Shown in pieces: positions 1 to 64,000 of a DNA stretch of 64,000 nucleotides. The notes below the pieces were generated by a model. The model was not told where the DNA came from. It saw nothing but the letters and a program-made list of their open reading frames with translations, and did not search any database. The translations under genes were made by a program, and so were the position numbers. This stretch comes from Anthoceros angustus (taxonomy: Eukaryota > Plantae > Anthocerotophyta): positions 1,984,001-2,048,000 of the forward strand of contig MU008164.1 in assembly GCA_010909165.1 (NCBI GenBank), written 5' to 3'. The first letter of the stretch is position 1. Each line of letters begins with the position of its first letter.

Positions 1-340
1 GAATTTCTGGTCTTGGTAATGACATTGTTGCACCACTTCTGGCTGTAAAGGAGTTTTTCAATAGGCTAGAGGTTGATGTGGTTGTTCCTCGAACTTTTTA
101 GCTTGGAAAGGATTCTAGTAGGGAGCGCATATGGATTATAACTTTTTACTCTATGGATGATGCCTCCAGATTATGAAGACTAGGTCTATGTTATGGACAA
201 TTCAGTTATTTATCAATGAGGATCTTACACCATTGCAATAGAAGACTAAGAAGGAGAAGTTACCCGCTTTCAGAGCAGCTTGTGCTGCAGGTCAAGTGCC
301 TTTCTTTCGTGGGAATGAATTGGTGGTGTTTGGCCCTCGT
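1..340 (+). pseudogene. Degenerate fragment resembling the C-terminus of a LINE ORF1-like protein
   Basis: Manual translation, with stops, gives ...IQLFINEDLTPLQ*KTKKEKLPAFRAACAAGQVPFFRGNELVV. The 'FINEDLT' motif followed by a basic helix is typical of non-LTR ORF1 C-termini. Confidence 0.3.
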
Positions 341-1553
341 TCACGCAATTTCATTGATACTGTTGATTCATTGAAGATTATTTGTCTTGTTTGAATTTTA
401 CCTTTACATGTATCCAGATCATTTTACTACAATCTATGTAGTTATCATATTTCAGTTTCATGACAGAAATCCGTCCTTAGTAGACTTAAATAAAATTCTT
501 AGTATGCGCATTAATCCCTAAACGGCGGAGGGTGTTTTACACCGAACTCGGAGACTTTGTAATATTTCAAAGTGTACATCGAAGTTCGCACTTGGATGTC
601 ACAAGGAGCAGTCCGGTAGGGCTCTCAAACCAAGTGACCACGTTTGCTGGCGGAGAGGGCAGGATTTTTATTATAGGCGGTCCATAGGTCCTATTAGGAA
701 GATATTTCGAAAGGTGTTTGTGTAGGGCTCCGAACTTAACCCCTGAATGTCCAACAGTCTCGAATCGAGACTTTGAGGTATGTTATGGGCCTTCCATGAA
801 AATATGTGGCCCACATAATTCACTTTTGTCGGGGAGCCTTCTTCTGCTTCCTATTCCGTACGTAATGACTTGGACAGCAAAAAGAACGGATCACCACAGC
901 ATCAACAATCTCGATCTGAACGTGGACGCATCGGGAAGCAACTTGAAGGACTCGCTCACGCAATTTCATTGATACTTGATTCATTGAAGATTATTTGTCT
1001 TGTTTGAATTTTACCTTTACATGTATCCAGATCATTTTACTACAATCTATGTAGTTATCATATTTCGCCATGATGTAAATCCCTTAGTAGACTTAAATAA
1101 AATTTTAGTATGCGATTAATCCCTAAACGGCGGAGGGTGTTTTACACCGAACTCGGAGACTTTGTAATATTTCAAAGTGTACATCGAAGTTCGCACTTGG
1201 ATGTCACAAGGAGCGAGGGCTCTCAAACCAAGTGACCACGTTCTTTGTGAGAGGCGGATTTTTATTATAGGCGGTCCATAGGTCCTATTAGGAAGATATT
1301 TCGAAAGGTGTTTGTGTAGGGCTCCGAACTTAACCCCTGAATGTCCAACAGTCTCGAATCGAGACTTTGAGGTATGTTATGGGCCTTCCATGAAAATATG
1401 TGGCCCACATAATTCACTTTTGTCGGGGAGCCTTCTTCTGCTTCCTATTCCGTACGTAATGACTTGGACAGCAAAAAGAACGGATCACCACAGCATCAAC
1501 AATCTCGATCTGAACGTGGACGCATCGGGAAGCAACTTGAAGGACTCCGCTCA
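341..1553. repeat. ~600-bp direct tandem duplication (341-955 / 956-1553)
   Basis: Both copies start tcacgcaatttcattgatac and give identical ORF translations (718 and 1312). The second copy has several small deletions. Confidence 0.92.
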
Positions 1554-1785
1554 CGCGAGCCATTTCTCTCGCACGCAAAGAGAGAGCAGCATACACTCTC
1601 CTCCTCTCTCTGGTAGTAGATGTGGCAGCTCTTCATCTTGTTTGCTGGCCGAACGGGGCAGCGTCTTTTGTCGGCCCGTTTTTCACGTAAGGGCCTGACA
1701 TGCCGACCCATAGGTGCCTGTTTACCACCCAGGATGTATCCCAGGTGCATGTGACCACTGGCCTACCTTGTTTTCGCTTTTGTAA

Positions 1786-2625
1786 TTGATCGTGTTGTGC
1801 GGCATGGTGCTCACACCCTACCCAATCTGTTTGAGATCTTGCCCAATAAGTTCAATTTCAATTCAAGAGGGATCTGTTTGCCCAAATGAGCAACTTCCAT
1901 TTGTTTCAAGTGTTCCAACACAACAAGCTTTGGCTCTATCTGGGATCCCGAGCCTTCGGAATCCAAAGTGGGCTACTTGGACGACAGAGAGTACACTTGC
2001 TTTGATTGCAGCATATGAGGAGATCTATGTCAACCATCCGCACAAGGGCAACCTTGGCGGACACCATTGGGAGGCTATTACTATGAAGATTTTGCCTGCA
2101 TGTGTAGGTTTTGTTCCAACCGGCCTCCAATGCCGAAACAAGATGGATAATTTGAAGAAGCAGTACAAGAAGCAAGTGAAGAAGCTAGGAACTGGTGTTT
2201 ACACAAGCACTTCACGCCTTCATCAGCGATATCCAAAAGTGGTAGGCATGCCCAACTCCCACGATCCCGGATTCATAGATCTGACAAATACTTCTCTCTA
2301 TGCAGGAAGTGAAAGTGTGCCTGAAGGGGTGGTTGAGAGCACCCATGTTCAAGATCAACCTACCCTCTTCTACCATCTCCACACCTGCATCAGCATCACC
2401 ACCACCTTTACCACCTGCCAGGGATCGTCTTCCAGCCTCCACCTCTTAAGATAACGAGTCTTTTGAGTCTCCACTCACTAAAGTTACTAAATTGAAAGGT
2501 CTTGTAACAAAGAAAGTGTCCAGGCAGGTGAAGAGGAAGCTTTCGGCTGGTGGGTTGGACAAGATTCCAGCCAGCATCAATAGTTTTGCAAAGGTATTTG
2601 TGGGATTGCCAAATTTATTGCTGTA
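1786..2625 (+). pseudogene. Trihelix/Myb-SANT-like DNA-binding protein (ASIL/SIP1-like or Harbinger-associated), frameshifted
   Basis: WTTESTLALIAAYEE...GNLGGHHWEAIT...TGLQCRNKMDNLKKQYKK is the Myb_DNA-bind_4 W-W-QC signature. After a frame change near 2400-2455 the sequence reads KRKLSAGGLDKIPASINSFAKVFV, like the trihelix C-terminal helix. Confidence 0.65.
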
Positions 2626-4494
2626 AGCTTCAACATGGTTTTTAGACCATGCGAAACCTAAGGACACAACATCTATTTACCTATTGTGTGTTTTGGACTG
2701 AGGGAATTTTTCCATGGTGATTCTCCATCTTGGATCTTTGAGCATATGTGCCGACAACTATGGGGAACATGTGGAATTTTTTAACAGAAAAAATGAACGT
2801 CATCTTCATGTCCAGCAATGGGCATAAAGCCAAGATTCCTCAAAACTGCGTTGAACACAGACAGGCTGCTTAACCAGAGGTTTAAGCTGCCGCGAACTAC
2901 CGGCCTCAACGCCCCGCTTGCTCTGGTCTCCCTCCCCCGCTAGCCCATGATTCGTGATCCAAGGAGACAATGCTTGGGTGTGCCTGACCAGTTTACAAAG
3001 CATATCTCCAGAATATCCATGCACATGGTCCTGGTTGAATTGCACAGGTTTGGACAAGAGACCGAGAGGAGGTGATGGCACGACCAACTGAGACCGCTTC
3101 TGTAGTTGGCATAGGCCTCATCCACTTATTCTCGTTTTGTGTTTTGGAACAGAGAGACACGTCATATGGCGTACTAAGGACTGCCCTCCCAACTACATTC
3201 TTAGGAGGGCAGAGCCCTTAGTTTGAATGACCTTTTTTTTTTTTCTATTTGGAAATTCCGATCAACATGTTCTCGACCTTCGATGATGGTCATTTGTTGT
3301 GAGGATGTCCATAAAGGTGTCATGGATTTGTGATAAAGTTTGCTTAGTGAACCATCTTGTCAATCTTCGGAACCGAGTGAAGATGCTCTCTTGTGTCCTA
3401 GTGGCCATGAAGGCTCACCTTGCCTTGGAAATTAGTAGAAGGACCATCTGAAGAAGTGTCCCTAATAGATGAGGCAATGCAACTCTACATGCTGGAAATT
3501 GTGAGAGTGAGAATAGGCTCAAGCGATTTTCCTATATTTAGATATGCATAAATATATGAAATTTATCCACAAAGCCAGAAAATAACCCCTAAAGGATGAA
3601 TACTCAAATCGAGTGGTTGTCGTGCGTTTTGCGCTGTGGAATTCATCATCTCAAACCTTTGAGCGTATGTGCCTGGGATTGAGGGAACACGTGGATTTTT
3701 AGAGCAGAAACAAGGACGCTAGTGTTCGTTGTTTCCATGGTCATCTCCATGCCCAAGATAGGCATGGAGATGACCATGGAAACAATGGTGTCCATAGAGA
3801 TGGTCATCTGCATACCAACGATTGGCATGGAGGCGAGATACTTGAAACATGTCCTAAACCAAGGCCACACTACATGCGAACGGAGGGCATAGTGTGAATG
3901 GCCGAATTGTCTGTTTGTGAATTTAGATGGGCATGCACCTGAACTCCAATTGTAGTGAATTGGAGGATGTTCATGGCCTTGCTAGGAATTGTGATAAAGT
4001 TTGCTCAACCCAACTCTTTGCCATGCTCCTCCCCCGAGTGAAGATGCTCTCCTGTCTCACCATGAGCATGAAGTGCCACAACGCATGAAAAATTTGTGGA
4101 AGGGGCGTCTAAGGTCTGTCTTTTTTTTGAAACGGATCAGCGGATGCAACTCTGGATGATGATAATTATGGGAGTGAAAACAAGGTCACCCCATGTTTCT
4201 GTCTTTAGATATGCATGAATAGCTGAAATTCAGCCCAAATCCCAGAAAACAGGCTTCATCCTTTAGAGGTTAATATCATACCGATGCTGCGATGTACATA
4301 TGGAGCTTAGCTGCCATATTCCAAGTCCAGGCCTGCTTTTCGCTAGCCTAGTTGATGGGGGCAAGTTGATGGGGGCATTTCGAAGGTCGTGGCCTCTTTT
4401 GATGCAAGAAAACAACCCACTGGATATGTAGTTCCCCAAAGTTCAAGTTTTAATGATAACGTCTCGTGGTGATGAACTTGCACAGGGGGTTCTG

Positions 4495-6010
4495 TATGGA
4501 ATACCGTTCTCGTCACGGGCCATCGTGTGTGTGACATTGTTTTTTTTTGCTGTATTCAAATATGCCACAAAATCTTCAAGATTTATTTTGTATAATACAC
4601 GTATAATACGTGCCATATCAGCCTGGGTAGGGTCGTACGCGGGCAAAAAAACTATCTATCACACACTTTTCGCCCTGTGTTCCCATTGTGTCATGCAGAA
4701 GTTTTGTTCTTTGGGGTTTAAGGGTTACAATTACCACACATACATGTTTATATACGGTAGTGCACACATACACAGTTCATTTCGCAAGTTTCGCTCTCAC
4801 GTGCAGGCTTCGCTCTCACGTGCAGGCTTCGCTCTCACGTGCAGGCTTCGCTCTCACGTGCAGGCTTCGCTCTCACGTGCAGGCTTCGCTCTCACGTGCA
4901 GGCTTCGCTCTCACGTGCAGGCTTCGCTCTCACGTGCAGGCTTCGCTCTCACGTGCAGGCTTCGCTCTCGCTTGCAGGCTTCGCTCTCGCGTGTAGGCTT
5001 CGCTCTCGCGTGCGCCGCTCTCACGTGCGCCGCTCTCACGTGTGCTTTGCTCTCGCGTGTAGGCTTTGCTCTCGCGTGCAGGCTTCGCTCTCGCGTGCAG
5101 GCTTTGCTCTCGCGTGCAGGCTTCGCTCTCCCGTGCAGGCTTCGCTCTCGCGTGACAGTGGCTATAACATGCACCTAAGGCTTGTGCATCGTGCAGCATA
5201 TAAGAGGCTCTGCCTAGGCACGGGTTTAGGGTCCCTTGTCTCATTTCTCATCACTCCCCTTCATTACATAACATCTGATGGCCTGGACAAGGCATCTAGG
5301 CCACTCTGGACAAGGCATCTAGGCCACTCTAGACAACCTTCATGCCTCGTCCAGGCCATCATAAGCATTTGGAGTGATACCCCCAATTTCAAACAGAAAA
5401 CCCCACACCTGGGGTCGTGCTTGTGCAATTGCAGTCACAAAAACAAGGCACATGTTCAAGTTTGCGCTCCCACCTCATGGTGGAAGCTCTCAAAATGCCT
5501 ACCTACCAATCATGCTCAACTTAATCTCGAAAGAGCCACAAAGCAGGGCCACCATCCTCCTGTGCTCCAGAGCGTGGCCCCTGCTCTTCCGAGTTCGGAG
5601 GTTGCCTTGATGCAGCCTGAGGGGGAGGAGCCTGCAACGGGGAAGAGGCAGGTGTAGCCGGTTGTGCCATAGCATGGCGAGGTGCAGCTGGCTGCGCCCG
5701 TGGGATTGGAGGGGGAACAAACTGCATTCCCTGCATAAAAGGAAAAGGATGGGGGCGGGGAAAAGGGGAAGGCTGGGCAGGGCCCATCAGAAGGGTCCTC
5801 ACCAAACGTGCCTGTAGTGGCTGGCGCTACTCTAACCACAAGTGGGCAAGAGAAAAAACGTTTGTGTGCATCATCAGCTTCATGAGATCAGTACACTTGA
5901 GGGCCCGCAGCGAACTGTGACATAAAGAAATAGTCCACGGCGGAACTATTTCTTACTGTACAAAACCCTGAAAAGATATGGATGGCCCGTGACAATATGG
6001 GTATTCCATA
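4495..6010. mobile_element. Non-autonomous TIR DNA transposon 1 (6-bp TSD, GingerRoot/Ginger-like)
   Basis: Left TIR is tatggaataccgttctcgtcacgggccatc (4495-4524). The right TIR reverse complement is tatggaatacccatattgtcacgggccatc (5981-6010). Flanks are GTTCTG (4489-4494) and GTCCTG (6011-6016). Confidence 0.75.
4784..5154 (+). repeat. 19-bp minisatellite (gtgcaggcttcgctctcac) x ~19
   Basis: Directly visible. The first 9 units are perfect, and later units carry CACGTG>CGCGTG changes and deletions. Confidence 0.97.
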
Positions 6011-6491
6011 GTCCTGCGCGCCCTTACTAGGGCATACAATTGTAGAAGAAAAAAAAAACCTCCACAAAGAGTTGTGTGCAAGATGAGCTGCCAAAAGGAG
6101 CTGCCTTTGTGAAGTCGACTGGCTCCCGCAGTTGTAAAGTTTCGGTGCTCTCAGGTACAGACTTAATATGTACATATATGCTCCGTGAGAGTGAGATACC
6201 GTACATATATTACAGGCGTGCAATTGAAGAGGTGCTGGTGGTTGACGGCTCACCGTTCTTTACCGTGGTGTGGAGTGAGCGAAACTTGGGGTAACGTGGC
6301 CGATGACGAAGGCAACGGCAGCACCACAAAGCAACGTTCGCAGAACACGGCACGCGTTGCGGACGGCAGCGCAATCACTTCGTGCGGACAACTGTGGAAC
6401 AATTCTCACGACAGGAGTCTGGAACTCTGTGCATCTCCGGCAGGCTTTGGCTGCGGTGATTTGATCGCAGGCTGTGGTCTGTGTCCGGAAA

Positions 6492-7759
6492 ATGGCGCTG
6501 GTGGTGGGAGAGCTGCAAAGTTGCCTGCGGCTGGGGATCTCTAGCGCAAATTGCAGTTCCCGGGGGCCTTGTAGCAGCGCAGATAGTGCGCCTCGGCAGA
6601 GAGTGCGGTGCCAAACGGGTCACTTGCAATGGGGGATTGCAACCAGGAAGGTGCAGGAAGGGGGAGCGGAATTGCATAGGGCAGAGGGAAGGCGCAGGGT
6701 TGGCGGATTGCATTTGCAGGAGGAGAGATTAGGGTGCTCGGTGGTAGTGAGGGCGACGCGGGATACCGCCGCGCAGCCCGCGGGGTTGAAGGCGGCCAGG
6801 TATCCTGGAGAGAAGAAAGGGTTTGTGGAGGAGATGCGGTTTGTGGCCATGAAGCTGCATACTAAGGATCAGGCTAAGGAAGGGGAGCAGGAGGCGCAGA
6901 CTCCGGTGGCCAAGTGGGTGCCGACGGTGGATGGTTACATACAGTTTCTGGTGGACAGCAAGAAGGTGTACGATACCATGGAGAAGATTGTGGAGGAGGC
7001 AGCGGATCCATCATGTAGGATTTTTGTCGTGTTTCTTTCACATTGATGTTGGGAGAGTTGTGGAGGCATGTATACTGCCATGGTGGATGAGGTGTTGGAT
7101 TGTTGTTGGCATGCTGGTTTCTGAGGGCCAGGAGGTCTGTTGTTTGCGTGAAGATGCTGTGTTTAGGAACACAGGATTGGAAAGATCAGCAGCTTTGGAA
7201 CAGGATTTGGAGTGGTTCAGGAGTGAAGGTCATGACATCCCTGAGCCTGGCCCTGCAGGAAGGGATTATGCTGATTACTTGCTCAATCTGGCCAAGGAAG
7301 ATCCGCCAGCGTTCATTTGCCACTACTACAATGTGTACTTCGCCCACACTGCTGGTGGCCGTTTCATTGGTAAAAAGGTAATGCACGGAGAACCACCATA
7401 TCCCCTGCCATCTCCTGGCCACAGCAGTGGTATTCAATGATGCGTGCTGTGCTGCAGATAGCGGACGATCTTCTTGACGGACGAACGTTGGAATTCTACA
7501 AGTGGAATGGAGATGTGAAGGAGCACTTGGCTGCTGTGAAGGAAAAGCTGAACAAGGTTGCTGAGGTAGGCGGCTAGGGTACTTACTCTTGTATATGTTG
7601 TACTGAAACAGCTTGCCAACGGCCCACATTCTGATCATTAACTCTCCTTGCGGTCAACAGGAATGGTCAAGAGCAGCTAAGAACCATTGTTTGGAGGAGA
7701 CGGAGTTGTCGTTCTCGTACTCAGGAAAATTGTTGCGTCTGATAGCAACAGCGCAGTAA
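6492..7759 (+). CDS. HO1: Plastid heme oxygenase (HO1/HY1-like). Exons 6492-7014, 7154-7377, 7458-7565, 7661-7759; 317 aa
   Basis: Motifs YPGEKKGFVEEMRFVAMKLHT (heme-ligand His), QFLVDSKKVYDT, FRNTGLERS, FICHYYNVYFAHTAGGRFIGKK, LEFYKW and KNHCLEETELSFSYSGKLLRLI. Three GT-AG introns restore a continuous 954-nt frame ending in TAA. The N-terminus is a transit-peptide-like extension. Confidence 0.95.
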
Positions 7760-8272
7760 CTGGACGGCATTCAACATCGCAAGAGAAGTTCCGTCGCGGT
7801 GACCACTGCCATCTCACATGCTCGTCTGTGTGTCAGCTTCTGGGTTTATCACCTGCAGAAATGGCCTTCTGCTGTTGGCTGCTCTGCTCTGTAAAATATT
7901 GGTTGATCTGCACTCTAACGTGAAGTCTCCTGCAGTACTTCACGTGCTTTCCAAGCCATCACGTGATCGTACCCACGTGATATCTTCTTTCGGCATATTC
8001 CAAAATGGCAAAGAAGTTCAGAGAGTGACTGCATCCGCGGTATTTTAGTTTTCTCGTCTGACGGCCCGGAAATTTCGTCCTCTAACAGAAACCAGCAAAA
8101 AGTCATTGCAAGTTGATTGCAGGTTAATCGGCCATTCCCCTGAGGCGGTTAGTAAAAAGGAAATCTCGTCCATTGAACATTCGGTCTTATAACATAAATG
8201 CAGTTGTTGTTGTCTTGTCTAAAAATGTAGTGGATATGAATATAGTTGTTGGATATGAATAAAGTTGTTGTC

Positions 8273-9270
8273 TGTGGAATACCGATCTGGTCACACGGGA
8301 GCGCGTGTGTGACTTTCTTTTTTTGGGGTGTACACTACGGAAATATGCCACGGCATTTTCAGATACTTGCGTATAATATATGTATAATAACTTGCGTATA
8401 ATACATGTATAATATGTACCACATCAGAAGCACGCGGGGAGAAACTTTCTATCACACGATCAGACACATGGTGTTCCGATTGTGTATTGCACATGTTTTC
8501 TTGTTTAGGGTTTTAGGGTTTCGATCCCATCAACACACATACATGTTAAACATGCGGGCAAGACACACATACACAAATTTTGTTACATGGCGTGTATGAT
8601 GAAGCACGCCGTGGGCGTGGACAGGGATCACCATGCTGCGTTATGTAGTCCAGCAGGCCCTTTGAACTGTACGCTTGTGCACTGCAAGCTTTTTTTGGTG
8701 CAAGCCTTGTATGTGTGCGACTGTTTTCATGGAAGCCCTTCTCTGTTGGTCCTTCTGGTACAAGCTTGTTTCCGGGTAGTTAGTGCTATGTGAAATCGCA
8801 CCCATATCTGAGCCTAGGAAAGCGTTGTACAGCGACAGAAGTGCCAAACACTGCAGCCTTGCACGTAAGGGCAAACGCACTCAGCCGCGCCGCAAACACA
8901 GACGATGATCGGAGATGGCATAGTACGTGTCGCAATGGCACGGCAACGCAAATGACCTAAACGCAACCCTAACAAATTGTGGATGCCGCATGATCGGAGA
9001 TGGCATAGTACGTGTCGCAATGGCACGGCAACGCAAATGACCTAAACGCAACCCTAAACCCGAGAGAAGAAAAGTTTCTGTATATCGTGGAATCTTTTTG
9101 TGCATCATGGGGTAGGTTGACAACATTGGGACACCGGGGGGCCGCAGCCCCAACCGATGTGGTCATGCGTGACATACCGAAATAGTTCCGCCGTATGCGG
9201 CAGGACTATTTCTTTCTGTCCACAACCCTAAAAAAATATGGATGCCGCGTGACCAGATTGATATTCCATA
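8273..9270. mobile_element. Non-autonomous TIR DNA transposon 2, same family as 4495-6010
   Basis: Left end is tgtggaataccgatctggtcacacgg. The right end reverse complement is tatggaatatcaatctggtcacgcgg. Flanks are GTTGTC (8267-8272) and GTTATC (9271-9276). Subterminal regions resemble element 1. Confidence 0.75.
8905..9058 (+). repeat. ~68-bp direct repeat x2 inside TIR element 2
   Basis: atgatcggagatggcatagtacgtgtcgcaatggcacggcaacgcaaatgacctaaacgcaaccctaa occurs at ~8905 and ~8990. Confidence 0.9.
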
Positions 9271-9535
9271 GTTATCTTCTTACAATCTAGTGGACATAAA
9301 TACAGCAATTGTTGGTCATATACTGGACCGAGTTCAAATTGGTCAGTACATTGGACCGAGTTCAAATGTCGGTATGACTTTCTACTGGACCGAGTTTAAA
9401 AAGACCTACAATTGCAGACCATCATTGTTGCGATCAGAAACGGGTTGTACTAACATTTGCACTGGTTCTAGAGGAGCGGTCAAATTTCCTCAACAGATTG
9501 CATTGTATTTTCCTCAACCTGAGACTGTGCGCTCT

Positions 9536-9864
9536 CTGCAGAAATGTCTCGCTTTGTGTGTTTTCATTGGAAGTGTGTTTTCTGTTTGTGTGAGCCTTGT
9601 GGAGGTCAGAATTGAGTTCAGCCCTGATGGCCATGTTTGTGTTTGAGTCTTATTAAAACCACAGGTGTTCGTGTGAACGTGTGCGTTGCAGTAGGGGACA
9701 GGAACGTGGTGTTGAAAAGAGTGTAAGAAGTCTGCCTGTTGCCTGCTAGTGTGTCGTGAGTTTGTGTGAGATGCTGTCGTCTTTTCCATTTCTGACCTCA
9801 CGACCAGGGCAAGGGGGCCAGGCCTCACTTCCACTGAAAACACACAAAGCAGACATTTCTGCAG
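9536..9864. repeat. Imperfect inverted repeat (foldback) with ~40-bp outer arms
   Basis: 9536-9575 is ctgcagaaatgtctcgctttgtgtgttttcattggaagtg. The reverse complement of 9826-9864 is ctgcagaaatgtctgctttgtgtgttttcagtggaagtg. Inner arms are gaggtcagaa (9602-9611) and ttctgacctc (9790-9799). Confidence 0.85.
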
Positions 9865-10033
9865 CCAGCATTTGCTTCAACAGTAATATGTACAGCTAAG
9901 TAACCTCCCTTTGTACATGCCATTCTACATTGTTTTGGTCTACAGTTTGCCATATGTTACCTTACATAAGATTCTACCTTTTTGTATGAAATCACATTCC
10001 TTATTTGTACTAGCTCCCTCAGGCTACAGCCCC

Positions 10034-13000
10034 TTAGGTGGCCAGAGAGAGACCCACGCAGTTTCCTCTCTTGGTTTCGGAAACGAGCTGCTTCAGCCTT
10101 GAATATATACCTTCACTCTCGAGATGCTTTTCGTCCCCAACCAGAAAGCTATGCACCAGTCCGTCCATGTCTGTCCACCGGCTCTGCCCTGGTTGCTTCC
10201 ATGCTCCAAGTCCTTTCCTCCTAGCCTGCATCTCCTGTGCCTCCTCCCACATCTGGGCACCGGTGTATATGTTTGACATCAACACATACGCTTCAGCATC
10301 CTTTTCGTCTATCTTCACTGCTTCATGGAAAGCATGGAGTCCCACCTCCACGTTGCTCCACTTCCGACAAGCACCCAACAGTGTGTGCCAAGTTGCAGCA
10401 TGAGGCAGACCAGGCATTGTTTTTGCCACTGCAAGTGCCTCGTCCAGATGACCTGCACGACCCAGGAGATCTACCATGCAGGTGTAGTGCTCTGCAGATG
10501 GAGTGATGCCATAGTGTCTGCTCATAGCCTCAAAGTACTCTTGTCCCTTGTTCACAAGACCGGCATGACTGCATACTGTCAGGACACTGAGGAATGTGAC
10601 GCCATCTGGTTGTATGGCATTCTCCTTCATTTTGTGAACCAAGTCGAAGACCACTTCACTGGCTCCTTGACGGGCATATCCTGCAATAAGCGCACTCCAA
10701 ATGACGACATCTCTTTGAGCCAATCTATCAAACACTAGCTGTGCGTCAACCATGCTCCCAGACTTTGCATACATGCTCATCAAACTGAGGGCTACTATGG
10801 GATCTGTTTCCAGACCTTGTTCTTTGATCTCAGAATGAAGTTGCCTTCCCGAATGCAACGCTGCTACATTTGCACATGCCTGTAGGAGGCACACAAATGT
10901 CACAGAGTTGGGTAGGATTGTGCTTTCTTCTCGCATACTTCTGTACAGATGAAGGGCTTCCTCATCCATGCCCTGCTGGGAATATCCAGCTATCAGTGCT
11001 GTCCAGGTCACCACATTTTTTTCAACGAGCCCATCAAACACGCCCTGGGCATCCACAAGGCTGCCACATTTGGCATACATGTTCACCAGACTGCAACCTA
11101 CAACCGTGTCAGTTTGAAGTCCCTGTTCTCCAACCTGTGCATGAACCAGCTTCCCCGTTTCCAAAGCCGAAGCACCTACACTTGCACATGCCTGGAGGAG
11201 GCACACAAAGGTCACAGGATCGATTGGAGTGATACCTTCCCTCCGCATACCACTGTAGAGATGGAGGGCTTCCTCAACCATGCCTTGCTGGGAATATCCT
11301 GCTATCAGAGTAGTCCATGTCGCGACATCTTTCTGGACAAGTGTGTCAAACACGCACTGTGCATCCTCTAGGCTGCCGCACTTTGCATACATGTTCATCA
11401 GGCTGCAACTTATAAACAAATCAGCCTGAAGCATTTGTTCCCCAATCTGAGCATGCAGCTGCCTTCCCTTCTCCAAAGCCAGGATACCCACGTTCGCACA
11501 TGCCTGTAGCAGGCACACAAATGTCACCGAATTGGGTGGAGTGATCCCTTCTTGTTCCATAGCACTGTAGATTTGAAGGGCTTCCTCACCCATGCCCTGC
11601 TGGGAGTATCCTGCTATCAGAGCGGTCCACGTCACTACATCTTTTTTACCGAGCCTGTCAAACACGAGCTTAGCGTCCTGTACACTGCCGCACTTTGCAT
11701 ACATGTTGACCAGGCCACAACTTACAAACACATCACCCTGAAGCCCTTGTTCTCGAATCTGTGCATGGAGTTGCTTCCCCTTCTCCAGAGCTGGGACACC
11801 CACACATGCACATGCCTGCAAGAGGCACACAAACGTAACAGAGTTGGGTGGAGCAATGCATTCTTCTTGCATTGCACTGTACAGCTGAAGTGCTTCCTTT
11901 CCCCTACCCTGCTGGGAATACCCTGCTATGAGAGCGGTCCATGTCACCACATCTTTCTGCGAAAGTCCGTCAAACACGCTCCCAGCATCCTCAAGGCTGC
12001 CACACTTTGCATACATGTGAACCAGGCTACAACCTACAACCACATCATCCTGAAATCCATGTTCTCGAAGCTGTGCATGAAGCAGCCTCCCATCCTCCAA
12101 AGCCGGGGCTCCCACTGCAGCACATGCCTGTAGAAGGCACACAAATGTCACGGAATTAGGTCTCAAAATGCCTTCTCCTTGCATCACACTGTAAAGGTAG
12201 AGGGATTCCGCAGCCATGCCTTGCTGGGAATATCCTGCTATCATGGCATTCCATGTCACCACATCCTTGTGGACAAGCCCATCAAACACTCTTCGAGCAT
12301 ATTTCAAACTGTTACACTTTGCATACATATCCACCAAGCAATTAGTAACAAATAGAGTAGGCTCATTCCCACTGGCCAGCACGTCAGCATGCACCTGCTG
12401 ACCAGTTTTTAAGTCTGCTCCCCTTGCACAAGCCTGCAAGACTGCTACAAACACGTGGCCATCTGCCTTCACAGTCGACTTGCGCATCTGATTATATAGT
12501 TGTATGGCCTGCTTAGCTTGCCCATGTCTAACATATGAGGAAATTATGGAAGACCACATGTAGGCATTTGGTTCTGCAACCTTGGTGAACACATCCATCG
12601 CTTCTTGCAACCTGCCATGAGAGGCATACATTCTTAGGATATGGTTGCACAAGAACCTATCCGATTGATACCCCTTCCTCACACTGAGAACATGGACCCG
12701 GCGACCCAGAACCAGATCCTTGTTCACCACACAGTTTTTCAGGACAGTATGAAACAGAGATTGCGGAATCTGACAGTCTGTCTGCACCAGAACTCCCAGA
12801 GCCTCAACAGCCTCAGACAGCTGCCCCTGCTCACACAGTTTGCTCACTGTTTCACCATCCACGATCCCTTCATATCCTGGAGATCTGCAAGGGTCAGGAT
12901 CATCCGTCAAGGTCCAGTTGAATGTAGAGGCAGGCCGTCCCACCTGCATTTCGAAAGCAGCATGCTGTACATCCACCCAACCTGGCTTGTAGAATATACG

Positions 13001-13219
13001 GTCCGAAACAGACTGTCTCCAAAAGAGCTCACGGGGCCCATACTCACTGCTGCAGCTCCTGGAGACGCTCATTCCTGTTACCAATTCAGACCTTGAAGAC
13101 AGGCTAGCGGGACCTGTAGTCCCATCAATTTTCCTCTGCCTGACCCAGAAAAGCTGTTGCCAGCGTCGACTTCTGTGTGAACGAAGTGAAACGACCCTGG
13201 CAGCCATGATAAACATCAT
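10034..13219 (-). CDS. PLS-class PPR protein, E1-E2-PG box (E+), putative organellar RNA-editing factor (PPR-A). Likely start is MAARV at 13207
   Basis: 1061-aa intronless ORF with 23 L/S/P motifs ending P2-L2-S2 (CSHAGLV, EHYTCMVDLLGRAG), then E1/E2 and KQPGQSRWTD...VHSFLVGD. No HxE/CxxC deaminase. The N-terminus is Arg/Ser-rich and presequence-like. Confidence 0.95.
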   Translation of the reverse strand: MMFIMAARVVSLRSHRSRRWQQLFWVRQRKIDGTTGPASLSSRSELVTGMSVSRSCSSEYGPRELFWRQSVSDRIFYKPGWVDVQHAAFEMQVGRPASTFNWTLTDDPDPCRSPGYEGIVDGETVSKLCEQGQLSEAVEALGVLVQTDCQIPQSLFHTVLKNCVVNKDLVLGRRVHVLSVRKGYQSDRFLCNHILRMYASHGRLQEAMDVFTKVAEPNAYMWSSIISSYVRHGQAKQAIQLYNQMRKSTVKADGHVFVAVLQACARGADLKTGQQVHADVLASGNEPTLFVTNCLVDMYAKCNSLKYARRVFDGLVHKDVVTWNAMIAGYSQQGMAAESLYLYSVMQGEGILRPNSVTFVCLLQACAAVGAPALEDGRLLHAQLREHGFQDDVVVGCSLVHMYAKCGSLEDAGSVFDGLSQKDVVTWTALIAGYSQQGRGKEALQLYSAMQEECIAPPNSVTFVCLLQACACVGVPALEKGKQLHAQIREQGLQGDVFVSCGLVNMYAKCGSVQDAKLVFDRLGKKDVVTWTALIAGYSQQGMGEEALQIYSAMEQEGITPPNSVTFVCLLQACANVGILALEKGRQLHAQIGEQMLQADLFISCSLMNMYAKCGSLEDAQCVFDTLVQKDVATWTTLIAGYSQQGMVEEALHLYSGMRREGITPIDPVTFVCLLQACASVGASALETGKLVHAQVGEQGLQTDTVVGCSLVNMYAKCGSLVDAQGVFDGLVEKNVVTWTALIAGYSQQGMDEEALHLYRSMREESTILPNSVTFVCLLQACANVAALHSGRQLHSEIKEQGLETDPIVALSLMSMYAKSGSMVDAQLVFDRLAQRDVVIWSALIAGYARQGASEVVFDLVHKMKENAIQPDGVTFLSVLTVCSHAGLVNKGQEYFEAMSRHYGITPSAEHYTCMVDLLGRAGHLDEALAVAKTMPGLPHAATWHTLLGACRKWSNVEVGLHAFHEAVKIDEKDAEAYVLMSNIYTGAQMWEEAQEMQARRKGLGAWKQPGQSRWTDMDGLVHSFLVGDEKHLESEGIYSRLKQLVSETKRGNCVGLSLAT

Positions 13220-13817
13220 CGCTGCATCGTCCTCCAGTCACATCACGTTACAGAGCAGTCATCTTCATGGTTCCGACTTGCGTGCACAAACTTTGACGTC
13301 TGTTGGCAAACACGAGCCTGTCCTGCCACGAGACCACAACCCAGCTCCAGCGAGCCAGCAGTTGCGCCCGTTGCGCTATTGATACCCTGCAGATCCATAA
13401 GTGGTGGCAGGAAATTCCTGCTTCTGCAACCTCAGCAACAAGTTTTGCAGCAGACATCTCAATTTGTTACCAAACTCGTCAGACCACCTCCTGCTGCAAT
13501 GCTCCACAGCTCATAATCCATGTATGTGTCCCTGCTCGTGAATTGGTAGGGACAAAACTCTAGTTTGTGCCCGTTTTCTGTGGGAACAGTACGACCGCTC
13601 AAAGCTCGACATCGTGATGGGCAACGAAAGGTGAGTCAAACGCTGGTGTGGGTGGCCTCCAGCTAACAAGTTCCTCTGCAAAGATCCCGTGAGATGCAGC
13701 AGCGATCGTTAGTAGGGCTACTGGATATCAAGTTCGCACCTTGCATGCCCCGTGTGCTGGAGCTGGATTGTGGTGTCAGGCCCGAGTCCATGGGTTCAGT
13801 GTGCGCCTCTGTGAATC
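13220..13817. promoter_or_regulatory. Putative shared (bidirectional) promoter/5'UTR region of the two divergent PPR genes
   Basis: Only ~600 bp separate the two divergently oriented start codons. This is a positional inference only. Confidence 0.45.
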
Positions 13818-16800
13818 ATGGCCGCCAGGGTGCTTTCACTTTGTTCATACAAACGGCATCGCTGGCAACAGCTTTTCTGGATCCACCAGAGGCAAATTGG
13901 TGGGACGACTTCTCCCGAGGGTTGTGTGGATGGGCAGCTTGCTGTTCCGGCTATGCAGGTGGGACTTCGTTCCCACACATCCAAATGGCATGGCGCTGAC
14001 GACTGCAGGTCTGCAGGATACGAATGGCACATGGATGCCGAAACCGTGACCCGATTGTGTGAGCAGGAGCAGCTGTCTGAGGCTGTTGAGGCTTTGGGAG
14101 TTCTCGTGCAGAGAGACTGTGGTATTTCCCAGTCTCTCTTTTATACTGTCCTCAGAAAATGTGTGGTTAACAAGGATCTGGTTCTGGGTCGCCGTGTCCA
14201 TGCTCTCATGGTGGAGAGGGGGTACGAGTCGGACCCGTTCTTGTGCAACCATATCCTGCGAATGTATGCTTCTCATGGCAGGTTGGAAGAAGCGATGGAT
14301 GTGTTCACCAGGGTGGGAAAACCAAATGCCTTCATGTGGTCCTCCATGCTCTCTGCACATGTTAGACATGGGCAAGCTGAGCAGGCCATTCGATTGTATC
14401 ATCAGATGGATAGGACGAGTGTGAAGGCAGACGGCCATGTTTTTGTAGCAGCCCTACAGGCTTGTGCAAGAGAAGCAGACTTAACAACTGGGCAGCAGGT
14501 GCATGCTGACTTGTTGGTCAGTGGGGACGAGCCTGAGATGTTTGTTTCCAATTGCTTGGTAGATATGTATGCCAAGTGTGGCAGCTTGGAAGACGCACAG
14601 AGAGTGTTTGAAGCGCTTCCCCAAAAGGATGTGGTGACATGGAATGCCCTGATAGCAGGATATTCCCAGCAGGGAAGGGGTCAGGAAGCCCTTCAGCTCT
14701 ACAATGCTATGCAAGAAGAAAACATCGTTGCACCTGATTCTGTTACTTTTTTGTCCCTCCTACAGGCGTGTGCAACTATGGGTTCACAGGCTTTAGAGAA
14801 GGGGAAGCAGCTCCATGCAAGGATTCGGGGACATGGGCTTCAGTCTGACGTGTTTCTAGGCAGCAGCCTGGTGAACATGTATGCAAAGTGTGGCAGCTTG
14901 GACGATGCCCAGCGTGTGTTTGATGGACTTGGTGAAAAGAATGTGGTAACGTGGAATGCCATGTTAGCAGGATATGCCCAGCAGGGCAGGGGTCAGGAGA
15001 CCCTTCAACTTTACAGTGCCATGCGACAGGAAGGTATTGTTACGCCCAATTCTGTGACTTTTGTGGCTCTCCTGCAGGCGTGTGCAAATCTGGGTACCCA
15101 AGCTCTGGAACAGGGAAGGCATATTCATGCCCAGATTGGGGAACAAGGGCTTCAGACTGATGTAGTTGTAGGTTGCAGCCTGGTAGACATGTATGCGAAG
15201 TGTGGCAGCCTTGAGGACGCCAAGCTTGTGTTTGAGGGGATTCCTGACAAAGATGTGGTGATATGGAATGCCATGATAGCTGGGTACTCCCAACAGAGCA
15301 TGGGCGAGGAAGCCCTTCAACTTCACAGTGCTATGCAAGAAGAAGGCGTTGTCTCACCGGATTCTGCTACATTTGCATGCCTCCTGCAGGCCTGTGCCAG
15401 TATGGGTACCCCAGCTTTGGAGAAAGGGAAGCAGCTTCATGCACAGATTGGAGAACATGGTCTTCGGCATGATGTTGTTGTAGGCTGCAGCCTGGTGAAC
15501 ATGTATGCAAAATGTGGCAGCTTAGAAGATGCACAGCTTGTCTTTGATAGACTTGTTCAAAAAAATGTATCGACATGGAATGCCATGATAACAGGATATG
15601 CCAAGCAGGGGAAGGGTGTAGAGGCCCTCCAACTTTACGCTGCCATGCAAGAAGAAGGTATTGCTGCACCGGACTCTGTGACATTTGTGTGCCTCTTGCA
15701 GGCATGTGCATGTGTGGGTCCCGAGGCTCTCGAGAAAGGGAAGAATTTGCATGCCCACATCACAGAACACCGGCTCCAGGATGATGTGTTTGTAGGGTGC
15801 AGCCTGGTGAACATGTATGCCAAGTGCGGCAGTCTAGAGAATGCACAGGGCGTGTTCAACGGACTTCTTTCAAAGAATGTGGTGACATGGACTGCCATGA
15901 TCGGAGGATATTCTCAGCAGGGCATGGGTGAAAAAGCCCTTCATATGTACAGGGCTATGCACGAAGAAGGCGTCACTGCACCAGATTCTGTGACATTTGC
16001 GTGCCTCCTCCAGGCATATGCACATCTTGCAGCTGTACAGCCAGGAAGGCAGCTTCATGCTGAGATCGAAGCAAAAGGGCTTGAAGCTGATCGGCTCATA
16101 GCCATCAGCTTGATCAACATGTATGCAAAGTCCGGGAGCATGATGGATGCGCAGCTGGTTTTTGATGCATTGCCTGAACGAGACACTGTTGCCTGGAATG
16201 CCCTCATCACAGGATATACCCGGCAAGGCAACTGCAAAGCGGTCTTTGACTTGTTTCTCAAAATGACCGAGGACGGTATACAGCCAGACGGCATCACATT
16301 CCTCAGTCTCCTAACAACATGCAGTCATGCTGGTCTAGTCAGCAAGGGGCAAGAGTACTTTCAATCTATGAGCAGATGCCATGGCATCACTCCCACCGCA
16401 GAGCACTACACCTGCATGGTGGATCTCCTTGGTCGTGCAGGCCATCTTGACGATGCACTGACGGTGGCCAGGACGATTCCTACACCCCCTCATGCTGCAG
16501 TTTGGCACACCCTCTTGGGTGCCTCTCAAAAGTGGAGCAACGTGGACGTGGGACGCCATGCTTTCGATGAAGCAGTGAAGATTGACGAAAAAGATGCTGC
16601 AGCCTATGTTCTGATGTCCAACATATACACTAGTGCCCAGATGCTGGAGCAGGCAGAGGCAATGCAGGCACGGAGAATCCGAGTTGGAGCATGGAAGCAG
16701 CCAGGCCAAAGCTGGTGGACAGATACAGATGGCCTGGTGCACACATTTCTGGTCGGGGATAAAAACCATCCTTCCAGTGAAGGAGTCAAATTCAAGGCTG

Positions 16801-16958
16801 AAACACCTCCTCTCCAAAACGAAGATAGAACGAGTGAAGCAACTAGTGTAAACTCAGTACTACCCACACATTTCCACTACCGTCATACTCACAAGTCGAT
16901 TGATAATTTGACTTCAACTACATATCTGGCAGTTGTGACCACAGTTGATGATGTTTGA
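13818..16958 (+). CDS. PLS-class PPR protein, E1-E2-PG box of WW type (PPR-B), paralog of PPR-A, with a frameshifted tail
   Basis: 1046-aa intronless ORF with the same 23-motif architecture and MAARVLSL start. It ends KQPGQSWWTDTDGLVHTFLVGD. No deaminase motif downstream. Confidence 0.95.
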   Translation: MAARVLSLCSYKRHRWQQLFWIHQRQIGGTTSPEGCVDGQLAVPAMQVGLRSHTSKWHGADDCRSAGYEWHMDAETVTRLCEQEQLSEAVEALGVLVQRDCGISQSLFYTVLRKCVVNKDLVLGRRVHALMVERGYESDPFLCNHILRMYASHGRLEEAMDVFTRVGKPNAFMWSSMLSAHVRHGQAEQAIRLYHQMDRTSVKADGHVFVAALQACAREADLTTGQQVHADLLVSGDEPEMFVSNCLVDMYAKCGSLEDAQRVFEALPQKDVVTWNALIAGYSQQGRGQEALQLYNAMQEENIVAPDSVTFLSLLQACATMGSQALEKGKQLHARIRGHGLQSDVFLGSSLVNMYAKCGSLDDAQRVFDGLGEKNVVTWNAMLAGYAQQGRGQETLQLYSAMRQEGIVTPNSVTFVALLQACANLGTQALEQGRHIHAQIGEQGLQTDVVVGCSLVDMYAKCGSLEDAKLVFEGIPDKDVVIWNAMIAGYSQQSMGEEALQLHSAMQEEGVVSPDSATFACLLQACASMGTPALEKGKQLHAQIGEHGLRHDVVVGCSLVNMYAKCGSLEDAQLVFDRLVQKNVSTWNAMITGYAKQGKGVEALQLYAAMQEEGIAAPDSVTFVCLLQACACVGPEALEKGKNLHAHITEHRLQDDVFVGCSLVNMYAKCGSLENAQGVFNGLLSKNVVTWTAMIGGYSQQGMGEKALHMYRAMHEEGVTAPDSVTFACLLQAYAHLAAVQPGRQLHAEIEAKGLEADRLIAISLINMYAKSGSMMDAQLVFDALPERDTVAWNALITGYTRQGNCKAVFDLFLKMTEDGIQPDGITFLSLLTTCSHAGLVSKGQEYFQSMSRCHGITPTAEHYTCMVDLLGRAGHLDDALTVARTIPTPPHAAVWHTLLGASQKWSNVDVGRHAFDEAVKIDEKDAAAYVLMSNIYTSAQMLEQAEAMQARRIRVGAWKQPGQSWWTDTDGLVHTFLVGDKNHPSSEGVKFKAETPPLQNEDRTSEATSVNSVLPTHFHYRHTHKSIDNLTSTTYLAVVTTVDDV

Positions 16959-17547
16959 ATTGATGTGATATGCAAACTGGGAAGCATAATGGTCTACGAT
17001 AGCAACATCATAGCCAGAGGTAGTTCAGAAGTTGATTACTCCACGTGCCTGGTTCGGTGCTCAACTAAACCTGAAACAGCAGGTCCTACAGGGTGGTAAG
17101 CTGAATAGTTTATATTTTCACGTGATATTCCAGGTACATAGAGGGGCTCATGAGGGGCTCTAACCGCCACCTCCAGGCCCCACACACCTGCTTCCTCATT
17201 TCATACTTTAACCTTTGGCCACCTACCCCGTTCCTTTTCCGGGCGCGACGGAACGGGGGCAGGAACGGGCGCCTCTGTACGTGCGGATCTGCAGTCGCAG
17301 GATCTCCTCCTGCGTTGTGACGAAGGCAAGCGACTGTCGCAACGGAACGGAACAGGCGCCAGGACGCACATTCGGAGCGTGAGGCGCGACCGCGACCCGC
17401 CATTATGGCATGTGCACGGAATGCCCGGCGCGTTGCCCACCCTGTGACGCGCGGGCCTGCTCATATTCGTCGCCTTGGACCAGGCGGTACAACTGCGACA
17501 GGTCGAGGGGCGGACGGAGTACCGTCACGAGGCTGGCCAGGCGTACC

Positions 17548-17582
17548 GAGACGAGACGAGACGAGACGAGACGAGACGAGAC
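17548..17582 (+). repeat. (GAGAC)n microsatellite, ~7 units
   Basis: Directly visible. Confidence 0.9.
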
Positions 17583-20073
17583 CCGGCCGGGACCCGGCCG
17601 CCGGGCCGCGCCCGGAGACGATGGCTGCGGAATTGCGTGGTGCGGAAGCACCGGCTGGCGCGTGCGGGAAGGACATGGATTGGCTACAGCAGCAGCGGCA
17701 GGCAGCGGCAGCTGCAGCTGCAGCGATCAATGCGGTCGGAGGGGAGGGCCCAGGTTTGTCAGCAATCTCCGGCTGCAGCTGAGCGCCGGCCAATCCGCAG
17801 TCCTAATCGTGATTAATTCATTTCTTGCGCCAGATCCACAGCTTGTCAGATCAGGCGGTAGGAGCCGAGACCGGGACGGCTGCCAATGCGATCATTGTGG
17901 TTGTAACGCCTAAGGTACCAGGCTAGGACCTAGGTAGGCAAGGTTTGCATAATTGCGAGGTGGTGAACTGCGATCAATGACATGCGCTTTGACAGTCAAA
18001 CTGCAGCAGTGACCAGCTCGATTTGTGCAGGCAGCGGGAGTCGGACAGGACAGGACAGGGCAGGACAGGGCATGAGTCATCGATGACATCCGTGTTCTGT
18101 AAGGTGAGCTGCCATCTTCACACAGGTTTTATTCTAGACTACCTGCTTCCAGGCCTGTTCCGTCTCGATTTCGCAACTCCTTTTTTTTGTTACCGGTGCA
18201 GAGGGATGCATTCTGTCCAGATCTGATACAGTTGATGGAACGTACAAGGTACGGGTCGGGTCGAGGACCGAGTCGACTCGCCCCGACTCGACTCCTCAGC
18301 TTTCAGGTATCCGCCTCGTCTTCCTCCCGTTCGCGCATGTTTTGAAGGGAAGTTTCACAGGCCCGGGTCATCGCACAGTCACGGGTTGGTTGTCGCAATG
18401 TGTCTGATCTGGTGTCGCAGAGTCTGTTATAGCTGCGTGCTTGCCAAGACCCTTGCAATGAATGCCAAACGTCACTCCAGTGCTGCTCCAAAAGATTTGA
18501 ACAGGCCAGCCTAGTAGGCCTAGTGTACATATGTATGTATGTACCACATTCCATTCTTTATGCCTTGTTGCTCTGTGATCTTCCTGACTCGATCTGCAAT
18601 TCCATAGGCCACAGTACGCCTTTTAAGCTCCTTTCTGTAGTTGACATAATTGCACCGGTGGGTTGCTTTAGAGAGCACTCCAGAGAGTCCGCTGATCGAT
18701 ACATGTGTCAAATTGCTCTTATATTCCTTCTGTCCACCACAACATCCCTCTCCTCTCTCCTCGCCTGCCTTCCTTAGTAGATATCCCTCTTCCCCAGGAA
18801 GAATGCCAGTCTTCTTGCTCTTCCGTCTTCCCCTGTCGCAGCTATCAACCTACGTTGGCGGCTCACCCTATGCTGTGTTTCAGGCAAATGCCTGCGAGGT
18901 TTCCCTCCCTCCATTGCACCAGTTGCAAACTTCCATTTGCACCGCGCTTGGCGTTTCTGAGCAGTAAGTCTGCTGGTCTTTGGTTTGGAGATACGCGCTT
19001 GCCGCTGGTGAGCACTAAGTCTCTGGTCTTTCTTTTAGATAAAAAGCTCTGGTGCTGGTGCTGATCTCTTCGGTGTGAGCCACCGAATATCCATATCATA
19101 TTTGGAGAGATCAGCATCAATAACAGAGCTTTTAATCTGCAGTGCATTTTTGTGCCAGCGCCGGATCGCGTGTCCCGTCACCAGACTCCGCTCTCACCTT
19201 CCTTTCCACAATTGGACATGGAATCGGGAGGCTCGTCCATGATTTCAAGTGCGCGTATGTCTGTCACAGTGTTCTGAACACGTTGGTTGTGGAAGCTGCA
19301 ATTCAGCTGGGAGGTGCATGCGACAGAGGCGACACCCCTGTATCTTTTGTAACTTTTGACTTCCTCTTCCTTGTTATGTCATCTATGCATCTGCAGTCAT
19401 CTGGCCAACAGACTCTCATGGTTTGATCATCTCTCGGGCGTGTTCAGATGTATCTTGAGCAGGCTTGGGACCTCAGCTCAAGTGTTCTGCAACCTGCGAC
19501 TAGTTCGATCGTAGTGAGAAATGCAAAGGGAGGCACTCGTGGAATCCCGACGCTCCCATTCTTGAACTTCCCAAAGGGTGCCTGAAAGGTGACCCCTGAA
19601 TTAGCGATCCCTTCAGTGTTGCTGTTGTTTTCCGCCTTCAATGCCCTTCGGGTGTGTTTTTGAGGGTTGCCTAACATTTTCAGACCGCCTCTTCGTGAGG
19701 AAGGTCGGCCACTTTATCCCAAGTTGTTCACCACGGCATTCGGAAGACTCCAAAACCGCACCCGCCCAAAGTTTAGAGTTTAGATTGGTTGGTAGAAAAG
19801 TTGTTGGGAAATATCGTGCGCAGGATTCACGCATTTTCATTAGTGGTACCCCCTTCGATTCTACGCAATTTCCAGGTGCTAAATATGTATATCCATTCAA
19901 TTATGGAGAGATGAGTAAGCTTACAATAGGGACGTTAACATTGCAGTCCGAGTTCTGTCCTTGGATTGGAGTTCTGCGACTCATCAATTTGCAAATACTT
20001 TTTCCATCTGAACCAATTCTTTCTACACCACCGTCCTTCTAAGCTTAAGTAAGCAATAAGCATCTGGTTGTAG

Positions 20074-20520
20074 CTCTTTCTAGCTGGAGTTAAGCAACCA
20101 TGACTTAAAAGAAGATGGTTATAATCTCTTTCTAGCTGGGGTTAAGCAACCACGACTTAAAAAAACATGGTTATAAACTCTTTCTAGCTAGGGTTAAGCA
20201 ACCATGACTTAAAAAAATATGGTTATAAACTCTTTCTAGCTAGGTTAAGCAACCATGACTTAAAAGAATATGGTTATAAACTCTTTCTAGCTGGGGTCAA
20301 ACAACCGCCACTTAAAAGAAGATGGTTACAACTCTTGCAAAAAGAATATGGTTATAACTCTTGCAAAGCTTTGTCTTTGGAGCTGGGGTTAAGTAATAGT
20401 GACTTAAAAGAATTACAGCTTCTTCCAAGCTCTTTGGAGCTGAGTTATGCAGTATGTACTAATAAGAATATGGTTATAAGAAAATAATTCTTCTTTCTAA
20501 CTAGGATGAATATAGTTACA
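20074..20520 (+). repeat. ~52-bp tandem array (ctctttctagctggggttaagcaaccatgacttaaaagaagatggttataa), ~5 good copies plus degenerate copies
   Basis: Units start at ~20074, 20126, 20178, 20230 and 20281, then decay. Confidence 0.9.
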
Positions 20521-22699
20521 GGGAAACAATTCTTCTTTCAAGTTAAAATAAATTTGGTTATAGCTTAAACCCCGGAAAATAACTCTAGGATGGGGGTTGG
20601 AAGATATTTTCCCTAAAAAAATTTAAAGATACTTTTATTATAAAAAAGTGTCATGAAGATTCTTTTTAAAAATATTTAGAAGCCTAAAGCTGCTTTTTAA
20701 CTTAAAAGGGGGGCACATATTTTTACCTTGTTCAAAGCAATACTATTCCATACAACATAAAAATGCATTGTCCAAAGATATAAACAGCAATCGCAGTGTT
20801 ATAAACATCAATCGCAATGGAATACACAACATCCATGCTTTAAATCTACCTACCTCTCAATATTCCTAATATACTTAGGAATATATAAAACATATGGGGC
20901 TTCAAGCCATTTTCCTTTAAAAAAATAAGGGCTGGGAGTATGGAATACCTTTGTGGGGGTTGAAAAGTCTTCCACCTATTTTGGTTTGTTTGGGTCTAGT
21001 TTTCCACCAGGTTTGGTTTGTTTGGGTCTCCATATACAGCTGAATCCCATAAACTACGATCATGTTTCTTTCAAGCCCTCATCGATGCTCAGACGTCGCG
21101 GTATACGTATTGATGTGGGCCCTGCTTCCATATTTCTTTCATTCATTCTTTATTTTCTTTCCATCCATGCACCCCCTTTTTTTTTCATGTTTACGAAGTT
21201 AGGGTTTTGCCATCTTTGCCAACTTTGGATCACGTCCCAAACTCTCGTGACCTCTCGCTTCAACTCAATCTGTAACTGAAGGTGGCTTGCACTAAGGCTG
21301 AACATGAGCACATGTACAAGCCTTTGAAAGGCCTCATGAAGGGAAGCAAGAGATCATGGTTAAGATAAGTAAAGAAGCGCATGTATGCAAGTATCCATGG
21401 ATCCAAAATGTGGTGAACAGGAAGATGCATGCTAGATTTTCAATAGCATATCAAGTGGCTGTTATTCTGTACGTACAGATGGAGGTAGAATGCCTTATTC
21501 TAGTTCTGGCTTAACATACTACTTTCGCTTGTCTTATGAGGGCTTGTGTGAGCATTGGTGCCTACTTAATTTGAGAGCAAAGATGCATTGAGCCTAAATG
21601 CACTTCTTCCATGTGAGGTACAAAGTATGCTGGTGAAGCAAGAGCTTTCGCAATTTCGGACCATACCTCAAACCCTTGCCCCCGATTCAGCATGCTTTCC
21701 CATCAATGCCCCGATGGCCATTAAGGCAAATACGGTCAATCATGTGCGGACACGCAACCTGATGTCTTGAGAGCCAGTGTCTATGTAGCCATGGTGGAGT
21801 GTGGACATACATGACATAAACAAGTTTCAATTTGTGGTTTTCGTTGCATACTCAGGTTTTGCACTTGTTCTTTTATGTACCCATTTTTTCATTCTCGGGA
21901 TGCATGCTTTCAAACCCTGATGGCTTTCAACTTCCAAACCAATGTTTCAAGGGACAGACACTCTCACCGTGAGCAATCGAGGAAGAGCCAATGTCATGAT
22001 TTGGTTGAGAAAGTAGTGCAGCTGCAGACAAATTCGAGAAAAGACTCAAGGAGTTGAAACACGGATGTGGATAGGGAGGCCCCTGCAATAAATGGCAGCA
22101 ATCTAAACCAAATTTCATCGGCCAAGGTTTGGTCCGAAGACCTTTAGTCTTCAATGAAAGCAAGAGCAGATTCATAAAGAGTTTCCTCAATAGCTTCCTC
22201 TCAAGCATCTTCTAAATGGAGTGCCCCAGCCATGCTCAAGGCATCGACTGCTATGTAATTGGAGTGACACGAGGACGATGATATGGCAGTGGCACGGTAA
22301 GTGGGGATCTCATAGAACGCCTTTCGAGAAGCGAGTTGAATTCTTTGGAATGTTTCAAGGTGTGAAGCTGTGGTTTGTCTGGTGTTACGATTTAGCTCTT
22401 TTTCGAGTGCTATGAGATGGTGATGGATGTCCTTCATTGCAATTTTGTCCACAAGTTTACATGATGTACGTTAGACCGTGCTCTTGTTCTACGGGAAGCT
22501 AAGAACTATCTAACCTAGTTTGGGTTTCATGACTTCTCTCTCAATTTGGACAATATGGTAGGTTTGAAATTTTACAGGTATGTCTTGTTTCTTACCACAC
22601 TTTCTTTGTTAAAGTTCTGGGCACTGCTTCAAGCGCTGGTGTAGTTGTGTTAGACTTCTCTTCATTGGCATAGTGGGAATGAAGGTGCAAGACGAAGGT

Positions 22700-23950
22700 T
22701 AATTACTTGTTATGACACATCTGATGACGTCACCCACAGGTCGAGATTTTTTAGGTATAAATTCATATTGTTGTTAGTGTAGAAGTTATTTTACGGTGAA
22801 CGTTGAAATTGGCTCCTGCTGTAGATCCGGATCATCTTTAAAATTCCAAAATAGAGGTATGTCCAATGCCCCAGGTTACAAAACTCAATTTTGTCTCATG
22901 CCTCGTCTCCAAACACAAAAAAGTGGATTCTCACCATCCCAAACTGACCTGACCATCCTACCATTTTTTTGTTGATTCCTTATCATCTACTTACGTTCTA
23001 TGTTACCTTCTTCTTTTCTTCCACACGACTTCCTTCAAACCAACAAATCGCTTAAGTCTATTTGTTCCCTCGTTCTCATAAAATTCTTCCAATTCTTGTC
23101 TTCGTTGTAATTCTTCGCTTGCCTAAATAACTAATTGTTTCACCTTGTGATGAGTTTGCTCCATAAGGTAAGAAATATCAAAAGCTAAACTAGTGTGCTC
23201 AAATGTGGTATCACATACTTTAGCATAAGTGGCTTTCATAAAATCCAGCTGTATCTCTTTTTTCATTTCAAATCGTGTCCTAGATATTGGCGCCACCAAC
23301 AGATTGGTGGGCAACACAATAATAATATGGAGCTTCTTCATCCCATGTCAAAAAAATCATAGCTAAGTAACTCCCCAATAGCATCTTTTATAATGGTCCA
23401 TGCTATTGGAGTGATGGCCAGAAACCTTAACAGTGAATAAGTGATACTTGTTTAGCCTAAATGTTACATCCATAGCTAGCACATTGTGATTCCCATAAGC
23501 AATATACAATTGGCAACATGAAAGGAGTTTATATACGCAAAGCGAAAGATTGATCTTCTTGATTGGTGAAAGACTATAGACACATTTTGCTCTAATCGCA
23601 TAGATTCTCATATGGCATTATCCAGGGTTAGCTTCCATTCACCAACTTCAACTTGTGTTAGTATATGAAGAACATCATATTTTTGCATATAATCATCTCT
23701 TACTTGGTTACATACATCTTCTGGTCGTTGACTTTAGCATACAATGCATCTTGATGCCATTGCATTATCTCCTCGAATAGAAACGTCTTTGCAATACAGG
23801 CAATGCCGGATCCCATCTTTCTTCTCTTGTGAAAACTACGTTGCTTTAACATCACAGGGCAAACATTCATACCCGGGCTTCAATATAGTTAAATAATCCT
23901 AATTTAGGAAGCTGCACTGTAAAAGGTGTGTTGGTTGATGACTCCTCGAA
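22700..23950 (-). pseudogene. Highly degenerate Mutator (MULE) transposase relic
   Basis: ORF 23363-23611 contains YGNHNVLAMDVTFRLNKYHLFTV, matching the MULE first-Asp motif (MDxTFxxNKYxxxLFT). The surrounding frames are full of stops. Confidence 0.5.
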
Positions 23951-26220
23951 GTTAGTACAAGAACTCAAATCGCTAATTGTAACCCTTAAATCACATATCC
24001 CTATCCCTAGAAGAGAAAACCCTAACTCCAATCTTCTTATCAAAAGAACTAACCTTAATTCTAGCCCTAACCCTAATGATAAGGAGCCTTCTACTTAGAG
24101 ACCGGAAAATCCAACTGAACATGCTAACGAATTGTGGCTTCTCGGACAGTGCATAAACTTGAACTGGGAGTTTGAAGTGAACTCCCCACAGTTCGTATGG
24201 TTCAAAGTTACTCATCCAATTCCACTGACTCATGCATTTGTTGCAGAGCTTCGTCGAAAGAAGCAAGTACTACCTGTCGCTCCAAGATGCGATGAAGAAG
24301 GAGATGCAAATCCAGAGGGAGAGGGAGAGCAAATCATGCACCTTATGAAGGGGACCCTAGTGTCGAGGAGGAAGGCCCAAAATCAAGGTGATGGTAAGTT
24401 CTGGATGTTGCTCATTCTCTTGTGGTGGGGAAAGCTTGAAAAACCGTAAACGCTACTGTGTAATTTAAAGCTTTTTTTTCTGTAAAATATGTTGGCTCTC
24501 TGATATTTGATTTCTCAACAATTTTCTTTAAGCTAAAGCCTTTACTGAAGAGAATGTGAAGAAGTTTGAGAACTTCGATTTTATTCAATTTATACCTGGG
24601 GGTGTGTTTTTTAATCCCCAAGCATGTAAATTATGGCAGAGCATGACAAGTGTTGATCTTTACAAGGACTATGTCGTGAAGACAAAGCTAGATAATTTGA
24701 TAAGCATTTTTTTCTTCAGCAGGTGAGTGTCGTGGTAACATCCAAAGATGCCGAAGCTGGCGCACCAAGTTGTCAGAAAGAAGAACGGGCTTGCCCTCCA
24801 ATGTGCAAAGCAATGGGCAATGCCCTTCGATGAGTTCATGATCTTGTGAGTTTCCTCGATCGGTACGTGCCGGGTGTGAGACTCGCACTGGGCAGCTCAC
24901 ACTAAGAGAGATTTCATCACTGGACACGGCGGCAATTTTTAAGGCGGTCTCGTCGTAGGGCAAGATAGACTTTTACAGCTACATTGAGGGAAGATACATA
25001 GGTTATCGGAGTAGACTATGTCACCACGTTCTTTGGGTGTTGCGTGAGGAGGGTGCCATCCTTATATATGATTCCTCACTTAGCGTGTCAAATTCAGCAA
25101 TAGCTTCATCGAATGCTCGTTCGCACTACTAGGAAAAATAGCCTTTTACAATGGACTTTATAACAGCATTACAATGACCGTTGTAGAATGACTGTTGTAA
25201 ACACCCCTTACTAATTTACCTTGTAATTTTCTCAAAGTGTATATACTAGATGTATATGTTCTTACGTATGGTATACAAGTATTTTACAGGCTAACCATAG
25301 TCATTATACTCAGGTTAAGTAACCACAATATATTAACTATGATATTATAACTCGGGTTCTATTAACCATAGTAACATGATAATTTTTGAAGAGGGGAATA
25401 TAGTAACCCCCTTCGGTTGAGACAGCACCCCCTTGTCACGATGTACACCCTTCATGCAACAGCATATCTGCTCTACTTTGATAATGCGCACACCCTTTAT
25501 GAGCCCATACCTTTGATAAAAGACGCACTTTCAAGTCTACACTCCAGAACTAGAGCACAGTAGGGTGTGGGCCCGTCTGCGTTTTTGTAGAATGCATAGA
25601 GGGCTGTCATTTTCATATGTTTATTACAACTGGAAACTTTTACTTTCAAGTGGTAGAACACGATGAAAACAATCCTGTACTAGCGGAGTCTCATTTCAGT
25701 GGTCGTGAGAACATTGTAACAAACAACTGTTAAGGGAGGAAGTGGTCATCAGCATCGACAATAGTCATTCAAGAGTGCGGCCGAGCGACTCGTCTATGCC
25801 TTGCGCCGATACTGAGTCAAGGACCACTACCAAATTCCGAAGGCGGTCCATATCCTCTACGTCAAAGCTGTCATTCTCCTCCTGTGCTTGCTCGTATTCG
25901 TGAGTATAATTCTGAGCACGCGCCGACCACACAACATTTAGGGTCTGCTGACCCTCATCCAATAGCTCGCCAATCGTGGTCTTCAACCTTCTGACACTCA
26001 ATGCAACCACTTGGGCTTTAAGGCAATGCCAACGTCCTTAAAATGAACAAAGTTGGTTGCCCATGCGCCCATGCAAGCGTCCTTAAAATAAACAAAGTTG
26101 AGTTATTAAGAGATATGGGTTTTGAACACAAAACCCACTCATTACTACACCTCCAAGCACTTCACCAACAATCCCAAGTTGAAAAACTCTTGCGCCGCTA
26201 AATACTGATTTACTTAAAGA

Positions 26221-26470
26221 GCCCATGAGGAGCCCATGGGGGCGCCGGCCGGCGCCCATGGATAGGCGGTGTGCTAGGGAGGGCGCCGGCCGCCCATGGG
26301 CGTGTGCTAGGGAGGGCGGCCGGCGCCCATGGGCGGGCGGGCGGGCGGGCGCCCATGGGCGGGGTGTGTTAGGGGAGGCGGCCGGCCGGCGCCCATGGGC
26401 AAGGTGTGCTAGGGAGGCGGCCGGCGCCCATGGGCGTGTTGGGGGCGGGCGGGGCCGGCCGGCGCCTCCT
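26221..26470 (+). repeat. GC-rich degenerate tandem repeat built on the palindrome gcccatgggc
   Basis: Recurrent ggccggcgcccatgggc...gtgtgctagggag units of ~30-40 bp. Confidence 0.8.
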
Positions 26471-28457
26471 GCTCACCGCATGCACGGTGCATGCGGGTGA
26501 AGCTAGGGGGACAAGAAGGAACGGTGTATCCTATCACCAACGGAAGGTGTGGCCCATTTGCAGGAAGGGTTAAAAGATTTGCGTCCATAGGTGACTGTCT
26601 GAAGAGTACAAGTGGTGGGAAGCCTTTTGGGTGGACCAGAAGGAGATTGCTATCATTGTGGAGAATAACATTGGGCTAGTGCTATAGCATCCTTGGAAGT
26701 GGTTTTCACGTGCGGAAGTGGATCATACAGCCTGACCACTTCAAGTGCCGGATGAAGCTTTGCTAGATGAGGCATTATTGAGGGACCTCCCACAGCGTGA
26801 TATGTACTTGGGGGCATATCAAAATGCCGGAAGGCAACAGTGGGAATGGCGCGGATGAATGGGGACATAATGGAAATCTGGAAGAGGATGTTTCTGGCAG
26901 TGTTGTGCGCTATGGACACGCATAACAGGCCATTCTGGATTGGGGAGAGTCATTGACGCAAAGCTAGATGCACCACGACCTCACTTTCTTATCCACTGGT
27001 ATCGGACCGAGCACACAGATGTGTACGAAGGGAGATATGTGTAGGAATACATAGTCTGTCAGAGTGTGAACCCATTTGGTCTGATGCCGAGGAAAAAAGG
27101 AAATAAGGTCCATTACCCAAAAAACATACAGGAGGTGTTTGTGAATGAAACAACCATCCTCAGACATTATGGGTTGTGTTGAACGACGAAACATGTGTAT
27201 GCGGTGGACAAAAAGCGATAAGGGATAAGCTCTGCGAGTTGCGGCTTCATACAACTCATGAGTCAAAGTGCCATCAAGATAGTGATGACAATGCTAGAGA
27301 AGTCGGACCAAGTGATGACGAAGGATTGAACTCGTGATGAGTGGCGAAATCACGGTTTGTCCCGAGGTCCCAGAGTGAATGTTGTACGTCTGGTTCCAGA
27401 TGTTACTGTGTTTTGGAAATACCATGTCCGTGGCTTTTGTTGTGTCCTTACTAAACCACATTTTCCGCCCAAAACTGAATCTACAGCCATCCCTTCCCGG
27501 CAGGAACGGCTTTAGGTTTGAGTTTGCAACCACCATTCGACAGAAACATTGTTGGATGGAAAGTAGGAACTTTAGTGGGTGACACCCTTTTTTTCGGAGA
27601 TGTTTTCCGGAATACCTTAAAAAAACTGTTTTAGGGCCCATCAAAAACCCCCTTCAGAGATTATTTACGGAAAACTCCCTTCGAGATTATTCACCCCCTT
27701 CAAAAATTATCATGTTTAGTGAAATAATTTAGTTAAGTATTTAGGGTTTATTCACCGGTATAAATTCTGCTATTGTAAATTCTGTTGTTGTAAATGGTTT
27801 GTGTGGCGCGACTTTCGCTAACGGTCAGCCGGGCATGCACAATCCCGTGTCGATGCAGTAAGGGGTCCGTTCCCAAGGGAATGATTGGTTCCGTTTTGCA
27901 CGTCGCGGACCGATTCTCGCCTCGCCGTCGGGGCAGTTTCTATCTGAGACCTCAACGCAATCGTTATCACTCCTAATTACTCTTAAGCGTCCACCGAACA
28001 GGCCCGGCGTGGCCAAACGTTTAAGGATTGGTTCTCGTCCATTTCCTATCAGTCCAACCTATGTCTCGTCTAGTCCGTCTTTCCTACCACGCTCACTAAG
28101 CACATTACCAGTTGGGAAATCGTGGGTGGGTTTGCGTGGCCCGGACCTCCGCCGTCGTTCAACCAGGCCTCTCCGTCCGGGCTCTGCACGCCCTCTCGGA
28201 GTTCCGCTGGTCTCACACGTTTCGGTCCGCCCGACGCCGGCCTCCTGCCCCGGAAGAGCAAGGGTCCCTGGTCGTCCGCTCCTGCACACACCACCACACG
28301 TTAGGGTCCGTCACAAGGACCTAGATCAGTCTCTCCGGGGTTGTCTTGCCTGCTCAGTGACTCAAGACTCGCGCTAGCAAAGGACACACAAGGGTCTGCA
28401 AAGAGAATGCAGTATCAACCCCAAAGGAAAGATGCTTTACTAAAGCGGCCTCTGCCC

Positions 28458-28464
28458 TTTTATA
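28458..28464 (-). promoter_or_regulatory. Candidate LTR TATA box (TATAAAA) of the family B LTR
   Basis: Minus strand reads gtagTATAAAAgggc, ~660 bp from the LTR end. The equivalent gagTATAAGAgggc lies at ~40520 in the second copy. Confidence 0.5.
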
Positions 28465-31400
28465 CTACGCCCTGAGGAGGCGTCTTTATTATACTACTAT
28501 TCCGAGCTGATGTCGAGCTCAGTGTGCCCTAGCCCCCAACCCTACTATTTCCCTTAGCCTACCTATCTTCGCCTACGGCGGTGGGGCTGAGGGTGCCCAT
28601 GATTCCGCCATGGCGCTGGCGGCCCAATCCCTAGCTCTGGCAATTGAGGTGCATCCAATCGGATCATCCGCGATGCGAGCCCCTCCCCTTCCGAGACTCG
28701 CCGGTAGCCACTCAGGCGGTGGCTTGACGGCCGCGGTGACCACCAAGTCCTCCTCTTAGCCCCTCTTAACTCGTGGTGGGTCCGCTCTGCGGGTCCACTG
28801 AGGCTGCTACGCTTGGGTGGTGTGGGTGATTTTCTAAACCAAGTGGTCACAAAGAGGCCACATTTACCCTCTTTATCGTTGTAGACTTGAGATTCGTTCC
28901 CAAGGGAGTGATTTCGTGTCAAGATAACCAAAACATAGCCAATCCAACCCAACACAGACACGCCAAACATCTAGCAGTACAGACCAGGCTACTGACCTAA
29001 CAACACTCAGACCTGTGGCTATCTTAGCCACGCCTGACCCTGATGCCACCCAGCAACGGACTGACCCGGTTGCTAACTTAGCAACCGCCCTCTATTTCTA
29101 GCAGAGGGGGGTCCACCTTGGGATCAGGTCTGGCTATTAATAGGGGGGTGGGTCCCAGGTCGGGATCCAAGTGGATAAAGCTGACCTCTCTCTCTCTCTC
29201 TCTCTCTCTTACTCATCCACAAAGTTAGATCCACCAATCAGGATTACTGCTCTCATAACTTTCCCCCCCCTCCTCTCACTCTTGCAGCATTTCTTCAGAC
29301 TTCCTTGCCTCTCCAGCCTTTCAGCTCACCTTCCAGCTCCATCAGACCTCTCCAGCTCTCTTCAACTCTCCTTGAGGTGCCTCTCGCTCTCCCACACTCT
29401 CAAGTTTCCCCAGCAACTCTCTTCAACTCTCCTTGTTCTCACCTCACGCCCATTCAATCTCCACTTCCAGCTCACAGCTCCTCCCAGTCCTTACAAGGTT
29501 CTCATCCAGACCTTACAGCCCCAACCCTACTATTTCCCTTAGCCTACCTATCTTCGCCTACGGCGGTGGGGCTGAGGGTGCCCATGATTCCGCCATGGCG
29601 CTGGCGGCCCAATCCCTAGCTCTGGCAATTGAGGTGCATCCAATCGGATCATCCGCGATGCGGGGCCCCTCCCCCTTCCCGAGACTCTGTCAGGCTGAGC
29701 TACGGGCGGTGGCTTGACGACCGCAGTGACCACCAAGTCCTCCTCTTCGCCCCCTCTTAACTCGCTGGTGGGTCCCTGCTCTGCGGGTCCACCAGGAAGC
29801 TGCTCTGCTTGGGTGGTGTGGAGTGATTTTCTAAACCAAGTGGTCACAAAGAGGCCACATTTACCCTCTTTATCGTTGTAGACTTGAGATTCGTTCCCAA
29901 GGGAGTGATTTCGTGTCAAGACAACCAAAACATAGCCAATCCAACCAACACACAAACATCTAGCGATTCTGAGACTACCTAACAACACTCGGACACTGTG
30001 GCTATCTTAGCCACGCGACCTGATGCCACCCGGCAGCGGGAGACCGGTTGCTAACTTAGCCCCTCTATTTCTAGCGGAGGGTCCACCTTGGGATCAGTCG
30101 GCTATTAATAGTGGGTCCCAGTCGGGATCCAAGTGGATAAAGCTGACCTCTCTCTCTCTCTCTCTCTTACTCATCCACAAAGTTAGATCCACCAATCGAT
30201 TCTGCTCTCATAACTTTCCCCCCCTCCTCTCACTCTTGCACTTCTTGAGACTTCCTTGCCTCTCCAGCCTTTCAGCTCACCTTCCAGCTCCATACAGACC
30301 TCTCCAGCTCTCCAGTCCTTGAGGTGCCTCAGCCTCCCACACTCTCCAAGTTTCCCAGCTCTCTTCAACTCTCCTTGTTCTCACCTCACGCCCATTCAAT
30401 CTCCACTTCCAGCTCACAGCTCCTCCCAGTCCTTACAAGGTTCTCATCCAGACCTTACAGCCCTTCACCAACTCTCAAAATACTTGTTCACTACCTCCCA
30501 CAATCATTCCATCTCATCCACTCACGGGATCTTCAACCTCCACTCACAGCTCTCTTCTTGACCAAAACATAGCCAATCCAACCAACACGGACACGCCAAA
30601 CATCTAGCGATTCTGAGACTACCTAACAACACTCGGACACTGTGGCTATCTTAGCCACGACCACCGATGAATTAACGGATGGCCAACCTTAGCAACCGCC
30701 TCTATTTCTAGCGGAGGGTCCACCTTGGGATCAGTCGGCTATTAATAGTGGGTCCCAGTCGGGATCCAAGTGGATAAAGCTGACCTCTCTCTCTCTCTCT
30801 TACTCATCCACAAAGTTAGATCCACCAATCGGATTCTGCTCTCATAACTTTCCCCCCCTCCTCTCACTCTTGCATCATTTCTTGACTTCCTTGCCTCTCC
30901 AGCCTTTCAGCTCACCTTCCAAGCTCCATACAGACCTCTCCAGCTCTCCAGTCCTTGAGGTGCCTCAGCCTCCCACACTCCAAGTTTCCCCAAAGAACTC
31001 TCTTCAACTCTCCTTGTTCTCACACCTCACGCCCCATTCAATCTCCACTTCCAGCTCACAGCTCCTCCCAGTCCTTACAAGGTTCTCATCCAGACCTTAC
31101 AGCCCTTCACCAACTCTCAAAATACTTGTTCACTACCTCCCACAATCATTCCATCTCATCCACTCACGGATCTTCAACCTCCACTCACAGCTCTCTTCTT
31201 GACCAAAACATAGCCAATCCAACCAACACGGACACGCCAAACATCTAGCGATTCTGAGACTACCTAACAACACTCGGACACTGTGGCTATCTTAGCCACG
31301 ACCACCGATGAATTAACGGATGGCCAACCTTAGCAACCGCCTCTATTTCTAGCGGAGGGTCCACCTTGGGATCAGTCGGCTATTAATAGTGGGTCCCAGT

Positions 31401-33829
31401 CGGGATCCAAGTGGATAAAGCTGACCTCTCTCTCTCTCTCTTACTCATCCACAAAGTTAGATCCACCAATCGGATTACCGCCTCATAACTTTCCCCCCCT
31501 CCTCTCACTCTTGCATCATTTCTTGACTTCCTTGCCTCTCCAGCCTTTCAGCTCACCTTCCAAGCTCCATACAGACCTCTCCAGCTCTCCAGTCCTTGAG
31601 GTGCCTCAGCCTCCCACACTCCAAGTTTCCCCCAGCAACTCTCTTCAACTCTCCTTGTTCTCACACCTCACTGCCCCATTCAATCTCCACTTCCCCAGCT
31701 CACAGCTCCTCTCCAGTCCTTACAAGGTTCTCATCCAGACCTTACAGCCCTTCACCAACTCTCAAAATACTTGTTCAGCTACCTCCCACAACCATTCCAT
31801 CTCATCCACTCACGGGATCTTCAACCTCCACTCACAGCTCTCTTCTTCAGCAACACAAACATCACTTACAGACTTCTCCAGTCCTTCTTACTCCTCTCAA
31901 ACAGCCAATCAGCAACTCTCCATGTCCAGCATTCTCCACTTCTCTCACAGTTCACTTTTCCCTCTCATTTTCCAAACACAAGCCAGCCTCCAACTCACTT
32001 CAACCTTCCCTTCACACACACGGCTCCCGCCTTGTCTTCTTCTCTCCCGCGACCTTGACACTCTGAAAACTTAAACACAAGGTGAGTACTAGACAAGCTG
32101 CAGAGAATGAGTAAAGGAGGGCTGACCTCCCGGCTTCACCCCTTCCTCTTGACCTTGAGGACTCCCTCAAGGAGACCACAAGGCTCCCTCCCCTTGCTTT
32201 CCACCACTCTTGCGGATCGGCCACACGGATCTGGGCAACAGTAGTCTTCTCATGGCGGAGGCAGTGCCTAGGCTTACGACCTTGGATGGAACCCTCCCAA
32301 ACCCCGTGCTCAAACCAAGACTTAGGCCAACATTGCTTACATTTCATCAAGAGGCCTCTTATACCCAAGATCACAAAAGCGGCTTGGGCGCTTGCCAAAA
32401 ATACCAATCGGTCTTAGCCTACCAATCCTAGAGGCCTATCTATCAATTACATCCACTATGAGAGAGGATAAGATTCTGATCTATAACACATGGGCCTTTA
32501 GCTATTTGAGGCCACTTACCCTATTACCTCTCACAGGCCTCCTAGGCCGCCTAGCCCCATGTTCTCCTCTTGCTCTCCTCCCTCTTGGCTGGTTGGGCAA
32601 TCTCTCCCATAAAATCTCTACCTCCTCGGCTGGACTCCTCTCTCTCTTGTGCTCGCCGCATGATGCAGTACTCCTCCTCGGTGAGCTCTTGAATCCTGGA
32701 TGGGTCGGTGAGTTTCCTCCTTAAGAATCCAACCCATAGGTAGGATCCGGTGCCGTCAAGGCATGGATCAAGTACCTCCATGTCCCCTGTGCCCACAACA
32801 ACATAAACTTTCGGAGACAATCTTCTCTCCAGCCAAGGAGAATCCGGGCACATGGTTATCTTGATAAGCATCCCTCAATCTAATGCACCATTGGGAAGTT
32901 AGACTTCTTAGGCGGTGCTTACCGCTCCCCACAGCTGTTGTCCTCCTCCTGTCAGCCCCTTCTTCCTTGTTGTAGCTCTGGTCTTGGAGCTGTTGCTCCC
33001 TTAGCAGTGCAGGTGTGCTTCCTTAGCGGCGGCGGTTGCTTGCTTAGCAACCTCCTCGGTGCTAACTCGCAGATTCTTCCATGGGAGGCTCGCATCTTCC
33101 ACGGTGGCTCTCCTTGCAATCCACAGCCCTCTTGGCCTCTTTCCACCTTTCCTTGCCTCGTCCCTCTCCTTCTTGTGGCGCCCGGCATCCAGTTTCGGCT
33201 GAACTTGCGCATCGAGATGACATTCTGCGGCTCCCCTATGGTGCTTTGTGCGTCCGAGAGTGAACCATGAGGTTTCGATCCTTGGTCTTGCAACTCTTCT
33301 CGGACCTTCCTTAATTCCTTCCATGCTACCTAGGCGTCCCTCAAGACCTCCTTCTCCCCTGACCTTGACACTCTGAAACACAAGGTGAGTACTAGACAAG
33401 CTGCAGAGAATGAGTAAAGGAGGGACAGCCTCCCGGCTTCCGACCCCTTCCTCTTGACCTTGAGGACTCCTCCAAGGAGACCACAAGGCTCCCTTGCTTT
33501 CCACCACTCTTGCGGATCGGCCACCGGATCTGGGCAACAGTAGTCTTCTCGGCCCTTGGCGGAGGAGGCAGTGCCTAGGCTTCTGACCTTTGGATCTGGA
33601 ACCCTCCCAAACCCCGTGCTCAAACACCGAGACTTAGGCCAACATTGCTTACATTTCATCAAGAGGCCTCTTATACCCAAGATCATTACAAAAGCGGCTT
33701 GGTGCTTGCCAATCTGTCGGTCTTAGCCTACCAATCCTAGAGGCCTATCTATCAATTACATCCACTATGAGAGGATAAGATTTGATCTATAACACATGGG
33801 CCTTTAGCTATTTCAGGCCACTTACCCTA

Positions 33830-35890
33830 TTACCTCTCACAGGCCTCCTAGGCCTAGCCCCATGTTCTCCTCTTGCTCTCCTCCCTCTTGGCTGGTTGGG
33901 CAATCTCTCCCATAAAATCTCTACCTCCTCGGCTGGACTCCTCTCTCTCTTGTGCTCGCCGCATGATGCAGTACTCCTCCTCGGTGAGCTCTTGAATCTG
34001 GATGGGTCGGTGAGAGTTTCCTCCTTAAGAATCCAACCCATAGGTAGGATCCGGTGCCGTCAAGGCATGGATCAAGTACCTCCATGTCCCCCATGCCCAC
34101 AACAACATAAACTTTCGGAGACAATCTTCTCTCCAGCCAAGGAGAATCCGGGCACATGGTTATCTTGATAAGCATCCCTCAATCTAATGCACCATTGGGA
34201 AGTTAGACTTCTTAGGCGGTGCTTACCGCTCCCCACAGCTGTTGTCCTCCTCCAGTGTGTTGCCCCTTCTTCCTTGTTGTAGCTCGGTCTTGGAGCTGTT
34301 GCTCCCTTAGCAGTGCAGGTGTGCTTCCTTAGCGGCGGCGGTTGCTTAGCAACCTCCTCGGCTGTTGCTAACTCGACAGATTCTTCCATGGGAGGCTCCG
34401 CATCTTCCACGGTGGCTCTCCTTGCAATCACAGCCCTCTTGGCCTCTTTCCAACCTTTCCTTGCCTCGTCCCTCTCCTTCTTGTGGCGCCCGGCATCCAG
34501 TTTCGGCTGAACTTGCGCATCGAGATGACATTCTGCGGCTCCCCTATGGTGCTTTGTGCGTCCAGGCTGAACCATGAGGTTTCACGATCCTTGGTCTTCC
34601 GCAACTCTTCTCGGACCTTCCTTAATTCCGCTTCCATGCTACCTAGGCGTCCCTCAAGACCTCCTTCTCCTTCATTCCTGGAGCTCCTTCTCCCCTGTTG
34701 TTCCCCTGCGCTGTAAACCTAACAAAGAGGACGAGCTATCGGTCCTCCATCTCACCTAGTGCGTGCCATAGAGACCGGTTCTTGTAGGGTGATGTTAGGC
34801 CCCAAACCTCGGGATGGGTTCCCTCCTTCCTATCTGGCGCTCTCCCTGCGACCACTTGGGTATACTTGAGGTCACCCCTTGAGCAGTGGTGACTTTCTCG
34901 GGTCAGCTCGGCCGTGCCCAAGGTTGGGTGATTCCTCCTGTTGACTGTGGCTTCCCGGCCCTCTTGGCCTCTTTCCAACCTTTCCTTTGTCTGCTTGTCC
35001 GGGTGAGTTCCGGTCGTGCTCTTGTGGCTCTAGGAGTGGTTGGAGTCCCCTGTTGCTCGGCCGACCTCTCTTGGTGCTGTTGGGGTCTTAGCAACTCCGG
35101 TTGCTTTGTTAACCATGGTGATGCCTTAGCAATTGCCACATTCCTCTTCATGGACACTTCAGACTTCTCATCTTCACTCCCAGTGCCACTGGAGATGGCC
35201 TCTTCCTCGACTCCTCTTTGGGCTTCCTTCTTTCAAACACCGGCCTCCAGGCATGGAAGGCTGAGACCATCTCCATCCCCTCCAGCAACTTGGCATGGTC
35301 AAAAACGTGGATTAAGAAGGGAGATAGAGCTGAGGGACTGGGTGATGGTAGGGTCAAGTGGTCCCTCTCCCTGCACGCTGTGTCATAGAACATCCTGGCC
35401 CAATCTATCTTGGACCCTCTCACCACCTCATAGAAAGACAAGAAAATGGTCGACAATGTGCTCTAGCTTCTTAGTGAGTGAGAGCACAGGATCCACTGGC
35501 TAATCCATTTCGGGGTCTAACTTGTTGGTGACCCAGCCATTCTCCACCCTAGACAATGTGGGAGCAATGGCGACTTGTGCCTCCTGCGACTTTTGGGAGA
35601 TGGCTGAAAGGATCAATGATTATTCCACCACATTCCTCTTGAGCCTCTCATAGACACTGGAACAATGAATATTCCAGTGCGGGGTTGGTTCTCGTGTTGC
35701 CTTCCCTGTGGCCTTCTCCCTCATGTCTGCACATTCCCAAACCAATTAGGCTGTAGCACCACTTTTTGTCCATGAAGGACAAGTGATGCTTAGCCACCAA
35801 AGACCCGCCTTCACTCTCCGATTGCCCCATGTTGGGCCATTGGGCGATGGTAATGGCCTCAATGGCCACGGAGTGGTCTTCTTAGGCCAT
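33830..35890 (-). pseudogene. LTR(U3)-encoded ORF of family A, frameshifted in this assembly
   Basis: Reconstructed across frames and LTR copies: MAPKKTTPVAIEAI...YERPQEECGGIIIDPF...VENGWVTNKL...LTKKLEHIVDHFLVFL/YEVVRGSKIDWARMFYD...MEAELRKVREELRK. Also present from 57562 and 56615. Confidence 0.6.
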
Positions 35891-36180
35891 GCTTCACGAC
35901 AGTAGAGTTCACAGTAAGGTCCGGCTGCGATACCACCACAGCACTTCCCCACTTCAAGATTCTGTCCCCTTTGTTAGTCGGCTCCCGACTTTCGAAATTT
36001 CCGCTTAGCTCGGCTTGTTGGAGGATCCCCTCTCTTTCGGCCCAACTTCACGATGGCGGGTGCCCCGCCTGATTCACTCCGATTTGGGAAGCGCCATCAC
36101 TCAATTTATTGATTCACCTATCTTCGGCCGTTTTACGTGTCCGACTTGACCCGGCACCCTCGATTGAAACCCGTTCTTAT

Positions 36181-36565
36181 CCTCCGCCTCCGCCTCCGCC
36201 TCCGCCTCCGCCTCCGCCTCCGCCTCGCTCGGCTTGAGGTGTACCTGCGCTTGAGGTGTATCCTGCAACCAGTTGAGCGGTGACCCCTGTGCGCTTTGTC
36301 TTGCCCTTGTCCGCGACCTCCCAGTGCGTGCGACGCCTGCCCGTGCACTTCCCTTTCCTTGCGCATTCCTCGGCCCCCCTCCTATCGCCGCTCTCCTTAG
36401 CTCCTTGCGGCACGGCGCGCCACACGCCGCCTTCTCCGGAGCTCGGCCCGATTACTCCCACCCGCCATTGGGGCGGTCGCGCGCGCCTTGCCGATTGCCC
36501 CGCCACGCTCCGAGCTTGAGGTGTGGCCTTCTCCGCCTCCGCCTCCGCCTCCGCCTCCGCCTCCA
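36181..36565 (+). repeat. (CCGCCT)n hexamer tracts in the LTR (36181-36226, 36533-36565)
   Basis: Directly visible. Confidence 0.9.
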
Positions 36566-37088
36566 CCGCTTCTCCGCCTCATCCGCCGCATCCGCCCGGA
36601 CTGCCATCCCATCGGCCCTCTCGAGTGCGCTCGTCGCTCGCCTTCCGTGTCATTGCCTTGTGTCCTCCCTCGTCCCCGGTCACGCTCCGAGCTTGAGGTG
36701 TGGCGCGCCTTGATTCTGCAAATATTCCTTGTCCTTCCGGACTTAATTTAAATAGGACCCCGTTACTTCCGTTGGTATTTCCAATGATTTCGCTCAATTA
36801 GGTTTTCCAGTTTATCGGAAAATAACTCCGACTTGGTTGCTACCATAGCAGGCTCCGTCGGTTCTTTGTCATATAGCAGTCCTGTCGGCCTAGCACAGCG
36901 TTAGCAAGCCGGCAACCCTCAAGGTTACATCCGGGATCGGGACTAGACTCTCTTCCTCCTACTAGGCTCTAGTAGACTTTTCTTATTTCCTAACCTACTT
37001 CACATTCCAACTCCACACGATTCTCACAACTTAAACACAAAACAAAAAACACTCCTTTTAGAAGTCGAGTACCCATGTGGTCACCACA

Positions 37089-37100
37089 TACTCCCTTCTC
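37089..37100 (-). other. Polypurine tract
   Basis: Minus-strand gagaagggagta immediately precedes the LTR start TGTGGTGA. Confidence 0.7.
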
Positions 37101-37109
37101 ATTTGTTGG

Positions 37110-39947
37110 CGTCCCGCCAACTTATTAATACTTCTTCACGCCAACCATTGACCGGTTGTAGCGAGAATCCATCAAGTTCTGCTGTATGGATCCATTGTCG
37201 AACACTTGCGGCACCACAGCAGGACCCATCCATCTAAGATGCACTTCGAAGTGCATGTACTGTATCATCTGACAGCAAGTCCCGGAACAACGTACTCTTG
37301 TTTTTGCGACTTAGGTCATGCCATTCCTTCCTCTTCTCTTGGGCGTTACAGGGCGCCAAGGCTTGTTCCTACTCTCCATGTGCTGAACAAAGCCTATGAG
37401 CCTCTCCAATGGCTCTCCTCCACCGTCATCCTCTTATGCTCTTGGACTCTCAAGCGTTGGCACTTCAAACTCAATGGGCATGGTGGTGAATGCCCATAGG
37501 TGAGGTAGTAGGGAGTCTATTGTGTGGTCACCTTCTCCGCTGTCCTATACGCCCACAACGCTGAGTGAAGCTTCCGGTCCCAATCGTAAGTGTAAGTGAT
37601 GGTTAACTTGTTAAGGATCCTACAAAGCAACCCATTAGCTTTCTCCGTGAGTCCATTCGCCTTGGGGTTGTAGGGGGTGGTCTTCCTGTGGCTGATGTTG
37701 AAATACTTGACCATGTGTGAGATCACCTCGTTGATGAAATGGGTACCCACAGCTAACCAACTCCAGGCACCGTACCTTGTGATGATATGCTCAAACAAGA
37801 ACACAGCCACCACATTTCTGTGTCCACGGGCAAGGCTTGAGCTTCCACCATGCGGTGTGGTCCGTTGCTACGAGAATATATTGGTTGGCTCCCTTGGTCT
37901 TGGGGTTGAATCGGCAGTCAATCCCCACTTCTCAAAGGCGCCAAGGCTAGGATAGGGACCAATGGCCCCTTTGTGTGGTCTGGTTGGCTTCAACCCTTTG
38001 ACATGCATCATGGCAGCTTGATGAACTCCCTAGCATCAGCATGCAAGGTTGGCCACCAATACCCTGCCTCCAAGATCTTCTTACAGGTCACGTTGGCAGC
38101 GTAGTGACCTCCAGCCTCCTCCTCATGCAAGGCGCTGAGAACCCGGTCCTTTTGACCATCCTTGACCCACAACCTCTCAACTCCATCTGGCCCTACCCTG
38201 TACAGCTTGTCCCCGCGCTTAACAACAGGTCTGGAGAAGTATAGGAACAACCTCTGTTCTTTGTTGTAGCAGTATCGACCCGTTGCTAAAAGCGAAAGAC
38301 CTCCTCATAGGCTGGCACCAAACTTCTCCCTCCCTTCTCATTTGGCTGTACCTCCGTTTCCATCAACTTGGCATTGGGCCTAGCACTCTCCTCATCCTCC
38401 TCCAACAAAAGCTTCATCCGGAAAATGATCTTCTTGATCATGCTCCACCTTCTCCGTCTTCAAGCGAGACAAGTAGTCGCGTTCACATGCTTCCTCCCTC
38501 ACGTGTCTCCACCGTGAAGGTGAACTCTTACCTTGAAGATCCAGCGAGCTATCACGGCCGGATAGGTCCGCCTTGTTGACAAGATGCTTGAGAGCAAAAT
38601 GGTCAACATGAAACACAAACTCATAGGAGAGGAGATAATGGAAACTTTCTTCGAATACACCATGCCAAGGGCTTCCCTTTCGATTGTTGTGTACTTGCGC
38701 TCCGCATCGGTGAGTTGCCGTCCAGCGTAGTAGATCGGGTAGTCTCTCTTCTTGTTATCCCGCTGGCTCAAGATTGTACCAATGGCGAAGGCGGAAACAT
38801 CCACGTAAATATGAAACTTCTTGCTCCAATCCGGTCCCTTGAGGGTTGGGGCTGTTACCAACGTGGTCCTCAAATCTTGAAATGCTGCCTCCCTCTCTGT
38901 CCAGTCCCACTCTTGGTCCTTCCTCAACAAGCTGGTCGTGAGCAGCCCTCCTAGCAAAGTTAGGCACAAAGCGTAGTAGCCCACCATGCCAAGGAACCCC
39001 GGAGTTCCTTGAGAGTTGTTGGCTTCGGGCAACAATCATCTTCACCTTATGCGGATCAACTTGATGCCCGTCTTTGAAATTGCACAACAAAATCCCCTCC
39101 GCATGCCAAAGTAGCATTTCTCGGGATGTAGGCAAAGTTGAGTTTCACGACACCTCGCCAAGCACCGCCAAGTGATCCGGTGCTCCTCCACACTCCCAAA
39201 CACACAAAATCATCTAGGAATACCTCCATGAACTTGTGGAGATACTCCTTGAAGATCTCAACCATGCTCGCATGAAGGAACCGGCGCTCCGTCAATCGAG
39301 CACTTCTCTTGTGAAGGTCCCCAATCCGTTGTGAAGGCTGTTAGAGGTCACTCTCCCTCAAGTGCGGTGATTGTACCCAGTACGTCAAGAGCAGTACACA
39401 TCTTCCGACCACCAAATCCGAGGATGTTGTCGATGAATGGCGGAAAATGGTCCTTCTTGGTTGCTTTGTTGAGCTTCCTCCAATCTTGGCATACTCGAAT
39501 CTTTCCGGTACCTTCTTGAACCACAACGATCGGAGCCACCCACTCCGTGTTGACGATTGGATAGATGGCGTCGCCTTCAAGTACAATTCAATGCTCCTTC
39601 ACCTTGATGAGTACTTTGGGTTCAGCTTGTATTGGGAATTCGCGAGTCGCTCCACGGCTCCAAATCGATCCTATGCTCCCCACTTCTTGGGAATCCCTTC
39701 ATATCATCACCTCGAAGGCAAACACGTCGATGAACTCGAGGCTGCTGTTCCTTCTTCCAACTTCTGGTTCCGGTATCGTGCAAACTTGACACCTTCGGGC
39801 AATACCTCCACATCCTTAATCTATCCTTGTACCCATTCTCGCTCCACGGGTGCTGAACTCTCACCAAACCCTTCCTCCGGTTCACGAGGTCCTCTTCCCT
39901 CATCCCCACTCCTAAATAGGTCCTCAGTGAATCGAATATGGCTCAGC
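37110..39947 (-). pseudogene. Gypsy pol: reverse transcriptase, RNase H and integrase (frameshifted)
   Basis: RT: IRVCQDWRKLNKATKKDHFP and FMEVFLDDF. RNase H: FHIYVDVSAFAIGTILSQ...YTTIEREALGMVY. Integrase: LHEEEAGGHYA...GYWWPTL, GTHFIN, TPYNPKANGLTE and ALWAYRT. Confidence 0.9.
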
Positions 39948-42900
39948 CGTAGCGCGTCTTTCGATGGCGGTAAGGCGCGCAATCCGTGTCGTTGTAGGAA
40001 GAAATCCGTTCCCAAGGAATGATAGGCTCCGTTTACGCGTTTGGTGATTCCTACCCGCGCGCTCGTTCACTCAACACACATACTCTAACTATCGCGTTCA
40101 CCGTCTGCCGGTATGGCCAAGCGTTTGAGACCCGTTCGCGTCGTATCGTTCACATCCGTCCCTCACACATCCGGTCCTTTCCTCTCTCCCTCACGCTACA
40201 CTCCTCGGTCTTAGAAAAAAGCGCGGGTTACGATCAGGACCTCCTCGTCGTTCGCGGGCCTCTCCGTCCGGGCTCTGCCGCCCTCCGGAGTTCCTCGGCT
40301 CACCGTTCGGTCCGTTCGGTCTTGGGCGCGGCTCGGGCGAGCCGTCAGATCACCCTTCCACACGCACACACCACAGCGTTAGGTCGTCACGGGACCTTGA
40401 TCAATCTCCCGGGCGCCATTGCACCTTTCGGTGACTCGGGACTCACGTTAGCAAGAAGACACACAAAGGTGCGCAGAGCGGCATCAACACCAAGAAGATG
40501 ATTTATTGGGCCTTGGCCCTCTTATACTCGCGAAGGTCGGCGCCTTTATTACCTCTATTACGGGGGGCGGCATTTCGGGTACCTAACCAGCCGCCTACTA
40601 CCACCTATTCCACCTATCGCGCCGTCGGTGGTGGGGTGGATAGCCTCATTCCTTCTTGGCAGCCTGTCATGCAGGCGCGCAATCGGATGATCGCGGTAGA
40701 CCCTTCCTCTTCAGTGCAGCTGCGCCACCGTGGCGGCGACAGCGATCACCACCAAGTCTTCCTCGTCCTCCCTCTTCTCTCTCGGCGGGCCCCTGATGGG
40801 CCCTCAAGGGTTGGATCTGCTGGGGTTGGTGGTGGTGGCTCTCCCCACTCCCGAGTTTGGACCTCGGGACCTGTCTCGACTCGGTCCGGACCTCTAGGTC
40901 AGTCTTCCCTCAGTCCGGTCTCCTGGCCCGGCCTTCTTTGAGTCAGGTCCTCGGGGGGGTGGCCCTGGTCGGTCTTGGACCCAACCCTTCCACAGGGTCG
41001 GACCTCGGGGCGGACTCGTCACTAGAGTCTGGATCCCTAAGTCCAGACTTCCTTCTGGGGGCCGGACCTCGGGGTCCGGCCCTTCCTCGGGAGTCCGGAC
41101 AAAGTCCGGACCCTCAGGCTCCTGGGCATGCCTCCTCGCCGGGCTAGCCACGGGTTCATCCACTGAGCCCTCCCTTGGTTCCCGAATGCCCGGTTGCCCC
41201 CTTTCCCCTTCAAGATCCTCCCCTCGTCCTTCCATGCGAGGGTCGAAACTTACCTCGGTGTGGCGCCCTTCCTCCTCCGGTTCCTCCAGCTGCTCTCCTT
41301 GGCGCTGCTGCTGCGTCGTGCGCTCCTAGGACTCCAGCGGTTGTCTTGTCCCGGGTCCGTCCTCCTCGCTCCTCCTTGGTCCCTTGAGTCCACCCTCCTG
41401 CCTGGGGTGGCGCGGGACCTCGAGCCTTGAGGAGCTCTGCGTGGTAGTAGCGGTCGGAATCGACTTCTGAATCGCCTCCTCCACATGAGCCGGGCACCGG
41501 TACTCCCTCCTCCAAGGTGCTCGTGGCAGGCGGATCGCCACTTTCTTGGCTGTCTCCGTGGCCAAGCTCACGGTATGTGGTAGGCGGACTCCCTTGAGGC
41601 CGTCAAGGCTGCCTCAGTTACCTCTTGCAACCTTGCTGCTGCTCGGCGTTCTCCTCCTCCGTTGTTGCTTGACTCCGCCATTTCGGGCCATGGGTGAGCT
41701 CTCCTTCCTGGCCGGACGAGCTGTATCCTCCGATTGCCTTCCTCCTTCTTCTATTCTTTCCGGAGGTCCTCCACTTCCTTCTCAGGCGGGCGGTATCCCG
41801 TCAGGCTCACGGCTTCCGCCACGTCCTGCGCAACTTGGCGGCGTCGAACTCCTTGCCCGCTGTTCTCCTCCGTCTTCAAGCGGGCTGGGCGTTCCACCTC
41901 TCGCTCGAAGTCTTGGATTCTCTCGTTGAGAACCCCTGCTGCTCCGTCATCTTGGGTTGCAACTCCAAAGTGTCCTTGTTGTCCTCCGGCTCCACTCGCC
42001 CTTCTACCTCCTGCAGGTCCCCAATCTCCCGGGTCTTGGCCTCAGCGCCTCCTCACGGCTCAAGTGCTTGCTCCATGACCACTTGCTCGGCCTTGATTGG
42101 CGCGGCTCTCTCGGCCGCCTCTCCACGGTTCGATCAGAGTGGTGATCGCGATCGGCCCTGGCCTCCGCCTCCTTGGCCACCTTCACTGAGCCTCTCCGGC
42201 TTGGCTCTGGTCGGTCAGGCTGCCTCACGAGATCCGCGCCCGTTCGCTTGCCGGGCGTCCTCGCTTCTGCTGCGCTCGCTCTGCTGCGGAGGTCCTCCGC
42301 CGCTTGGGCCTCCTTGGCTGCTCGGCGTTCTCCTCCTCCCGTTGTTGCTTGACTCTTGATTTCACGGGCCATGGGTGAGCTCCTTACCTTCCTGGCCGGA
42401 CGAGCAGCTGTACCTTTCCTCGATTGCCTTTCCCTTCTTCTATTCTTTCCGGAGGTCCTCCACTTCCTTCTCAGGCGGGCGGTATCCCGTCAGGCTCACC
42501 CCGCCCGCCTGCTGCGCAACTGCGGCGTCGAACTCCTTGCCGCCGCTTTGTTCTCCTCCGTCTTCAAGCGGGCTGGGCGTTCCACCTCTCGCTCGAAGTC
42601 TTGGATTCTCTCGTTGAGAACCCCTGCTGCTCCGTCATCTTGGGTTGCAACTCCAAAGGTGTGTTGTCCTCCGGCTCACGCCTCGCCCTTCTACCTCCTG
42701 CACCACAGGGTCCCCAATCTCCCGGGTCTTGGCCTCAGCCTCCTCACGGCTCGGCCGTGCCTCCCTTGACCACTTGCTCGGCCTTGATTGGCGGCTCTCT
42801 CGGCCGCCTCTCTCCACCGGTTCGATCACATGGTGATCGCGATCGGCCGCCCGTGGCCTCCGCCTCCTTGGCCACCTTCACAGCCTCTCCGGCTTGGCTC

Positions 42901-45900
42901 TGGTCGGTCAGGCTGCCTCGCGAGATCCGCGCCCGTTCGCTTGCGCCCGGGCGTCCTCCTTCTGCTGCGCTCGCCCCTCACTGCGAGGTCCTCCGCCCAG
43001 GCCTCCTTGGCTGCCAGTTCCTCGGTGAAGGAATTTGTCCGGTCCTTGCGGATGGACCAAACCTCCCTCTCCGCCTCCCGTTGTTGCTTGACTCACCATT
43101 TCGGGCCATGGGTGAGCTCTACCTTCCTGGCCGGACGAGCTGTACCTTTCCTCCGGTGCCTTCCTCCCTTCTTCTATTCTTTCCGGAGGTCCTCCACTTC
43201 CTTCTCCAGGCGGGCGGTATCCCGTCAGGCTCACGGCTTCCGCCACGTCCTGCGCAACTGGCGTCGAACTCCTTGCCGCTGTTCTCCTCCGTCTTCAAGC
43301 GGGCTGGGCGTTCCACCTCTCGCTCGAAGTCTTGGATTCTCGTTGAGAACCCCTGCTGCTCCGTCATCTTGGGTTGCAACTCCAAGGTGTCCTTGTTGTC
43401 CTCCGGCTCCTGCCCTTCTACCTCCTGCAGTGCACCACAGGGTCCCCAATCTCCCGGGTCTTGGCCTCAGCGCCTCCTCACGGCTCGGCCGTGCTTGCTC
43501 CATGACCACTTGCTCGGCCTTGATTGGCGGCTCTCTCGGCCGCCTCTCCACGGTTCGATCACGCCGATGGTGATCGCGATCGGCCGCCGTGGCCTCCGCC
43601 TCCTTGGCCACCTTCACAGCCTCTCCGGCTTGGCTCTGGTCGGTCAGGCTGCCTCAGATCCGCCCGTTCGCTTGCGCCCGGGCGTCCTCGCTTCTGCTGC
43701 GCTCGCCCCTCACTGCGAGGTCCTCCGCCGCTTGGGCCTCCTTGGCACCTTATTCCTCCGGTGAAGGAATTTAGTCGGTCCTTGCGGATGGACCAAACCT
43801 CCCTCTCCGCCTCCCGGCGTTTTCCTTCCTCAATCCTGAGAGCTTGGCCTTCCTTCTCGCCTCTGGGCTCCCTCCAGCTGCTCACGGAGGAGCACCATGC
43901 GCCTCGGGTGGCTTCCACCTCTGGGCCTTCTCGGCCATCCCGAGACCCAGGCATACCGTCCATGGCGGTGGCAGGACCGCCGTGTTTCCTCCACGGCCTG
44001 AGTGAGGCTCCCACAAAGTCCGTTGCGGGCCGGCATCTCCGTCCGTCAGGACCTCCATACGCGATCGGAGCAAGTCGGGGGGTTCTCGGACAATCGGGAC
44101 CCTTAGGTCACGAGTCTTTGGCTCGGGCTTCCCCTCCTTGGCCCTTTTGGCGCGAGCTCCTTCTCGCCCTTTTCTCCACAGGGCTCGGCGGAGGTGATGG
44201 AGTCAGGGAGCCGCCCTTTGCCCCTTCACAGCCGGCAGGACCCGGCTCTGGATCGCTGCTGCGGTGTCCTCCGCTCCACAGGCGGCGTCCCCCCTCCTTC
44301 ACTTCCTCACTTCTTGCCACTCCGTCGGCGGGGAAGAATCTTGGCCGGCCCAGGGGTCGTTGGTAGCCGTGGTCTTGCGTTTCTTGGCTCTCTCACAGTG
44401 GCGGGGCTCCTCGGTAGGAGTGATGGCCGATGTGTGGGGCAGCTTCTGCTGCGCTCGCCCCTGCGAGGTCCTCCGCCGCTTGGGCCTCCTTGGCACTTCT
44501 TTATTCCTCGGTGAAGGAATTTAGTCATCCTTGCGGATGGACCAAACCTCCCTCTCCGCCTCCGGCGTTTTCCTTCCTCAATCTTGGCCTTCCTTCTCGC
44601 CTCTGGGCTCCCTCCAGCTCTGGAGGCACCATGCGCCTCGGGTGGCTTCCACCTCCACAGGCCTTCTCGGCCATCCCTTGAGACCCAGGCATACCGTCCA
44701 TGGCGGTGGCAGGACCGCCGTGTTTCCTCCACGGCTGATGAGGCTCCCACAAAGTCCGTTGCGGGCCGGCATCTCCGTCCGTCAGGACCTCCATCAGATC
44801 GAGCAAGTCGGTGGGTTCTCGGACAATCGGGACCCTTGGGTCACGAGTCTTTGGCTCGGGCTTCCCCTCCTTGGCCCTTTTGGCGCGAGCTCCTTCTCGC
44901 CCTTTTCTCACAGGGCTCGGCGGTGATGGAGTCAGGGAGCACGCCCTTTGCCCCTTCGGCGGCAGGACCCGGCTCTGGATCTGGTGCGTGTCCTCCGCTC
45001 CACAGGCGGCGTCCTTTACGCCCTCCTTCTTCCTCGCTTCTTGCCACTCCGTCGGCGGGGAAGAGGTCTTGGCAGGGTGCCGTTGGTGGCCGTGGTCTTG
45101 CGTTTCTTGGCTCTCTCACAGTCAGCGGGGCTCCTCGGTAGGAGTGATGGCGGTGGCGGGCTGGGGGCAGGCTTCTTGGTGGGCATTACGGTTGGGGCAC
45201 GGAAGGAGGAGGCGGGGTGCTTCCCATACTTCCACAGGTGGTGAGGGTCCGTTCAGTATGAGTCAGGAATCCTCGATCATCCTCCTCCAGTCCGTTTGGT
45301 TTTGTCGACCGGCCTCCCCTCGGCGCCCTTGCCGCTCCACTTGGGAGGCCTCGGTCCTTCGGGCGCTCGCTCAAGCTCTCCTTCCGAGGGGTTGAAATGC
45401 CCCCATACATGGATCGGTATGGGGCGGCCCAGATGGCGAGGCTTCTCGCTCCACAGGCGGCGTCCTTTACGCCCTCCCCTCTTCCTCCTTCTTGCCACTC
45501 CGTCGGCGGGGAAGAGTCGGGGTACCGTGTTGGTAGCCGTGGTCTTGCGTTTCTTGGCTCTCTCACAGTGCAGCGGGGCTCCTCGTAGGAGTGATGGCCG
45601 GTGGGGGGGCCGCCTTCTGGTGGGCAGTTGGGGCACGGAAGGAGGAGGCGGGGTGCTTCCCATACTTCCACAGGTGGTGAGGGTCCGCTCAGTATGAGTC
45701 AGGAATCCTCGATCATCCTCCTCCAGTCCGTTTGGTTTTGTCGACCGGCCTCCCCCTCGGCGCCCTTGCCGCTCCACTTGGGAGGCCTCGGTCCTTCGGG
45801 CGCTCGCTCAAGCTCTCCTTCCGAGGGGTTGAAATGCCCCCATACATGGATCGGTATGGGGCGGCCCAGATGGCGAGGCTTCTCGCTCCACAGGCGGCGT

Positions 45901-47456
45901 CCTTACGCCCTCCTTCTTCCTCCTTGCCACTCCGTCGGCGGGGAAGAGTCGGGGTACCGTGTTGGTAGCCGTGGTCTTGCGTTTCTTGGCTCTCTCACAG
46001 TGCAGCGGGGCTCCTCGTAGGAGTGATGGCCGGTGGGGGGGCCGCCTTCTGGTGGGCAGTTGGGGCACGGAAGGAGGAGGCGGGGTGCTTCCCATACTTC
46101 CACAGGTGGTGAGGGTCCGCTCGGGCGTATGGAGTCAGGAATCCTCATCATCCTCCTCCCGTTTGGTTTTGTAGGCCTCCTCCCCTCGGCGCCCTTGCGC
46201 TCCACTTGGGAGGCCTCAGTCCTTCGGGCGCTCGCTCAAGCTCTCCTTCCACGAGGGGTTGAAATGCCCCCATACATGGATCGGTATGGGGCGGCCCAGA
46301 TGGCGAGGCTTCGCTCCTGAGCTTGCGAGCTTCACAGCTAGGCGAAGATAATCCTTCCCAGTCCGCCCTCTTCCCCGGCGCAGCGCGTGCGGGAACACTA
46401 ATAGATTATCACCAAGGTGATCCACCTTGGTAGTAGGTTCGATGGGCGATGATCGGGCCACCACGACTCGGTCCAGCGGTCGGATATCGACCAACGTTGG
46501 TGGTCGTTCGTCGAGCCTTAGCACTGGTGGACCTATCTTCCCCTTCGCCTTGAGGGCTCGGCACCCTCCCCCTCTTCCTCCTTGGGGCGGTTGTAGGCCG
46601 CCTTGGGACCTCAAGGTCCATCGCCTTGGGTCCTCTCGGAGGTTCTTGGACCGCACCTCCTTGTTGACCGCCGGCATCTTGGGCAAACTCCGGACGGTGT
46701 GTTGTCAAAGGTCAGACCATTTGGAACACGTCCAAATGCCACTCCTGCACCAATTCCCCGCTTCACTGGGCGGCCCAAAGTCCGGATAGCGCGGGTCACA
46801 ATGTTGCGCTCCACAAGGTTCCATGGCTCCCAAACTTCGCGGGCTTTTGGGTGCCATCGCCTTCTTCTCCCTTGGTTCTTTGCGCCGCTTGGCCGAAGGC
46901 TGGCACGTTGAGCCTCTTCGCGCGTTCGCTTCTCAGGCCTCAGCGGTGAGCGCGCGAGGCGTCAGTGTCCCGAGATACCGGAGCGGTTGCGGGCGCGAGA
47001 TCGCGGTGTCTCGAGGCCGCTGAAATGACCTTCTTCGCGACCACGCCGAATGGACGGGCGGGCGCCTCTTCCTGTAGCGAGTGCATGGCTTACTCTGGCG
47101 CTCTGACCATACTCGGCCTTACTCCGCGCCGCCCAGCGTGTGAATACCCCTATAACGGCCTCTGGCAGGTTACGGTCGACCGCTGCATGCCGTCCTCCAC
47201 TCGGGGTCGTCCGTGGATCGTCCTTACGCTCCAACTTCTAAGTTACCTTCCTGGCGTACTTATCACCTGGTCACAGGTGGGTCGGTCTTACCCGTCGCCG
47301 CCATCGTAGGTCTAATCGTTCCTCACTCCGGTCGAGTATACTCGGTGCCGTCGAGTGCTAGCAGGGCTTATTTCCTCCTTTTAGCCTCGTTCTATCCTTG
47401 CTCCCACACAAAAACAAAATCCTACCTAATTTCTAACCCCGAAGTCCGTAGTCCAC
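39948..47456 (-). mobile_element. Inner giant solo LTR (family B) inserted in the Gypsy pol between protease and RT (~4.4 kb de-duplicated)
   Basis: The left end cgtagcgcgtctttcg...ccgttcccaaggaatgat matches 27802 onward. The right end acacaaaaacaaaa...gtccac matches the 60513 end. Host pol continues on both sides. No clean TSD. Confidence 0.72.
40620..46857 (-). pseudogene. LTR(U3)-encoded ORF of family B (inner copy), frameshifted and internally duplicated
   Basis: MAPK start at 46857, then NLREDPRRWT and TKVDHLGDNLLVFPHALRRG, followed by Pro-rich and E/R/A-rich coiled-coil-like segments. Confidence 0.6.
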
Positions 47457-50400
47457 CTCCTCTCCTCGACTGTTCATGCCTTCCTTCCCTTAGCAACCTT
47501 TGTTCGGTGGGTGCTTCCTTATAACCGCCTGGGTAGCTCGGTGGTTCTCCGTCACTCCTTATTTGGTGGGTCCTCCATGAACCCAAAGCAGTCCACCAAA
47601 TTGAGGGAGTAAGGGATATCCCTCCTATACTCCTCCTCCTCATCTGACCATGTGATATGTGCAAACGGAAATTTGTCCAGATTCTCTCCTTCTTCCTCCA
47701 GGTCAGATGTTTCTCCAGCCGATGTGTATCCTTCCGTTGCTGTAGGAGTCTCCCCACAGTAGGTATCCCTGCTCCAACTCAAACAAATTCGGCCCTCCTT
47801 CGTCTTGGGGTCCCAATCCATTGGCTTAAAAGCCACTTCCTTCCTCCCCCAAGTCATCTTGCATCTTGAGCCATCTGAGGTCCTTCCCAATAGGATGTCG
47901 TACCACAGCGCCTTGTCTTTGGATAACCACATAGTCCATGAGATAGGGAATGGTCCCTATGATGGTGGTTACTCCTTGATTCTCCACAGTGCATTTTTGA
48001 CATGTCGGTAATCTCGGCCTTTGTGGTATGCTCAATGTCAACCCAAGCTTCCTTGCTATTGCTTCCGTCATGATGTTCACCCGGATCCGGTATCCGGGGA
48101 ACCGCTTGATGAGACGGCGATCTCCACTTGCGACTCCGGCCCTTGGTCTATCATGGACACTAGGTTGTTGTAGGGTCGGCACCCTTGGTCTGGCTTGGGC
48201 AATCGCCTCTTCCTCTTGGGTTGCGCTTCTTGCAAGGCCCTCGAACTTGTTGCTGTACTTGGTTGTCCTTCAATAGTTGACCAAGCGTGATGGCAAAGCT
48301 GCGATCCATGATGGCTTGACAAGGTTAAATGGTCCTCGATCGGTCCCTCCTTCTTCCCAACGATCGCGGTTGCCCCTTAGCAACGTCGGTTGCTTAACAG
48401 CGGCCGCCTTAGCAGCGGTTGCTAACGAGGAGGACTTCTGCGGTCTCGAGGATCACGAGCTCGGCGGTTTTTTGTCTTGGTCAATTCCTCCTCTATCATC
48501 TCCATGACTTCGGCGGCGTCCGGTGGAAACTCGGGTTTCCTCTCCCTTTTCTTTGGAACTTCTTTTCTCGGCATGGCCCCAGGCGATTCACTCCTTGATT
48601 CTTCCTTCTCGGGGTTCTCCTTCTCAAGTGTCTCCTCGGATCCGTTCCCTCCGGGCTTGGAGTGCTCTCTTGACTTTGTGGTGATTCCACCTCCGTCTCT
48701 TTCTTCTTCCATGACTTCCTCCTAGCTTTTCACTCCTAGTGCGCCTGACCATGGCTGCGACCTCTCGTAATAGTCTCCTCACCCCCAGTCCATCTAGCTC
48801 CCGCAACACCATGGCTTCGCATCCTCCCCAAACAGCCATAAGGGCATCCTCCACGTGCATGGTGCCACGGCTCCTTGGGATGCTTGCTGAACCCCACGGT
48901 GGTATCCTGCTCCAACTCAAACAAATTCGGCCTCCTTGTCTTGGGGTCCCAATCCATTGGCTTAAAAGCCACTTCCTTCCTCCCCAAGTCATCTTGCATC
49001 TTGAGCCATCTGACGAGTCCTTCCCAATAGGATGTCGTACCACAGCCTTGTCTTTGGATAACCACATAGTCCATGAGATAGGGAATGGTCCCTATGATGG
49101 TGGTTACTCCTTGATTCTCCCACAGTGCATTTTTGACATGTCGGTAATCTCGGCCTTTGTGGTATGCTCAATGTCAACCCAAGCTTCCTTGCTATCCTTC
49201 CGTCATGATGTTCACCGGATCCGGTATCCAAGGGAACCCGCTTGATACCGACGGCGATCTCCACTTGCGACTCCGGCCCTTGGTCTATCATGGACACTAG
49301 GTTGTTGTAGGAGTCGGCACCCTTGGTCTGGCTTGGGCAATCGCCTCTTCCTCTTGGGTTGCGCTTCTTGCAAGGCCCTCGAACTTGTTGCTGTACTTGG
49401 GTTGTCCTTCAATAGTTGACCAAATAATAGTGCTGATCCATGATGGTGGCAAGGTTAAATGGTCCTCGATCGGTCCCTCCTTCTTCCCAGCGATCGCGGT
49501 TGCTCCCTTAGCAACAACGTCGGTTGCTTGCTGCTTGGCCGCCGCGCGGTTGCTAACCGAGGACTTCTGCGGTCTCGAGGATCACGAGCTCGGTTTTTTG
49601 TCTTGGTCAATTCCTCCTCTATCATCTCCATGACTTCCGGCGTCGTCGGGAAACTCGGGTTTCCTCTCCCTTTTCTTTGGAACTTCTTTTCTCGGCATGG
49701 CCCCAGGCGATTCACTCCTTGATTCTTCCTTCTCGGGGTTCTCCTTCTCAAGTGTCTCCTCGGATCCGTTCCCTCCGGGCTTGGAGTGCTCTCTTGACTT
49801 TGTGGTGATTCCACCTCCGTCTCTTTCTTCTTCCGGCTTCCTCCTAGCTTTTCACTCCTAGTGCGCCTGACCATTGCAGCCTCTCGTAATAGTCTCCCCA
49901 CTGCCCCCAGTCCATCTAGCTCCCGCAACACCATGGCTTCCGCATCCTCCCCAAGCGACCATAAGGGCATCCTCCACGTGCATGGTGCCACGGCTCCTTG
50001 GGATCTTGCTTGCGAACTCCATCACGGTGGTTGAGCAATTGAGCAGTCTTCCTCGGTTTGGGCAAGTGACACTCACCATGACCACATTGTTTGCGGTCTT
50101 GCACGGCCGTTCGTAGTCACCATTGGCTTTGTCTTGTTGGCGATGAGCTATTTGCATAATGACCAAAGCCCCTGATTGTAGCGAACCGCACCCGTTGCTT
50201 GGTTAGCAACCACAGGCACTTGGTTATTCTGAATGCCGCCCCATGGAATTTCGCGGCATCGATGGATGGGCGGTCTTGAGAATCTTGTCCCTGGAAACCT
50301 CACGGATCGGTAGGTATCCTCCAGCGATCCTCTTCCTCCTCCTCGTGGCGAGCATGTGCACCTTGGCCACATGGCAGTTGGACTTGGTGTGGCACGGCTG

Positions 50401-53065
50401 GCCACAAGTGGAACAAAGCAGGTTAGCCGAGCTTTGGATGCTCTCCTCTTCTCATGCTCCTTCACGGCGTTGAGGTGAAACTTCTCGAATTTGCTCATCA
50501 TTTCCTCCATCTTCATTTCTTGTTGCACCTTCTTGCGGCTTGACCTCCTCTTGACTTGTTCCACTTCCTTCTTAGCACTAGCAACCTCTTGTTTAGCCAC
50601 AGCGCTCCCTTGATCCTCGAGCCTCTGGTTTCTTCTTAGCGTCAACCTTCTTCTTCTTCTGCGTCTCTCGTCTTGAGGATTCTTCCTCCGTCTTGCCATC
50701 CTCAGGAAGAGTCCTCCAGTCTGAGTCTTGAGAGGTCACTCTCCTCGAAGATTCTTCCTCCGACGAAGATCCCTTGTCCTTCTTCCCTCGCTTGGACTTC
50801 TTCTTCTTGCTCTTTTCCTTCTTGTGCTTCTTCTTGTCCAAGGAGTTGGATTCTTCGTAGTTGAGTGCCGCCTTGATGGCCTTGTCGTCTTCTCCGCTTG
50901 CGGCCTCACATGTCGGCCCATCTCGGATCTAACCTTAGCAAACCACCGAATGGCACAGTCAGTGAGGACCACTACGATCGCAAGTTAAGAACCTCTCAAC
51001 ATAAGCTTGCAAGGTCTCCTTCCTTCTTCTCCTCAAAAACTCCAACTTTGACAACACGTAGCCTTCTACATCTATTCCCTGAACCTCTCACAAAAGGCTT
51101 TCTTGATTCGTTGAAGGTTCTTTGTCTTGATGCCTTGAGGTACTCCCTCTTGTACCACTTGGCTGGCCCTCCATGAAGAACTCCGTAGAAGAGTGAATCT
51201 GTTGCGGATCCCAGTTCACGATTTGCAATGGTTAGTTGCTCAAAGCGTTCAACAAACTCGTCGGATCTTCATACCTTCTTCTCTCCATACGGTGGGTATG
51301 GGCTTGTAGTTATTGCAAAAGGCTGAAGTCGCCATGACGGTCGTCACTATCCGGCAACCGCGATTGTTGGTCTAACAGGATCTCTGTTAGCATACTGTCA
51401 AAAGTTCTTGAGTTCACGGCAGTTGCACAAGTTGACCGCGGAGGTCGGAAGACAAGGATGGTCATCGTCCTAGGCACTGTTGCTTGCTTCTTGGCTCCTC
51501 CAGTCGTTGCTTTGTGCTCTCCTCGGCTCTCGATGCCCCGCCCCCGCTCCACGGCAGCGTTGTCTTCTTTGTCTTGTGGCGATGAGCTATTTGCATAATG
51601 ACCAAAGCCCCTACGTTGTAGCACACCGCCCGTTGCTTGGTTAGCAACCACAGGCACTTGGTTATTCTGAATGCCGCCCCATGGAATTTGTGACATCGGA
51701 TGGGCGGTCTTGAGTCTTGTTGTCCTTAGGAAACCTCCACGGATCGGTAGGTATCCTCCAGCGCGGCTCTTCCTCCTCCTCGTGGCGAGCATGTGCACCT
51801 TGGCCACATGGCAGTTGGACTTGGTGTGGCACGGCTGGCCACAAGTGGAACAAAACAGGTTAGCCGAGCTTTGGATGCGACTCTCCTCTTCTCATGCTCC
51901 TTCACGGCGTTGAGGTGAAACTTCTCGAATTTGCTCATCATTTCCTCCATCTTCATTTCTTCTTTGTTCTTCTTGTGCGGCTTGACCTCCTTCTTGACTT
52001 GTTCCACTTCCTTCTTGGCACTAGCAACCTCTTGTTTAGCCACAGGCCGCTCCCTTGATCCTCGAGCCTCTGGTTTCTTCTTAGCGACATCAACCTTCTT
52101 CTTCTTCTGCGTCTTTCGTCTTGGGGTTTCTTCCTCCTCGTCATCCTCAGGAAGAGTCCTCCAGTCTGAGTCTTGAGAGGTCACTCTCCTCAAGATTCTT
52201 CCTCCGACGAAGATCCCTTGTCCTTCTTCCCTCGCTTGGACTTCTTCTTGCTCTTTTCCTTCTTGTGCTTCTTCTTGTCCAAGGAGTTGGATTCTTCGTA
52301 GTTGAGTGCCGCCTTGATGGCCTTGTCTCGTCCTTCTCGCAGCCTCACATGTCGGCCCATCTCGGAACCTAACCTTAGCAAACCACGAATGGCACAGTAA
52401 ATCGAGTGAGGACCACTACGATCACGCAAGTTAAGAAACCTCTCAACATAAGCTTGCAAGGTCTCCTTCCTTCTTCTCCTCAAAAACTCCAACTTTGACA
52501 ACACGTAGCCTTCTACATCTATTCCCTGAACCTCTCACAAAAGGCTTTCTTGATTCGTTGAAGGTTCTTTGGGGTCTTGATGCCTTGAGGTACTCCCTCT
52601 TGTACCACTTGGCTGGCCCTCATGAAGAACTCCGTAGAAGAGTGAATGCTGCAGATCCCAGTTCACGATTTGCAATGGTTAGTTGCTCAAAGCGTTCAAC
52701 AAACTCGTCGGATCTTCATACCTTCTTCTCTCCATACGGTGGGTATGGGCTTGTAGTTATTGCAAAAGGCCGGAAGTCGCCATGGCATCGTCACTATCCC
52801 GACAACGCGATTGTTGGTCTAACAGGATCTCTGTTAGCATACTGTCAAAAGTTCTTGAGTTCACGGCAGTTGCACAAGTTGACGGAGGTCGGAAGACAAG
52901 GATGGGTTGTCCTAGGCACTGTTGCTTGCTTCTTGGCTCCTCCAGCGGTGCGTTACTTTGCTCTCCTCGGCTCTCGATGCCCCGCCCCCGCTCCACGGCA
53001 GCGTTGTCTTCTTCTTGAGTCTTCTCTTCACGGGAGTCGGAACTTTCGGACTCAATGGGTAGCAT
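47457..53065 (-). pseudogene. Gypsy gag and aspartic protease (frameshifted, partly duplicated)
   Basis: Protease D(T)GSG-VNIMTEAIARKLGL...ILLGR (~47880-48110, duplicated ~49020-49240). Zinc knuckle CSTCGQPCHTKSNC (~50375-50415, duplicated ~51810-51855). Gag-like ETLQAYVERFLNL. Confidence 0.85.
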
Positions 53066-53140
53066 CCATGTATCACCTCAAGACTCCCAATACACTACTA
53101 GACAAGGTTAGTCTACTCTAAGGTCTTGACAACAATGACA

Positions 53141-53155
53141 CTCCCAGCAGCGCCA
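53141..53155 (-). other. Primer binding site TGGCGCTGCTGGGAG
   Basis: Begins with TGG three nt after the 5' LTR end (...CCACA ttt TGG) on the minus strand. Confidence 0.7.
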
Positions 53156-53158
53156 AAA

Positions 53159-56100
53159 TGTGGAGTGATTTTCTAAACCAAGTGGTCACAAAGAGGCCAC
53201 ATTTACCCTCTTTATCGTTGTAGACTTGAGATTCGTACCCAAGGGAGTGATTTCGTGTCAAGACAACCAAAACATAGCCAATCCAACCAACACGGACACA
53301 CCAAAACATCTAGCGATTCTGAGACCAGCTACTATCCTAACAACACTCGGACACTGGCTATCTTAGCCACGCTCTGATACCACCAGCGGGCGACCGGTTG
53401 CTAACAGCAACCGCCCTCTATTCTAGCGGAGGGTCCACCTTGGGATCAGTCGGCTATTAATAGAAGGTGGGTCGGTCGGGATCCAAGTGGATAAGGTGAC
53501 CTCTCTCTCTCTCTCTCTCTTACTCATCCACAAAGTTAGATCCACCAATCGGGATTCGCTCTCATAACTTTCCCCCCCTCCACTCTTGCACTTCTTGAGA
53601 CTTCCTTGCCTCTCCCCGGCCTTTCAGCTCACCTTCCAAGCTCCATACAGACCTCCAGGCTCTCACAGTCCTTGAGGTGCCTCTCATGATCCTCCCCCAC
53701 TCTCCAAGTTTCCCAGCTCTCTTCAACTCTCCTTGTTCTCACCTCCTCCCCCATTCAATCTCCACTTCCACTCACAGCACCTCTCCAGTCCTTACAAGGT
53801 TCTCATCCGGACCTTACAGCCCTTCACCAACTCTCAAAATACTTGTTCACTACCTCCAATCATTCCATCTCATCCACTCACGGGATCTTCAACCTCCACT
53901 CACGGCTCTCTTCTTCAACACAAACATCACTTACAGACTTCTCCGGTCCTTCTTACTCCTCTCAAACAGCCAATCAGCAACTCTCCATGTCCGGCATTCT
54001 CCACTTCTCTCACAGTTCACTTTTCCTCTCATTTTCCAAACACACAAGCCCACGCCTCAACTCACTTGACTTCCCTTCCACACACACAGGCTCCCGCCTT
54101 GTCTTCTTCTCCCCTGACCTTGACACTCTGAAAAACTTAAACACAAGGTGAGTACTAGACAAGCTGGGAGAATGAGTAAGGAGGACCTCCCGGCTTCACC
54201 CCTTCCTCTTGACCTTGAGGACTCCTCCAAGGAGATCACAAGGCTCCCTCCCTTGCTTTCCACCACTCTTGCGGATCGGCCACACGGATCTGGGCAACAG
54301 TAGTCTTCGTGGCGGAGGAGCGGTGCCTACTTACAGAGGATCAGGAACCCTCCCAAACCCCGTGCTCAAACACCAAGACTTAGGCCAACATTGCTTACAT
54401 TTCATCAAGAGGGCCTCTTATACCCAAGATCATTACAAAGCGGCTTGGGCTTGCCAAAAATACCAATCGGTCTTAGCCTACCAATCCTAGAGGCCTATCT
54501 ATCAATTACATCCACTATGAGAGGATAAGATTTGATCTATAACACATGGGCCTTTAGCTATTTGAGCCACTTACCCTATTACCTCTCACAGGCCTCCTAG
54601 GCGCCTAGCCCCATGTTCTCCTCTTGCTCTCCTCCCTCTTGGCTGGTTGGGCAATCTCTCCCATAAAATCTCTACCTCCTCAGCTGGACTCCTCTCTCTC
54701 TTGTGCCATAGTGCAGTACTCCTCCTCGGTGAGCTCTTGAATCTGGATGGGTCGGTGAGAGTTTCCTCCTTAAGAATCCAACCCATAGGTAGGATCCGTG
54801 CCGTCAAGGCATGGATCAAGTACCTCCATGTCCCCTGTGCCCACAACAACATAAACTTTCGGGAGACAATCTTCTCTCCGGCCAAGGAGAATCCGGGCAC
54901 ATGGTTATCTTGATAAGCATCCCTCAATCTAATGCACCATTGGGAAGTTAGACTTCTTAGGCGGTGCTTACCGCTCCCCAGCTGTTGTCCTCCTCCACAG
55001 TCTTACATTGCCCCTTCTTCCTTGTTGTAGCTCGGTCTTGGAGCTGTTGCTCCCTTAGCAGTGCAGGTTGCTTCCTTAGCGGCGGCGGTTGCTTAGCAAC
55101 CTCCTCGGTATTGCTAACTCGACAGATTCTTCCATGGAGGCTCGCATCTTCCACGGTGGCTCTCCTTGCAATCCACAGCCCTCTTGGCCTCTTTCCAACC
55201 TTTCCTTGCCTCGTCCCTCTCCTTCTTGTGGCGCCCGGTGTCCAGCAGTTTCGGCTGAACTTGCGCATCGAGATGACGTGCGGCTCCCTATGGTGCTTTG
55301 TGCGTCAGGAGTGAACCATGAGGTTTCGATCCTTGGTCTTGCTGCAACTCTTCTCGGACCTTCCTTAATTCCTTCCATGCTACCTAGGCGTCCCTCAAGA
55401 CCTCCTTCTCCTGCTTCATTCCACGGAGCTCCTTTGCTCTCCTGTTGTTCCCCTGCTGTAAACCTAACAAAGAGGACGAGCTATCGGTCCTCCATCTCAC
55501 CTAGTCGTGCCATAGTGAGACCGGTTCTTGTAGGGTGATGTTAGGCCCCAAACCTCTGGATGGGTTCCCTCCTTCCTATCTGGCGCGTGACTCTCCCTGC
55601 GACCACTTAGGGGTATACTTGAGGTCACCCCTTGAGCAGTGGTGACTTTCTCGGGTCAGCTCGGCCGTGCCCAAGGTTGGGTGATTCCTCCTGTTGACTG
55701 TGGCTTCCCGGGCTCCTGAGCTGGTCTTGCTCTGGCCTTTCCTTTATCACCTTACATCCGGTGAGTTCCGGTCGTGCTCTTGTGGCTCTAGGAGTGGTTG
55801 GAGTCCCATTGCTCGGCCGACCTCTCTTGGTGCTGTTGGGGTCTTAGCAACTCCGGTTGCTGTTTGGTGATGATACCTTAGCCGCCACATTCCTCTTCAT
55901 GGACACTTGGACTTCTCATCTTCACTCCCGGTGCCAGAGATGGCCTCTTCCTCGACTCCTCTTTGGGCTTCCTTCTTTCAAACACGGCCTCCGGGCATGG
56001 AAGGTGAGACCATCTCTATCCCCTCCGGACTTGGCATGGTCAAAACGTGGATTAAGAAGGAGATAGAGCTGAGGGGCTGGGTGATGGTAGGGTCAAGTGG

Positions 56101-58079
56101 TCCCTCTCACACTGTGTCATAGAACATCCTAGCCCAATCTATCTTGGACCCTCTCACCACCTCATAGAAAGACAAGAAAATGGTCGACAATGTGCTCTAG
56201 CTTCTTAGTGAGTGAGCAGGATCCACTGGCTAATCCGGCCCTCGAGGTCTAACTTGTTGGTGACCCAGCCATTCTCCACCCTAGACAATGTGGGAGCAAT
56301 GGCGACTTGCCTCCTGCGACTTTTGGGAGATGGCTTCTGAAAGGATCAATGATTATTCCACCACATTCCTCTTGAGGCCTCTCATAGACAGCTGGAACAA
56401 GAATATTCAGCGGGGTTGGTTCTCGTGTTGCCTTCCATGGCCTTCTCCCTCATGTCCTGCACCAGAACCAGGCTATTGTAGCACCACTTTTTGTCCATGA
56501 AGGACAAGTGATGTAGCCACCAAAGACCCGCCTTCACTCTCCGATTGCCCCATGTTGGGCCATTGGACAGTGGTAATGGCCTCAATAGCCCAGGAGTGGT
56601 CTTCTTAGGGGCCATGCTTCACGACTGTGGCCGGCCACACGCTCTGTGAGCGGTGCTGCTCTGGCCTTTCCTTTGTCCTTACATCCGGTGAGTTCCCGGT
56701 CGTGCTCTTGTGGCTCTAGGAGTGGTTGGAGTCCCCTGCTCGGCCGACCTCTCTTGGTGCTGTTGGGGTCTTAGCAACTCCGGTTGCTTTATTGTTGGTG
56801 ATACCTTAGCGCCACATTCCTCTTCATGGACACTTGGACTTCTCATCTTCACTCCCGGTGCCTGGAGATGGCCTCTTCCTCGACTCCTCTTTGGGCTTCC
56901 TTCTTTCAAACCGGCCTCCGGGCATGGAAGGTGAGACCATCTCTATCCCCTCCGGCAACTTGGCATGGTCAAAATGTGGATTAAGAAGGAGATAGAGCTG
57001 AGGGGCTGGGTGATGGTAGGGTCAAGTGGTCCCTCTCCACCTGTTGTGTCATAGAACATCCTAGCCCAATCTATCTTGGACCCTCTCACCACCTCATAGA
57101 AAGACAAGAAAATGGTCGACAATGTGCTCTAGCTTCTTAGTGAGCTGAGCAGGATCCACTGGCTAATCCGGCCAGCTCGAGGTCTAACTTGTTGGTGACC
57201 CAGCCATTCTCCACCCTAGACAATGTGGGAGCAATGGCGACTTGTGCCTCCTGCGACTTTTGGGAGATGGCTTCACGAAAGGATCAATGATTATTCCACC
57301 ACATTCCTCTTGAGGCCTCTCATAGCAACTGGAACAAGAATATTCAGTGCGGGGTTGGTTCTCGTGTTGCCTTCCACTGGCCTTCTCCCTCATGTGCCTG
57401 CTCCCAAACCAACAGGCTATTGTAGCACCACTTTTTGTCCATGAAGGACAAGTGATGCTTAGCCACCAAAGACCCGCCTTCACTCTCCGATTGCCCCATG
57501 TTGGGCCATTGGGCAGTGGTAATGGCCTCAATGGCCACCGGAGTGGTCTTCTTAGGGGCCATGCTTCACGACTGGCGTGGCTCGAGTTTCACAGTAAGGA
57601 GTCCGGCTATCGCGATGCACCACCACAGCACTTCCCACTTCAAGATTCTGTCCCCACTGCTCGTATCGCCTCCTGGCCGACTTCCCATCCAAAATTTCCG
57701 CTTAGCTCGGCTTGTTGGTGGAGGATCCTCTGGAAACATTTCCGGCTTCCAACTTCACGATGGCAAGGGTGTCACACTGAATTCACTCCAGCACTTGGAA
57801 AGCGCACAGCACTTCCCACTTCAAGATTCTGTCCCACTTGTTTGCTCAGTCTCCTCGGGCCGACTTCCCATCCGAAATTTCCGCTTAGCTCGGCTTGTTG
57901 GTGGAGGATCCCCCTGGAAACACTCTTCCAACTTCACGATGGCAAGGGTGTCTGCTGAATTCACTCCAGCACGCGGGCGTCACAGACCACAATTTATTGA
58001 TTCACTATCTTCCGGCCCGTTTTACGTGTCCGACTTGACACCCGGCACCCCTACGGAATTGAAACCCGTTCTTATCCTC
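53159..58079 (-). repeat. 5' LTR of the family A Gypsy, missing its outer ~0.9 kb
   Basis: Colinear with 29817-36184. Similarity stops at gaaacccgttcttatcctc (58079), where family B sequence resumes. Confidence 0.82.
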
Positions 58080-59834
58080 ACGCAACACATACGCCTCGCC
58101 TCGGCTCGGGCCGTCCAGCCCCTACCTCGGTTGTGTGAGGCTCGATGGTGTCCTTGGCCCTCTCTGCCTGCCTTCTTGCCTCCTCTGCCTCTTCTTGGGC
58201 CACTCCTCTCTGCCTACAAAGGTCCTCCGCCTTTGCTTGTGCCTCCTGCGCATGCTTCAGCTGTTCACACAGCTGGAGCACCCTGGCTCCGTCTTGTTGG
58301 GCGGACCTAGCCTCAGACTCGGCCGCCCGGCGTTTCTCCTCCTCGACTCTAGCGAGGGTCTCGCCTTTCCTCCGCTGCAGCGCTGGGCCCCTCAAGCTCC
58401 ACCATTAAATCTTGGTGGCCTCCACTTCCTGGGCCTTCTCTCCGCTGCATGAGACCCCAGCACTCCCTGGTGCAGCACCTCCGTGTCTCTTCCACGGCCC
58501 CAGACCGTGAAGTCTGCGGGCTCGGCACCGGGTCCGTTAAGGACCGCGGACCTTGATCAGGAGGGTGGCGGACTAGGGACTCCAGACAATCAGGACCCTC
58601 GGGTCACAGTGTTCGTCCGGGGCTTCCACCTCCTAGCCCTTTTGGCTGCTAACTCCTTCTCGCCGCCTTCTCTTAGGGGTCCGGAGGTGGTGAGGTCAGG
58701 GCTGGCTCGCTCCTCCTCGGTTGGTGATAGGGCGGGCTCGGGGTGGGGTTCTTGCCAGTGTCCCCGCTCCACAGGCGCATCTCGCTCGACCCTCCTTACC
58801 GCCTTTGCTTCCACTCCGTCGGCAAGGGTGAGGGAGCGCCCTGGGGGGGTGGTGGAGGCAGTCTTCCTCTTCTTTACCTCACTTTGGTCGGCGGGTTCGG
58901 TGGTGGGGCCGTCCTGGGTTCGGCTTGTTAGTACACACCTGCCTCCTCCGCTGCAGTCTCCTCCCAGGGGTGCTCGGTGGAGGGACTAAGAGGAGGGACT
59001 CGGAATTTCTTCCCATACTTCCGGCGAGGGGGTCAGGTCGGGATGGAGTCGGAATCCCTCCCAATCCTCATCGTCTGGACACTTTGGTCTTGGGGCGGCC
59101 CTCCGTCTCCGGTGCTCTCCCTTCTCGCTCGGCCTTGGGTAGGGCCACCAACCCCTTCCGGAGCGCTCGCTCCTCCTCTCCCTCCTTCAGGAGGTTAAGG
59201 TGCCCCCACACGTGAATGATAACGCGGCCGATGGGGGCGGCTTCTGCTGCCTTGACTTCACAGCCTCTGGTTGATCCGGGCGAAGATGATTCTTCCCCAG
59301 TCGGCTCTCTTCCCTCTCTGCAGAGCATGGAGGAACACCAGCAAATTGTCACCAAGGTGGTCCACCTTGGTGAGCATGTTCCAATGAACGATGATCTTTG
59401 CCACCACCCTCACCCTTCTGTCCAGCAGGTCTGACATCATCCACCCATTTGAGGACCGCTGCGTCCCTGGCCTCAAGAGCGCCGCCTTTGTCGCCTCCAC
59501 CTTTCCTTTCATCTTCAGGGGCTCTGGAACTATACCCCCGACCTCCTCCGCTGGGCGGTTGTAGACCGTCCTCAGGACCTCTACAGTCCATCTCCTAGGG
59601 TCCTCCCTCAGACTTTTGGAGCAGACCGCTTTGTTGGCCACCGCCAACATCTTCCGGGCGTACTCCCGGACCAGGGCCACGCTGTCGAAGGTCCACACCG
59701 CCTGGAAGATGTCTAGGTGTCATTCACCAGCTCTGCCTCACTTGACCGGTCGAAATCAGGTAGCGCTTGGTGACAATGTTCTTCTCTACTAGGCGCCACG
59801 GCTCCCAGACCTCCGCCGCCTTCTTCGGTCCCAT
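58080..59834 (-). pseudogene. LTR(U3)-encoded ORF of family B (outer copy), N-terminal part
   Basis: MGPKK start at 59834. ORF 59258-59698 reads VYNRPAEEVGGIV...NGWMMSDL...LTKVDHLGDNLLVFLHALQRGKRADWGRIIF. ORF 58078-58395 is coiled-coil-like. Confidence 0.65.
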
Positions 59835-60519
59835 ACCCTTGCGGTTGGCGTCTGCTGTGGTGGTGGGCGCCAAGACGCCAAGTTCCGCCAAGGCGCTCGG
59901 TTGGGCGATGGCGCTCGTAATTGGGCTTGGGCCAGAGATAGCGCCCGCAGGCGAGTGCTGGCGCGGCGGCAGCGAGCTGGCGAGAAGTTGTTCGAGAATG
60001 GCCTTCTCTCGATGCGAGCGTCGAATAGCAAGCGGGAGGCGTCCTTTCGCTGCCCGTAACTATCAGAGTCTTGCATTGCTTACTCTAGCTTCTGCTGCGC
60101 CGTCGCTCACGTACTCGACCTTGCGGCGCATGTGCGGGCGTGGTTACGCCTGACCCAGCAACGGTCTGGTCCCTTTGCATGCTCCTCCTCTCGGCCGTCC
60201 GCGTGGCACCCTTTGCCAAAATACGCTCCCCGTTCCAAAGTTACCTTTCCTAGCATACTTATCGTGACTTACTCCGGAGTGGAGTCCGGACTCACCCCGG
60301 TCTACTCCGGAGTGCGGTCCGTAGTCTCTCAGGCCGCTCCGGAGTGCGGTCCGGAGTCACCCTGTCTACTCCGGAGTGCGGTCCGGAGTCCCCCTGTCTT
60401 TACCCGTTCCGGTCTTATTTCCCTTTCCTCGTCTTATTTCTCACTCCACACTAACAAAAAAAACAAAAAAACTAGCTCATTACCTTTCTAAGGGGGAGAG
60501 CCTACGGTCCACAGTTTGT

Positions 60520-60772
60520 ATCGTTGTAAATATCCCCCGCCCCTCCCCATAAAATTCAAATCATTGTAAATATTCCCCCCCGAAAAAATCCAATCGTTAC
60601 AAATATTCCCCCCAAAAAAATTCAAACCGTTATAATGGTTTCCATTGTTGTAAATATTTTCCCCTAAAAATTCAAACCGTTGTATACCTTTCCCGCCAAA
60701 AAATTCTAACCGTTGTAAACCTTTTCCTGCCAAAAATTCAAACCATAGGCTTATAGAAGCTATCGTTGTAAA
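60520..60772 (+). repeat. ~30-bp tandem repeats (aaaattcaaaccgttgtaaatattcccc)
   Basis: About 7-8 degenerate units containing the TTGTAAA core shared with the CACTA subterminal repeats. Confidence 0.8.
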
Positions 60773-61384
60773 ATAATAATATAAGTTATTCAAATACTAC
60801 CTAAAGGACTAAACAAGGGTAGGGATACTGCGGAGTCACTGTGAACATTTTCAATGATGGATACTTTTGCCTAGTCTGTTACAACAACACGACCAAAATA
60901 TCGGAAGGCTATCTAAGTATCTGTGAGACATTCACATCAAGTTCTTAGAAAGAGATAAATGAGCATGGTGGTCCTGTGCAAGAAGCTGAGGTGTCAGCAG
61001 CAGCAACTTGGGAAAGGAGCAAGCTGCAACTAGCAACAAGCTCCAATTAGCACATGCAATTTATGCGTTACCTTCAAATGCAAAGCGTTCAGTCCACAGT
61101 CTCCCATTATTGATGATGTCTTCTTTTTTCTGAGCAAGACTTAGAGTTCCCACAAAACATCAGCAACACATCAGTAGCCCATCAGCATCCTTGAGTCTGA
61201 GCACACATCAACAGCCCATCAGCCCCACATCGTCCTCTTCATCCTTGCACCCGGTTGCAACTGCCTAGTTCGGAAAAACGAATCAGCGGAGGTATACCGT
61301 AGCCCGTGCCTAGCATCCGTCCTGCAATCTGGCCAGCAGATATGGCAGAGCTCGCCTCAAATCGGCTGGAGACGTCCTCGCATG

Positions 61385-61556
61385 GGGTTGCAGACATTGC
61401 AACGTCCCACACATCCTGCCTCATGTAGACAGGGTCCTTCCCTCCCAGCTCAAGCTGAGCCTACAGAATAGCCATGGAAAATCAGCACGATACCTTCACC
61501 ACCATCTCAAAATGCTTGACAATGTAGAGCTGCTTATAGCCCTTCCAGTGCCACAC
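61385..61556 (-). pseudogene. Captured aldehyde dehydrogenase gene fragment
   Basis: Minus strand reads GTGRAISS...EMVVK | GT..AG 33-nt intron remnant (61493-61461) | AQLELGGKDPVYMRQDVWDV. LELGGK is the ALDH catalytic Glu motif. Confidence 0.6.
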
Positions 61557-62045
61557 TATGAGAGGGAGTCCAACAAAGTACCGCCCTTGCCCAGCCGTGC
61601 AGGATCTGCTGCTGAGCCATCGCCGTGTGGCGATGCATCATCTGCCATCTCCCTAAGCCGCCAAACCCTACCGCCATGCCACGTGCAGCTCCACACCCGT
61701 CCTCCACCTCTGCGGCTGCCTCTAGCCATCGACGCGCACACCTGATAGACGCACTTCAATCCCAGGCCTCGCACACAAGTCCAGCATCTGGACAGAAAAA
61801 GAGAGAGAGCGTGAGTTTCCCACTTTAGAAATTTAATGATAAAAACTGAAGACAAAAGAGTCTCACGGCGAATGAGTTAGTGGAGTGGTAGAGCCCTATG
61901 CCCGCCTGCTTGGAGAGGGGAGATCAGATCCCGTCCCCTCCGCGGAATATTGCGATTTCACAATCCTTAATCCATGCGAACATTTGTGCAGCTCTTGTCC
62001 ATTTGAGTGTCATTTACTACTTGTGTTTTCACTTTGTAGAACAAC

Positions 62046-62730
62046 CACACCACCGTTTCTATGTCCTTATTTTTTCAACCACGGCACCACCTCTATGTCC
62101 TTATTTTTTCAACCTCGGCACCACCTCTATGTCCTTATTTTTTCACTACGGTATTACCTCTCTGTCCTTATTTTTTCACTACGGTACCGCCTCTCTATCC
62201 TTATTTTCTCACTACAATACCACCTCTCTGTTCTTATTTTCTTAGTATGGTGAAAAGCCCGGCACCACCTTTACGTCTGCAAGTGCGGCCCATCATACAT
62301 GACACTTTTCAATTATAAAATAAGCACCATGTTCACGTCCTCTCTGTCCTTATTTTCTTACTATGGTGAATAAGCCCGGCACCACCTTCATGTTTGCAAG
62401 TGCGGCCTATCATACATAACACTTTTCAATTATAAAATAAGTACCACCTCTATGTCCTTGTTTTTGCGGCCCATCATACATGACACTTTTCAATTATAAA
62501 ATAAGCACCACCTCCTTGTCCTTGTTTTTTACCTCCATGTCCTTGTTTTTTCACTATGGGGAATAAGCACGGCACCACCTTCACGTCTACAAGTGCGGCC
62601 CATCATACATAACACTTTTCAATTGTAGAATAAGTACCACTCTGGTTTTTTCTAATGTAGAACAAGCACAGCACCACAACACCATCTCCAGCACCACAAC
62701 ACCATCTCCAGCACCACAACACCATCTCCA
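62046..62730 (+). repeat. Compound tandem repeats: ~34-bp unit x~6, a ~40-bp block x4 and a 20-bp unit x3
   Basis: cggcaccacctctatgtccttattttttca (62046-62250). gcggcccatcatacatgacacttttcaattataaaataag (~62285, 62402, 62466, 62595). cagcaccacaacaccatctc (62669-62730). Confidence 0.85.
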
Positions 62731-64000
62731 CGCTGTGCATATAAATGCCACAATCCAATTGTCCGGAATGCATATAGTGAACCCCAAATCTTTGTATCAC
62801 TTTACAAGAGTCCAAAATGAACCCTTTACCCTTGTGTCACCCAAACTAGTTCAGTTTTCTCTATGACAATAAGATGGTTGTCGGGACTAGTGCACGAGGA
62901 GCATGACTTTGTTTAGAAGGAATAAGTACATTTTGTTGGTGGTTCCAGCTTTAATAGCTTGTCCATGTAACCCATAAGCTCTCTTTGAGTTTGATCTCTT
63001 GTAAAATGGTTTGTTTAAAACCTTAAAGTTGCTTAGTTAAAAAAAAAAAAAGTGTTGTAATAAGGCGCAATATTGCAATAAAAAACTATGTCCCACGATT
63101 TACAGCCTGGTTTACAATTGAAATTTTGACTATGAAAATATTTTACTGATAATTGTTATAAAAAAATGGATAATTTTATAACATCTACATTTTAGAACGC
63201 AAGTTACAAGGAGCTAAATTATTTAAAATTATAATGACCCTAGTTGTAAAATGGACGTGGCCCTATACAACAAAAACTCTTTTTAATGCAAATTACAATG
63301 CTAAATTAGAGATATTTTTAAAAATAAAATATTGTGTTGTAGATATAGATTCATGTGTCGTAAAAGCAGTGTTGTAAAATTCAAGCTATTGCTGTAAGAG
63401 AAGTCCCGTTGTAAAAAGCGTATTGACTATCGTAAAAGTATTGTTGTAAAACACCAATAATTGTTGTAAAAGACACATTGTTGTAAAAAACGTATTATGT
63501 GTTGTAAAAGTCATTTTGTTAAACATAGGCCAACGTTGTAAGAGATAATTGTAATTAGAGTAGACGGCGTTACAAATCCCCTGAGTTGTAAAACACTCAA
63601 TATCGTTGTAAATAGACATTGTGTTGTAATTATGGTAGCTGACATAGTAACTATATTGAAACCCCATATTGAAAACTATAGTATGTTATAATCTTGCAAA
63701 CCCTCATTGTAAAAAGAGTGTCACGTTATCAAAATACATATTAAAAAAATACCCCATATTATAAAATATTAAATTTATATTATAAAGTATTAAAATTTAT
63801 ATAAAAATAATACGTGGGCTGAAAAACCCGTTGCAAAACGAACGGACCCCAGTTTTGAAGGGGTAGTAAAATGCTGGTTTTCTAGTAGTGAGACCCAAAA
63901 AAAAGGACTGACAGCAACTGCCTCTCTACGGGTGCATACCGCTCAGGAGAGTTCAGAATTTCGGAACAGAAGACAGAGAAATGACGTGTGGGTGGCAGCT

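Follow-up and report, generated by a model that had tools for sequence, protein, structure and literature searches.

LTRs are normally non-coding, and coding sequence that lies in the LTR, downstream of the PPT, is familiar from the U3-encoded genes of retroviruses, MMTV sag, HIV nef and foamy virus bel. Among plant Gypsy elements, Tat Z1/Z2 of non-flowering plants, Marchantia included, are without aRH, and, to judge from the 35 of 43 rows in the available part of PMC10508981 that state it, LTR length in their representatives spans 108-2672 bp, with 2672 bp in the one from Marchantia. Phygy/Selgy, according to the REXdb text at hand (PMC6317226), have a 4-bp TSD, a tRNA-Trp/Ala PBS, a length of 4.4-10 kb and no extra ORFs. 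The accessible portions of PMC7264820, PMC11963269 and PMC6431247 describe Retand accessory ORFs with a globular domain and Smc-like and PolIII gamma/tau-like regions, a Grande accessory protein that is nuclear and has its own promoter, and Ogre LTRs of 1.9-6.5 kb. No case of an LTR ORF appears in the available parts of PMC12885004 or bioRxiv 2024.04.02.587720, and PMC10968565 holds nothing on MMTV sag.

Here we describe a long ORF of no known family inside 4.5-kb end-repeats, found in a 64-kb window of Anthoceros angustus DNA (the whole stretch that was analysed). We favour, as a fairly probable account, a non-chromovirus Gypsy lineage whose 4.5-4.7-kb LTRs carry a selected ORF, likely in U3, that likely encodes a nuclear trans-acting accessory protein. 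The full element of the locus, A, has the Ty3/Gypsy arrangement of gag-PR-RT-RH-IN between LTRs, with PBS and PPT. It shows no chromodomain, the PPT lying within ~30 nt of the end of the integrase frame and the best hits also lacking one. No aRH was seen in the ~280 nt between the RNase H and integrase hits, which leave no room for it, and three linker ORFs gave no Pfam hit; the linker frames were also read by eye. Frameshifts make both approaches less sensitive. As in Tat Z1/Z2, the catalytic residues of the native RNase H are kept (judged by eye, reading past frameshifts), and the best pol hits are Marchantia and Riccia sequences at 42-64%. By these features A is a non-chromovirus that lacks aRH; its best hits, rather than a tree, put it nearest to liverwort elements, and it appears Tat-Z/Athila-like.

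With Tat Z1/Z2, A shares the GAG-PR-RT-RH-IN order without aRH, the native RNase H motifs and the link to Marchantia, but its LTR of 4684 bp is longer than any given for them, and the available part of PMC10508981 reports no LTR ORF. Athila, in the corresponding part of PMC6317226, resembles the present elements in being a long non-chromovirus without aRH, with an extra ORF 3' of pol and a 5-bp TSD (shown here for B-outer only); in Athila the extra ORF is internal, with pol on one side and the 3' LTR on the other, whereas ours lies past the PPT, inside the LTR. Retand, Grande and Ogre likewise have a conserved accessory ORF with globular, Pro-rich and Smc-like regions, but in the texts at hand those ORFs are internal, mostly antisense, carry Transposase_28 or PMD and belong to aRH elements, while the present ORF is sense, in the LTR and of no known domain. 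The preliminary description of this DNA had raised the possibility that the architecture was already annotated in Phygy/Selgy. These too are non-chromoviruses of non-seed plants without aRH, but we reject identity with them as they are described in the available text, given the 5-bp TSD, the ~15 kb and the extra ORF.

Nested elements and their LTRs

The locus consists of three nested minus-strand units: a solo LTR (B-outer) contains Gypsy element A, within whose pol lies B-inner.

60514..60518, minus strand: TSD of B-outer, upstream copy, CAAAC, the same 5-mer as at 27797-27801
58090..60513, minus strand: B-outer solo LTR, 5' part, with TGTGG start, 679-bp CpG-rich leader and ORF from 59834
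53159..58090, minus strand: A 5' LTR without its first ~0.9 kb; junction with B-outer in GAGGCG-like repeats; CCACA end
53141..53155, minus strand: PBS, TGGCGC type, 3 nt past the LTR end
50127..53100, minus strand: gag, with a 1.44-kb false duplication; tblastn match of protein P0009 at 52769-52418
47459..50031, minus strand: protease region and linker, with a 1.14-kb false duplication; tblastn match of P0009 at 48080-47919
39946..47458, minus strand: B-inner, solo-LTR-like, in the pol of A; 4455 bp collapsed; ORF from 46857 to ~40700
38330..38344, minus strand: second PPT copy, exact over 15 nt, between RNase H and integrase
37125..39945, minus strand: RT, RNase H and integrase, without visible aRH or chromodomain
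37091..37105, minus strand: PPT, directly behind the integrase end
29817..37088, minus strand: A 3' LTR, 4684 bp collapsed, with 1197-bp CpG-rich leader
27802..28820, minus strand: B-outer solo LTR, 3' part, with ORF C-terminus, TATA block (28464) and CCACA end
27797..27801, minus strand: TSD of B-outer, downstream copy, CAAAC

Long-read-type errors and false duplications are abundant across the repeats, one duplication spanning an insertion junction, and duplicates differ mostly by indels. Once these are collapsed the LTRs measure 4.5-4.7 kb. In A, TGTGG at 37088 stands 2 nt past the PPT (37105-37091), the PBS occupies 53155-53141, and CCACA ends lie at 53159, 29817 and 28821, the last being the 3' LTR end repeated through the junction-spanning duplication. 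The structure proposed in the preliminary description is partly borne out by these data. Its delimitation of A by PBS, PPT and TG...CA ends holds, as do its ORF starts and its internal region of ~6 kb (5977 bp collapsed), and its ~4.7-kb LTR agrees with the 3' copy. The two A LTRs share only 3.8 kb, however, because the 5' copy stops at ~58090; the LTR is therefore whole only in the 3' copy, and its start is observed once. A second, DNA-diverged family with the ORF does exist, but it is not one unit: B-outer and B-inner are ~20% apart, and B-outer reaches 27802, beyond the span first given. Nor is the TATA candidate unique, as set out below.

B-outer (60513-27802) has TGTGG...CCACA ends and a 5-bp TSD, with no PBS and no PPT; the termini of B-inner are degraded and its TSD is ambiguous. 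The last 120 bp of A match the ends of both B units (0/1000 shuffles each), and its first 120 bp match the start of B-outer (3/1000 shuffles), the best window in the whole A 3' LTR, while the match to the start of B-inner is not significant (158/1000). The TGGCGC-type PBS presumably resembles Asp/Asn primers, a likeness to Athila, and the window contains no tRNA genes. An iMet-type PBS word at 53382-53371 was rejected: just one LTR copy has it, and no CA precedes it. Two PPT matches in A were equalled in none of 100 shuffles, and the internal one may prime a second plus strand, aiding the copying of a 15-kb cDNA; an extra PPT has been reported from Athila4/Calypso linkers.

Conservation of the LTR ORF

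A homologous sense ORF is present in four of four LTR copies, 0.6-1.2 kb in from the LTR start.

59261..59719, minus strand: longest open stretch of the conserved N-terminal domain, 153 aa, in B-outer
54590..57562, minus strand: A LTR ORF, 5' LTR copy, ~2.0 kb collapsed, end approximate
33850..35890, minus strand: A LTR ORF, 3' LTR copy, end approximate

All four starts claimed previously were located, at 57562 and 35890 in A and at 59834 and 46857 in B; the first ~0.9 kb of the A 5' LTR copy is duplicated, which gives a second ATG at 56615. No copy has a continuous frame (the 35890 copy leaves it right after the ATG, and 153 aa is the best stop-free stretch of the conserved domain), owing to the errors and false duplications described above, and the full lengths of ~680 aa in A and ~1000 aa in B are estimates from this noisy sequence. 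The N-terminal domain is followed, as first described, by Pro-rich and charged coiled-coil-like parts, and the 5' part of the B-outer ORF holds the globular domain and both of these. The protein has basic clusters and, in the stretches scored, a top 19-residue hydropathy of 0.97 and no hydrophobic or transmembrane-like segment.

The A and B ORFs match as proteins (tblastn E 3e-7 to 6e-5 in three A copies; 0/60 shuffles equal for each) without a blastn match at the DNA level (best E 0.5), and the motifs originally quoted for the two families are present and collinear. A comparison of B-outer with B-inner reveals strong purifying selection on the N-terminal domain, with pN 0.12 and pS 0.74 (77 of 153 codons scored; Fisher 4e-17), a ratio that is itself imprecise because pS is near saturation. 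Mismatches fall 13/13/34 by codon position, the two other frames are not significant, and the signal is stable across three parameter sets. The same comparison gives p 0.006-0.008 for the coiled-coil part and no signal for the Pro-rich part or for codons 1-36, where the expected frame has p 0.31 and another frame 0.007. In the tail, taken as a control, one frame reached p 2e-4 to 2e-5, which is likely explained by the ORF C-terminus that it contains. The N-terminal selection and the protein-only match of A and B support the earlier proposal of a selected accessory gene within the LTR, for which dN/dS below 1 had been expected; the value here was measured between the two B units.

Among 1.84 billion proteins we found one distant homologue (P0014, E 3.7e-5), which has the same motifs; word-index protein searches returned none among 913 and none among 1667 candidates. 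Neither the ORF fragments nor P0014 match a Pfam family at E<=0.1, PMD, Transposase_28 and Athila ORF-1 included, and a PDB sequence search with P0014 gave a best E of 0.11. At the level of sequence, then, the ORF protein matches no known Pfam or PDB family, and the PMD or transposase resemblance suggested earlier finds no support from sequence profiles. AlphaFold models twice reached a pLDDT of 41, too low for the viral fold search made with them (0 matches at E<=0.001) to be meaningful.

Position of the ORF within the LTR

Whether the ORF belongs to U3 depends on where transcription starts.

54415..54422, minus strand: predicted TATA candidate, ~170 bp past the ORF
53455..53462, minus strand: predicted TATA candidate of the preliminary description
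40500..40555, minus strand: AATAAA-TATA-AATAAA block past the ORF of B-inner, conserved with B-outer 28440-28495 (0/1000 shuffles)

The conserved B block suggests that the ORF likely lies in U3, although the motif evidence as a whole is mixed. The TATA first proposed at 53455-53462 stands as a candidate but is one of two, the other being at 54422, and the A candidates have no clear match to those of B (137/1000 and 50/1000 shuffles). It is rather unlikely that the ORF, though in the LTR, belongs to R/U5, with transcription starting in the CpG-rich leader and the ORF first in the genomic RNA, like the 5' extra ORF of Ogre but ahead of the PBS. All three LTR starts have such leaders (CpG o/e 1.05-1.20, versus 0.45 in the A ORF), and in A a U5 reading accords with a TATA-like word (36754) and AATAAA (36110/57998) ahead of the ORF and with the CpG-poor region (0.45) past it. 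In the B leaders, however, the patterns scanned for turned up neither TATA nor AATAAA, both B copies keep the block past the ORF, and a strong-stop DNA of ~4 kb would presumably be required.

Under a U3 placement, the genomic RNA would begin at the TATA behind the ORF and have the order gag-pol-PPT-ORF, as in Athila-type elements. Plus-strand priming would take place at the PPT just behind integrase, and because the PPT sits there, the downstream sequence, ORF included, would be copied into both LTRs. A 3' accessory ORF would thereby have become part of U3, which suggests that PPT position alone can shift a gene into the LTR. The preliminary description had called U3-encoded genes a retroviral trait. 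The ORF is indeed inside the LTR, but with an ordinary Athila-type order in which only the PPT position differs, the term would overstate the difference. What is shared with MMTV sag, HIV nef and foamy virus bel appears to be no more than a convergent layout.

Candidate functions and significance

The ORF product is likely a nuclear protein that works in trans, on the chromatin or transcription of the element that encodes it; its basic clusters and hydropathy and the precedents of Retand and Grande are in favour. Analogy with other accessory proteins points to a possible anti-silencing or targeting role. The ORF would be expressed either from the CpG-rich sequence that opens the LTR or via a spliced RNA, so that solo LTRs would keep an expressible copy. 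More tentatively, an old non-seed-plant Gypsy lineage may have reached the layout of complex retroviruses independently, its U3 encoding a trans-acting regulator, from a new protein family and with its own promoter, and a central PPT being present as well, each solo LTR being a self-contained cassette that counter-silences or activates the family after loss of gag-pol. If these views are right, a selected gene in the LTR would survive solo-LTR formation, the host's main removal route, and would be present at double dose. Pipelines that regard LTRs as non-coding cannot see such a gene, and LTR masking would have hidden this layout. The system also offers a direct test of accessory-protein function in a small-genome plant.

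It is improbable that a gene in U3 instead works in cell-to-cell movement, or for the particle or integration complex in target tethering, nuclear import or as an RNA chaperone, though the element is without a chromodomain, the protein has a long charged helical region and such functions have been proposed for plant accessory ORFs; the lack of a transmembrane-like segment in the stretches scored speaks against it. Less probable still is that the LTRs are short and the ORF is of the usual kind, an accessory ORF in the 3' internal region, the copy before the 5' end of A being due to a tandem or chimeric structure or misassembly. The false duplications, one of them across the insertion junction, and the truncated A 5' LTR would suit this, and no contig listed for sequencing run X1 bridged an LTR terminus or junction. 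In B-outer, however, TG...CA ends and a TSD enclose the ORF, PPT and PBS being absent; the PPT and TGTGG of A stand directly behind integrase, and past the ORF no purine tract leads into a matching LTR start. That the ORF was once captured, has since decayed and now has no role, as its frameshifts in every copy of this assembly might suggest, is scarcely credible, since gag and pol are equally broken while two host PPR genes are open over >1000 codons, duplicates differ mainly by indels and selection on the ORF is strong.

Sequencing run X2, guessed to be RNA, has two contigs on parts of the ORF at ~84% (59640-59709 and 58220-58296) and none on 34680-41620; they are no sign of expression and could at best point to a third related family. 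Contigs of run X1 lie on the A LTR (summed depth ~800, best bins), pol (60-560) and the B tail (700-4500), depths that do not represent copy number. X1 barely covers B-outer, and therefore likely derives from another individual.

An ORF inside the LTR of nested elements

Three units, all on the minus strand by window self-comparison and inspection of termini, are nested in one another: A, a Gypsy element, lies within B-outer and is itself interrupted by B-inner, the other unit of the second LTR family.

Layout of the nested units
60513 to 27802 (-): B-outer, TGTGG start to CCACA end, CAAAC flanking both sides
58090-53159 (-): A 5' LTR (self-comparison and termini)
53155-53141 (-): A PBS (termini)
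47458 to about 39946 (-): B-inner, interrupting A pol between protease and RT
37105-37091 (-): A PPT, directly behind integrase
37088-29817 (-): A 3' LTR (self-comparison and termini)

B-outer is a solo LTR, given its terminal motifs, the CAAAC on both sides, and the absence of PPT and PBS. In A, the PBS is followed by gag, protease, RT, RNase H, integrase and then the PPT, and without B-inner the protease-RT spacing is about 380 codons, versus 319 residues in the Riccia relative P0009. The TSD of B-inner is ambiguous: one 5-mer occurs on both sides, but ~22 nt past the homologous end.

Three lines of evidence make the ORF part of the LTR: the TSD-flanked solo LTR holds it between its two ends, both A LTRs contain it downstream of the PPT, and the termini of A are homologous to those of B. 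The last 120 bp of A match the end of each B copy (0/1000 shuffles as good, each), while the first 120 bp, tested against B-outer, are the best window in the entire A LTR (3/1000; against B-inner, 158/1000). No purine tract followed by a matching LTR start is found behind the ORF. The placement in both A LTRs and in the B units made in the preliminary description stands. Accessory ORFs are already known, and so are LTRs of large size (about 5 kb; 1.9-6.5 kb in Ogre); exact-phrase matching in open papers returned no published case of an ORF inside a retrotransposon LTR. The LTR-borne ORF is real and its protein unclassified.

Conservation and relatives of the encoded protein

At the protein level the A and B ORFs match each other (E 3e-7 to 6e-5; 0/60 shuffles as good for each of three copies), and at the DNA level they show no match, as had been claimed. 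A search of 1.84 billion proteins yielded one match, the unnamed P0014 (244 aa, E 3.7e-5), which retains the motif series of the ORF; no Pfam family matches. Two contigs of sequencing run X2, which is RNA at a guess, match ORF parts 58220-58296 and 59640-59709 at about 84%, which may point to a further related family.

The proposal that the ORF is a selected gene is supported by a codon test on ungapped blocks of at least 12 nt, trimmed by 2 nt, between B-outer and B-inner, which are ~20% different. In the N-terminal domain, with 77 of 153 codons scored, mismatches number 13/13/34 at positions 1/2/3, with pN 0.12 and pS 0.74 (Fisher 4e-17; three parameter sets concordant) and no significant signal in the other two frames. 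The coiled-coil-like part gives pN 0.28-0.34 and pS 0.54-0.58 (p 0.006-0.008); in the expected frame, neither the Pro-rich part nor the opening 36 codons show a signal. Of the control regions, the leader is neutral, and the tail reaches p 2e-4 to 2e-5 in a single frame, which is probably explained by the ORF C-terminus lying within it. Estimated lengths are about 680 aa in A and about 1000 aa in B, and six stretches scored contain clusters of basic residues and are free of strongly hydrophobic segments.

By analogy, the product may be a nuclear trans-acting regulator, a reading to which we give slightly less than even chances. The Grande accessory protein is nuclear, that of Retand comprises a domain and Smc-like regions, and plant mobile domains are carried by Gypsy elements (PMC5418596).

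Lineage, putative promoters and a possible origin

Named proteins of Marchantia or Riccia account for nine of 13 RNase H matches (42-64% identity), and neither an additional RNase H (aRH) nor a chromodomain was seen in A. A 5-bp TSD and a size of 15 kb rule out Phygy and Selgy, the known lineages raised beforehand, as REXdb defines them. The sequence features are compatible with Athila or with the aRH-less Tat Z clusters of non-flowering plants; the LTRs listed for Tat Z span 108-2672 bp, against 4684 bp for the collapsed A 3' LTR. The PPR genes, of PLS/E type, indicate a land plant that has organellar editing, probably a non-seed plant.

Shortly after the ORF, with 580-660 bp of LTR still to follow, both B copies retain an AATAAA-TATA block (0/1000 shuffles). 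A comparable TATA word stands ~170 bp behind the ORF of A, with a flanking match that is not significant (137/1000). CpG is enriched in the leaders that precede the ORF (o/e 1.10, 1.05 and 1.20 vs 0.45 in the A ORF), suggesting a promoter there too. Together these sequence features probably reflect a pair of promoters and a U3 position for the ORF; an R/U5 position is the less probable alternative.

U3 would be copied from the RNA region downstream of the PPT. In an element whose accessory ORF comes after gag-pol, priming at a PPT that immediately follows integrase, the arrangement in A, would carry the ORF into both LTRs. For Athila4 and Calypso, an extra PPT in the linkers is reported (PMC2829016), which makes a shift of priming to an upstream tract a plausible origin of the LTR ORF. 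An exact 15-nt second copy of the A PPT inside pol (38330-38344 (-), between RNase H and integrase) is a central-PPT candidate, resembling the PPTs that Ty1 and HIV-1 carry internally according to the same paper.

Sequence quality and flanking features

Per 100 bases, the members of ten tandem pairs show 1.1-2.5 substitutions and 1.1-6.3 indel events relative to each other, the indels mostly 1-2 nt, and two host PPR genes in the same window are uninterrupted over 1067 and 1047 codons. The duplication 28534-30463, with indel-rich differences, straddles the A LTR/B-outer junction and marks assembly artefacts. We infer that the repeats are poorly polished long-read sequence with false duplications. 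The two A LTRs differ by 1.9-2.4 substitutions per 100, no more than tandem duplicates do, and A is therefore young. After collapsing, B-inner measures 4455 bp and the A internal region 5977 bp, in agreement with the ~6 kb described; the ~4.7 kb given for the A LTR holds for the 3' copy, and the 5' copy is missing 0.9 kb at its start. At the 5' LTR junction (58090), which lies within GAGGCG-like repeats, B-outer is likewise short by roughly 1.4 kb, whether by deletion or by misassembly.

GAGGCG microsatellite arrays occupy the A LTR leader (36172-36233 and 36522-36596), with similar words flanking 58090, and the B-outer leader holds four copies of a 32-bp tandem repeat (60270-60399). Elsewhere lie these features:

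1786-2454 (+): Myb/SANT-like DNA-binding ORF, possibly, at a guess, from a Harbinger-type element
4790-5172: tandem array, 19-bp units
6465-7440 (+): heme oxygenase coding stretch
10034-13237 (-) and 13815-16958 (+): intact, divergent PPR gene pair, PLS/E class, 77% alike, about 580 bp apart
60545-60744: tandem array, 33-bp units
62058-62640: tandem array, 33/117-bp units
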